This document shows positions 1-64,000 of a stretch of 64,000 nucleotides of DNA, piece by piece (the first letter of the stretch is position 1; each line of letters opens with the position of its first letter). The DNA comes from Heterodontus francisci. Taxonomy: Eukaryota. A program made the position numbers and the translations under genes. The stretch is from positions 21,896,529 through 21,960,528 of the forward strand of contig NC_090399.1 in NCBI RefSeq assembly GCF_036365525.1, in the 5' to 3' direction. The notes beneath the pieces were generated by a model. The model searched no databases. It was not told the origin of the DNA and was given only the letters and a program-made list of their open reading frames with translations.

Positions 1-1330
1 AGTCAAATGCTTCAGCTCACCCTCACACTGTGCACTGCTGCAAGACACACATCTCACAGCTTACACACACTGCCAGCTATTCAACTGTGGCAGGCACATC
101 ACCCAAATACATTGACACTCATTGACATACTTTCCTCTCTTTGGCAGGACAAGGTGCTCATAACAGACGGCAGCAACAGCAACTAACCAGCCAGGACAGG
201 AACAGCTGCATGTCCCCACCCCCAAAGAGGAGACAGAATTAGGATTAATTGAAGAAGCTATCACTGAAGCCATGGCCAGCAGCAGTGCTGAAACCATCCA
301 GGATAATGGTATGTTCCTGCCTAATTCACCTTCTCTCATCCCACAATTCACCCTCATCCCACAATCTTTTATGAAGTACAAGCTACAGATTGTGGAACCG
401 TGCACCGTTTTGCTTTCCACCCATTTACCTCAACCCAACCCTGCCCTTGTGCATTTATGCTTTTGGATACCCAGAAACTGCTGTTTGGCCAACCAGTGGA
501 AGGCCTACAGGGAGAGCAGACTGAGGAGGAAGAAGCACCATCACTCCATCTGACATTTGCAGCCATCAGCTCAGACACTAGCAATGCACGAACCTTAGAG
601 GGTAGCATAGAGTTGGGCACAAGTGGACTGCAGCCAGGCCAGGCCAGGCCAGGCCAGGGGAAAGAACTGCACTAGTGCCAACTCTCCAGAGGGTGAGGTT
701 GCACAGAAGTTTTGCTGCAGAAGGCTCGGGTTATGACTTTCATGGGGTGGCGTACAGAAAAAGGCTAATGGACCTGGACACAGAAATGCTTGGTCAATAG
801 GCAGGCCTGCCAAGAGCTACTTGTCACTGTTAAGGAGCTTGGAGGAGTTTGGCTCTAACTTGGTTCAGGGCTTTGAGCGGAGCTTGGAGCCCACCCTTTC
901 CAGGAAGTGGTGGCGCAGTCCATGAGAACACTTGCAGACCCAACCATGAGGCAGCATCCAATGGCAACGTCTCAGCTTCCAGTGCAGCACAGGCAGAGGC
1001 CACACAATATCTGAGCATTGCAGTGGAAGCTCAGATTGAGGTTATAAAATCTCTGCTTTTTTTTGCCATGGAAGTCCAGTTTGGTGCCATGCAGGGTCAG
1101 ACTGCTGCCATCATGGCTGCACATAGCAGTGCTCAAAGGAGCTTTCAAGGTCGTATCAGCAGTGCAGCAGTCTGTGCTGCAACAGAATATTAGGATTGCT
1201 GAGACGCCAGCCCAATGGAATGACAGTGCCTCCATGGAGAGCGAACCTGCTGTCTTTTTTAGGTCAACAGCCTCCCACCAGCCATTGGGGTAACACTGTC
1301 TAGAAAGACCAGACCAGGCAAAGGTAACAG
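1..1330 (+). pseudogene. Decayed Harbinger-associated Myb/SANT (MSANTD/NAIF1-like) gene remnant
   Basis: Acceptor ctctttggcag| precedes DKV.HNRRQQQ; donor ATG|gtatgt at ~310; acidic/Ala-rich frameshifted downstream part. Same layout as 52790-53850. Confidence 0.5.
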
Positions 1331-1693
1331 CAAAACAGGCTGATAGAATAGCATTTCTTACTTCAGCTCTCCCATGCTACTTCACAGAGGCTCCTTAACA
1401 GTGAGCCTTCCCCTCATTTACTATACTTGTAGTATGGATCAGTATCTGGGATCAATATCTATTGGTATAAAATTGCCTGGGGGACAGAAAGGCGTTTCTG
1501 CAACTGCTGTCTGTTTAGAACAAAGAATACCTTTAAAGTTAAGAGGTGTTAATTGCGCCCAGCGCAAACCCATCCTGAAGCATTCCTGAATTGAATGGGT
1601 TTTTCTGAAACAAAGAAGGTGTAAAGTAGCCACATCCTGGGCCATTGTCGGTCACTACAGTGTGAAAATCCCTGCCTCCCAGCAGAAGCGAGA

Positions 1694-2294
1694 TGTAACA
1701 AATTTTTATCTTAAAGCAGCCCTGGACAGACACCCAGAAAGAAGCATCCAGGAAGCTTGTTTCCAGCCAAGGGGCTGTGAGGTATCCAGCAAGCCAGAAG
1801 GGAAGCACCCTGCTGTAGAATTCTACATCTTTACTTACACAGCAGTGAATTAGAAGTGATCCACTGTCTTCAACTGAACTTTCAACCAAGAGAGAAATCT
1901 ACAACCTCCTTAGGCCTGCAACTGATGAGAACTTGGCTTCTGAGAGAATTCTGCAGGTTTACCATGACCGCTCTGAAACCTACCCCACTTACAACCACTT
2001 ACTCCTTTTTCCTCTCTATCTGTCTCTTGTTGTGTGTGTGTGTGTGTGTGTGTGCGCGCACATGAGCAAATGCGTGAGTGAATGTGGTTGCAACAATTTT
2101 GGGATAAGGTGTATTGATCAATAAATAATTGATTTTCTGTTTTAAACCTACAAGAAAACCTAAACTTGTCGCTGTCTATTTATTCTTCAAATAAAACACA
2201 AAGGGGTTAAACCCTAATATCAAAACAAATTGCTGCAGTCAGGTGGGAGCTGAACAGTGGGAAACACCTAAACCCTCACCACATAGCCACAACA
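1694..2294 (+). mobile_element. Solo LTR-like element containing a (TG)n microsatellite (~2028-2058)
   Basis: TGT...ACA ends; the AATAAA-(N)-CTACAAGAAAACC block is shared with 60717-61180 and 19940-21022. Confidence 0.5.
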
Positions 2295-3663
2295 GCAGAG
2301 CAAAGAGAGAGTTTGAGAATAACATGAAAGGGAGCCCAAAGATCCTTTATAAACATATAGAATCACAGAATTGTTACAACGCAGAAGGAGGCCATTCAGC
2401 CCATCGTGTCCGCACTGGCTCTCTGAAAGTGCAATTCGCTCAGTCCCATTCCCCTGCCTTCTCCCCATAACCCTGCACATTCTTCCTTTTTCATAGAACA
2501 GTCTAATTCCCTTTTGAATGCTTCGATTGAACCTGCCTCCACCATGTTCTCAGGCAGCATATTCCTGAACTTAACCACTCGCTGCGTGAAAAAGGTTTTT
2601 CCTCATGTCACTTTTGCTTCTCTTACCAAATACTTTAAATCTGTGCCCTCTCGCTCTCGATCTTTTCACAAGTGGGAACAATTTCTCTCTATCTACTCTG
2701 TCAAAGCCCCTCATGATTTTGAATACCTCCACCTGTATATGCCAGAGGAATGGAGGATTGTAAATGTTAAAACCCTGTTGAAAAAAAGGAGACAGGGATA
2801 AACCCCGTAATTACAAGTCAGTCAGCCTAACATCAGTGGGAGGGAAACTTTAATCTGCAACAACAGTTTTTGGCAATTGGAAAGGTATAATCTAATAAAT
2901 GAAAGTCACCATGGCTTGTTCAAATCAAATCAGGTTTGACTAACTTAATTGGGTTCTTTGATGAATTACTGACTAAGCTGATGAGGGTAGTATGGTGAAT
3001 GTGCATATGGATTTCAAAAGGCATTTGTTAACGTGTCACATAATAGACTTATTAGCAAAATTAAAGCCTATGGGATCAAATGAACAGTGCTTCTGTGTCT
3101 GCCCCTGGGAAAAACTATCCCCCAATTCACTTACAACAGTAGTTTCAAAATCAAAACAGTCTAGCCCTTGGCCTTCTATTCACCACAAAATTTCTGCAGC
3201 TCCTGATTTGCTCAATCACACCCTAACCTCCACCTTTGATGCCCTAGTCCCCAATAAAACCATTACTCTGTCTCTCACCCTGGCTGTTCCCTCAGTATGG
3301 CCCTCATTTCCACTCCCTTAAGTCCATGGGATGCAGATTTGAACAGATATGGTGAATAACAGGTTCAGCAATTCACGGCCAGGTCTGGCTGGACAACATT
3401 AAGGACTATCGAGTCCTGCTTTCATCTGCCAGAATTGTGCATCCTGGAATGCAAAGTTAAACCCCAGCTTTTCTTCTCGACTGCAAACCATCTTCTTAAA
3501 CCCCTCTCCCCTGCTTCCTCCAACAATAAGTACAAGAAGCTCATGGACTTCTTTGTTACTAAGATTGAGACCATCCAATCCTCTGCCTCTGCTGCTTCCC
3601 TCCTTTCCACTAGCCCACCGGGCCAAAATTCCACCCACCTTACCCTGAACTCACATCTTTCTC

Positions 3664-4017
3664 TTTTTTTTTATTTTTGAGTTACAGCACTGAAACAGGC
3701 CCTTCGGCCCACCGAGTCTGTGCCGACCATCAACCACCCACTTATACTAGTCCTACACTAATCCCATATTCCTACCACATCCCCACATGTCCCTATATTT
3801 TCCCTACCACCTACCTATACTAGGGGCAATTTCTAATGGCCAATTTACCTATCAAACTGCAAGTCTTTGGCATGTGGGAGGAAACCGGAGCACCCGGAGG
3901 AAACCCACGCAGACACAGGGAGAACTTGCAAACTCCACACAGGCAGTACCCGGAATTGAACCCGGGTCGCTGGAGCTGGGAGGCTGCGGTGCTAACCACT
4001 GCGCCACTGTGCCGCCC
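3664..4017 (-). mobile_element. HE1-type tRNA-derived shark SINE
   Basis: Head GGGCGGCACAGTGGCGCAGTGGTTAGC (A box), GGTTCAATTC (B box) and a CR1-like 3' tail. Seven near-identical copies in the window. Confidence 0.9.
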
Positions 4018-4830
4018 CTCATCTCCCTTCTATCTCCCCTCATGCCCTCTCTGAGCTCACATTGTCCATGAGATCCACCTCCTGCTCCTTTGATCCTATT
4101 CCAACTAAACTGCTGACCATCCACTCCCTTTCCTGGCTCCAATGTTTGCTGATATTGTAAACGGTTCTCTCTCTTCAGGTGTTGTCTCTCTCACCTTTAA
4201 ATCTATTGTCATCACCACTCTCTTCGAAAAGCCAAATCTGGACCCGTCTTCTTTGAAACCTACCTCTTCATCTTCAGCCTCCCTTTCCTCTACATTGTCC
4301 TTGAACATGTTTCTGCTTCCCAAATCCGTGCCCATGTATCTCGAAACTCCATGTTGGAATTCTTCCAATCAGCTGCCCCTGCCTCTGCTGCAGCACCAGA
4401 ACAGCCCCTTTCAAAGACACCAATGAATATCCGATGTGTCTGTGACAAAGGCACAATATTCCTCCTTGTCCTTCTTTACCTGTCTGCAGCCTTTAGCAGA
4501 GTTGACCTCACCAACCTCTTCCAACACCTCTCCACTGTCATCCTGCTGGGAGGGACTGCACTTGCCAGGTTCCATTCTTATGTATCTTATAGCCAGAGAA
4601 TCACTTGCAATGGCTTCACTTCCTGCTCTCACACTGTTATCTTGGCTTCCTATTTATCATCTACATGTTGCCCCTCAGGGACATCATCCGAAAGCACAGT
4701 GTTAATTTTCACATGTACAGTGACAAAACCCAGCTCCACATCACCACCACCTCTTCCAACACCTCCACTGGTGCTAAATTATCAAACAGTTTATCCGACA
4801 TCCAATACTAGATGGACAGAAATGCCTCCA

Positions 4831-6317
4831 AAATTGGGATAATTGGCAAGGGAGGAGATTGCAGGGGCTCGGTCCTTTCTGGCCACCGGAGAGGTACCAG
4901 AGGACTGGAGGACAGCGAATGTGGTACCATTATTTAAGAAGGGTAGCAGGGATAAACCAGGTAATTACAGGCCGGTGATCTAACAACAGTGGTTGGGAAA
5001 ATATTGGAAAAATTCTGAGGGACAGGATTAATCTCCATTTGGAGAGGCAGGGATTAATCAGGAATAGTCAGTATGGCTTTGTCAGGGGGAGATCGTGCCT
5101 GACTAACTTGATTGAATTTTTCGAGGCAGTGACTAGATGTGTAGATGAGGGTAAAGCAGGTGATTCAGTCTACATGAACTTCAGTAAGGCTTTTGATAAG
5201 GTTCCGCATGGGAGATTGGATAAGAAGGTAAGAGCCCATGGGATCCAGGACAATATTGCAAAGTGGATCCAAAATTGGCTTAGTGGCAGAAGGCAGAGGG
5301 GAAGCCTGTGACCAGTGGTGTACTACAGGGATTGGTGCTTGGACCTTTGCTGTTTGTAGTGTACATTAATGATTTAGATGTGAATATAGGAGGTATGATC
5401 AGTAAGTTCACAGATGACACGAAAATTGGTGGTGTCGTAAGTAGTGAGGAGGAAAGCCTCAGATTACAGGACGATATAGATGGGCTGGTAAGATGGGCGG
5501 AGCTGTGGCAAATGGAATTTAATCCTGAGAAGTGTGAGTGATGCATTTTGGGAGGACTAACAAGGCAAGGGAATATACAATGGATGGTAGGACCCTAGGA
5601 AGTACAAAGGATCAGAGGGACCTTGGTGTACTTGTCCATAGATCACTGAAGGCAGCAGCACAGTTAGATAAGGTGGTTAGGAAAGCTTATGGGATACTTG
5701 CCTTTATTAGCCAAGGAATAGAATATAAGAGCAGGGAGGTTATGATGGAGCTGTATAAAACGCTAGTTAGGCCACAGCTGGAGTACTGTGTACAGTCCTG
5801 GTCACCACACTATAGGAAGGATGTGATTCCACTGGACAGAGTGCAGAGGAGATTCACCAGGATGTTGCCTGGGCTGGAGCATTTTAGCTATGAAGAGAGA
5901 CTGAAAAGACTAGATTTGTATTCCTTAGAGCAGAGAATGCTGAGGGGGGACCTGATTGAGGTCGACAAAATTATGAGGGGTATTGATAGGTTAGATAGGA
6001 AGAAACCTTTTCCCTTAGCAGAGGGGTCAATAACCAGGGGGCATAGATTTAAGGTAATGTGCAGGAGGTTTAGAGTGGATTTGAGGAAAAATGTTTTCAC
6101 CCAGAGGGTGGTTGGAATCTGGAACGCACTGCCTGAAGGGGTGGTAGAGGCAGGAACCCTCACAACATTTAAGAAGTATTTAGATGAGCACTTGAAATGC
6201 CATAGCATACAAGGCTACGGACCAAGTGCTGGAAAATGTGATTAGGTGCTTGATGGCCGGCACAGACACAATGGGCTGAGTGCCTGTTTCTGCGCTGTAT
6301 AACTCTATGACTCTATA
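4831..6317 (+). mobile_element. 5'-truncated CR1 inserted into an L2
   Basis: RT fragments at 5039-6245; CTCTATGA/CTCTATAA tail. Confidence 0.9.
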
Positions 6318-7120
6318 ACTGAAGCCATTGACTACGGTTCCAGCTTCAATCACTGTTCCCGAGCTACCGACTCCATCCCTCTCCCTGGCAACTGTCTGAA
6401 ATTGAACCAGACTGTCTGCAAACTTGTTATATTTGACCCAGAGGTGAGCTTCTGCCATGACAGAATCCATATATTCCCACCTTCATAACATAATACGACG
6501 GCCACATCTCAGCTCATCAGCTGCTGAAACCCTCATCATGCCTATGTTACCTCTACACACGAATATTCCAACACACCCCTGGTCATCCTCACACATTCGA
6601 ACCTCCATAAACTTGAGGTCATCCAAAACTCTGCTAGCCGTGTCCTTACTCGTACCAAGTCCCGTTCACCTATCCTGTACTCGCTGACCTTCATGAGCTC
6701 CTGGGTAATGCAATGTCTCGATTGTAAAATACTCAGTCTTGTTTTCAAATCCCTCCATGATCTCTGCCTGTCCCATCTCTGTAATCTCCTCCAGCCTCAC
6801 AATCCTCCGAAATAACTGTGCTCATCTAATTCTGGCTTCTTGAGGACCCCTGATTTTAATCGCTCCACCATTGGTAGCCATGCCTTCAGCTACCTCGGCC
6901 CTAAGCTCTGGAATTCCCTCCCTAAATCTTTTTACCGCTTCCTCTTTTTCTTCCTTTCAGACGCTCCTTAAAACCTGCCTCTTTGACCAATCGTTTGGCC
7001 ATCTGCTCTAATATTTCCTTACGTGACTGGGTGCCTAATTTTGCTTTATAATGCTCCAGTGAAGTGCTTTGGTATGTTTAATTACATAAAAAGTGCTATG
7101 TAAATAAAAGTTGTTGTTGT

Positions 7121-7930
7121 AAGGGACAGTAAAGAGAGGATGTAGTGGTGATTGGTTGTGAGTTAGAGTAGTATACAGTGGTGTTCCCCAGGGATCTGTA
7201 ATAGGATCATTCCTCTATCTGATGTATATTAATGACCTGGGACTTGGGTATACAGGGCATAATGTCAAGTTTGCAGATGGTACGAATCTTGGAAATGTAA
7301 CAAATAATGAAAAGGATGGTAGCAGACTTTTAGAGGTCAGAGACAGACTAGTGAAATGGGAAGATATACAGCAGATGAAATTTAATGCAGGGAAGTATGA
7401 AGTGATAGAGTTTGGTAGGAAGATTGAGGAGAGGCAATCTGAACCAAATAGGACAATTTTAAAGTGGGTGCAGGAACTGAGAGACTTGGGGCTATGTGTA
7501 CACAAATCTTTAAAGGTGGCAGGGTAAATTGAGAAGGCTGTTCAAAACCATATGGGATTATAGAATGAATAGAGTCATTGCATGGTTACAACACAGGAGG
7601 CTATTCAGCCCGTCATCTCCATGCCGACTCTCTGCAAGTGCAGATTAGCTAGCCCCAACCCCTGCCATTTTCCGATCGCCTTGCAAATTTTTTCTCTTCA
7701 TGCACTTATCCGATTCCCTTTTGAAAGCAATGATTTAATCTGCATCCTCCACCCTCTCAGGTAGTGCATTCCAGATCAGAACCACTGGGTGCATGAAAAC
7801 CACTGGCTGTCGATCCCTATATTTATTAATAGAGGCATAGAGTGAAGAAACACGACTGTTATGCTAAACTTCTTAAATCTTAAATAAAGCCAATTAAAGC
7901 GGTATGAGGGAACAGCTGTCTAAGGTTGAT
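7121..7930 (+). mobile_element. Decayed CR1 RT fragment with a nested minus-strand CR1 3' piece (~7560-7800)
   Basis: GVPQGSV, YINDL and KFADG motifs. Confidence 0.75.
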
Positions 7931-7943
7931 AGACTAGAGTTAT

Positions 7944-8681
7944 CAGCCAGAATTTTATGCCACCACAATGAGTCAGATGGTGGCCGGGTTTGGGGGTGGG
8001 GTGGTGGCGTAAATGGAGCGGGAGGCTCCGGGAGGCCTTCCCAACCCACTCCTGCCTCCACCTCACTCTACGTAGGGCGGGGAGGTGGGTGGGGGGCGCA
8101 GAATGGGCCGCCCGCCCCAGGCTAGTTAAAGCCCTTAAGTGGCCAATTAACGCCCACCTCCACATGGATTGTACGCGTGGTAAGCGGGCATCCTGGAGCC
8201 GGGAAAAACCACCAGGTAAAAGCTGGTGGCCTGTCAGCGCCCTGGGGGTGGGCCCTGAAAATCGGGCACAGGGTGCCCAAGTGAGGATTTCCCCCTCTTC
8301 CCCAACCACCCCCAAGACCCTTCTCCCCAAACGATTACCCCTGCCTCGACGGGGTCCGACCGATTACCCCCGGCGAGGCAATCAAAACTCACCTGAAATC
8401 CCGGCTCCATGACTTCACCTGCCAGTGGCTGGGCTGCATTCCCAGAAGTGGCCACTGCTCCCGGTAGCGCTGCTGGGACGAAGAGCTGCCGGCCCGCTGA
8501 TTGGCTGGCAGCTCAATGAGGCGGGACCTCCTCCCTCAAGTGGGTGGAAGTCCCGCCTCGGGATAATTAAAGCCTGGGGACCCGTAAAATGTGGGACGGA
8601 TCCCCAGGCCAGGCAGAAATGGGTTCGCCACTGACTTTTACGTTGGTGGCCAGCTCTCGTCTGCCCAACGTCAAATCCAGT
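7944..8681. mobile_element. GC-rich non-autonomous DNA transposon (probably Harbinger-type)
   Basis: Abrupt GC-rich block bounded by degenerate inverted ends GCCAGAATTTTATG ... CGTCAAATCCAGTC. No coding signal. Confidence 0.45.
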
Positions 8682-10380
8682 CCATAGAGACATTTACAGC
8701 ACAGAAGGAGGCCTTTCAACCCATAGAGTCCATGCCGGCTCTCCACAGAACTATCCAGTCAGTCCCACTTCCCCATTCGATCCCCCAGCCCTAAAAGTCT
8801 GTTTCCTTCAAGCAGCCATCCAATTTTCTTTTGAAGTCATTGATTTCTTCCACCACCCTTGTGGGCAGCGAGTTCCAGGTCATTACCACCTGCTGCATAA
8901 AAAAAGTTCTTCCTCACATTCTCCCTGGATCTCTTGCCCAAAACCTTTAATCTGTGTCCCCTAGCCCTTGTACCATTAGCTAATGGGCACAGTTTTTCCT
9001 TGTCGAACTGACCTGACCCTGTTATCATCTTGTACACCTCTATCAAATCTCCTCTCAATCTCCTTTGCTCGAAGGTGAACAACGCCAGTTTTTTCAACCT
9101 AACCTTGTAACTAAAATCCTCCATCCCTGGAACTATTCTCTGCACACTCTCAAGGACCCTCACATTCTTCTTCCAGAACTGGATGTAATACTCCAGTTGG
9201 GGCCTAACCAGAGCTTTATAAAGGTTCAGCACAAGTATGGAAGGTCCTCATCAGGGAACTCCTCTTTGCTGACGATACTGCAGTAACATCCCACACAGAA
9301 GAGTGTCTGCCGAAACTCATCGACAGGTTTGCGGCTGCCTGCAACGAATTTGGCCGAACCATCAGCCTCAAGAAAATGAACATCATGGGACAGGACGTCA
9401 GAAATGCTCCATCCATCAATATCAGCGACCACGCTCTGGAAGTGGTTCAAGAGTTCACCTACCTAGGCTCAGCTATCACCAGTAACCTGTCTCTCAATGC
9501 AGAAATCAACAAGCGCAAGGGAAAGGTGTCCGCTGCTATGTCCAGACTGGCCAAGAGGGTGTGGGAAAATGGCGCACTGACACGGAACACAAATGTCCGA
9601 GTGTATCAACCTGTGTCCTCAGTACCTTGCTCCGTGACAGCGAGGCCCGGACAACATATGTCAGCCAAGAGCGACGTCTCAATTCATTCCATCTTCGCTG
9701 CCTCCAGAGAATCCTTGGCATTTCCAACGCAGAAGTCCTCGAGACAGCCAACATCCCCAACATATACACCCTACTGAGCCAGCAGCGCCTGAGATGGCTT
9801 GGCCATGTGAACCACATGGAAGATGGCAGGATCCCCAAGGACGCATTGTACAGCGAGCTCATCACTGGTATCAGACCCACCGGCAATCCATGTCTCCGCT
9901 TTAAAGACGTCTGCAAACGGGACATGAAGTCCTGTGACATTGATCACAAGCCGTGGGAGTCAGTTGCCAGTGATCGCCAGAACTGGCGGACAGCCATAAA
10001 GGCGGGCTTAAAGAGTGGCAAGTTGAAGAGACTTAGCGGTTGGCAGGAAAAAAGACAGAAGTGCAAGGAGAGAGCCAACTGTGTAACAGCCCCGACAACC
10101 AATTTTATCTGCAGTGCCTGTGGAAGTGTCTGTCACTCTAGAATTGGCCTTTATAGCCACTCCAGGCACTGCTCCACAAACCACTGACCACCAGCTCTAG
10201 GCATTTACCCATTGTCTCTCGAGACATGGAAGCCAAAGAAAAGAAGATAAAGGTTCAGCATAATGTCCCTGCTCTTGTACTCGATGCTTCTGTTTTTGAA
10301 GCCCAAGATCCCATATGCTTTACTAACCACTCTCTCAATAAGTCCTGCCACCTTCAAAGATCAATGCACATGCACCCTAA
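8682..10380 (-). mobile_element. CR1 3' fragment split by an RTE insertion
   Basis: ORF 8837-9232 (LYKALVRPQLEY). The CR1 resumes after the TSD at 10247. Confidence 0.85.
9232..10246 (+). mobile_element. RTE-clade LINE, 5'-truncated
   Basis: LFADD, FTYLGS, LRWLGHV and C-terminal CSACGSVCHSRIGLYSH; GAA-repeat tail; 14-bp TSD ATAAAGGTTCAGCA (9218-9231 and 10247-10260). Confidence 0.9.
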
Positions 10381-13300
10381 AATATACGATGCTGATTGTG
10401 GTGGGAGAAATGCACCTTTGAGTCAGGCCTATCCCTCCACAGATGGCCTAACATATCATTTTAAACTTTCCAAATTAAAGAAAGACCCAGCCAAATTGTA
10501 CTATCTATTAACCCCTGAATGAGGCTAAACAAACCAGGTGTCTTTAGATTGACAAATTAACTGTTTAAGTAGAAAACTAAATTCTTAAACACTACTAAGA
10601 TATAAATAACATTTAAAATAGAAAAAAATTGAGTCATTGCATATTTAAGCTCTTGCCAATGTGAAATCTTCCAATATGGAATAGTCCGAGGTTGCTTGAA
10701 ATCCTCACAACTGTCCGAGGGAAAAAAAGGTTCTTCAACAGTAGAACAGTCCATAGTCTAGTTCAGCAGTTGAATTAATGCTCTTCTTTTCCAGTGATGA
10801 ACAATTACCATTCAGTAGTTAAAGGAATTGGTTATTTTCTTTTAAGAAATTAATGTGGCTTACATCAGAATTCTGAGACTATCGTAAATGGGGTTTAAAT
10901 TAACTGAGAGAACTCTCTCATTTCCTTCAGTATATGCTGGTCCAGATGTCTGTCTGCATCTCTGTCAAAAGCCAGTTTTTCAGCTAGTTTCAAACATCAA
11001 TCGGCAACAATGTATCTTGTGTCCTTGGTCCTGAGTGGCTGTAAAGTTTGGTGTCATTGGCAAATTTTGAGATTCTACTCTGTATTCCGAGATTCAAGTC
11101 ATTTGATATATAGCAAAAAGAGCAGTGGTCCCAGCAGTGACCCTTGGGGAACACCACTGTCTACCATCCTCCAGTTTGAAAAGTAACCATTTACTGCAAC
11201 TGGCTGTTTTCTGCCCTTACGCCAATTTTTTTTTTTATCCAATTCAACACTGGCCCTCCTATTCCGTGAACCTCAATTTTGTTAACCAGCCTTTTGTGTG
11301 GAAGTTACTAAAAGGTATAGTCGTCAATAAACAGTGGGAAACATTTTAAGCAATGATTCAAAAATTGTTCAACAAAACTACGTTCCATCAAAAAAGCTCA
11401 ATGGGAAACGTCCTTGGCTTCCAAGGGAAGTTAAAGATAGTAATAGATTAAAAGAAGAGGCTTATAATGTTGTGGAGAATAGGAGTAAGCCTGAGCAGTG
11501 GGAGAGTTTTAGAAACCAGCAAAGGGCAAGCAAAAGTTGATAGAAGGGGAACACAGAGAATGAGCGTAAATTAACCAGGAATATAAAAATGGATTGCAAA
11601 AGCTTTTATAAGTGTCTTAAAAGGAGGAGACTGGCTAAATTAAAAATTGGTGCCTTAGAGGGGAACACAGGAGAAATTATCATGGGGAATAAGGAAATGG
11701 CAAAGATGTTGAACAAATATTTGGTCTATCTTCACAGAAGAAGATGTAAATTCCATACCAGAAACAGAGGGTAAACAAAGGGTTGAGTCAGAGTGAGGAA
11801 CTTAAAGTAATTAATATCAGCAGAGAAAAAGTATGAGAGAAACTTATGTTCTAAAAGAGGTAGCTACAGAGATAGTGGATGTGCTGGTTATGGTTTTCCA
11901 AAATTCCATAGATTTTACAATGGTCCCGATGGATTGGAAGTTAGCAAATGTGACACCATTATTCAAGAAAGGAGGGAGAGAGAAAAGAAGGAACTATAGG
12001 CCAGCTAGGCTGACATCAGTCATTGGGATAATGCTGGAATCTATCATGAAGGAAGTCTTAACAATGCACTCAGAAAGCCACAGTATAATCAGACAGAATC
12101 AACATGGTTTCACGAAAGGGAAATCATGTTTAACAATTGATTAGAGTGTTTTTGAGGCTGTAACTACTAAGATAGATAAAGGGAAGTCAACAAATATAGT
12201 ATACTTGGATTTCCAAATGACATTTGATAAGGTGCCACACAAAAGGCAAGATAAGGGCCCATGGAGTTAGGGGTGATATATTAGCAAGGGTGAAGGATTA
12301 GTTAATGGAAAGGAAGCAGAGAATAGGGATGAATGGGGCATTTTCAACTTGGCCAGCTGTAACTAGTGGAGTGCCACAAGGATCAGTACCAGGGTCTCAG
12401 TTCTTCTGTGTTAATAACTTAGACGAAGAGACTGAGAGTACTCTATCCACGTTTGCTGATGATACATAGCGATATGGTAATATAAGCAGTGTGGACACAA
12501 AGGCTGCAAAGATTAATAGACAATTTAAGTGAGTGGGCAACAAGGTGACTGATGGAGTATTATGTGGGGAAATGCGAGGCTATTCACTTTGGTAATAAAA
12601 TTGAAAAGCAGAGTATGTTTTACAAGGCGTGAAACTTTTACATGTTGATGGTCAGAGAGACTTGCGTGTGCTTGTACAAGGAACACAGAAAGTTAAATGC
12701 AGATACGGCAAGCAATTAGGAAGGCAAAAGGTATATTGGCCTTTATTGCAAGGGGACTGGAGTGCAATAACAATTATGTCTTGCTACAATTGTACAGGGC
12801 TTTGCTGAGACCACACCTGGAGTACTGTGTGTAATTTTGGTCTCCATATCTAGGGAAGGATATACTTGCCATGGAGGCAGTACAACAAAGTTTCACTAGA
12901 TTGGTTTGTGGGATTAAAGGGTTGACCTACGATGAAAATCTGGGTAAATTGGACCTCTGGAGTTTAGAGGTGATCTCATACAAGATTCTGAAGGGGCTTG
13001 ACAGGGTAGCCACTGAGAAGTTCTTTCCTCTGACTGGGGAACCTAGAACATGGGGGCATAGCCTCAGCATAAGGGGCTGATCATTTAGGACTGAGATGAG
13101 GAACAATTTCTTCACTCAAGGGTTGAGTCTTTGGAATTCTCCTCCCCAGTGGGTTGCTGAAAGCCCATTGTTGAGTATATTCAAGGCTGTGATCAATTAT
13201 TTTGATCTCAGGGTATTAAGGGATATGGAGAGCAGGGGGGAAAGTGGAGTTGAGGCATTGAATGGGCGAGCTTGCTTGTGGGGCCCACATGGTCTACTCA

Positions 13301-13550
13301 TGCTCCTATTTTGTATGTCCTTAAAACTTTCTAAAACATTGCTTAGGCCTCAGCGAGCGTATTGTGTTCAATTCTGGGTACCATACTTTAGGAAGAATGT
13401 CAAGGGCTTGGAGAGGATGCAGAAATGATTTACTGGAATGGTATTGGGGATCAGGAACCTCAGTTATGTGGAGAGACTGGTTGTTTGCCTTGAAGCAGAG
13501 AAGGGAAAGAGGATTTGATAAAGGTGTTCTATAGCATGTCGGGTTTAGAT

Positions 13551-14470
13551 AAGGGTTGTCCAACACATGGCCTGCAGGCCAGGATCTGGCCTTCCAACTA
13601 TTTCCATCCGGCCCGAGGATGTATTTCAGGGATGAGATATTTTCCGTTGGCTTCTTCTTTCAGACCAGCTTTTTGTAAAAAAAAAAATCCCAGCTGTTAG
13701 TTTCACAGCTGAAAGGTGCTGACATTGGGAACAGTGGTTTCCCAACTTCGGACAGATTCAGGGTTTTTCAGCGGGTTCCAACTTTTTTTTAAAAGACCAC
13801 CAAAAACCCCCAAATCTATCCACAGTTCAGATACCGCTGTTCCCCCTCCCAGTACCTGTCAGCTGTGAAAGTGACTGCAATTTTTTTATTAAAAAACTAA
13901 ACAAACAAAAAGTTGCTCTGCTGACTGCTCTCACTCCCTGCATGTCAGAGAGAGAGAGAGAGAGAGAGTGGGAGGAGGGGGACAGACAGTGAGAGAGAGG
14001 GGGACAGACAGACAGAGGGGGGCAGAGAGAGAGGAGGAACACAGAGCAAGGATGACACAGGGAGGGGGAAACAACATGATGTGGGGGGGGAAGGGGGGAA
14101 ACAGAGAGAGAGAGAGACAGACAGAGAGGGAGAGAGTGATCAAGATCACTCCTGACAGATGGACATCTATCCGGAATACTCCACATCGCTACACCAAGTG
14201 TGCGGGCAGACATTGACTACTTGTGCAAGCAAAAATAAATGGCAGGTATCACACTAAATCAGTGTCCAACATGATGATGAGAAAGAATGTCAATAAATTA
14301 ATCTTCTCATTTAAAGCTTCTTCATCAAAATGCACATTTGTAGTTTTGATCAATAGTAGGATACATTTTTAATGCCTTTATCTTTCTGAAATTGTCTCAC
14401 TGATCCCCTATCTAAGACAAAAATTGTAATGTGTCCCCCTCCCCCCACACAAAAAGATTGGACAACCCTA
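13551..14470. mobile_element. Non-autonomous hAT (Charlie-like) element containing a GA-rich simple repeat (~13945-14135)
   Basis: TIRs AGGGTTGTCCAA and TTGGACAACCCT. Left flank is GTTTAGAT; the right flank GTTT[later insertion]AGAG is consistent with an 8-bp TSD. Confidence 0.75.
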
Positions 14471-14472
14471 GT

Positions 14473-14742
14473 TTTTTCATTCATTTATGGGATGTGGGCG
14501 TCACTGGCCAGGCCAGCATTTATTGCCCATCCCTAATTGCCCTTGAGAAGTTGGTGGTGAGCTGCCTTCTTGAACCGCTGCAGTCCATGTGAGGTTGACT
14601 TCGTAGCGGTTAGGTACAACTGAGTGGCTTGCTAGGCCATTTCAGAGGGCATGTAAGAGTTAACCACATTGCTGTGGGTCTGGAGTCACATGCAGGCCAG
14701 ACCAGGTAAGGACAGCAGATTTCCTTCCCTAAAGGACATTAG
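14473..14742 (-). mobile_element. LINE 3' end joined to a SINE core (same sequences as ~59560-59690 and ~60600-60716)
   Basis: Reverse complement of GCAATTAGGGATGGGCAATAAATGC; shared GACCCACAGCAATG...GCCCTCTGAAATGGC core. Confidence 0.7.
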
Positions 14743-15858
14743 AGTGAAGTAAATAATGAGAAATTGTTTGCAATTGAAGAAGGGTTTGGAACCAGAGGAT
14801 AGAAAGTACATTAATTGGGAAAAGAACCATAGGTGATATTAAAGGAACAAATTATAATTTTGTTATTATGATTTTGAATGTACTGCCTGAAAGAGTGGTG
14901 GAAGCAGATTCAGGAGTAACTGAAATGGGAATTGGATGAATACTTGAAGGGGAAACAAATTACAAGGCTATGGGTAAAGAGCAGAGGAATGGGACTAACT
15001 GGATTGCTCTACCAAAGAGCCAGCATATGCACGATGGTCCAAATGGTCTCCTTCTGTTCTGTGTCATTCTATGAAATTGGTGCACAATACCTGTGAAAGG
15101 CAGGCCACTGGATTGGGTATCCACCTTCGGACATCTCATACTATAGGAGGAGAAGTCAGGGAGCTCTTGCCATGGGAGATGGTGAAGTTGGCAGCAGATT
15201 ACTAGTGCCAGGTTAGTGACTGAACACACGATCATCCTGACAATCCTGTGAAACATAAAGACACAAGATTCCAACCCTGCTTTGACTTCTTAATACCAAG
15301 GGGTATTCTATGTCTGTTTCATAAAGATCCACAGCAGAAATGGGGTCTGAACAGGAGGAAGATTATAGTTACAAAAAGGAGTGAAAACTGTTTTAAATAC
15401 CTCTTTGTCAACTACAATGATGCTGAGATGGTTGATGACAAAGAGGCAGATGAAGGCAGACTGAAATCTCACTCCTGAGTTTCTCTGCAGACCTCCTGCC
15501 TCCGTTCCTCAGCTCCAACCACTTTCAATAATTCCCTACATCACTTACCTCCTCACACCCAGGCTCTCCCCACCCCCCCACCCCCCACCTCATACCATGA
15601 CTGATGTACACTATGTGACTCCTTATTTGGGCAAATGGTCATGCCTCTAGGTGGCGTCTTGATGGGATTTAGCTGTCCCACTGTCACACCTGCAGCTCTA
15701 CACTTTTATCACTAGATGGCGATCATAAGCAGTTGCCTTTATCTGCAGCCTCAATATTGCACTCCTGAGGGAAATTAACTTTGACCTGACTTTAATGGGC
15801 AAAGCCACAGAAGATTCAGTGGTTGTTTCAATGCAAATTTCAGTTGTTATCGTGAATG

Positions 15859-16035
15859 GAGTGAAATTGGTCCATGGCAGTAGGGTAAAACTAGCCATAG
15901 TGAACTGGCAGCCCCTTTTACACCTCAGCCCATTTTCTATTCCACTGGAGCCAGTAGTAAATAATATTGTTGTGAACTGGGTGGCTAATTTGTTATCAGT
16001 CAGTTTCATGCAATTGACGTGGATCAATTTCACTC
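15859..16035. mobile_element. 177-bp MITE
   Basis: 16-bp inverted termini GAGTGAAATTGGTCCA and TGGATCAATTTCACTC (1 mismatch). Confidence 0.65.
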
Positions 16036-16569
16036 TCTGAATTCAGTGGCACTATAGTCAGTTGGAATGAGAGAAAAAAGAAAAAAAAAGGACTTGCATT
16101 TAGACAACACTTTTCATGACCTCCGGATATCTCAAAGCACCTCACAGCTAATTGGATACTTTTGAAGTTTAGTCTCTGTTGCAATGTCTCACAAGATCTC
16201 ACAAACAGCAATGTGATAATGACCTGATCATCAGTTTTATCAGTGCGAGTGATAAATATTGACCAGGACACCAGGGAGAATTCCATAAGGGTAGATGGAG
16301 AGGTTCAAACACTACATGACATATGGCCGATCAATTCAGCACTAGAAGGGGACAGGAGTCAGGGGAGCCCTGTGATGAGAACCTCAGTGGGAAGCCTTTC
16401 CAGTAAAAATGTCCAATGTAATACCATTGAGTCATATTGGTTTCTAGCAAAGAAAGAGCAAAGTTAGCCCATCTTGTCTATGTCAGTTCGTTACTGGAGC
16501 AATCCAAAACCAATCTCATTGCCCCATGCTATTCCCATAACTAAAAAAAAAAGCTCTGTACCTACCTTT

Positions 16570-16844
16570 GTTTAGTTTAGAGATACAGCACTGAAACAGG
16601 CCCTTCGGCCCACCGAGTCTGTGCCGGCCATCAACCACCCATTTATACTAATCCTACACTAATTCCATATTCCTACCACATCCCCACCTGTCCCTATATT
16701 TCCCTACCACCTACCTATACTAGGGACAATTTATAATGGCCAATTTACCTATCAACCTGCAAGTCTTTGGCATGTGGGAGGAAACCGGAGCACCCGGAGG
16801 AAACCCACGCAGACACAGGGGGAACTTGCAAACTCCACACAGGC
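16570..16844 (-). mobile_element. HE1-type SINE, lacking the head
   Basis: Near-identical to 3664-4017. Confidence 0.88.
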
Positions 16845-17381
16845 TTCAATTGTTTATTTAATTAGGAGATCCAACAGTCTCTGTCACAACCACTCTCTGT
16901 GGCAAAGCATTTCATGATCCAAAGAGCCTCTGTGTTATGAAATTGCCCCTAATCTCTCTCCAAATCCCCTCTTTGATTATTCTAACTTGATAACCACTCA
17001 GATCAGGCTGTGTAATCAGATGAGATTGGAGTTGATCTTCAACTTGATGCCTGGACAATAAACTTCCATTACATACATTGCCCCAATAGAAAATGCTCAA
17101 CTTTCATTTCCATTGGTTTCAATGAAAATATTAAACGTGTGGTCCTATAACAGGTGGCCAAACCCCAACACTAGTTTTACACCTGGGTGGCAAGTTGAAA
17201 ATCAATCTCTTAGTTTTTCATACTCGTCCGAACAAAACCCTTCATAATCTTACAAAAATTCCAACCTAAGCCAAATTTTGACACTCTCCCATTTAACTAT
17301 GCTGTGCTGCAGTTCCCTCTTTTAAGACCTGAGTATTCCATGAAATTAATAAGTCTACCAAATATAAGCACTAATCAGAAA

Positions 17382-17508
17382 CTGAGTTCTGAAGAAGGGT
17401 CACTGACCTGAAACGTTAACTCTGCAGATGCTGCCAGACCTGTTGAGTATTTCCAGCATTTCTTGTTTTTATTTCAGATTTCCAGCATCCGCAGTATTTT
17501 GCTTCTAA
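17382..17508 (+). mobile_element. Solo Penelope-like terminal repeat carrying a minimal hammerhead ribozyme (17384-17422)
   Basis: GAGTT-CTGAAGA-A-GGGTC-ACT-GACCT-GAAA-CGTT-AACTC. Flanked by 12-bp TSD ACTAATCAGAAA (17370-17381 and 17509-17520). Same sequence as the ends of the GIY-YIG element at 45686-50543. Confidence 0.85.
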
Positions 17509-17670
17509 ACTAATCAGAAAGGATTGGGTTTGATGTTTAAGACTAGAGGACTAGTTATAGTTCAATGTTTGTAGCCAACATGATATTTTTTATACATTTA
17601 CTGTAAGTATTAGAAATAAGGCATCATCACAGAATGGTCCAATATTAACAAGGTAATAATTATTTTATGA

Positions 17671-17802
17671 TTAGTTGTTCAATATCTGAAGAGGATGTTT
17701 GATATTCTCATCAGTAAGATGTATCTTCCTTCCAATAGTTCCTGTAGATTCAGATGACTTTATCTCACTGTATAACACAGCAGGATTGCTTGTTGATGAA
17801 TT
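17671..17802 (-). CDS. Exon 5: terminal cytoplasmic exon with ITIM (NSSTSNPAVLYSEIK...LQILNN*)
   Basis: Long polypyrimidine acceptor ttttcttttatttggtctcag|, phase 0, 43 codons plus TAA. VLYSEI (17761-17778) fits the ITIM consensus (S/I/V/L)xYxx(I/V/L). Confidence 0.8.
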   Translation of the reverse strand, partial: NSSTSNPAVLYSEIKSSESTGTIGRKIHLTDENIKHPLQILNN

Positions 17803-19939
17803 CTGAGACCAAATAAAAGAAAACACAAATTGGGTGAGCAAATAGTTATTAAAAAATAAGATGAATACATCTAACAACCTTGTCTGTACAAGAGGGGAAC
17901 TATTAACAGGAGAAACTTCCCAGACATTCTGATTTTGTAATTTTCACTCGTCTTTGAAAAATATTATTGCATTTAGTAATTACTTTCATCCAGCAATATA
18001 TTAGCTATACATAACCCTGCATCTAAATGAATAGTTTTAGGATTTTGCTCCATGATCGTGCTTGTATGAATTTGGTCCGTCAGACTTTGGGCATCACAGA
18101 TTACACACACATATGGTCGGCACATTTGCAAGGAATCCATTTTCCACAGGGGCTCCTTTTTCAGATTTGGTCACTTTTGTGCTTTTGCTTTGAAGGTTTT
18201 TTTTAATGTGCTAGGTTGAGATTTTTTGTTTCGATTCTCCTGGTGCCTCCCCCCGTCCCCCACAGTGACTGGGGTTTGTGAGGGCGGTGTGAGGGAGAGG
18301 GTGTGTGGAGCGGATAGAAATTTAAACTTTCAACTTCACTGGAAAGGAAAATTGTTCATGGCGAGACATATAAAAGGCGAATCGTTCAATATCACCTATT
18401 TTACATAATTGGCCAAAGTTAAAATTGCCCCCACTCTCTGGGAAATCCATCCGACCTTTGTTCTAGTTCAACATATAAAAATGGTAGCTGTTGCGATCAT
18501 TGTAAAATGTGATATTTCAAAGTGCAAAGATTAATTTGTGATGCATGATGTACCTGTTAAATAAACTTGTCCTTGAGTATGGTAACTTGATACCTCTTTC
18601 AGCACTTACTTTGCAAAAAGTGACAAGTTGATGCTTATCCTTATTTTGCTGTTTTCTTGTATGAAAGAACCAAATTCTGATTATTTTCTCTACTCCTAAA
18701 ATGGATTCCCTATCTCTTAACCATGTTAGTGCCTCTTCATCACTAACAGAGGGTCAAGGAAGGGGACAGAGCTTTATCAAAAGCAAGTCCTGGCACACTA
18801 TCAATGTCCAGTGTGGACAAAAAGATGACACAAATAACCCATCAAATGAATCCTTCAGTAGAAATCTACAGGGTAGAAATGGTGGTACCATGAAGTGTTA
18901 TACAATCAGCTGCCAGTTATTTGTCCTGCCCAATATTCAGCTCCAGTGAAGTGAATAAAATGGAATATCAGACGGATGGAAAAACAGGCAGCTGATTTGA
19001 CAACATCCACTTAAACCTGTCCTGGCTGTCCTTGATTAACTCACGCATTTCTATACGTTCACTAATTGTATCTAAAACTATGAATTTGCCCACAAGACAT
19101 TAGGCTAGGTGGTTCATAGTGATTGAGTTAATTCTTCTCTTCATTCTTGAACAGAAATGCTACATTTCGCATTCTCAAGTGCCTTGGCACAATTTTCATA
19201 TCTAAGGATATTTGTAAAATTGTGGGCACAGCCCCTGCTATCTCCTCTCTGACTTCCTTCAATAGCCTAGCTTACATTCTGTCAGAACCTGGTGACTTAG
19301 TCACTTTGAGTTCTGCTATTTTTTCCCCAAACCAATCCATTTTCCACAGTTATTTCCATCAGTTGTTCCATATCCTCCTCTACTTCACCTATATTTATAC
19401 TTGCACCATCATTTGTAAAGAATGACATAAAATCTTTATTTAATGCCACTTTGATCCTCCACAACTAGATATTCCTTTCATCCATGGTCTACCCTCTCTT
19501 TAATGATTATTCAATTTGCCTATAAAAGTCCTTCACTAGTCACATGCAGAGATCGAGCACTGCTCACTAGTATCCCCATTGCCAGATTGATTTTCAATAT
19601 TTAAAAAGGCCCGAGGTGCTAGTTATCTTATGGTTGTACAGCCGGGCCATTACTTTATTTTAACTTTTATAAGTCTTCAAACCACAACCTCTGACTCAGA
19701 GGTGACCATGCTACCGACTGAGCCATGACTAACACCTACGTACTCACTGACTTAACATTTACAGTAATAGTGCAAGACTTCAAATTCAATTCTTTTCAAA
19801 GAGGCGACTTAGAGACTGATTAGGAAATCACCCTGTGTGTAATCTTTAATAGAAAACATCAACCTTTAGCATTGTCATGTGGATGTTACAGTTGATATCT
19901 ATATATTATTAAAATCCTCTGTATGCCCACAATTCCTAT

Positions 19940-21022
19940 TGTTACAATCGGTTGCACTTTTATTTCAACATCTAACTTGAAGCTGCCAATGTAAACTGAC
20001 AGAAAACCCGCAAGCCAAATGGAAAATATTAATTTAGTTGTATGAAACTTTGCCTGAGACTTTGTTACTGGACATTATTACATATAACTTGTATTTTGAA
20101 AAAAAGCAAAGCCGAGCAGCTAAAGATGGCCATGCACAATTTGTATATGAGAAGCCAAAGGCCCACCGGAGACACAGGTGATTACTCAGTCTAGCTCGAA
20201 CAATGAGGGTGCTCTCTGATTCAGTTTCCTAGCATGGTTTTGCTAATTCTGATCGTCAAAAGCCATCAACACCCATTGACTTTGAAAGAGCCAACCACCC
20301 CCCTCACCAAGTACGTCTGAACAACTTTCAATTTCAAAAATCATTCCAGAAACTTCTGTTTCAAACAAAGGGGTGGTCACATGACATAACTATCTGTGTA
20401 ACTCTGATAGTTTGTGAATTGTGCCTTTGAAAGCAGGCAGTAACTGAACTCGAAGAAGGAACATCTCTCCTCTCCCTCTCTCCAGCAAAGTCCCAGGGAA
20501 ACCTCAGCTTCAGCCAAATCTCAAATCTACAGATCCTCACAGTCAAGAACAAAGAGGACGGGTAAAGCCTCTTATCAGCCTTCCTGAACCAGAGAAGTAA
20601 GCTCAAATTGTGCACGTGGTCCAGCGAGGACTTCAAGACTTCAATTTCAACAAAGGACACTGGAAATACACTTCCATATTTAAATTCCATTTTTATTAAG
20701 GACTCTACTCCACCCTCCCAATTCTGCTTTATCCCCTCTGTATCTATTTGCGTGAGTGTGTGCCTCTCGTATGAATGTGAGCGTGGACGCGTCGTGTATT
20801 TTAGTAATTTTAACTGGTTTAGAGTGATAAGGTTAATAAACTCACCTCTTTCTTGTTTAAACTCAAGAAAACCTGTCTGGTTCATTTGCAAGTATATGAG
20901 AGTAACAGGAGCAAGTGCTCACTGAGTTGGTAAGTTAAATCACTGTGTTAAAAGGATTGCAGTCAAACCAGAGAAGGGGCGAAAGTGGAGCTTGAGACCC
21001 CCTTCCTCACCTGCTCGTAACA
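19940..21022 (+). mobile_element. Solo LTR-like element
   Basis: TGTTAC...GTAACA termini and AATAAA..TCAAGAAAACC block. No TSD seen; the 5' boundary is uncertain. Confidence 0.45.
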
Positions 21023-21392
21023 GAACATTCAGAATGGAAATCCTGTATGTCTGTAACAACTTAGGCCAGTTGGCTCTCTAGAGTAAGATTTTGAAATCTT
21101 TTACCCATCTGTCTGGCTATCTTGCATTCAGCAACTGACTGTAGGGAATGCCATGGACAATTCACACATGTCTCAGGAAACTGGACAAAGTATTTGTGCT
21201 TTTATTAAAATATCTCTGAACCATTAAAACTTGATACACATATTTTTTCTGACAAGTGGTGATAAGAGGTGATAAGAGGCGTTAACTTCATGTTGCGCCT
21301 GTAGTCTAAATAAACCTTGTCAGTCCCATTTCTTAGCTCTTCCTGCGTGGAGCGTTAGATGGTTAATTCTTCAGTGTTTAAGTAAAATAAAT

Positions 21393-21803
21393 ACTTAAGT
21401 TCCAGTTGGCATTGAGTTAAGGTTGTCTCTGATTTTAATCTTTATTTCTCGCTTTAACCTATTCTAAAAGTGACTCGGATTTCTCCCAAATTCTCATGTT
21501 CCTTTCTCCTGAATTGAAAATTGTAATTAAAGAGAGAGAGAGATTTTAAAATTAGATTAGTATTGACAATTGCATTGTAAGGTGGAGGCCAGTTTAAACA
21601 GAATGGTTATATTTTTATACTCACATTCTGTAACAAAGTATATTCCATCACTTCAGTGGTCACTCATGTTTTCCTCTCAGTTCGTTTTGAGGTCTGTTGA
21701 TACCTACATGCTGCACATCAGCACCAGGCTTTGAATAAACATAAACCGGAAATAAAGATTAAAATCTGGCATAACCTAACTCCATACCAACTGGAACATA
21801 TGT
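21393..21803. repeat. Imperfect ~55-bp inverted repeat pair (21393-21448 and 21749-21803)
   Basis: GAAATAAAGATTAAAATC..AACCT-AACTC.AT.CCAACTGGAAC occurs on both strands. Confidence 0.8.
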
Positions 21804-22524
21804 GGTTACTTAAGCCCTGAAGAATTAGACATCTCATGCTCTGCACAGGAAGAGCTATGAAATATTTTGTCCACAAACATTAATCAGAAGTTGAAAGCAC
21901 GATATAAGTGCAAGTTATTTTTCTTCAGATAGTTCATCACAATCAGAAATATTTCACAGATGTATGAGGCAGAATAAAAAGGCAAACTTATTTTAATATG
22001 GTTAAAAAAATCTAACAATGAACGATATGCCAATGAGAACATCCTTACATTTCAGTTATAATGATCTAGATTCCTAACTGCATTGCATTAAAATGAATAC
22101 AGGAGCATTGTTGTGGATTTCGGGCAAGAACAGGCTAAGCTCTAGTCCAGAATCCAAGTCACTTCTACAGGAAAATCCTCGCACCCCAACCTCACATAGT
22201 CTTTCTTACATCTTCTCATATTGATCGAGTCATTCCATGAGGACACTAGGAATCCGCAGCTCAGACTGGAGGAGTAGGGGTCTACACCATTCGCAATCTC
22301 CAGGATTTCAAGGAATTCATGAAATATGGGATTGTCCGTGAAATTAATCTTTAAAGTATTATTTAAAATAAAATGTGAATTATTAATAAAATAGTTGGTT
22401 TGAAAACTTCTCCATAGTCACTGATGCAAAATCACTTTACTGCCTTCTTTCTGGGATGATGTGATAATTAAATCTAATTGTTGACTAGTTCAATGAGTGT
22501 GTGTGTACTTGCTATGATTTACAG

Positions 22525-22930
22525 CATGGGAAACTTGCCGGTCTTCCAGTACAAAGAGCTGTCGATGATCGAGTTTTGCAGACATGCACATTCCAAGGTC
22601 CAGGACTATGTGCTGAGTGATGCACTAAAGCTTGGGGCAGGCAACGCAAAGGCTCAATGGGGAAAGGCCACTGTGTAAGACCCTCCCACCATAGTATACC
22701 GAGGGGCTGGAAACTGTGTAAAACCCCTTGGACTGTAGGCACCAGAGAATGTTTGACATGAAATGTAAATGTACTTTGTAAAAACAACCTGTAATGGCAA
22801 GTGCAATGAGACACCTCATGCACTGTATCTAAAGAAATTGATCTGTATTGCATTTTATGTAGTCAAATTTGAACTTTTATGTAATGTATTTTTACAAATT
22901 TTATGAATAAAGTACATTTTTGTAAATAAA
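22525..22930 (+). mobile_element. Tx1/L1-clade LINE 3' end
   Basis: ORF end NLxVFQxKELS..CRxAHSKVQDYVL.DAL..WGKATV*, followed by a TGTA-rich UTR and AATAAA. Confidence 0.65.
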
Positions 22931-23472
22931 TGATGTACAGGACCAGGTGATATCAGTTTGGTTGAAAACATTACATGACAGGCATTAGTTAAAAATGAGT
23001 TTAAATAAAACAAAGCAAAATACGTTTCAGCTCAGGATGGTGTGAAGCAGTTCCCAAAAGGGACCTGACATGCAGTTGGCAATAAATTGTTTGTTCTTCT
23101 TGCAATGTAATTAGGTTTTTATTTGAAGAAAGAAACTCAATTGATCACTATGTGGCTTCAGAATCACATATTAAACGTAAACTGCAGAAGCGACTGACCA
23201 AAACAAAAAGCAAGCGACAATGACCTCAATATTTAAAAGGGCAACTGTTGTCTATGTTGTTAGAATGCAGCCATGAAATATCTAGAACATTACTATTTAT
23301 GTCATGACAGACAAGCGAAAAGCATTGAATTTCTCCATGATTTAAGTTCATCCCTAAGCAAGCGGAATGGGAATCCTTTTGGGCCAGCACTTCGGCAGTG
23401 CTGGAAAAGCGGTAAGATTAGGAATTATTGTTCAAAGATCAACTAGCCTAGTAGGTAAAATAATCTGCTTAC

Positions 23473-23552
23473 CTTTCCACAATGTATACAATTTACCCGA
23501 TCATCCTGAGTAGCATGTTCCTTTTCTGTTTGTTCCTGAGTTTGCTTACAAC
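23473..23552 (-). CDS. Exon 4: cytoplasmic (GCKQTQEQTEKEHATQDDRVNCIHCGK)
   Basis: Acceptor tttcccccttag|, donor AAG|gtaagc, 80 nt, phase 1 to 0. Open frame linking exon 3 to exon 5. Confidence 0.75.
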
Positions 23553-24712
23553 CTAAGGGGGAAACCTTTTGTTAAACTTTCTTTGGTATTGATTAATTAT
23601 TGATCTCGGAATGCACTGTCTAGATCAATACTCCCATGCTAAAATAATTAGACATTAGAAAAAGGTTGGAACAGTGTGGAGGTAAAGTTGCACATCTAAC
23701 ATTCCTATTCATCTTCGCAGGCAATTTACCTGACTGAGTTTCACAGGCTGAGCAGTGGCTCTGTGTGTCAACCATATTGGGAGGTAGAATTTGCTGTTCT
23801 GTACTATTATGATCACTATTACAGGCAGTTACAAGCGATTGTTGTGCTTGCTCAAACCGTGCAATTAATTTTGATGTTAACTAGAAGAATGGCAAGGCTT
23901 TCAGAATTATTTAAGGGTTTATAAATCCCGAGCTTCACTAAATCAAAATAATAATCTGGATAATGCAATATTCTGTCAATTTTATCTGTACTGGAAACAT
24001 GTGATATCCATGTTTATTGGTTGCTTTACTTCTGACTCTTATGGGCAATTTTAACCAAACTTGCATGTTCAGAAGCTGACAGGATTGAGTACAGCACTAG
24101 TTTTACATCCCTCCTGAGTTATTCTTTCGGAATGGAGGAAGGCATATAGTGGGGTTCCGCAGGGGTCAGTGTTAGGACCCCTGCTTTTCTTGATAAATAT
24201 TAATGAATTAGACATTTGCAGATGAGACAAAACTTGGAAGTATAGTGAAATGTGAGGAGGATAGTAATAAACATCAAGAGGACATAGGCTGGTGGAATAG
24301 GTGGACAAGTGGCAGATGAAATTTAATGCAGAAAAGTGAGAAGTGACTCATTTTGGTAGGAAGAACTAGGGGAGGCAATATAAATTAAAGTCCACAATTC
24401 TAAAAGGGCTGCAGGGACAGAGAGACGGGTGTTATGTGTACAAATCATTGAAGGGTGAGGGCAGGTTGAGAAAGTGGTTAATAAAGCATAAGGGATCCTG
24501 GGCTTTATAAAAAGGGGCATAAGTACAAAAACAAGGAAGTTATGATACTGGACACTAATTTAAGGTGATTGGCAAAAGAAGCAACAGAAACATGAGAAAA
24601 AACCTTTTTATGCAGCAAATGGTTAGGATCTGGAATGCACAGCCTGAGAGTGTGGTGGAGGTACGTTCACTCGAGGCCTTCAAAAGAGAATTTGATAATT
24701 ATCTGAAGAGAA

Positions 24713-25519
24713 TTAAGTGGTAAAGGTCAGCGGTCAAAGTTGGCTGTCATCTAGTACAGGCAGTCCGATTTGCAGGTGACCAGGCAATGATGACTAGCAC
24801 GATGGAAGGCCTTCAACAGATGATGGATTCCCTGAATAGGATGGCGGAGGAGTATAGAATGAAGATGAACATCAAAAAGGCAAAAGTGTTGAAGCTGGGA
24901 AAAAACCGAATCGGAGAGAGACATTAAGGTAAATGGGCAACAACTGGAACAAGTATCGGAGTTCAAGTACCTTGGAACAATACTGACAGAAGATGGGAGA
25001 TGCATGAGGGAGATAAGATTGAGAATTGCAATGGCAAAGGGTGCATTCAACAGACGAAAGGAATTGTTAACCAAACGGTTGAGCATCAACCTGAAAGCTG
25101 GAATCATCAAAACAGATAAATAGAGTGTTCTCTTAGATGGAGCAGAGACATGGACCCTGTGCAAGGCAGACATCAGGAAGTTAGAAGCGTGTGAGATGTG
25201 GTTCTGGAATAGTGGATGTGAAGATCAGCTGGTCAGAGTGGGTGACAAATGATAAAATGCTCAGAAGGGTCGAGGGTTGTTCCATCATCAAAACCATCAG
25301 AATAAGGAAAACGAACTGGATTGTTCATGTCATCAGATAGAAGGCCTGCTGAAAACGGTGATTGAGGGGAGAATGGAGGGTAAAAGACAACAAGGAAGGA
25401 AGAGACTAGCAATGCTAGATATGGTGAAGGATGATAGGAGTATCTAAAGAAAATGACCTTTGACAGGCAGATGTATGAATGGGGCAAGAACCTGCTGAAA
25501 GGCAGAACACCAAAGAAGG
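24713..25519 (+). mobile_element. Second RTE-like LINE family, inserted in a CR1 3' end (~24130-25655)
   Basis: VRFAxDQAMM..EGLQQMMDSLN, FKYLG and AETWTL motifs; near-perfect TSD TCTGAAGA(G/A)AA (24702-24712 and 25520-25530). Confidence 0.75.
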
Positions 25520-26025
25520 TCTGAAGAAAAATGTCTACAGGGTTCCGTGTAAAAGGCGGGGAAGTGGAACTACGTGAGTTGCTCGTGCATAGAGCTGGTA
25601 TGGAGACAATGGGCCAAATGGCCTCCTTTTGTGCAGTGACCATTCAATGATTCTATCAATTTGTCCGAGAATAATATTGGACAGAGTGTAAAGCAGGTGC
25701 TCCACCCGATTCTGTGAGATTCAGCCAGTTCGGTTAAAATCCCACCTGTGTGGTGCGTTACCTTGGATGAAAGACAACAAAAGATTGGGTTTTAAATTGA
25801 CAATATTACATAAATGAGCAAGAGCCCAGGGAGAATTCTATGTTATTTTGATTGGGCTGAACTGAGCTCACTTTGAACAGAGAAATATCCTTCATTGGTT
25901 TTAATAATCTAAAGAAGAACATTTTTAATCCACCTTGGGTGTCAATAATATATTTGAAAAGCTATAATAAATAGAGAGAGAGCATATGTAAGGGTACCTG
26001 AAACTGTCACACCATCACTGCTTAC

Positions 26026-26127
26026 CTCCTCGCATTTTCACAGTGAAACATAAGAAGATAAAAATAACAACAAGGCTAACATATCGAACTTTGGCTTCAA
26101 CTCCTGGTGTCTGTTTCTTGTCTGTAT
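26026..26127 (-). CDS. Exon 3: stalk and transmembrane segment (DTDKKQTPGVEAKVRYVSLVVIFIFLCFTVKMRG)
   Basis: Acceptor tcttgttacacag|, donor GAG|gtaagc, 102 nt, phase 1-1. Open frame with a hydrophobic run followed by K/R, in non-repeat sequence. Confidence 0.85.
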
Positions 26128-26471
26128 CTGTGTAACAAGATTTAGTCATTGAAATAATAGGAACATTCACTACTATTAATAGTTAATTCAGTACATTCAT
26201 TTGAGAGAGGAAGCTCTGATATAGGGAAAATTGGAACTTCAGCTAGATTTATATTTAATTTATACATCCTAGGTTGTTGTAACTGAATCAAAGACTTTCA
26301 ATTAATTATTTACACGACTGTTAATAAAGAATCTTAATCTTTTCCACATATTGTAACTTTTTACCTGACCTCTTTCTGACTCTGTGCAGAGACTGCAAAG
26401 TTCTATGGGCTTTTAACTTTAGATTTTTAACATTAAAAGCTAAATACAAAATGGACCAAAAGGATTCCTTT

Positions 26472-29400
26472 ACATAAGAACATGAGAAATAGGAGCTGGA
26501 ACAGGCCATTTCGCTCTTCGAGCCTGCTCTGCTATTCAACAAGATCAAGACTGATCTTCTACCTCAAATCCACCTTCCTGCACTATCCCATATCCATTAA
26601 TGCCATTTGTACACAAAAGTCTATAGACCTCTATCTTGAATATACTAAAAGACTAAGCATCCACATCTTTCTGGGGTCGAGAATTCCAAAGATTCACAAC
26701 CTTTTAATTGAAGAAATTTCTCCTCATCTCAGTCCCAAATGGCTGACCCCCTTATTCTGAGACTGTGACTCTGTGTTCTAGATTGCCCAGCCAGGGGACA
26801 CATTTTCTCAGCATCTACCCCATCAAGCCCCTTAAGAATTTTTATATCTTCAATTAGATCACCTCTCCTCCTAAATTCCAGGGAATATTGGCCTAATCTA
26901 ATCAATCTCTCCTCATAGGACAATATCCTCATCCCAGGAACCAGTCTAGTGAAACTCTGTAGCACTCCCTCTAGGGCAAGTATGTTCTTCTTTAGGTAAA
27001 CCAGAATGTCACAGAGTACCCCAGATGTGGCTTCACCAATGCCCTGTATAATTGTAGTAAGATTTCCTTACTCTTCTACCTCAATCCCTTTGTAATAAAA
27101 GTTAACAGACCATTTGCCTTCCTAATTGCTTTGCTGTACCTAGATGGTAACTTACTTTGATTCATGTACAACAATACTCAGGTCCCTCTAAATGCAAACA
27201 TTTCCCAGTCTCTCACCATGGCAGATGAAATTTAACGCAGAAAAGTGTGAAGTGATTCATTTTGGTAGTAAAAATGAGGAGAGACAATATAAATTAAAGG
27301 ATACAATTCTCAAGAGGGTGTCAGAGCAGAGGGCCCTGGGGGTATATGTGCACAAATAATTGAAGGTTGCAGGGCAGGTTGAGAAAGTAGTTAATAAAAC
27401 ATATGGAATCCTGAAATTTATAAATAGGGACAGAGAGTACAAGAACAAGGAAGTTATGATAAACTTATATAAAACACTGTCTCGGCCTCAACTGGAATAT
27501 TGTGTCCAGTTCTAGTTCCCACACTTTCAGAAGGATGTAAAGCCATTGGAGAGGGTTCAGAAGAGATTCATGGGAATGGTTCCAGGGATGAGGAACTTCA
27601 GTTACATGGATAGGTTGGAGAAGCTGCGTCTGTTTTCCTTGGAGAAGAGAATATTTAATAGGAGATTTGATAGAGGTCTTCAAAATCATGAGGGGAAGAT
27701 GACACATGACATGGTAGATAGGGAGAAACTGTTCCCATTGGCTGAAGGATCCAGAAGCAGATTATACCAATTTAAGATGATTGGCAAAAGAAGCTACAGT
27801 GGCATGAGGAAAAGATTTTTTGTGTAGCGAGTGGTTACGATCTGGAATGTACTGCCTGAGAGTGTGATGGAGGCAGATTCAATCGAGGCCTTCAAAACTG
27901 AACTGGATAATTATCTGAAGAGAAAAAATTTGCAGAGTTACGAGGAAAAGGCAAGGTAGTGGGAGTAGGTGAGTTGCTCAGAGAGCCAGTATGGACACAA
28001 TAGGCCAAATGGCCTCCTTCTCTGCTGTAACCATTCTTATGATTCAAAAAACATTCTGCTTTTTTATTTTTCCTACCAAAGTGGACAACTTCACACTTTG
28101 CCACACTGTATTCCATCTGCCATGTTCTTGTCTACTCACCTATCTTGTCCATATCCCTCTGCAGCCTCATTGTATCCTCCTCACCACTTTCTCTCTCACC
28201 TCACTATATTTCGTGAGCAAAGTTGATACATTACACTCTGTCCCCTCACCTAAGTCATTAATATAGTTTCTAAATAGCTGAGGCCTAAGTGACCCTCTAG
28301 TTACAGCCTGCCAACCCAAAAATGTTCTATTTATTCCTACTCTTTGTTTTCTGTCCATTAACCAATCTTGAATCCACGATAATATATTATCCCCAATCTC
28401 ATGAGTCCTAATGTGTAATTACCTCTTGTGTGGCACCCTATCGAATTCTTTTTGAAAATCCAAATACACGACATCTAGTGGTTCCCCTTTCGTCTTCTTA
28501 CGAATTACATCCTCAAACAACTCTAACAGATTTGCCAAACACAATTTCCATTTCATATATCAATGTTGACTTTGCACCATCATATTGTGATTTTCTAAAT
28601 GCCGTGTTACCACATCTCTAATAATAGATTCAGGTTTTTTGCCTGCTGCTGATGTGAGGCTAACTGGCTTAGAGTTTCCTGTTTTATCTCATCCTCCTTT
28701 CTTAAATAGAAACATAGAAAAATAGGAGCAGGAGTAGGCCATTCGGCCCATCGAGCCTGCTCTGCCATTCAATATGATCATGGCTGATCATCCAAACTCG
28801 GTAACCTGTTCCCGCTTTCTCCCCATATCCTTTGATCCCATTAGTCTTAAGAATAATACCTAACTCTTTCTTGAAAATGTTTAATGATTTGCCTCAACTG
28901 CTTTCCGTGGTAGAGAATTTTACAGGTTCACCACTCTCTGGGTGAAGAAATTTCTCCTCATCTCAGTCCTAAATGGTTTACTCCTTATCCTTAGACTGTG
29001 ACCCCTGGTCCTGGACTTCCCCACCATTGGGAACATCCTTCCTTCATCTAGTCTGTCCAGTCCTGTTAGAATTTGTAGGTTTCTACGAGATCCCTTCTCA
29101 TTCTTCTAAACTCTAGCGAATACAAGCCGAATCGACCCAATCTCTCTTCATATGTCAGTCCTGCCATCCCAGGAATCAGTCTGGTGAACCTTCACTGTAT
29201 TCCCTTCATAGCAAGAACATCCTTCCTCAGATAAGGAGACCAAAACTGCACACAATACTCAAGATGTGGTCTCTCCAAGGCCTTATATATTTGCAGCAAG
29301 ACATCCTTGCTCCTGTACTTGAATCCTCTCGCTATGAAGGCCAACATACCATTTGCCTTTTTAACTGCCTGCTGCATCTGCATGATTACTTTCAGTGACT

Positions 29401-32400
29401 ACTGCACAAGGACACACAGGTCTCACTGCACCTCCCCCTCTCCCAATCTATTGCCGTTCAGATAATAATCTGCCTTTCTGTTTTTGCCAGCAAAGTGGCT
29501 AACCACATATTTATCCACATGAAACTGCATCTGCCATATATTTGCCCAATCACTCAACCTGTCTAAATCACACTGGAACTTCTCTGCATCCTCCCCACAG
29601 CTCAAACTCCAACCCAGTTTGTGTCATCTGCAAACTTGGATATATTACATTTAATTCCCTCATCTATATCATTAATATATATTGTGAATAGCTGGGGTCC
29701 TAGCACTAGTCCCCACTAGTCACTACCTGCTATTCAGAAAAAGACCCGTTTATTCCTACTCTTTGTTTCCTGTCTGCCAACCAGTTCTCTATCCATGTCA
29801 GTACCTTACCCCAATCCCATATGCTTTAATTTTACATGCTAATGTCTTATGTGGGACCTTATCGAAAGCCTGCTGAAAGTCCAAGTATACCACATCCACT
29901 GGTTCTCCCTTATCTATTCTACTAGTTACCGGGTTCTGTTTGCTACTTTCCAGTACTTGGGAACTGTTCCAGAATGCCTTAGATTCGAGAAGATCAAAAC
30001 CAATGCATCCACTATCTCTGTAGCTACCCTTTCTAAACCCTTTGCCTGCAGTTGTCAGGTCAAGGGGCTTTGTAGCTACTTCGTCCCAATAATTTCTCCA
30101 ATACTATTTCTTTACTTACTGATTTCTTTAAGTTCCTCGATATCGCTAGACCCTTGCTTGCCCATTATTTCTGGATTTTTTTTTGTCTCTTCCAATGTGA
30201 AGACAGTCACAAAGTATTTGTTTGATATCTTTTCCATTTCCGAATGCCCCATTATAATTTCACCTGTCTGTGCTTCTAATGAAGCCACATTTACTTTCAC
30301 CAATCTCTTCCTATTTATATACCTATAGAAATGTTTACAATATATTTTTATGTCTCTTGTTAATCTACTCTCATATTCTGTTTTCTATTTCCTTTTCAAT
30401 TTCTTGGTCCTCCTCTGCTGAATTCTAAGATCCTCCCAATCCTCGGGCTTACTAGTCTTTTTGGCAATATTATACATCTCTTCTTTTGACCTAATACTAT
30501 CCTTAACTCCTCTTGTTAACCACTTTGGACCACTTGTTCTGTGAGGTTTTTGTGCCTTAAAGGAATGTATATTTGTTGCAGATTGTGTATTAATGCTTTA
30601 AATGCTAGCCATTGCTTCACTACCATTAAATCTTTTAATGTAGCTTTTCAATCTACTTTAGCCAGCTTACCCTTCATACTTGCATAATTTGCTTTGTTTA
30701 AATTTAAGACCCTAGTTTCGGACTTAACTAAATCATTGCAAACTCAATATAAAATTCTATCATGTTATGGTCATTCTTCCCTAAAGGCCACTTTCTAACA
30801 AAGTTATTAATTAACCCTTTCTCATTGCACAATATAGATCCAAAATAGTCTGTTCTCCAGTTGGTTCCTTGACATACAGATTTACATAATTATCTGGTAT
30901 ACATTTCATGATTTAGTTCTCCACACTATTACTGCAAATTTGGTTTGCCCATTCTATATGAATATTAAGGCCCCCCCCCCCAAACATGATTACTGCATTA
31001 TCCTTGTTATATGTTCCTCCAATTTCCTTAATTAAACTTTGCCCTGCACTACAGTAACTGATAGGGGGCCTGGAAACAACTCCCGTCAATGTGTTCTGCC
31101 CCTTGCTATTTCTTAGCCGCACCCAAATTGATTTTACTTCTTGATTTTCTGAGTTATGATACTTTCTCTATGCTATCTCTATCCCCTCCTTTATTATCAG
31201 GGCTGCTCCTCCTACTTTTCTCTTCTAAAAGTTAACTCTTCTGGAATATTTAGTTCCCAACCTTGGTCACTTTACAACCACATTTCCAAAAAGGCTTTTG
31301 GCTCAAACCTATTAATTTCTATCTGTGCTGTTAATTCATCTAATTTGGTGTGACTGCTTCGTGCATTCAGATATCCTGGCTTTAACTTTGACTCTTTCTA
31401 ATTTCCTCTGACCTTACCTTAGTCACGAATGCCCTATTACTTTTGATACTCGCACTGTCCTTTCCTGACCTACTCTGCTTATTTTCACCCAAAACATTAC
31501 TTTGCTCTAGAACCTTGATATCTCACTTGCGGCTTTTGAAGTTACCGTTTCCTGTATCCACCCCCACCCCTTTATTAGTTTAAAGCTTTACTGCCCCCTT
31601 TATTAGTTTTGACAGACAAATAAACTGCCTCCATTGTGTTACGTTTGTCCTCGTCAAAATATCTTGCTATACATAATACAGTGCTTAATTCTCACTTGTA
31701 CCTTCTCCTCATTGTACATACGATATATAATCCACATTCATATATGGTCACAGATACCATTTTATGTATTTGCTTTGTATTTCATAGTTCCATAGCTCTC
31801 ATTCATAAACTGAATTATTATTAATATTGGCTTTTAAGTGGAGTCCATCCCAATGGAACAGCTCCCTCTTTCCTCAGTACTGCTGCCAGTGGCTCAAAAA
31901 GTGAAACCCTTGCCTCTCACACCACTCTTTCAGCCACACAGTTAACCTTCTAATCTGTTTATCTCAATACCAATTGGCACCTGGCTTAGGTTCTGCTTTT
32001 TAATTTGAACCCTAACTCCTCAAACTCTGTCGTCAGAATATAATTCCAGTTCTATCTATGTTGTTGGACCACAACTACTGGATCCTCCTCCTCCCACTCC
32101 AAATTCCTCTCCAACTGTGAGGAGATGCTTTAACTGTGGCAATGGGCAGGCATCACAACCTTTGAAACTCCCAGTCTTGGCTGCATAGAACAGTATCTTT
32201 TCTGATATAGTGTTCCCTATCACTACCACATTCCTTTTTACTCCCTGCACTTGAATGGCTCCTGTACCATGGTGCTATGGTCAATTTGCCCATCCACCTC
32301 GCAGTCCTTGTTCTCATACACACAGGTAGAAAGTATCTCATATCTGTTGGTCAAAGTCAAGAGCTAAGGTTCCTCTATCCCTCCATGCTGGATCCCCATA

Positions 32401-33200
32401 CTTGCCTGACTCGCAGTCACACCCTCCGGTCCCTGACCATTGACCAACTCTAAAGTTCCACTTAACCTAAGGGATGTGACTGTCTCCTGGGACAAAGTGT
32501 CCAGATAGCTCTTTCCCCTCCCTGATGCCCCGCAATGTCTGCAGCTCGGACTCCAGCTCAACAACTCAGAGCAGAAGTTCCTCGAGCTGCAGCCACTTAA
32601 TGCAGATTTGGTTGTCTGGGATCTCAATACTCTCCACAAACTCCCACATGCTGCATTTACAGTACACCACCTGCCCTGCCACATCTATCTAATCTGGTTC
32701 CTTTATTTGATTAGTTAATACGTTTTTTTTTAATTGGATCAATTATTTTAGTTTTATTAATTAATTGGTTTATCTAGTTTAAGTTACTAATTTAGTAAAG
32801 TAATAGCAAGCTAGTTTCCTTAGAAAAAAAACTGCAAATCTGTAATACCCATCAAACAATCACCTACCTACTTGCTGTCCTGTGACATCACTCCTTGACT
32901 ATTGTTTCAACTTTGAAGTTCTGGCTCCCAAATCTCCACCTTGGCTCCCAGCTCCCACTTTTTCTTTCAGCTCCTGATCTTTTCCATCTCAGCTCTTTGT
33001 CTCAGCTCTTGCTCTTTTCAAACTCTACTCTTGCTCTTTTCAAACTCTACTCTGACTTTCAGCTCCCGCTCTTTTCAATCTCTGCTCTTTTTCTCAGGTC
33101 CTGCTCTTTTCAATATCCATCCTAGCTCTCAGCTTCTGCTCTTTTCAGTCTCCATTCAGGCTGTACAAGCTCTTGACCTTGATCTCGAATATCTCCACCC
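26472..33200 (-). mobile_element. Decayed near-full-length CR1 in intron 2, with nested CR1s at ~27219-28045 (+) and ~28705-29925 (-)
   Basis: 3' tail (ACATAAGAACAT) at 26472, ORF2 fragments, ORF1 fragments at 32056-32684 (RNVVVIG), and a repetitive 5' region at 32940-33150. Confidence 0.8.
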
Positions 33201-33454
33201 GAGGGATGTCTAATGCTCAGGCATTAAAGGCAAAAAACTGCCTCCATTGTGTGTTAGGTTTGTCAATGTCAAAATATCTTGCATGTACATAATACAGTGT
33301 TTAATTCACACTTATACCGTCTCCTCATTGTACATACGATATATAATCCCCAGTTATATGTGGTCACAGATACCATTTTATTTATATGCTTCATATTTCA
33401 TAGTTCAATAGCTCTCCTTCATAAACTGAATTATTATTAATGTTGGTTGTTAAG
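31622..33454 (+). repeat. Direct repeat of ~217 bp (31622-31838 and 33235-33454)
   Basis: The copies align end to end: AAACTGCCTCCATTGTGT...CATAAACTGAATTATTATTAAT..TTAAG. Confidence 0.9.
32940..33150. repeat. Degenerate ~22-bp tandem repeats in a CR1 5' region
   Basis: Recurrent CAGCTCYTGCTCTTTTCAAWCTCT-like units. Confidence 0.65.
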
Positions 33455-33664
33455 AAATCCCATCCTATTATTACATGGATAATTCTGAATGATCTGTGGC
33501 CCATAATTTGGTTTATCCACACCTATTGCTCCAACCTGCCTTCTGATTAATGTTTTAGGCGCATCTCATACTTGATCATTTCATCCCTGCTGGGAGGGCA
33601 AGGTTCTCCATTTGATTACGTCAAATGGAACTACAGAAAATTGATCTGTGAGCTAATCCCTTAA

Positions 33665-36186
33665 ACACCAAAGTTATGTTAACATTTTATAAATCACTGG
33701 TCAGGCTTCAGCTGGAATATTGTATCCAATACTAGACACCACAATTTAGGAAGGACATCAAAGTCTTGGAGAGGATGCAGGGGAAATTTGGCAGAGCTGT
33801 ACCAAGGATAAGGGAATCCAGGAATATGGGGAGACTGGAGAAGCTGGGATTGTTCTCAGAACAAAAGGTTATGGGAAGATTTAATCGAGGTGTTCAAAAT
33901 TAGATAGGGTTTTGATAGAGTAAATGGGGAGAATGTCAGGACAACCAGTAACAAAGGACACAGATTAAAACAATAGGTCAGAGAACCAGAGGGAGATGAG
34001 CAGAATGTTTTTATGCAGCGAATTGTTAAGATCTGGAATACACTGATTGGAAGGGTGGAGGAAGCCGATTCAATAGTAACTTTCAAAAGGGAATTGGATG
34101 TATACACGAAAAGGAACCATTTGGAGAACTTTGTGGAAAGAGCAGGGGAATGGGTCTAATTGGATAGCTCTTTCAAAGAACTAGCACAGCCGCCATCAGC
34201 CGAATGGCGTCGTGAAATCCTTCGATTGCGAAATGATTACTTGGTGTCTGTCTTCACTGAGGAAGATACAAGAAATCTCCCAGAATTAGAGATCCACGGG
34301 ATTGGGGAAATGAGGAATTGAAGGAAATTAGTATTAGTAAGAAGACTGTACTGGAGAAATTAATGGGGCTGACGGTTGATAAGTCTCCAGGACCTGATAT
34401 TCTACATCCCAGAGTGTTGAAAGAGGTAGTGGATGCATTGATGATTATCTTCCAAAATTCTACAGATTCTGGAATGGTTCCTGAAGATTGGAAGGTCACA
34501 AATGTCACCCCATTATTTAAGAAGGGAGGGAGAAAGAAAACAGGGACTACAGACCTGTTAGCCTTACACCAGTCCTTGGGAAAATGCTAGAATCTATTCT
34601 AAAGGATGTGATTAATGGACAACATGGATTTATGAATTGGAAATCATATTTGATGAACCTGTTGAAGTTTTTTGAGGTATATACTTACAGAATTGATAAA
34701 GGTGGACATGGTATACTTGGATTTTCAGAAGGCTTTTGATAAAGTCCCCCACAGGAAGTTGGTTGGCAAAATTAAAGCCCTTGGGATAGGAGGTATATAT
34801 TAGCATGGATTAAGGATTTGTTAACAGGCAGAAAGCAGAGAGTAGGAATAAATGGGTCATTCTCACATTGGCAGGCTGTGACTAGAGGGGTACTGCAGGG
34901 ATCAGTGCTTGGGCCCCAGCTGTTCACAATATTTATCAATGATTTGGATGTGGGGACCAAATGTAGTATTTCCAAGTTCGTGATGACACAAAACTAGGTG
35001 GGAATGTGTGTTGTGATGAAGATGCAAAGTGGCTTCAAGGGAATTTGGACAGACTTAGTGAGTGAGCAAGAACGTGGCAGATGGAATATAATATGGAAAA
35101 ATGTGAGGTTATCCACTTTGGTAAGAGGAATAGATGTGCAGAGTATTTCTTAAATGGCAAGAGATTAGAAAGTGTAGATGTACAAAGGGGCCTGGGTGTC
35201 CTTGTCAATAAGTCACTGAAAGCTAACATGTAGGTGCAGCAAGCAATTAGGAAGGCTAATGGTATGTTAGCCTTTATCGTAAGAGGATTTGAGTACAGGA
35301 GTAGTGAAGTCTTGCTTCAATTGTATACATCCTTGGTCCCCTTACCTTAGGAAGGATATTATTGCTATAGAGGGAGTGCAACGAAGGTGCACCAGACTTG
35401 TTCCTGGGAGGACTGTCCTATGAAGAGAGATTGGGGAAACTGGGCCTGTATTCTCTAGAGTTTTGAAGAATGAGAGGTGATCGCATTGAAACCTACAAAA
35501 TACTGAAAGGGATGGACATGGTAGATGCAGCTAAGATGTTTCCCCTGGTTGGGGGGTCTAGAACCAGGGGACATAATTTCAAAATAAGGGGAAAGCCACT
35601 TCGGACAGAGAAATTTCTTTACTCAGAGGTTTGTGAATCTTTGGAATTTTCTATCCCAGAGGGCTGTGAAAGCTCAGCTATTGAATACGTTTAAAGCAGA
35701 GATTGACAGATTTTAGTTTAGTTTAGTTTAGAGATACAACACTGAAACAGGCCCTTCAGCCCACCGAGTCTGTGCCGACCATCAACCACCCATTTATACT
35801 AATCCTACACTAATTCCATATTCCTACCACATCCCCACCTGTCCCTATATTCCCCTACCACCTACCTATACTAGGGGCAATTTATAATGGCCAATTTACC
35901 TACCAACCTGCAAGTCTTTTGGCTTGTGGGAGGAAACCGGAGCACCCGGAGAAAACCCACGCAGACACAGGGAGAACTTGCAAACTCCACACAGGCAGTA
36001 CCCAGAATTGAACCCGGGTCGCTGGAGCTGTTAGGCTGCAATGCTAACCACTGCGCCACTGTGCCGCCCATAAATACAAATGACATCAGGGGATATGAGG
36101 ATAGTGTGGGGGAAAGGCATTGAAGTGGATGATCAACCTTGATCATACTGAATGGTGGGGCAAGTTCCTGCTCCTATGTTCCTATG
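33665..36186 (+). mobile_element. Two adjacent decayed CR1 fragments
   Basis: KSPGPD and WKVTNVTPLFKK motifs; CR1 3' tails. Confidence 0.82.
35712..36069 (-). mobile_element. HE1-type SINE inside a CR1 3' end
   Basis: Full head-to-tail copy; tail reads (TTTAG)n on the plus strand. Confidence 0.9.
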
Positions 36187-36969
36187 GTTGAACCTCTGTT
36201 TTGAAGGCACCTTCAGACATGATGAAAAATAAAGAGAAGTGACACTTCACCACAATCCCTGATCTCAGACATGGGAAGTTTCATTTTGTGAACCTGAACA
36301 GATCACGTTGTCCCTTGTGCAGTTTGAAGAAGCACATCAGGTCTTGGCTTCTAAAACACAAGAGGTTAAATGGTACAAAATCATGGTAATGCAGACAGTA
36401 ATCTTCTGATGAGGATTGCATGCCCCTGTGGCAATTCCCGTAAGAACTATTTGTATTCTATAAAATGATCAAATCAGTGATTCATTCTGAAACCAAAGCT
36501 GAGAACTAAGTTACGATTGTCCATGTTAGTGGGCTAATGCTTAATGCATTGAATACATTAACATGACAGTCATCTGTCCTGTATTTTAATGGAAGGCAAG
36601 ATAATAATTTAAGGTGAGGTCCGTGTTGCGAGCCAATGCTTCAATAAAAGCCCATTGCTTCCCCATTACAGGATCTAACAACTCCTGGAATAACTCCAGA
36701 ATTTTTCCTCAGTGACTCCTACCCCAGGAGAATTCCAGTTGAGCCAATCTCTGTATGAAGAAATACTTCCCGATATCAGATCTGAACTTACCTTTCACCA
36801 GTTTATACCTATGCCCTACTGTCCTACATTGAAAACAAATGTGTCAATAACTAGATAGAAGTGATGGCTAATGGAATATATTAATATTGTAACTTTATTC
36901 CAGTGATCTACCCATAAATAAGTATATTGTGAAGGGGTACCACTCGCTCAGCAGGATAGATGAAGTGAT

Positions 36970-37335
36970 TTTAAAATTCTCATCCTTGTTTTCAAATCCC
37001 TCCGATCTCTATAGTTTCCTCCAGCCCTGTAACTCTCCGAGATCTCTGCCCTCCTCTAGTTCTGGGCTCTGGATCATCCTTGATTTTAACCGCTCCACCA
37101 CTGACAGCGATGCATTCAGCTGCCTGGACCCGAAATTCAGGAATTCCCTCCCGAAACCTCTACCTCTCCTCCTTCAAGAGCTCCTTAAAACCTACCCGCT
37201 TGGTCAAGCTTTTTGTCACCTGTCCTAATTTCTTCTTCGCTGCCCAAGTGTCAAATTCTGTTTGATAAGTCCTTCTGAAAAGCGTCTTGGGACTTTTTAC
37301 TAAGTTAAGTCGTTGTATAAATGCAAGCTGTTGTA
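36970..37335 (+). mobile_element. L2 3' fragment
   Basis: Homologous to 6725-7120. Confidence 0.7.
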
Positions 37336-37556
37336 GATATCCATTACAAATGTTCCCGCCCCATATTCTGGAACACAAAATGCAAAAATCGGAACTACTT
37401 ATGTCAGAAAAGACCAGCTTCGCGCGTTGCAAGCAAATAAATTCCCCATTTCATGTAGACTTATGTAACTGACACCAGTCCAGTTAATATATTATTACTG
37501 GAAATGTTCTTAACCATTGAACAAAACGAATTCACACCGGGGGAGAAAATACATAC

Positions 37557-37931
37557 CCATTCCATACCCGGTGTCGGATTGGACAGTTAACATTAACCTG
37601 GCCATTTCTATTCCTATTGAGTCGGCAATGGATAATTCATAAATCCCGCTGTCATTAAACTGTAAATCTTTCAGCAACAATGAAGCATTTTCAGGAAAAA
37701 GAACAGCCCGATGTTTGTAGCCGTCAGGAACAGACAGGTAGTGGCAGCGTCCAGTGAGGTTGTTGTCTCTCTCCGATATACATCTATATTCCACAATTCT
37801 GGTCCTGTCTCTGATCCATTTGATCCGAAAGTAACCGCCTGAGTTTGAGACTGTGTAAGAGGTGGGTAGGAGCACAGACTGACCAAGGGTTCCATTCACA
37901 CTGTCCTGGTTCACTCTCAGTGTCACAGCGA
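37557..37931 (-). CDS. Exon 2: Ig V-set domain, CD2/SLAM/CEACAM/HEPACAM-like N domain
   Basis: Acceptor ctctacctttag|, donor G|gtatgt, 375 nt, phase 1-1. Motifs VNGTLGQSVLLP, IKW, YKHRAVLFPENASLLLKDLQFNDSGIYEL and LTV are typical of a V-set domain that lacks the canonical B/F cysteines. Confidence 0.92.
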
Positions 37932-38021
37932 CTAAAGGTAGAGATAATAATTGTGTTAATATATGAGTGACAATATCTAAATAATACAAACATTGTTTAA
38001 ACTACAGCGCATAACTGTATG

Positions 38022-38349
38022 ATTAGATTAGATTAGAGATACAGCACTGAAACAGGCCCTTCGGCCCACCGAGTCTGTGCCGAACATCAACCACCCATTT
38101 ATACTAATTCTACACTAATCCCATATTCCTACCAAACATCCCCACCTGTCCCTATATTTCCCTACCACCTACCTATACTAGTGACAATTTATAATGGCCA
38201 ATTTACCTATCAACCTGCAAGTCTTTTGGCTTGTGGGAGGAAACCGGTACACCCGGAGAAAACCCACGCAGACACAGGGAGAACTTGCAAACTCCACACA
38301 GGCAGTACCCGGAATCGAACCCGGGTCCCTGGAGCTGTGAGGCTGCGGT
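38022..38349 (-). mobile_element. HE1-type SINE in intron 1 of the IgV gene
   Basis: Near-identical copy; tail reads (GATTA)n on the plus strand. Confidence 0.88.
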
Positions 38350-38958
38350 ATAGAATGGAAATAAATATTCACGGTGTTTTACATATTTCAACACCACCTC
38401 TTGGGAACATTCTGCTCTACAGTTCCCTGTAACTGAGCTGGACTCCAGTACCAGTCCATAACAGTTCATTGTGATATTTCACTGATATTTGTGGAAGGAC
38501 TAACTCGCATGGAATTTTTACATCTTTCCAACACAGTAAAACACTAATTGGTGAAAACACTGCTGTTGCGAGAATGTCGAACAGGGTCTAAACGGAGAAG
38601 CAGAGGCAGTCCTGCCCGCTGGAATTATTCTGAACAGTTTTGATTCGGCAAATTTTGATTTAATTTAGAATCACAGAACAGAAGGAGGTTATTCGGCCCA
38701 TCGTTCCTCTTTAAAAGAGATATCAGAATTGTCCCGCTCACCCGCTCTTTCACTGTAGAACTGCAAATATTTCCTTTTCTCAAACTCGGCAATTGCTAAA
38801 AACAAAAAAAAACAGTTCTCACTTGGCAAGAACCGCTACTAATGGACTTGTAAATATATGTTATTACATGGTAGTTTGGACTGCGCATTATACCGCCGGA
38901 TAATTCCTCCACCTCTTTCACAATCCAAATCTTATATATTAATTGTAGCAACTCTTAC

Positions 38959-39034
38959 CGATCCGAGCCAAGAGATTGCAAGTGAAAAGATAGACACCAC
39001 ACACACTAGAAGTTCCATTTCTTTTAAGTAGCAT
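38959..39034 (-). CDS. Exon 1 (signal peptide) of a single-IgV type I receptor: MLLKRNGTSSVCGVYLFTCNLLARI
   Basis: ATG at 39034 in an ACAAAATGC context. The 76-nt exon ends at G|GTAAGA (phase 1), matching the phase-1 acceptor of the IgV exon, and gives ...LLARIVA-VTL as a plausible cleavage region. Confidence 0.7.
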
Positions 39035-39499
39035 TTTGTTGCAGATTCTGTTTAACTGTTTCCAGTTGAGTTTTATCGGAAGAAATGCTCAGAACATCCG
39101 ATGTGGAAACATCAGCAGGTAACTGGTGAAGTTTGATAGCAACAAATCAAAAATGGAGGCCTTTACTTCCAAATCGACCTCGTTTTAATCTGTGGTCAAC
39201 CTCAGAACCAAATCGACAGCATCAATGATATTGTTTTCTGTTGCCTGAAAGCTGCCTTAAAACCTAATGATGATCTTAGGCCAGAGGTTTCCAAACTGTG
39301 GTCTTAGTATCAGAGGGTAAAATTGTCACTGGGATCTCCTGATCTTTTGCTGTAACTTCGGATGAAACATGAACAAGAAGAGGCCATTCATTATCTCTAA
39401 CCTGTTCTGCCATTCAATTAGACTATGGTTGATCTGTATTTCAACTCATTTACCAGCCTTGGTTTCATATCTCTTCACACCCTTACAGAACAAAAATCT

Positions 39500-40170
39500 T
39501 ATGTCCATAGGGATTGGTACTGGGACTGCTGTTGTTCTGAATTTACATAAATGATTTGGACTCAGAAGCCTAATGTACAGTATTAAACTTCCTGGAAGAC
39601 GCCAAATGCAGTGTCGAGTTAATACAGAGGAAGACTGGCAAAGTATAAGGCATCTCGAAATTTGCAGAATGGGCTTATCAATGGTAAATTAATTTCAAGA
39701 TAGATATGAATGAGATGTTGTATTTTGTTAGGAGAAATAAGGAGGCCACATACTCCTTTGCAAGTAAGAATCTAAATGGGCTAGAGGAGTAAAGGGATCT
39801 CTGGGTACAGATACACAAATCATTAAATGTAGCAATGCAGGTTAACAAAGCTATAAAATATATAAATGAAGCATTGGGGTTTATTTCCAGAGAAATAGAA
39901 TTCAAAATGAAACATGCAATGTTAAACTTATGTGGAACCTTAGTTATCCCATTTTTAGAGTACTGTGCACAATTCTGATCACCAGATTACAAAAAGAATA
40001 TAGAAGCATTGGAAAAAGTACAAAAAAGATTTCCAAAATCATACCAGAAGTAACAGGATACAACGATCAGGAAAGACTGCACAGGCTAAGGCTCTAGTTT
40101 ATAGAAAAAAGACTGAGACGTGACTGGACAGAGGTTTTCAAAATGATGAAGTGGGTGATAATGTGAAAAA
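39500..40170 (+). mobile_element. Old CR1 RT fragment
   Basis: RDLWVQIHKSL and LEYCAQF-like motifs. Confidence 0.65.
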
Positions 40171-40854
40171 TATGAGATATGAACACCCAGACCAATTTCA
40201 AGAATTACTTGACAAGATTTCAAGTTTTGAGACTTTATTATAACTAAACAAAACTTTGTAAGTTGCTGACATCCCAAATTACAACCACTGAGTTCCCTTT
40301 TTACACCCACGTCTGCCTTCAGAAAGTCTCTTAAATTTATCTGGACTCAAACATCAGTAGCTTATTGTTCCAATTTTCAGAGCCCAAAGTCTGGTTTTAT
40401 CGAGCCATTTGGGATTTCCATTATTCCCTGGTGTTAACAGCTGCCTGGTACATTTTCGCCTTTCGAATTACTGACTCCTTGTTTTACAACTCGAAAGTCT
40501 GGGAAGGTGAAACGCACTGTTCTTCAGGCATTAGCCCTGCAGTGTCTGTTTTTCAAAACAAAGTCTTTGATCTGTGTTCTCTGTTGTCTTGGTAACCAAG
40601 ACTTCTGTCTTGTCCTTTCACAAAGTAGATGTGAGGTCACCTAATCTTCCAGACTCCATTTTCAACTTTTAAAAATCTTAATTTTTAAAACCTAATCATG
40701 TTACAAGGTTCAGCATTCACAACATATTGCCCTGTTGGAGTGATTGGTCTGTTTCTGTGATGCTAAATTCTATGTCATTCTATGTCAGTACAATTGCTGT
40801 AGATCTGCTAAATACAATGCTTCATCAAATACAGTGCAGCTTCTTCAATCGAAT

Positions 40855-41192
40855 TATTTATTTATTTAGAGATACAGCACTGAAACAGGTCCTTCGGCCC
40901 ACCGAGTCTGTGCCGACCAACAACCACCCATTTATACTAATCCTACATTAATCCCATATTCCCTACCACATCCCTACCATTCTCCCACCACCTACCTACA
41001 CGAGGGGCAATTTACAATGGCCAATTTACCTATCAACCTGCAAGTCTTTGGCTGTGGGAGGAAACTGGAGCACCCGGTGCAAACCCACGTGGTCACAGAG
41101 AAAACTTGCAAACTCCGCACAGGCAGTACCCAGAACTGGGCCCAGGTCGCTGGAGCTTTGAGGCTGCGGTGCTAACCACTGCACCACTGTGT
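40855..41192 (-). mobile_element. HE1-type SINE
   Basis: Family match. Confidence 0.88.
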
Positions 41193-41284
41193 GCATTTTA
41201 AAAGGGCAGGGAGGCTAGTTAATGCTGTGAGTCAACACTCCACCTGTTAATGCTAAAATTCCACTCAGGCATATTTGCGAGGGG

Positions 41285-41840
41285 AATGAGGAGAACACCC
41301 ATTCTCTTCTTCAAACTAGTGCCATAGGGTTTTTTAAATCCACCTGAAATGTCAGTCAGGGTCACGATTTAACATCTCATCTGAAGGCCGGCACCTCCAA
41401 CAATTTAGCACTCCCTTAGTATTGCATTGGAATGTTAGCTAGATTTTGGGGCGGCACAGTGGCGCAGTGGTTAGCACCACAGCCTCACAGCTCCAGCGAC
41501 CCGGGTTCAATTCTGGGTGCTGCCTGTGTGGAGTTTGCAAGTTCTCCCTGTGTCTGCGTGGGTTTCCTCCCACATGCCAAAGACTTGCAGGTTGATAGGT
41601 AAATTGGCCATTATAAATTGCCCCTAGTATAGGTAGGTGGTAGGGAAATATAGGGACAGGTGGAGATGTGGTAGGAATATGGAATTAATGTAGGATTAGT
41701 ACAAATGGGTGGTTGATGGTTGGCACAGACTCGGTGGGCCGAAGGGCCTGTTTCAGTGCTGTATCTCTAAACTGAAAAAAACAACTAAAAACTCTGGAGA
41801 GGGACTTGAATCTACAAACCTTCTGACTCAGAGGTGACAG
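41285..41840 (-). mobile_element. Old Deu-domain SINE (SacSINE1/AmnSINE1-like), split by HE1; other fragments at ~16085-16285 and ~19680-19740
   Basis: Reverse complement contains GCAATACTAAGGGAGTGCT..GGAGGTGCC..TTCAGATGAGATGTTAAA..CAGGTGGA..TGGCACTA..GAAGAAGAG, matching my recollection of the Deu core. Confidence 0.65.
41448..41785 (+). mobile_element. HE1-type SINE inserted in an older SINE
   Basis: GGGGCGGCACAGTGGCGCAGTGG head; family match. Confidence 0.9.
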
Positions 41841-42635
41841 GACCATTATCACTGTATTTTATTGTTATTATAATTCCCAGTGTATAATCTGAAACCTGGA
41901 ATATATAGAGTGCTGCATGAACCTGTTCTAAGGAAAGCTACCATCACTGTTTCTCTGGGGGTTCTCCCTCCACTTGGCCTTTGGTCCCCAATGAAGCCTA
42001 AAAGAGAAGTTTGAATTTTCTGGTAATTCTTTCAATGAGCTGAATATACAGTTAGTTCTGAAAGGAAAACTGACAAGGTCACATCACAACAACAGACCTT
42101 CAAAAACTTGAAGGCAAACTGATAGAGTCATTGCAGGAAAGTGAAGCCCAGGCTTGTTAAAACTAACACCAGCTTTTTGTTATCAGGCAGTAAGTTTCCC
42201 CAATGGTACAGTGTGAGGAGAAACTTCCCAATTGGTAAAGGCAAAGGCACTGCTTAATATAGTAAAGGGATGGTCCAGTGGGGTAGAGGCACCGCTCAGT
42301 GTGTCAAGGCTCCACCCAATTGGTAAAAGCACTACCTAATGGCAAAAAGTACAACCTTTTAGGGAAAGTAGCCCAATGTGATCCTGAACCATAAAGGATG
42401 AGATGGTCCGAGGTTTAGTTCTGTCTTTGCTGAATTAGCTGATCTTAGCTGTGGCAGCAGTTTGAAGCTATATGAGATCTCAGCCCCCTGGGATTTGAAG
42501 AAGTTTTCCCCTAAGGTACCTTACGCAAGTTTTATATCTTAGTTTCCTCACGAACTAAATATATATTCATAAATGACAACATTATTTACACCACCATGTG
42601 AATTATATTTTATCTCAGTCCCCAGTTTAACTCTT

Positions 42636-42738
42636 AAATAAAAACAAGAAATGCTGGAAATACTCAGCAGGTCTGGCAGCATCTGTGGAGAGAGAAGCAG
42701 AATTAATGTTTCAGGTCAGTGACCCTTCATCAGAACTC
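42636..42738 (-). mobile_element. Solo Penelope-like terminal repeat with hammerhead motif
   Basis: Reverse complement reads GAGTTCTGATGAAGGGTCACTGACCTGAAACATTAATTCTGC...GTTTTTATTT. No clear TSD. Confidence 0.8.
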
Positions 42739-45685
42739 AAATAATGGACTTCCCAGTCATCCCATGTGCTTGGTTGGGCTGCATAACGTCTTAATAAATT
42801 TACATGTCAAGGTCCTTCACTATACTCACATCCACAGTAAATTATTCCAATTACTTATTTCACATTCCTTCACCACAGTTCAACTTTATTCTGTGTGGGG
42901 TATAGTTTTGGTCGGGTTCTCTCAATCTGCCACCATAACGTCTCTTCTAATTCTGTCATAGAACCCTTGTGGAAGTTACGGGGTGTATGTTTATTTATTG
43001 ATGGGTTAATTACTTGATACATGGCAAAAGTAGTGCATGATTCTGATTTTTCATTGAGGTGGCCTCTTCTTAGTTTGTAATGAAATATCCCTTCTGTATT
43101 TTTGGCCCAGTTGCTTTAGTTACAGTGTGGGAGACAGCGTTGGTCACTGGCTACCGTGGAGGACAGGAAATCTGCTTATTTGTGGTTAACATGCACTCAA
43201 GCTGCTTTCTCATTTATCTTAAACAGTTCCAAAGCTTAGAATAGAAATAGAAATAGAAACACTTGCTCATTGTATCATGTATTAAAAAACTGCAATGCTG
43301 TGATAAAATACAGCTAAATAATTTATTTTTCAGAGATACAAATGGACTGAAAAACCTAGACACTTTTATGCAAATGCTTCAAATGAAGGCAACATTAGGA
43401 CAGGTGACCAAGTGTTTGGTCAAAGAGGAAGCTTGTAAGCAGCGTTATAAAGGCAGAGAAAGAGGTCGAGAGGCGGAGGTTTGATGAGGGGATTCCAGAG
43501 CTTAGGGCCTAGATGGCTGAAGGCATATCCATCAATGGTTGGGTTAAGAAAGTGAAATACAGATTAGCTACTCATGCATTTCATTGATCTGAGCAACTCT
43601 GGCATATCCTTGAGTATCCTGGAGGGAGAGTTAGTTAACCTCACAGCAAGACAAACCTTTGCCAAAGTTCCTGACTCATATTATTTTTCAGAATATAAAT
43701 TCAGGGGCCTCTGAGTACTGCTTGTCGGCACTGAGTTCTGCTTGAGTGTACAGAGTGTCAAGCAGGGAGTTTGGTGAGTGAGGGAGTTTGTTGAATAGGG
43801 GAACTTTAAATTAATTAAGAAAATTAATTTAATTAACACAATGTAAATGCAGGACGGGTGATGTGTCGTAGCTGCTGTATTTGGGAGCTTCTGGATGCCA
43901 TAGCAATCCATGGCAACCACGTCTGTAGTAACTGTCTGCGACTTGAGGAACTTCAGCTCAGAGTAGATCAGCTGGAGGCCGAGCTGCAGATATTGCAATG
44001 CATCAGGGAGGGGGAAAGTTACCTGGACACTTGGTTCCAGAAGGCAGTCACACCCCTTAGGATAGGGTCAATGGTCAAGGACAGGAGGGTGTGACTGCGA
44101 ATCAGGCAGGTAAGGGGATCAAGAAGGTGGGAGTGGAGTTGCCTCAGTCCTTGCAATTGAGCAACAAGTTTGATGCTTTTGCAGCTTTTGCACAAGAGTG
44201 AAGGCTGTAGTTTGGATGAACAGACTGGCCATGGCACCATGGTACAGGAAGCTGTTCAAGCGGGGGGAGCAAAAAGAAATGTAGTGGTAGTAGGGGACAG
44301 TATAGAGAGGGAGATAGACACTGTTCTCTGCAGCAAAGAGCAAGAGTCCAGAGGCTGTGTTGCCTGCCCAGTGCCAGAGATTGGGACATCTGTTCAGGGC
44401 TGGAGAGGAACTTACATTGGGAGGGGGTCGGATCCAGTCGTTGTAGTCTATCTATGTACCAACAGCATAGACGGGACAAGATAAAAGGTTCTGCATAGCC
44501 AGTATGAGGAGCGAGGCAGAACCTCAAAGATAATAATCTCTGGATTATTACCTGAGCCAAGTGCAAATTGGAGTCGGGCAAATAAGAATAGAGAAATGAA
44601 TGCGTGGCTCACAGACTGGTGTGGTAGAAGTGGGTTCCAGGTCATGGGGCACTGGCACCAATATTGGGGAACGTGGGGACTGTACCATTGGGACAGTATG
44701 CACCTGAACCGTGCTGGGAGCAGTGTTCTAGCGAGCTGCATAAGTAGGGAAGATGAGAGGGTTTTAAACTAAATAGTGGAGGCAAGGGATCAAATTTGGG
44801 AAGATGTGGTAAATCAAAGAGAGACAAGGCAAGAGAGAAAGGTATTAATATGGGAAAAGACAAACTGTGGCAGGAAGGGACAGTGAGTACAAATCTAAGA
44901 GTTAATCAGCAGATAAGGCTAGAGGATACAAAATTAATAAAAGGACAAAACTAAAGGCTCTGTATCTGAATGCACATTGCATTTGAATCAAAACAGATGA
45001 ACTGAAAGGGAAAACAGAAATAAGTACAATCTGATAGCCATTACAGAGACATGGCTGCAGGATGACATAGATTGGGCCCTGAATATTGAAGGATTCATAA
45101 CATTTCGGAAGGACAGGAAGCTAGGAAAAGGGGGAAGGGTGACTCTGTTAATTAATGATGCTATTAGCACAATAGAGAGGCATGACCTAAGTTCAGGAAA
45201 TCAGGATTTAGAAGAGGTTTGGGTAGAGATGAGAAATGATAAAGGCAAGAAGTCACTTATGGGAGTGGTTTACAGGTGCCCTAACAATAACCACATGGTA
45301 GGATGGGGGACAAAGGAAGAAGCAATGGGAGCTTGTCAGGAAGGTCTGGCGATAATCATGGGGGGTTTTAATCTACATATAGACTGGAAAAATCAGATGG
45401 GCAAAGGTAGCCTAGATGAGGAGTTCATAGAATGTTTTCTGGATAGTTTCTTAGAAGAGCATGTTCTGAAGCCAACCCGAGAGCAGGCTATACTAGACCT
45501 GGTATTGTGCAATGAGATAGGATTAATTGATAACCTTATAACAAATGCACCCCGAGGCAGCAGCGATCATAGTATGATTGAATATTACATTCCATTTGAG
45601 AGAGAGGGGAGAGGTCTAAAACTGGTATTTTAAACTTAAATAAGGGTAATTATGAGGACATGAAAGCAGAGCTAGCTAAAGTGAA

Positions 45686-48600
45686 ATAAAAACAAGAAAT
45701 GCTGGAAATACACAGCAGTTCTGGCAGCATCTGTGGAGAGAGAAGCAGAGTTAACATTTCAGGTCAGTGACCCTTCTTCAGAACTGGCAGATACTAGAAA
45801 TGTAAAAGGTTTTAGGCAAGTAAAGTGGGGATGGGGCAAAAGATAACAAAAGAGGTGTTGATAGGACAAGGTCACAGAATAACTGACCAGAAGGTCATGG
45901 AGCAAAGGGAAACACTTTGTGAATGGTGTGCTGAAAGACAAAGCATTTGTACAGATAGGGTGTTAATGGACTGAAAGCTGAACAGCCACAAGCACAAACA
46001 TTGAAAGAAATTGGGTAGGCACAGTAGAAACAAACTGAACCAAAATAAAATAAACACAAAAATGAAAAAAAAACCTGAAAATAAAAGTAAAATGGGGGGC
46101 CCATCATGCTCTGAAATTATTGAACTCAATGTTCAGTCCGGCAGGCTGTAGCGTGCCTAATCGGTAAACGAGATGCTGTTCCACGAGCTTGCATTGATGT
46201 TCACTGGAACACTGCAGCAATCCCAGGAATGTGAGCATGAGAGCAGGGGTATGTTTTGAAATGGCAAGCAACCAGAAGCTTGGAGTCATGCTTTCGGACT
46301 GAGCGGAGGTGTTCCGCAAAGTGGTCACCCAGTCTACGTTTGGTCTTCCCAATATAGAGGAGACCACATTGTGAGCAGCGAATACAGTATACTACATTGA
46401 AAGAAGTACAAGTAAATCGCTGCTTCACCTGAAAGGAGTGTTTGGGGCCTGGATAGTGAGGAGCTAAATAGTCAAGTATTACACCTCCTGCGATTGCAGG
46501 GGAAGGTGCCGTGGGAAGGGGATAAGGTGGTGGGGGTAATGGAGGAGTGGACTAGGGTGTCACAGAGGGAACGATCCCTTCAGAATGCTGACAGGGGAGG
46601 GGAGGGGAAGATGCTTTTGGTAGTGGCATCATGCTTGAGGTGGCGGAAATGGCAGAGGATGATCCTTTGGATATGGAGGCTGATGGGGTGGAAAGTGAAG
46701 ACCAAGGGGAACCCTATCATGGTTCTGGGAGGGAGGGAAAGGGGTGAGGGTAGAGGTGCAGGAAATGGGCCGGACACGGTTGAGGGCCCTGTCAACCACA
46801 GTGGGGGGGAATCCTCGGTTGAAGAAAAAGGAAGACATATCAGAAGCACTGTCCCGGAAGGTAGCATCATCAGAGCAGATGCGTCGGATACGGAGAAACT
46901 GGGAGAATGGAATGGAGTCCTTACAGGAAGCAGGGTGTGAAGAAGTGTAGTCGAGGTAGCTGGGAGTTGGAGGGCTTATAATGAATATAAGCAGACAGTC
47001 TATTCCCAGAGATGGAGACAGAGAAGTCGAGGAAGGGAAGTGTCAGAGATGGACCATGTAAAGGTGAGAGAAGGGTGGAAATTAGAAGCAAAGTTGATAA
47101 AGTTTTCCAGTTCCAGGGTGGGAGCAGGAAACGGCACCAATACAGTCATCAATGTACCAGAAAAAGAGTTGGGGGAGGGGGCCTGAGTAGGACTGGAACA
47201 AGGAATGTTCAACATATGGTTTACTAAAGAAGTTGAAGTGCTTGTCAAGAGGAAGAAGAAGGCTTATGTTAGGATGAGACGTGAAGGTTCAGTTAGGGCG
47301 CTTGAGAGCTACAAGCTAGCCAGGAAGGATCTAAAGGGAGAGCTAAGAAGAGCAAGGAGAGGACACGAGAAGTCATTGGTGGATCGGATCAGGGAAAACC
47401 CTAAGGCTTTCTATAGGTATATCAGGAATAAAAGAATGACTAGAGTTAGATTAGGGCCAATCAAGATTGTAGTGGGAAGTTGTGTGTGGAATCAGAGGAG
47501 ATAGGGGAAGTGTTAAATGAATATTTTGCGTCAGTATTTACAGTAGAGAAAGAAAATGTTGTTGAGAATACTGAGATTCAGGCTACGAGGCTAGATGGGA
47601 TTGAGGTTCACAAGGAGGAGGTGTTAGCAATTTTGGAAGGTGTGAAAATAGATAAGTCCCCTGGGCCAGATGGGATTTATCCTAGGATTCTCTGGGAAGC
47701 TAGGGAGGAGATTGCAGAGCCTTTGTCCTTGATCTTTATGTCGTCATTGTCGACAGGAATAGTGCCGGAAGACTGGAGGATTGCAAATGTTGTCCCCTTG
47801 TTCAAGAAGGGGAGTAGAGACAGCCCTGGTAATTATAGACCTGTGAGCCTTACTTCGGTTGTGGGTAAAATGTTGGAAAAGGTTATAAGAGACAGGATTT
47901 ATAATCATCTTGAAAAGAATAAGTTCATTAGCGATAGTCAGCACGGTTTTGTGACGGGTAGGTCGTGCCTCACAAACCTTATTGAGTTTTTCGAGAAGGT
48001 GACCAAACAGGTGGATGAGGGTAAAGCAGTGGATGTGGTGTATATGGATTTCAGTAAGGCGTTTGATAAGGTTCCCCACGGTAGGCTATTGCAGAAAATA
48101 CGGAAGTATGGGGTTGAAGGCGATTTAGAGCTTTGGATCAGAAATTGGCTAGCTGAAAGAAGACAGAGGGTGGTGGTTGATGGCAAATGTTCATCCTGGA
48201 GTTTAGTTACTAGTGGTGTACCGCAAGGATCTGTTTTGGGGCCACTGCTGTTTGTCATTTTTATAAATGACCTGGAAGAGGGTGTAGAAGGGTGGGTTAG
48301 TAAATTTGCAGATGACACTAAGGTCGGTGGAGTTGTGGATAGTGCCGAAGGATGTTGTAGGGTACAGAGAGACATAGATAGGCTGCAGAGCTGGGCTGAG
48401 AGATGGCAAATGGAGTTTAATGCGGAAAAGTGTGAGGTGATTCACTTTGGAAGGAGTAACAGGAATGCAGAGTACTGGGCTAATGGGAAGATTCTTGGTA
48501 GTGTAGATGAACAGAGAGATCTTGGTGTCCAGGTGCATAAATCCCTGAAGGTTGCTAACCAGGTTAATAGGGCTGTTAAGAAGGCATATGGTGTGTTAGC

Positions 48601-50543
48601 TTTTATTAGTAGGGGGGTCGAGTTTCGGATCCACGAGGTCATGCTGCAGCTGTACAAAACTCTGGTGAGACCGCACCTGGAGTATTGCGTGCAGTTCTGG
48701 TCACCGCATTATAGGAAGGATGTGGAAGCTATGGAAAGGGTGCAGAGGAGATTTACTAGGATGTTGCCTGGTATGGAGGGAAGGTCTTACGAGAAAAGGC
48801 TGAGGGACTTGAGGTTGTTTTCGTTGGAGAGAAGGAGGAGGAGAGGTGACTTAATAGAGACATATAAGATAATCAGAGGGTTAGATAGGGTGGATAGTGA
48901 GCGTCTTTTTCCTCGGATGGTGATGGCAAACACGAGGGGACATAGCATCAAGTTGAGGGGTGATAGATATAGGACAGATGTGAGAGGTAGTTTCTTTACT
49001 CAGAGAGTAGTAAGGGTGTGGAACGCCCTGCCTGCAGCAGTAGTAGATTCGCCAACTTTAAGGGCATTTAAGTGGTCATTGGATAGACACATGGATGAAA
49101 ATGGAATAGTGTAGGTCAGATGGTTTCACAGGTCGGCGCAACATCGAGGGTCGAAGGGCCTGTACTGCGCTGTAATGTTCTAATTTCTAATTTCAAAAAG
49201 ACAGGCATAACTAGGACCCATGCGGGTACCCATAGCGACACCTTTTACTTGAAGGAAGTGAGTGGAGTTGAAGGAGAAGTTGTTCAATGTGAGAACAAGT
49301 TCAGCCAGGCGGAGGAGGGTGATGGTTGTTGGGGACTGGTTGGGCCTCTGTTCAAGGAAGAAGCGGAGAGCCCTCAAACCTTCCTGGGGGGGGATGGAGA
49401 TGTCGAGAGATTAGACGTCCATAGTGAAGGGGAAATGGTTGGGGCCAGGAGACTGGAAATTGTCAAAATGACATAGGGCGTCAGAAGAGTCACAGATGTA
49501 GGTGGGAAGAGACAGGACCAGCGGATAAAAGATAGAGTCAAGATAGGAAGAAATAAGTTCAGTGGGGCAGGTACAGGCTGAAACAATGGGTCTGCCGTGA
49601 CAGTCCTGAATGTGGATTTTGGGAAGGAGATAGAAGCGGGCTGTCCGGCGTGTGGGCCTATGAAGTTAGAAGCTGTAGAGGGAAGATCTCCAGAGGAGAT
49701 GAGGTCAGTGACAGTCCTGTGGACAGTCTCTTGATGTTCGGAGGTGGGGTCAAGGTCCAGGGGGAAGTAACAAGAAGTGCTTGAGAGTTGGCGCTGCTTA
49801 CAATATGGTCTCCTCTGCATTGGGGAGACCAAACGCAGACTGGGTGACCGCTTTGAGGAACATCTCCACTCTGCCCAACAGCATGACCCCGAGCTTCCGG
49901 TTGTTGGCCATTTCAACACTCCCCTTTGGTGTCATGCTCACATCTCTGTCCTGGGATTGCTGCAGTGTTCCAGTGAACATCAATGTAAGCTCGAAGAACA
50001 GCATCTCATTTACCGATTAGGCACGCTACAGCCTGCCGGACTGAATATTGAGTTCAATAATTTAGGACCATGCCGGGCCCCCCATTTTACTTTTATTTTT
50101 AGTTCTTTTCTCCTTTTTTTTTTGTGTTTATTTTATTTTAAGTTTGTTCAGTTTGTTTCTACTGTGCCTACCCACTGGTTTTCTTTTCATGTTTGTGTAT
50201 GTGGCTGTTCAGTTTTCAGTCCATTAACACCCTATCTGTATTAATGCTTTACCTTTCAGCAAACCATTAACATATTGTTTGCCTTTGCTCCATGACCTTC
50301 TGGTCAGTTATTCTGTGACCTTGTTCTATCAACACCTTCTCTTTTGACATCTCTTGCCCCACCTCTGCTTTGCTTGCTTAAAACCTTTTACATTTCTAAT
50401 ATCTGCCAGTTCTGATGAAGGGTCTCTGACCTGAAGCGTTAACTCTGCTTCTCTCTCCACAGATGCTGCCAGACCTGCTGAGTATTTCCAGCATTTCTTG
50501 TTTTTATTTCAGATTTCCAGCATCTGCAGTATTTTGCTTTTGT
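45686..50543. mobile_element. Penelope-like retroelement insertion (RT + GIY-YIG endonuclease) with inverted arms, interrupted by a young CR1
   Basis: Minus arm 45686-47217 plus 49194-~49780 carries RT motifs GVAMGTRMGPSYACLF and GIY-YIG NVVYCIRCSQCGLLYIGKTKRRLGDHFAEH. Plus arm ~49790-50543 repeats the GIY-YIG C-terminus and terminal repeat. 15-bp TSD GCTAGCTAAAGTGAA (45671-45685 and 50544-50558). Confidence 0.88.
47218..49193 (+). mobile_element. Young 5'-truncated CR1 LINE with uninterrupted RT ORF (47480-49114, 544 aa)
   Basis: [42 protein letters not shown] and FADD motifs; TTCTAA-repeat tail. It interrupts the Penelope-like RT. Confidence 0.95.
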
Positions 50544-51100
50544 GCTAGCTAAAGTGAACTGGAAAAGTAGGTTAAGGGATAGGTCAACAGAGATGTAGTG
50601 GCAGACATTTAAGGGGATATTTCAGAATACACAGAATAGATACATTCCAGCGGGAAAGAAAAATTCCAAGAGGAGGACCCACCATCCGTGGTTAACTAAA
50701 AAGTTAAAGATAGTATCAAACTTTAAGAAAAAGCATATCATTGCGCAAAGATGGGTGGCAGGTCAGAGGATTGGACAGAATATAAAAAACAGCAAAGAAT
50801 GACTGAAAGAATAAAAGAATTACATTGGCTATTTTCCAATTTAATGGAACCTTCCCTGAATCTGGGGAATTTTGGAAAATTAAAACCAACACATCAACTA
50901 TCTCACTAGCCACTTCTTTGAAGACTTTAGGATGAAATCCATCAGGACCCAGGGACTTGTCAGCCCGCAGCTCCAAAATTTGCTCAGTACCACAACTCTG
51001 ATTGTAATTTTCTTGAGTTCCTCTCTCCCTTCCATTTCCTGGTTTACAAATATTTCCGAGATGTTACTTGTATCCCCGATAGTGAAGGCAGATGCAAAAT

Positions 51101-51412
51101 GGGTGGCGCAGTGGTTCGCACTGCAGCCTCACAGCTCCAGGGACCCGGGTTCAATTCTGGGTACTGCCTGTGTGGAGTTTGCAAGTTCTCCCTGTGTCTG
51201 TGTGGGTTTTTGCCGGGTGCTCCGGTTTCCTCCCACCTCCAAAGACTTGCAGGTGATAGGTAAATTGGCCATTGTAAATTGCCCCTAGTGTAGGTAGGTG
51301 GTAGGGAATATGGGATTACTGTAGGGTTAGTATAAATGGGTGGTTGTTGGTCGGCACAGACTCGGTGGGCCGAATGGCCTGTTTTAGTGCTGTATCTCTA
51401 ATAACAAAAAAA
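51101..51412 (+). mobile_element. HE1-type SINE
   Basis: Family match. Confidence 0.88.
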
Positions 51413-52789
51413 AATACCTGTTCAATTCATCTGCCATCCCCTTATTTTCCATGTATAATATAATGTGGGAAAATGTGAAATTGTTCATTTTGGCAGGAAG
51501 AATGAAAAAGTATATTATTTAACTGGTGAGAGATTGCAGAGCTCTGAGATGCAGAGGGATCTGGGTGTCCTTGTGCATGAATCACAAAAGGTTAGTATGC
51601 AGGTACAGCACGTAATTAGGAAAGCTAATAGAATGTTATCGTTTATTGTGAAGAAAATTGAATACAAAAGTAGGGAGGTTATGCTTCAGCTACACAGGGC
51701 ACTGGTGAGACCACATCTGGAGTACTGTGTACAGTATTGGTCTCCTTATTTAAGGAAGGATGTAAATGTTTTGAAAGCATTTCAGAGAAGGTTTACTAGC
51801 CTATTACCTGCAATGGCCGGGTTGTCTTATGAGGAAGGATTGGACAGGCTATGCTTGCATCTGCTGGAGTTTAGAAGAGTAAGGGGCAACTTGATTGAAA
51901 CATATAAGTTCCTGAGGAGTCTTGACAGGGTGGATGTGCAATGGATGTTTCCACTTGTGGGAGAATCTAGAACTCGGGATCACAGTTTAAAACTAAGGAG
52001 ATGCCCATTTAAGACAGAGATGCGGAGAAATTTTTTCTCTCAGAGGGTTGTGAGTCTTTGGAACTCTCTTTCTCAAAAGGCGGTGGAAGCAGCCTTTGAA
52101 TATCTTTAAGGTGGAGGTAGATAGATTCTTGATAAGCAAGGGGGTGAAAAGTCATCGGGTAGGCAGGAAAGTGGAGTTGATGTTACAATTAAATCAGCCA
52201 ATATCTTGTTGAATGGCGGAGCAGACTGGAGAGGCCGAGTGGCGTACTCCTAATTCTTATGTTCGTATGTATGTATGCTCGTAAGAGAACCTTGCTTAAG
52301 CGTTTGGTGATATTGACTATTAGTCTAGTGCACAGCCTGGACATCTAGACCATTACACAGTGTCTGGTACAATATAAGCTGCTCTGCACCATGTTAACGA
52401 CAGAAATCTGTTATACAGGCAATGAGCAAATAATACGAGCTTTAGGAGAATTGCTGCTGAAACATGGTGCGGGTGGGAGGGGGCGTGGGGGGAGGGGGCA
52501 GAGTTGGGTGGAGGGTGTACTTTTGCCAAAGAGTGAAAATGGATGCTAAATGGGTATGGTGATAATGAGAAACGCCTGTTTGAAAGTGAGGACTTTTCAC
52601 ATGACTTTCAGGCTAATTGATGATTATCATGATTTAAATGTGCTTGCAGGTGCTGAAACCAACAAGGGTAGGTTTAGTACTCGTGCTGGTTACTCTCAAT
52701 GTTCCTGGAGCTGTATATATAACCTGCACTCACCCACTTCCACTGAAGGTGTGAAGTGCTCTGGCTAGGAGAGAAAGCCAATGTGGAAG

Positions 52790-53850
52790 GATGACTGACA
52801 GACCAAAAGAGAGGGTGTCCAGGTTCTCCGACATAGCACAGATGGTCCTGATAGAGGAGTTACAGAGGAGAAGGGATTTTAAGAACACAACAACATAAGA
52901 AATAGGAGCAGGAGTAGACTATTTGATCCCTCAAGCTTGTGCTGCCATTTAATAATATCATCACTGATTTGATCGTGGCCTTAACTCCAGTTTACGGTCT
53001 GCTCCACATAACCCAAAGGAGGTGACAGAGGCAACTAATGTGACACATGTGGGAGGAGATCGCTCAGGTGGTAACATCCAGGAGCCCCAGTTCAAGCCAT
53101 GGCTCCAGTGCTGGAAAAAATGTAAAGATTTGACACATGTGGTTAAGGTAAGATCTCATCTCACAAACACATTTCTCAATAACTGCAACACCACCACCAG
53201 CATCTCAACTTCAACACAGTTCATCCATTATCTAACTATACACTGATGGTCACACACCCAATACTAATGCATGCTTCACAGGCACAACACACATCTCACA
53301 AAATCTGTCAATACAATTATTTACAATCACCACTCTTTTTCGTTCAAGACAAACTAACAGATAATAGGTGGCATTAGGACCTAAATGAAGGGGAGGACAA
53401 CCACAAGAACACAAGAAATAGGAGTAGGAGTAGACCATAAAGCCCATTGAGCCTGCACCACCATTCAATACTATCATGGCTGACTTTAGGCTTAAACTCC
53501 ACTTTCCTGCCTGCTCGCCATATCCTTTGATTCCCTGAGAGACTAAAAATATGTCTATCCCCGCCTTAAATGTACTCAGCGATGGAGCATCCACAACCCG
53601 CTGGGACAAAGATTCACACCCCTTTGAGTGAAGTAACCTCTCCTCATCTCAGTCCGAAATGACTGGCCCCTTATCCTGCGATTGTGTCACCATGTTTTAG
53701 ATTACCTTACCATCGGAAACAATATCTCAGCTTCTACCCTATCCAACCCACCAGGATCTCATATGTTTCAATGATTCAATGTTTCAACCATGTCTGCATA
53801 ACATCACTTGAGGAGGCAGTGCTGGCTATGATTGGGAGTGGAATAGGAGA
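52790..53850 (+). pseudogene. Decayed Harbinger-associated Myb/SANT-domain gene, interrupted by CR1 fragments (~52880-53015 and ~53404-53770)
   Basis: ERVSRFSD..VLIEELQRRRD, WEEIAQVV, QCWKKCKDLTHVVK|gtaag and SLEEAVLAMIG. Confidence 0.65.
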
Positions 53851-54744
53851 TGTCACAGGAGAGCAGGTAGGATTTTGATTGGTGAGTATTGAGGGTTCCT
53901 TTTCTAAACTAGGGCAGTGGTTTGAACTAGGACCAGGAAACTTTAAAGTACTGCATTAAATTTATAGATTAACTAATTAAAATAATTAATATAGTTACAT
54001 GTAATCATTAAATAATCAGACAAAAGGAGAAGCCTGGAAGCAGAGCAGCACAGCTTGTAAAACTGAATCAAATGGGAAGGGAAAATCAATAATATCGCAA
54101 AGTGACATCACAGATCAGGGAGTCACGTGGGGTGAGTATACTGGTAAGATTTTAATGTAAATTAATCGACTATAAAGTGACTGGACCAATTAATTAGTAT
54201 CAAAACTAAAGGCAAATTGGTATTTTATCATATAATTGCAATCAGAGTTCAATTCACTGATCAAATCTAGGGGATAAAGTTAAATTAAATAACAAGGGAT
54301 AATAACAGTAAGAGTTCTAAATTTTTCAAAAAAATTAAAATCTGAGATATATAAATAATAAGTTAGGTAAAATATTTAACTGCCCATAAAATAGGGTGAC
54401 ATCAGCACAAAGGAAACAGCTGATTGGTGAGTAGCTGGTGAGTCTTCAGTTAAGTCTTAAGTGTATTTCAAAGTCAGTTAATAGTCTAATAAATAGAGGC
54501 ATGGTTGGACATCTCAGTCCCATGGTATGCACATTTTGTTCTATGTGGGAGCTCTAGGACACTTCTTGTGACCTGGACAACCACATGTTCAGGAAGTGTC
54601 GTCAGCTGGAGCAGATCAAGCTCTGGGTTTCGGAGCTTGAACAGCAGATGGCATCACTGCAGTGTATCAACAAGGTTGAGAGTTTCATAGATATCACATT
54701 TCTGGATGTGGTCAGCCCACGACTTTAGGGTGTGCAGGCAGAGA

Positions 54745-56178
54745 GTCACGGAGCAAAGGCAAACAATATGTTAATGGTGTGTTGAAAGACAAAGCATTAG
54801 TACAGATTAGGTGTTAATACACTGAATATTGAACAGCAGCAAGTGCAAACCTGAAAAAAACAGTGGGTAAGCAAACTGAACAAACTAAGATGAAATGAAA
54901 TAAATGCAAAAAAAAGATTGTAAAAAGTGTAAAAAAGAATGTTTAAAAAAAGGAAGAAAAAACAACTAAAAATGAAAGTAAAATGGGGGGCTGTCATGCT
55001 CTGAAATTATTGAACTCAATGTTCAGTCCGGCAGGCTGCAGTGTGACTAATCGGTAAATGAGATGCTGTTCCTCGAGCTTGCATTGATGTTCACTGGAAC
55101 ACTCCAGCAATCCCAGGACAGAGATGTGAGCATGAGAGCAGGGGGGAGTGTTGAAATGGCAAGCAACTGGAAGCTCAGGGTCCTGCTTGCGGACTGAGCG
55201 GAGATGTTCCGCAAAGCGGTCACCCAGTCTGCGCTTGGTCTCCCCAATGTAGAGGAGACCACACTGTGAGCAGCGAATACAGTATACTACATTGAAAGAA
55301 GTACAAGTAAATCGCTGCTTCACCTGAAAGGAGTGTTTGGGGCCTGGGATAGTGAGGAGAGAGGAGGTAAATGGCGATTGCAGGGGAAGGTGCCATGGGA
55401 TGGGGACGAGGTGGTGGGGGTAATGGAGGAGTGGACCAGGGTGTCGCGGAGGGAACGATCCCTTCGGAATGCTGACAGGGGAAGGGAGGGGAAGATGCGA
55501 CTGGTAGTGGCATCACGCTGGAGGTGGCGGAAATGGCGGAGGATGATCCTTTGGATATGGAGGCTGGTGGGGTGAAAAGTGAGGACAAGGGGAACCCTGT
55601 CACGGTTCTGGGAGGGAGGGGAAGGGGTGAGGGTAGAGGTGCGGGGAATGGGTCGGACACGGTTGAGGGCCCTGTCAACCACAGTGGGGGGAAATCCTCG
55701 GTTGAGGAAAAAGGAGGTCATATCAGAAGCACCGTCATGGAAGGTAGCATCATCAGAGCAGATGCATCGGAGACGGAGAAACTGGGAGAATGGAATGGAG
55801 TCCTTACAAGAGGTAGGGTGTGAAGAAGTGTAGTCGATATAGCTGTGGGAGTCGGTGGGCTTATAATGGATATTAGTAGACAACCTATCCCCAGAGATGG
55901 AGACAGAGAAGTCAAGGAAGGGAAGGGAAGTGTCAGAGATGGACCATGTAAAGGTGAGAGAAGGGTGGAAATTGGAAGCAAAGTTGATAACGTTTTCCAG
56001 TTCGGGGCGGGAGCAGGAAACGGCACCGATACAGTTATCAATGTACCAGAAAAAGAGTTGGGGGAGGGGGCCTGAGTAGGACTGGAACAAAGAATGCTCG
56101 ACATATCCCACAAAAAGACAGGCATAACTAGGACCCATGCGGGTACCCATAGCGACACCTTTTACTTGAAGGAAGTGA
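54745..56178 (-). mobile_element. Penelope-like retroelement fragment (RT C-terminal part + GIY-YIG)
   Basis: ORFs 55320-56150 (MGTRMGPSYACLF, WYIDNC, LPFLD, YKPTDSHSY) and 54994-55323 (VYCIRC..LYIGETKRRLGDRFAEH). It sits inside a CR1 ORF1. Confidence 0.88.
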
Positions 56179-57850
56179 TATATTGCCTCCCTGGTGTCAG
56201 GATCAAGGATGTCACTGAGCAGCTGCAGAACACTCTGAGAGGGGATGGTGAACAGCCAGTGGTTCTAGTCCATATCAGTACCAATAACATAGATTAAAAA
56301 AAAGGGATGAGGTCCTGCAGATTGATTTTCGGGAGCTAGGAAAGAAACTAGCAAGCAGGACCACAGAGGTAGTAATCTCCAGATTACTTTCAGTGACACG
56401 TGCTAATGGGTATAGGAATAGGAGGACAGAACAGATAAATGCATGGCTGGAGAGATGGTGCAGGAAGAAGGGTTTTAGTTTCCTGGGACGTTGGGACCAG
56501 TTCAGGGGAGATGGGATCTGTGCAGGCCGGATGGGTTGCACCTAAATAGAGCCGAATTCAATGTCCTTGTGGGACAGTTTGCCAAAGCTATTGGGGAGGG
56601 GTAAACTAATGTGGCAGCGGGATGGGAACCAGGAGGAAACATTAGAGAGGAAAAACAAGGTGCACAAAGAATTATGAGAGACAGTTGGCACTGGAGTGGG
56701 ATATAGTAGTGTGTTAGGTGGGGTCAGAGTAAGAGGGAATGTAATTAGGTCTCAATTAGGTTTACAGTGCATGTAAGTGAACGCACGGAGTGTGGTACAT
56801 CAGGTTGGTGAGCTGCAGGCACGGGTAGCCACATGGGAGTATGATGTTGTGCTGATAATAGAGAAGTGACTCAAAAAGGGAAGGACTGAATACAAAATGT
56901 TCCTGGATACAAGTTGTTCAAGAAGGATAGGGAAGAAAAGAAAGGAGAAGGGGTGGGAGTATTGATTAAGATAATGTTACACTGTTGGAAAGAGACAATG
57001 TCCCAGAGGAGTCAAAGATAGAATCTATTTGATTACAGCTAAGAAATAACAGAGGTACCATTACACTATTGGGTGTAGTCTATAAGCCTCCAACTTGTGG
57101 GAAATATCTAGAGAAACAAATTTGCAAGGAAATTACAGAGAGGTGCAAAAACTGTAGAGTAGTCATAATGGGAGACTTTAATTATCCTAATATAGACTGG
57201 GATAGTAATAGAGTAAAGGGCAGAGAGGGGGGAAGAGTTTCTGAAGTGTGTTCAGGAGGATTTTCTACATCAGTATGTTTGCAGTTAAGACACTGGATAG
57301 GCGAAAAATTGATTAAGAGGAAGTATTAGAAAGGCTGGCTGTAGTTAAAGTTGATAAGTCATCAGGACCGGATGATAAGCATTGAGGATACTGAGGGAAG
57401 GAAGGGTGGAAATTGCAGAGGACTGGCTAGTACCATCCAATCCTTCTTAGATACAGGGATGGTGCCAGAAAACTGGAGCATTGCAAATGTTAAACCCTTG
57501 TTCAAAAACAGGGTGTAAGGATAAACCCAGCAACTGCAGACCAGTCAATTTAACCTCAGTTGTAGAGAAGCATTTAGAGATGTTTATCTGGGACAACATT
57601 AGTCACTTGGACAAATGTGGATTTATTAAGGAAAGCCAGCATGGATTTGTTATGGGCAAATCGTGTTTAACTAATTTGATTGAGTTTTTTTCGATGAAGT
57701 AATATAGAAAGTTGATGAGGTTAATGCAGTTGATAAAGTGCCTTATAATAGGCTTGTTGGCAAAGTTGAAGCCCATGGAATAAAAGGGACAGTAGCAGCA
57801 TGGATACAAAGTTGGCTGAGTGACAGGAAACAGAGTATTGATGAATGGTT

Positions 57851-57984
57851 CCGATGAAGGGTCACTGACCCGAAACGTTAACTCTGCTTCTCTTTCCACA
57901 GATGCTGCCAGACCTGCTGAGTGGTTCCAGCATTTCTTGTCTTTATTTCAGATTTCCAGCATCCGCAGTGTTTTGCTTTTATTA
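57851..57984 (+). mobile_element. Solo Penelope-like terminal repeat with hammerhead motif, inserted in a CR1
   Basis: CCGATGAAGGGTCACTGACCCGAAACGTTAACTC... with 15-bp TSD TATTGATGAATGGTT (57836-57850 and 57985-57999). Confidence 0.87.
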
Positions 57985-58714
57985 TATTGATGAATGGTTG
58001 TTTTATGGGTGAGAGGAAGTGAGACAGTAGGGTTCCCAGGGGTCAGTACTAGTACCACTGTTTTAAATGATATATATTAATGACCTAGACTTGGGAGTAC
58101 AGGGTACAATTTCAAAATTTGCAGATGACACAAATCGTGGAAGTATTGTGAACTGTGAGGAGGACAGTGAGAGACTTCAAGAGGACATAGAAAGGCTGGT
58201 GGAATGGGCAGACACGTGGCAGATGAAATTTAATGTGGAGAAGTGTGAAGTGATGCATTTTGGTAGGAAGAACGAGGAAAAGCAATACAAAATAAGGGAT
58301 CCAGTTCTAAAGAGGGTGTAGGGGCAGAAGCAGCTGGAGGTATAATGTGAACAAATCATTGAAGATGGCAGGGTACATTGAGAAAGTGGTTAAAAGGGCA
58401 AATGGGATCCTGTGTTTTATAAATAGAGGCATACAGTACAAAAGCAATGACATTGTGGTGAATCTTTATAAAACTTTGGTTCAGCCTCAATTTGAGTATT
58501 GTGTCCAATTCTGAGCACCACACTTTAAGAAGGAGGCAAAGGCATTAGAGGGGGCGCAGAAAGATTTATGAGAATGGTTCCGGGGATGAAAGACTTCAGT
58601 TATGTGGGTAGATTGGCAAGGCTGGAGTGTTCTCTTCAGAGAAGGTTTAGAGGAGATTTGATCGAGGCTTTCAAAATCATGAGGGGTCAAGACAGAATAG
58701 ATAGGGAGAAAGAT

Positions 58715-59693
58715 AGGGAGGTGAGGTGAGAGTGACTGTCCTGACATCAAGGCAGCATTTGGCCCAGTATGGCATCTTGGAGCCCAAGCAGAACTTCGCT
58801 GATGATTGCACATTGTTCAGCACTATTTGTGACTCCTCAGAAACTGACGCAGCCCATGTACAAATGCAGCAAGACCTAGACAACATCCAGGCTTGTGCTG
58901 ATAAGTGGAAAGCAACTTTCGTGCCACACAAGTACCAGGCAATAACCATCTGAAACAAGAGAGAACCTAAACATCTCCCCTTGACGTTCATGGCATCACC
59001 ATCGCTGAATCCCCCACTATCAACATCCTGGGGGTCACCATAGACCAGAAACCGAACTGGATCAGCCATGTAAATGCTGTGGCTATAAGAGCAGGTCAGA
59101 GGCTGGGCATTCTGCAGCAAGTAACTCACCTCCTGACTCCCCAATGCCTGTCCACCATGTACAAGGCACAAGTCAGGAGTGTAATGGAATACTCTCCACT
59201 TGCCTGGATGGGTGCAGCTCCAACAACACTGAAGAAACTCAACACCATCCAGGACAAAGCAGCGCACTTGATTGACATCCCATCTATCACCTTCAACACT
59301 CACTCCCTCCATCACTGACGCACAGTGGCAGTAGTGTGTACCATCTACAAGAAGCACTACAGCAACTCACCAAGGCTGCTTCGACGGCACCTCCCAAACC
59401 CACAACCTTTACCATCCAGAAGGACAAGGACAGCAGATGCATAGGAACACTACCACCTCCAAGTTCCCCTCCAAGCCACACACCATCCTGACTTGGAACT
59501 ATATCGACATTCCTTCACTGTTGCTGGGTCAAAATCCTGGAACTCCCTTCCCAACAGCACTATTGGGGTACATACACCACAAGGACTGCAGCGGATCACA
59601 AACACAGCTCACCATAACTTTCTCAACGACAATTAGGGATGGGCAATAAATGCCGGCCTAGCCAACGACGCCCTCGAACGAATTAAAAAAAAA
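58715..59693 (+). mobile_element. 5'-truncated LINE (CR1/L2 superclade, distinct family) with AATAAA and A-tail
   Basis: FADDCT, QQDLDNIQ and YKAQVRSVMEY motifs; GCAATAAATGC..AAAAAAAAA end. Confidence 0.8.
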
Positions 59694-59734
59694 ACTGTTC
59701 CTATTAGTGGAAGGGCCAAGAGCCTGAAGGACGA

Positions 59735-60716
59735 TGGTAGCATAGTGGTAATATTACTGGACTAGTAATCTAGATACCCAGACTAATTCTCTGGAAACAT
59801 GATTTCAAATCCCACCATAGCTGCTGGTCAAATTTAAATTTAATTAATAAATCTGGAATTAAAATGTGAATCTCATTAATCCTTCTTCTTCTTTGGCCTC
59901 CTTGTCTCGAGAGACAATGGGTAAGCACCTGGACGTGGTCAGTAGTTTGTGGAGCAGCGCCTGGAGTGGCTGTAAAGGCCAATTCTAGAGTGACAGACTC
60001 TTCCACAGGTGCTGCAGATAAAATTGGTTGTCGGGGCTGGTACACAGTTGTCTCTCCCCTTGCGCTTCTGTCTTTTTCCTGCCAACTGCTAAGTCTCTTC
60101 GACTCGCCACACTTTAGCCCCGCCTTTATGGCTGCCTGCCAGCTCTGGCGATCACTGGCAACTGACTCCCACGACTTGGGATCAATGTCACAGAACTTCA
60201 TGTCACATTTGCAGACATCTTTAAAGCGGAGACATGGACGACCGGTGGGTCTGATACCGGTGACGAACTCGCTGTACAATGTGTCCTTGGGATCCTGCCA
60301 TCTTCCATGCGGCTCACATGGCCAAGCCATCTCAAGCGCCGCTGGCTCAGTAGGGTGTATATGCTGGGGATGTTGGCCGCCTCGAGGACTTCTGCGTTGG
60401 AGATACGGTCCTGCCACCTGATGCCAAGGATTCTCCGGAGGCAGTGAAGATGGAATGAGTGAGACGTCACTCTTGGCTGACATACATTGTCCAGGCCTAG
60501 TTGCCATAGAGCAAGGTACTGAGGACACAGGCTTGATACACTCGGACTTTAGTGTTCTCATGAATAATAATTGAGAAACTACCCATCTGGCTCATTAATG
60601 TACAGCCTAGAAAAGGGGAGGAAATCTACTGTCCTTACCTAGTCTGGTTTATATGTGACTGCAGACCCACAGCAATGTTGTTGACGTATAATTGCCCTCT
60701 GAAATGGCTCAGCAAG
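59735..60716 (+). mobile_element. tRNA-derived SINE interrupted by an RTE
   Basis: A-box-like TAGCATAGTGGTAA and B-box-like TTCAAATCCC; the SINE core resumes after 60560. Confidence 0.6.
59881..60555 (-). mobile_element. RTE-clade LINE 3' fragment, same family as 9232-10246, inserted in a SINE
   Basis: SQRRLRWLGHV, GRPCLRFKDVCK; GAA-repeat tail. Confidence 0.88.
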
Positions 60717-61180
60717 TGTTATGGCCAAATGGTAAGGAGTGTGGGTGATCCCCACTGTTCACCTCCCAACTGACCACAGTTGTGTTTTGATTAAAATGAT
60801 GAGTTAGCTCCTGAGTGCTACTTGCCAAATAAACAGACAGTGACAGGTTTTCTTGTAGGCTTAAAACAGCAGATGAATTATTTATTGAAAATTATTCATT
60901 CCCCGAAATGTTTGCAACACCACTTAAGCACACATTCACTCTCACATGCACTCTCAAGGGGAGATAGATAGATGGCAAAGGTTCAAGATGTAGCAGGTGG
61001 TTGTGGTTTATGACAAACGTGTTGAATCTTCAAGTAGAACAGCCTTTTTTAAAGATGTCGGCCTGTGTTCTTTGTAATCTTGACTTGTTGAGATGTTGTA
61101 GATTTCTGGTGGTTAAGATTTCAGATTGGAGGTGGTGGGCCACTTTCAGTTGTCTGCTACACCAATTTGAAGTGTCGAAA
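60717..61180 (-). mobile_element. LTR-like 3' portion, same family as 1694-2294
   Basis: Reverse complement CAATAAATAATT..CCTACAAGAAAACC..GAACAGTGGG..GCCATAACA aligns with 2119-2294. Confidence 0.55.
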
Positions 61181-64000
61181 TCATAGCAGGGTCATAGCGT
61201 CATAGAGTCGTACAGCATAGAAACAGGCCCTTCGGCCCACTGCGGCCATGCCGACCATAATGCCTGTCTATACTAATCCCATCTGCCTGCATTAATTCCA
61301 TATCCCTCTATGCCTTTCTCATTCAAGTACCTGTCCAGATGTCTCTTAAATGTTGCTACTGTTCCTGCCTCCACCACCTCCTCTGGCAGCTCATTCCAGA
61401 TTACCCACTATTCTTTGTGTGAAAAATTTACCCCTTTGATCCCCTTTAAACCTCCTCCCTCTCACCTTAAATCTATGCCCTCTAGGTTTAGTCACCCCTA
61501 CCATGGGAAACAGACTCTGACTATCCACCCTATCTATGCCTCTCAGAATTTTGTATACCTCTATCATGTCCCCTCTCAGCCTCCTTCGCTCTAGGGAAAA
61601 CAGACCCAGCCTATCCAATCTCTCTTTATAACTCTTCCAAACCAGGCAACATCCTGGTGAATCTTTTCTGCACCCTCTCTAGCTTAATCACATCTTTCCT
61701 GTAGTGCGGCGAAGAGAACTACACACAGTACTCCAAATGTGGCCTGAACAACGTTATGTACAACTGTAACATGACGTCCCAACTCTTGTACTCAATGCCT
61801 CGGCCGATGAAGGCAAGCATGCCATACGCCTTCTTCACCACCTTGTCTACCTGTGTTCTCACTTTCAGGAAACTATGTACTTGCACCCCAAGGTCTCTCT
61901 GCTCAAAAACATTGCCCAGGGCCCTGCCATTCACTGTATATGTCCTGCCCTGGTTTAACTTCCCAAAATGCATCACTTCACACTTGTCTGCATTAAATTC
62001 CATTTGCCAATCCCTGCCCACTTTCCCAGTTAATCTATATCCTGTTGTAACCTTAGACAACCTTCTTCACTGTCCATCATACCACCAATTTTGGTGTCAT
62101 TTGCAAACTTACTAATCATGCCCTTTACATTCACATCCAAGTCATTAATAGATATGACAAACAACAGAGGGCCCAGCACCGATCCCTGCGGCACACCACT
62201 GGTCACCGGCCTCCAATCTGAAAAACAACCCTCCACTACCACCCTCTGCCTCCTATCACCAAGCCAATTTTGTAAACAAATGGCCAGCTCACCCTGGATC
62301 CCATGTGTTCGAACCTTCTGGACCAGCCTACCATGCGGGACCTTGTCAAAGGCCTTGCTAAAGTCTATGTAGACAACGTCCATTGCCCTGCCTTTGTCAA
62401 TCCTCTTGGTCACCTCCTCAAAAAACTCAATCAAATTTGTGAGACATGATTTCCCACGCACAAAGCCATGCTGACTATCCCTAATCAGACCAAATGCATA
62501 TAAATCCTGTCTCTCAGAATCCCTTCCAATAATTTTCCCACCACTGATGTAAGGCTCACCGGCCTGTAGTTCCCCGGCTTATCCCTGCTGCCCTTCTTAA
62601 TTAAAGGCACAACATTAGCTATCCTCCAGTCTTCCGGTACCTCACCCATGGCTAACGATGATACAAAAATCTCTGCCAGGGCCCCAGCAATCTCCTCCCT
62701 TGCTTCCCAGAGCATCCTAGGATACACCTGGTCAAGCCCTGGGGATTTATCCACCTTAATGCGCTTCAAAAGCTCCAACACCTCCTCCTTTGTAATGTTG
62801 ATATGCTCCAGGATATCGCTGTTCCCTCCCTTGAACTCACCAGCTTCCATGACCTTCTCCACGGTAAATACAGACGAGAAGTATTCGTTTAAGACCTTGG
62901 CCATTTCCCGTGGCTCCACACATAGATTGCCACACTGATCCTTAAGGGGACCTACTCTCTCCCTAGCTACCCTTTTACTCATAATATACTTATAGAATCT
63001 TTTAGGATTCTCCTTTATCTTATCTGCCAGGAAAATCTCATGGCCCCTTTTTGCCCTCCTAATTTCCTTAAGTGTACTCCTACATTCCCTATACTCCTCG
63101 AGGGACTTGCTTGATCCCAGTTGCCTATACCTGACATATGCCTCCTTCTTTGTCCTGACCAGGCCCTCAATATCCCTCGTCAACCAAGGTTCCCTAAACT
63201 TGCCAGCCTTGCCCTTCCATCTAACAGGAACATGCTGGCCCTGAACTCTTCCTATCTCACTTTTAAAAGCCTCCCACCTGCCTGATGTCCCTTTACCTGT
63301 AAAGAGCCTCTCCCATTCAACTTTTGAGAGCTCATGTCTGATGCCATCGAAATTAGCCTTCCCCCAATTTAGGCCTTCAACCTGAGGACCAGTCCTATCC
63401 TTTTCCATAACTATCTTGACGCTAATAGAGTTATGGTCACTGGTCCCAAAGTGCTCCCCCACTGACACATCAACCACCTGCCCAGCCTCATTTCCCAAGA
63501 GGAGGTCGAGTGTAGCCCCTTCTCTAGTAGGGCCATGCACATACTGCTTCAGAAAACTATCCTGGACACACTTAACAAATTCTTCCCCATCTGATCCCTT
63601 AGCACTAAGGCAGTCCGAGTCAATATTAGGGAAGTTAAAATCACCTACAATTACAACCCTATAATTCCTACACCTATCTGTGATATCACTCCATATATGC
63701 TCCTCCAATTCCCTCTGACTATTGGGGGCCTATAGTATAATCCCATCAAAGTGATTATCCCTTTCTTATTTCTAAGTTCTACCCTTATGGTCTCGCTCGA
63801 CGTTCCCCCCCGGGATATCCTCTCAAAGTACTGCCATGATGACCCCCCTAATCAATAGTGCAACTCCCCCTCCTCTCTTACCTCCACCTCTGTCACGCCG
63901 GATGTATCGGTACCCCGGAACATTGAGCTGCCAGTCCTGCCCATCCCTCAACCACGTTTCCGTAATAGCTATAATATCACAATCCCATGTACTGATCCAT
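61181..64000 (-). mobile_element. Relatively young CR1 LINE (EN-RT), running off the window edge
   Basis: ORFs 62485-63708, 62030-62461, 61719-62060 and 61391-61618 are consecutive frameshifted CR1 ORF2 pieces; 3' tail near 61181. Confidence 0.93.

Follow-up and report, generated by a model that had tools for sequence, protein, structure and literature searches.

Five hammerhead motifs in a stretch of horn shark DNA are most probably dead copies of a minimal type I hammerhead ribozyme (min-HHR) that a Penelope-like element (PLE) of Neptune type, from cartilaginous fishes, has in its terminal repeat (pLTR). The window, 64,000 nucleotides of the Heterodontus francisci genome, holds five copies (A to E, Table 1), and a direct sequence check confirmed the positions, strands and core boxes given for them in an initial annotation. 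The five motifs represent only four insertion events, however, as the copies annotated at 45748 (C) and 50408 (D) are the two ends of one composite insertion.

To place the motifs against chance, a min-HHR descriptor modelled on the published consensus was run on both strands, with first-order Markov simulations of the window as the null. The window gave one strict match and five with at most one deviation; the strict descriptor had 0 matches in 60 simulated windows and the relaxed one had 2 in 40. The CUGANGA and GAAA boxes, together with U16.1 and H17, are exact in A, B and C, whereas D and E each have a single change there. Helix II has 5 bp in all five copies, is opened by G10.1 and is preceded by one unpaired base after A9; its first pair, annotated as either G-C or G-U, is G10.1-U11.1 in four copies and G-C in one. 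The annotated palindrome, which stands without a loop in place of helix III, is present as ACGT (CG at 15.2-16.2) in A, D and E. In B (ACAT, at 42700) and C (ATGT, at 45748) its CpG has decayed, each on a different strand, in a window whose CpG observed/expected ratio is 0.30. This agrees with the annotation, which had listed the copy at 17384 as intact in its core and the others with a substitution each, two of them resembling CpG decay.

Helix I had been written as (G)AGTT/AACT(C). The 4-bp AGTT/AACT stands in all five copies and closes the type I fold, but the G is not part of the element: both PLE-embedded copies, C and D, read CCAGTT, so that the element's own helix I is 4 bp, and the fifth G-C pair in copies with the extra G comes from insertion junctions. 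In copy A this G is part of an inverted piece of 3 nt at the junction, in copy B it is most simply target-derived, and in copy E the GGTT, lying within the target duplication, comes from the host CR1. The additional G of A and B was not supported as a reverse-transcribed cap: in A it reads as the element's CAG in inverted form, and in B it can be target. No sixth copy, and no copy of the tail without a core, was found by blastn in the window. The covariance-model check raised by the annotation, run with Rfam on the window, returned no hammerhead family at E<=10, either for the whole window or for 17330-17530. Canonical Rfam hammerhead models expect a helix III and a longer helix I.

Table 1. 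Hammerhead copies, element remnants and target duplications in the window.
Feature	Position	Strand	Remarks
Copy A, HHR, intact core	17385..17421	+	only strict descriptor match
Copy A, helix I	17385-17388 with 17418-17421	+	
Copy A, CUGANGA box	17389-17395	+	
Copy A, helix II	17397-17409	+	
Copy A, GAAA	17410-17413	+	
Copy A, palindrome ACGT	17413-17416	+	
Copy A, predicted cut	between 17417 and 17418	+	
Copy B, HHR	42701-42737	-	palindrome ACAT instead of ACGT
Copy C, HHR	45749-45785	-	palindrome ATGT instead of ACGT
Copy D, HHR	50408-50444	+	A15.1>G plus one loop II change
Copy E, HHR	57847-57883	+	U4>C; G10.1-C11.1
Composite, target duplication, left copy	45671..45685	+	13-15 bp, in older CR1 remnant
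Composite, left end	45684..45785	-	HHR copy C and short 3' end
Composite, PLE 3' UTR (~320 nt), GIY-YIG, CX4Cxx[C] linker, thumb, part of RT	45786..47217	-	tblastn, linker translation
Younger CR1-type LINE	47218..49193	+	interrupts PLE RT, not part of PLE; Pfam RVT_1 E 9.8e-37
Composite, upstream part of same PLE RT remnant	49194..49790	-	upper boundary approximate
Composite, inverted PLE 3' segment	49792..50543	+	GIY-YIG end, 3' UTR, HHR copy D, long 3' end with 31-33-nt tail
Composite, target duplication, right copy	50544..50558	+	
Remnant F, third of same family	54739..56177	-	RT part, thumb, GIY-YIG, part of 3' UTR; no HHR end
Solo A	17382..17508	+	HHR after an inverted 3-nt piece at the junction; downstream region; tailed long 3' end
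Solo A, target duplication	17370-17381 and 17509-17520		12 bp
Solo B (102 bp)	42636..42737	-	HHR, short 3' end without tail
Solo E	57847..57984	+	in CR1 ORF2 remnant; HHR, long 3' end with tail
Solo E, target duplication	57836-57850 and 57985-57999		15 bp; overlaps first four motif letters

The Penelope-like carrier, which the initial annotation had assumed, can be read directly from copies C and D, each lying in the sense strand ~320 nt downstream of the end of a GIY-YIG domain. We traced the PLE coding remnants by tblastn with 11 PLE-type proteins. C and D terminate a single inverted composite PLE, with the segment that carries D as its right end, and this composite was later split by a CR1-type LINE whose open frame of 554 aa lies at 47450-49114: the tblastn match to the shark PLE homologue P0001 ends at 49195 with residues 1-76 and resumes at 47216 with residue 79. 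The coding segment adjoining C is broken by frameshifts and stops. Words of at least 15 letters, as in the target duplication of the composite, were shared in 1 of 5000 random zone pairs. Remnant F scored 22.0 bits against Pfam GIY-YIG, just below the cut-off of 22.6 (E 2e-4). The order of RT and C-terminal GIY-YIG is present in these broken remnants, and the relatives matched carry RVT_1 and GIY-YIG domains; Pfam RVT_1 itself had no match on the PLE fragments. The CxxC and two His of the CCHH endonuclease motif were seen, and the top named relatives of the ORF remnant come from sharks and rays.

Assignment to a clade follows from the linker between RT and endonuclease, which reads CX4Cxx-stop in the composite (copy C side), is deleted in remnant F and is intact as CX4CxxC in P0001. 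A CX2-5CxxC linker marks the Neptune and Nematis clades, and in vertebrates one survey found only Neptune and Poseidon. The element thus appears to be Neptune-type, judged by one linker motif that is shared with Nematis rather than by a tree. Neither a tandem pLTR-ORF-pLTR arrangement nor a head-to-tail PLE dimer occurs in the window. Copies B and C, on the same strand and 3.05 kb apart, were considered as the pLTRs of one element and rejected, since the interval has no PLE coding match and holds CR1-type sequence; D and E were likewise rejected as flanks of one element: the intervening PLE remnant runs on the other strand, and a separate target duplication bounds E.

Copies A, B and E are solo insertions of 102-138 bp each. 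The downstream region of solo A has a 12-nt internal deletion, and words of at least 12 letters, as in its target duplication, were shared in 4 of 5000 random zone pairs; the duplication at solo B is uncertain, with 6 bp matching exactly or ~13 bp once a 2-nt indel is allowed. A tail of 31-33 nt is present on D, A and E and missing on C and B, with two T-rich RT start sites ~65 and ~96 nt past the motif yielding either the short end or the long tailed end. Two RT start sites also account for the optional tail of a PLE of Anolis (PMC11167929), and the described anatomy of PLEs includes an inverted pLTR, target duplication and, at one end, a 31-bp tail that may be absent.

All three solos begin at helix I, and no copy begins at the cut site. 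As the solos hold the whole core, their templates were uncleaved RNA, and their common start indicates a template with a fixed 5' boundary. A speculative reading, less likely than not, takes the solos as run-off cDNAs made on a short template of defined extent, with the element RNA beginning at the first bases of helix I. That RNA end could be a transcription start (an initiator-like CCAGTTC lies there) or a processing point; RT starting internally in the 5' pLTR, ~100-135 nt downstream, would reach the RNA end and insert a ribozyme-plus-tail cassette. Splicing of the template RNA at an AG within helix I, where an intron of D. virilis ends (PMC4209133), gained no support as the origin of the solos, with no matching donor in the PLE 3' UTR: two donor patterns, searched in four PLE segments, matched in coding regions only, the 5' part of the element being absent from the window.

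The motifs fall, as annotated, into the minimal type I class of PLEs, and match the published metazoan PLE consensus feature by feature (Cervera and De la Pena, 2014; PMC4209133). Common to both are the core boxes, the 5-bp helix II opened by G10.1, the unpaired A between 9 and 10.1, the 4-bp helix I, the loopless palindromic 15.2-16.2, the GUU triplet, a U-rich upstream sequence and the pLTR location, as well as many single copies and opposite-strand pairs at 5'-truncated elements. By our own count C-G-U-U follows GAAA in 15 of the 56 rows of Fig. S3 in that paper, among which there is no cartilaginous fish. The shark copies differ in their 3-nt loop II and in the prevalence of G10.1-U11.1 (4/5) over the usual G-C, although G-U occurs in some of the published rows. 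PAc, a Poseidon element of Anolis carolinensis (Frangieh et al., 2024; PMC11167929), likewise has an HHR in its pLTR, two RT start sites, an optional 30-40-bp tail and copies made from unprocessed RNA. It differs in belonging to the Penelope/Poseidon clade, whereas the shark linker is Neptune-type, and in an ORF that starts in the HHR, whereas in T-variant shark copies the core-box AUG is followed three codons later by a stop. Penelope insertions with an inverted pLTR are also described from Adineta vaga, where solo pLTRs lacked target duplications (Arkhipova et al., 2013; PMC3846280), unlike the shark solos, at least two of three of which have them.

In active tandem element RNA (pLTR-ORF-pLTR), behaviour of the class suggests that helices I and II would form within each motif, that an intramolecular helix III would not fit, and that two motifs would pair their ACGU palindromes into a double hammerhead cutting after GUU. 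Because this 4-bp helix between palindromes is weak and faces competing pairings, such cutting would be slow and would probably need the element's own protein. Each of the five 37-nt motifs folds its helix II, the lowest pair probability being 0.94-0.98, and the MFE fold of copy A has helices I and II around an open core, although it is not unusually stable (z -0.65). In longer-context folds, helix I pair probabilities are 0.00-0.20 in four of five copies and 0.63-0.78 in copy A, where the junction G and the deletion help; the embedded fold of copy C loses helix II. Nearest-neighbour energies are -1.7 kcal/mol for the ACGU self-duplex and -3.5 for the competing AACGUU, and -7.1 for the double hammerhead vs -12.8 for two open monomers and -19.4 for an inactive strand-swapped dimer. 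These energies are in line with the low published activity of min-HHR dimers. By analogy with the class, the element's dimers would be expected to cleave after GUU, probably weakly or with the help of protein. Cleavage did not produce the present copies, which were copied from uncleaved RNA and then decayed neutrally, mainly at CpG.

At this sample size the copies themselves give the core no support through conservation, a line of evidence that the initial annotation had named. Compensatory changes affect 0 of 9 pairs across the five copies, a comparison with little power for neutrally decaying sequences and whose control has none; three one-sided pair changes are transitions to G-U, which decay would be enough to produce, and one of the three lies in host target sequence. 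Core positions are substituted at 2/55 and downstream positions at 8/318 (Fisher p=0.65), so that the core is not more conserved, though five copies offer little power. Among independent copies, the free core position N7 is an A in two (A and C) and a T in three (B, D and E), and the other 11 core positions differ as singletons only.

It is possible, though we think it doubtful, that the motif is a hammerhead by descent whose main function is to signal protein binding or folding, or to serve as a promoter or 5'-end element, with negligible cleavage in vivo. The whole, uncleaved motif is retained by all three solos and both embedded copies; in the Anolis Poseidon element, insertion was unaffected by HHR mutations and none of the RNA-seq reads had an end at the cut site (PMC11167929); eight of nine Xenopus retrozyme dimers did not cleave; and functions other than cleavage were left open by the 2014 authors (PMC4209133). 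Yet PAc, the only PLE reconstituted in vitro, did cleave, solely when its protein was present and with C3/G8 rescue (PMC11167929), dimers and trimers of the S. mansoni min-HHR cleaved weakly (PMC4209133), and variation confined to free N7 and singletons is what a selected catalytic core would be expected to show. That the match is a coincidental sequence in a repeat end is very improbable: the five copies are a single evolutionary observation, and Rfam, covariation and folding z-score lend the hammerhead no support, but the strict descriptor found nothing in simulated windows and the motif sits, in sense orientation, exactly where PLEs carry theirs.

Alternatively, the three solos could be a self-propagating non-autonomous family (SINE-like, or a retrozyme monomer) derived from the pLTR rather than direct PLE by-products, which we regard as unlikely. 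Their common 5' boundary, small size and own target duplications would suit such a family, and animal retrozymes have been argued to be pLTR derivatives. Moreover, the translation of a horn-shark gene model contains an E-type variant that begins at this boundary of the motif, but its junction may be a splice junction; this was the one match among 41 longer candidates in peptide searches with the open frame of copy E (3 further matches were left out), and similar-length proteins gave no match. No diagnostic changes separate the solos from the embedded copies, B and D being identical over 66/66 downstream bases, and the solos show both PLE 3' ends, are not in tandem and had no internal promoter identified. 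Animal non-LTR retrozymes (PMC7229834; bioRxiv 10.64898/2026.07.22.740005) are the same kind of short, non-coding type I HHR unit related to pLTRs, but form tandem arrays, typically of canonical HHRs, whereas the shark copies are dispersed, single and minimal, with none head-to-tail in the window.

Host-gene mapping covered 83 of 172 non-repeat frames, on the minus strand only; 2 of the 83 matched Pfam (one V-set exon, one LINE endonuclease piece), and no solved relative was found.

Hammerheads of the PLE type have been known since 2014, and the present finding is real but largely ordinary. What it adds is a Neptune-type family of cartilaginous fishes, which we did not find described in the papers searched; one survey looked for tandem HHR repeats in a single chondrichthyan genome. 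The density of five motifs in 64 kb points to a very abundant family, and the literature treats the function of the PLE hammerhead as unsettled. If the solos are run-off cDNAs, the great excess of single min-HHRs over full PLEs in animal genomes would be accounted for, and the 5' ends of solos would provide a genomic map of PLE transcript starts.

Five copies of a minimal type I hammerhead ribozyme (min-HHR) motif, A to E, lie in the window with the positions, strands and substitutions listed in the initial annotation, which was also correct about their kind: the hammerhead is a real observation. To search for them, we used a descriptor with a helix I of at least 3 bp, CUGANGA, an optional unpaired base, a helix II of 4-8 bp, GAAA, a palindromic pair, U and H. 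In its strict form it matched only copy A in the window, and with one deviation permitted it returned copies A-E exactly and nothing else there; on simulated windows, the strict form gave 0 matches in 60 and the relaxed form 2 in 40. A search against Rfam gave no hammerhead family at E<=10. By blastn, the window holds no further copy of the motif, nor does the downstream region recur there without the hammerhead core. Because A-E are copies of one repeat, they amount to one evolutionary observation, not five.

Features of the window by position and strand
Feature	Position	Strand	Method
min-HHR copy A	17385	+	
min-HHR copy B	42737	-	
min-HHR copy C	45785	-	
min-HHR copy D	50408	+	
min-HHR copy E	57847	+	
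PLE coding remnant 1	46092-47237 with 49195-49533	-	tblastn
PLE coding remnant 2	49735-50088	+	tblastn
PLE coding remnant 3	54982-56321	-	tblastn
SINE-sized repeat copies	3666-4011, 16567-16844, 35718-36063, 38023-38370, 40856-41191	+	
SINE-sized repeat copies	41432-41780, 51103-51413	-	

The canonical Rfam hammerhead models do not match the shark motif. It has every sequence feature of the metazoan consensus for min-HHRs of Penelope-like elements (PLEs), as given in PMC4209133. In Fig. S3 of that paper, C-G-U-U after GAAA occurs in 15 of 56 rows by our count, and none of the 56 is from a cartilaginous fish. The tandem arrangement that defines retrozymes is absent from the shark copies. The family thus joins an already known class, the PLE min-HHRs. 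In the literature searched, we found no description of this shark PLE/HHR family, nor of solo copies whose 5' end is fixed at the ribozyme; one chondrichthyan data set in bioRxiv 10.64898/2026.07.22.740005 may include the family.

Repeats, masked by self-comparison, make up 31030 of the 64000 bases. Of 1068 candidates, 506 are related to the frame at 55323-56177 (-); the best of those with names are shark and ray gene models (60-68% identity), and some of the relatives carry RVT_1 and GIY-YIG domains. When 11 of the relatives were used as tblastn queries on the window, PLE coding remnants were confined to three places. The match to P0001, a named shark homologue of the PLE ORF, stops after residues 1-76 at 49195 and picks up with residue 79 at 47216, and therefore represents a single PLE reverse transcriptase (RT), split by a younger CR1-type LINE (RVT_1). 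This LINE (47218-49193, +) is young, has a 554-aa open RT frame and is nested in the PLE, which is itself nested in an older CR1; we take the LINE remnants to be CR1, the domains found being RVT_1 and endonuclease only. Copy C lies on the minus strand ~320 nt beyond the endonuclease stop, and copy D occupies the equivalent place where the PLE 3' end is repeated in inverted orientation. Their outer flanks have a 15-nt word in common (45671-45685 and 50544-50558); among 5000 random zone pairs, 1 reaches that length. C and D therefore mark both ends of a single insertion into the older CR1. Aligned over 591 bases, they show 69 differences, so this composite insertion is old. Its inverted terminal repeats (pLTRs) and outer duplication resemble those of rotifer Penelopes, in which, according to PMC3846280, a target duplication surrounds the whole insertion; the same anatomy is noted with opposite-strand HHR pairs in PMC4209133. 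The segments 49194-49261 and 56111-56178 are identical at 68 of 68 bases, the same two PLE remnants being ~86% alike elsewhere, through chance, a conserved RT motif or gene conversion.

In translation, the C-linked PLE has the linker CX4Cxx-stop, and P0001 has CX4CxxC. A linker of this kind marks Neptune and Nematis (PMC8557442), and the vertebrate PLEs reported in bioRxiv 10.64898/2026.07.22.740005 are Neptune and Poseidon only. For these reasons the element is likely a Neptune, an assignment made by linker motif and vertebrate survey, not by tree.

Helix pairing is kept in 45 of 45 cells over the copies. The conservation and covariation that the initial annotation proposed as a test did not emerge from this low-power test of five copies: 0 of 9 pairs changed on both sides (the shuffle control was without power), and changes number 2/55 in the core and 8/318 downstream (p=0.65), with 2/10 in the CpG palindrome. 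The three one-sided pair changes are all transitions to G-U, one of them in host sequence. This pattern fits neutral decay after insertion and speaks neither for nor against selection on source elements. N7 (hammerhead numbering) differs between independent copies and the remaining core changes are singletons, which is a weak positive for the hammerhead reading.

Predicted folds of the 37-nt motifs keep helix II in all five copies (lowest pair probability 0.94-0.98), the minimum free energy favouring an open-core fold in A and C and an extended hairpin in B, D and E. With longer context helix I is mostly lost, A excepted, and embedded C loses helix II. For two A motifs, computed with an artificial linker and nearest-neighbour terms only, an inactive strand-swapped dimer scores -19.4 kcal/mol, against -12.8 for two open monomers and -7.1 for the active double hammerhead. 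The dimer folding proposed earlier is thus, in these models, sterically required, because A15.1-C-G-U16.1 cannot close on itself, yet predicted to be thermodynamically poor. These purely computed energies agree with a Schistosoma min-HHR, of which the monomer is inactive and dimer or trimer activity low (PMC4209133), and with an Anolis element whose HHR cleaves only with protein and whose insertion in vitro does not need cleavage (PMC11167929). The best reading is that in the RNA of an active element the motif would work as a slow dimer ribozyme, probably protein-assisted. What the window itself displays directly is anatomy and uncleaved templates only; it contains no tandem PLE, and therefore no natural dimer substrate is seen there. 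Copy B (42701-42737, -), with ACAU at helix III, cannot self-pair there, but these bases fully complement the AUGU of copy C (45749-45785, -), probably by chance, the CpGs of the two having decayed on opposite strands.

The window has several other features. At ~37555-37930 (-) there is a V-set exon of the immunoglobulin type (Pfam V-set, E 4e-10) whose splice sites look plausible; the minus-strand non-repeat frames yielded no further exon of its gene. If the first exon lies beyond 45.8 kb, B and C would stand in sense within one intron. A 45-codon open frame (57850-57984, +) crosses the ribozyme and 3' tail of E and recurs at 91% identity near the N terminus of P0123, a named horn-shark peroxidase gene model, as either an exonised repeat or an annotation artefact. 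The SINE-sized family is young, with copies up to ~96% identical. A different LINE-like 3' end, possibly RTE-type, has copies at 9208-10191 (+) and 59935-60291 (-) that are 90-93% alike and bear a C-terminal Cys/His motif. A degenerate pyrimidine-rich tandem array occupies 32957-33164, with a spacing of 13-35 nt.

Copies A, B and E are solos, with no PLE sequence upstream. Target duplications measure 12 bp in A and 15 bp in E and are uncertain in B; from helix I to the 3' end the copies span 124 bp (A), 102 bp (B) and 138 bp (E). There are two types of 3' end, short in B and C and ~31-33 nt longer in A, D and E, and the longer one is the PLE tail, traced to two RT start sites in PMC11167929. 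At helix I of D and immediately before it (50378-50414, +) stand a TTAAAA at about -30 and an initiator-like CCAGTTC, both consensus matches only. The same stretch has an AG behind a pyrimidine-rich tract, a possible splice acceptor by consensus match only, and the branch-like CTAAT of D is absent from C. At their 5' ends, all three solos start no more than a few bases from the 5' strand of helix I. In A the junction is a 3-nt inverted piece of the element's own sequence beside 6 nt that match the target; in B and E, element and target share 3-4 nt of microhomology. The fifth pair that the initial annotation gave helix I is therefore a product of these junctions, and the GGTT of E is host sequence. 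None of the three starts at the predicted cut, so the solos were copied from uncleaved RNA. Their fixed 5' boundary (n=3) is the one lead worth following.
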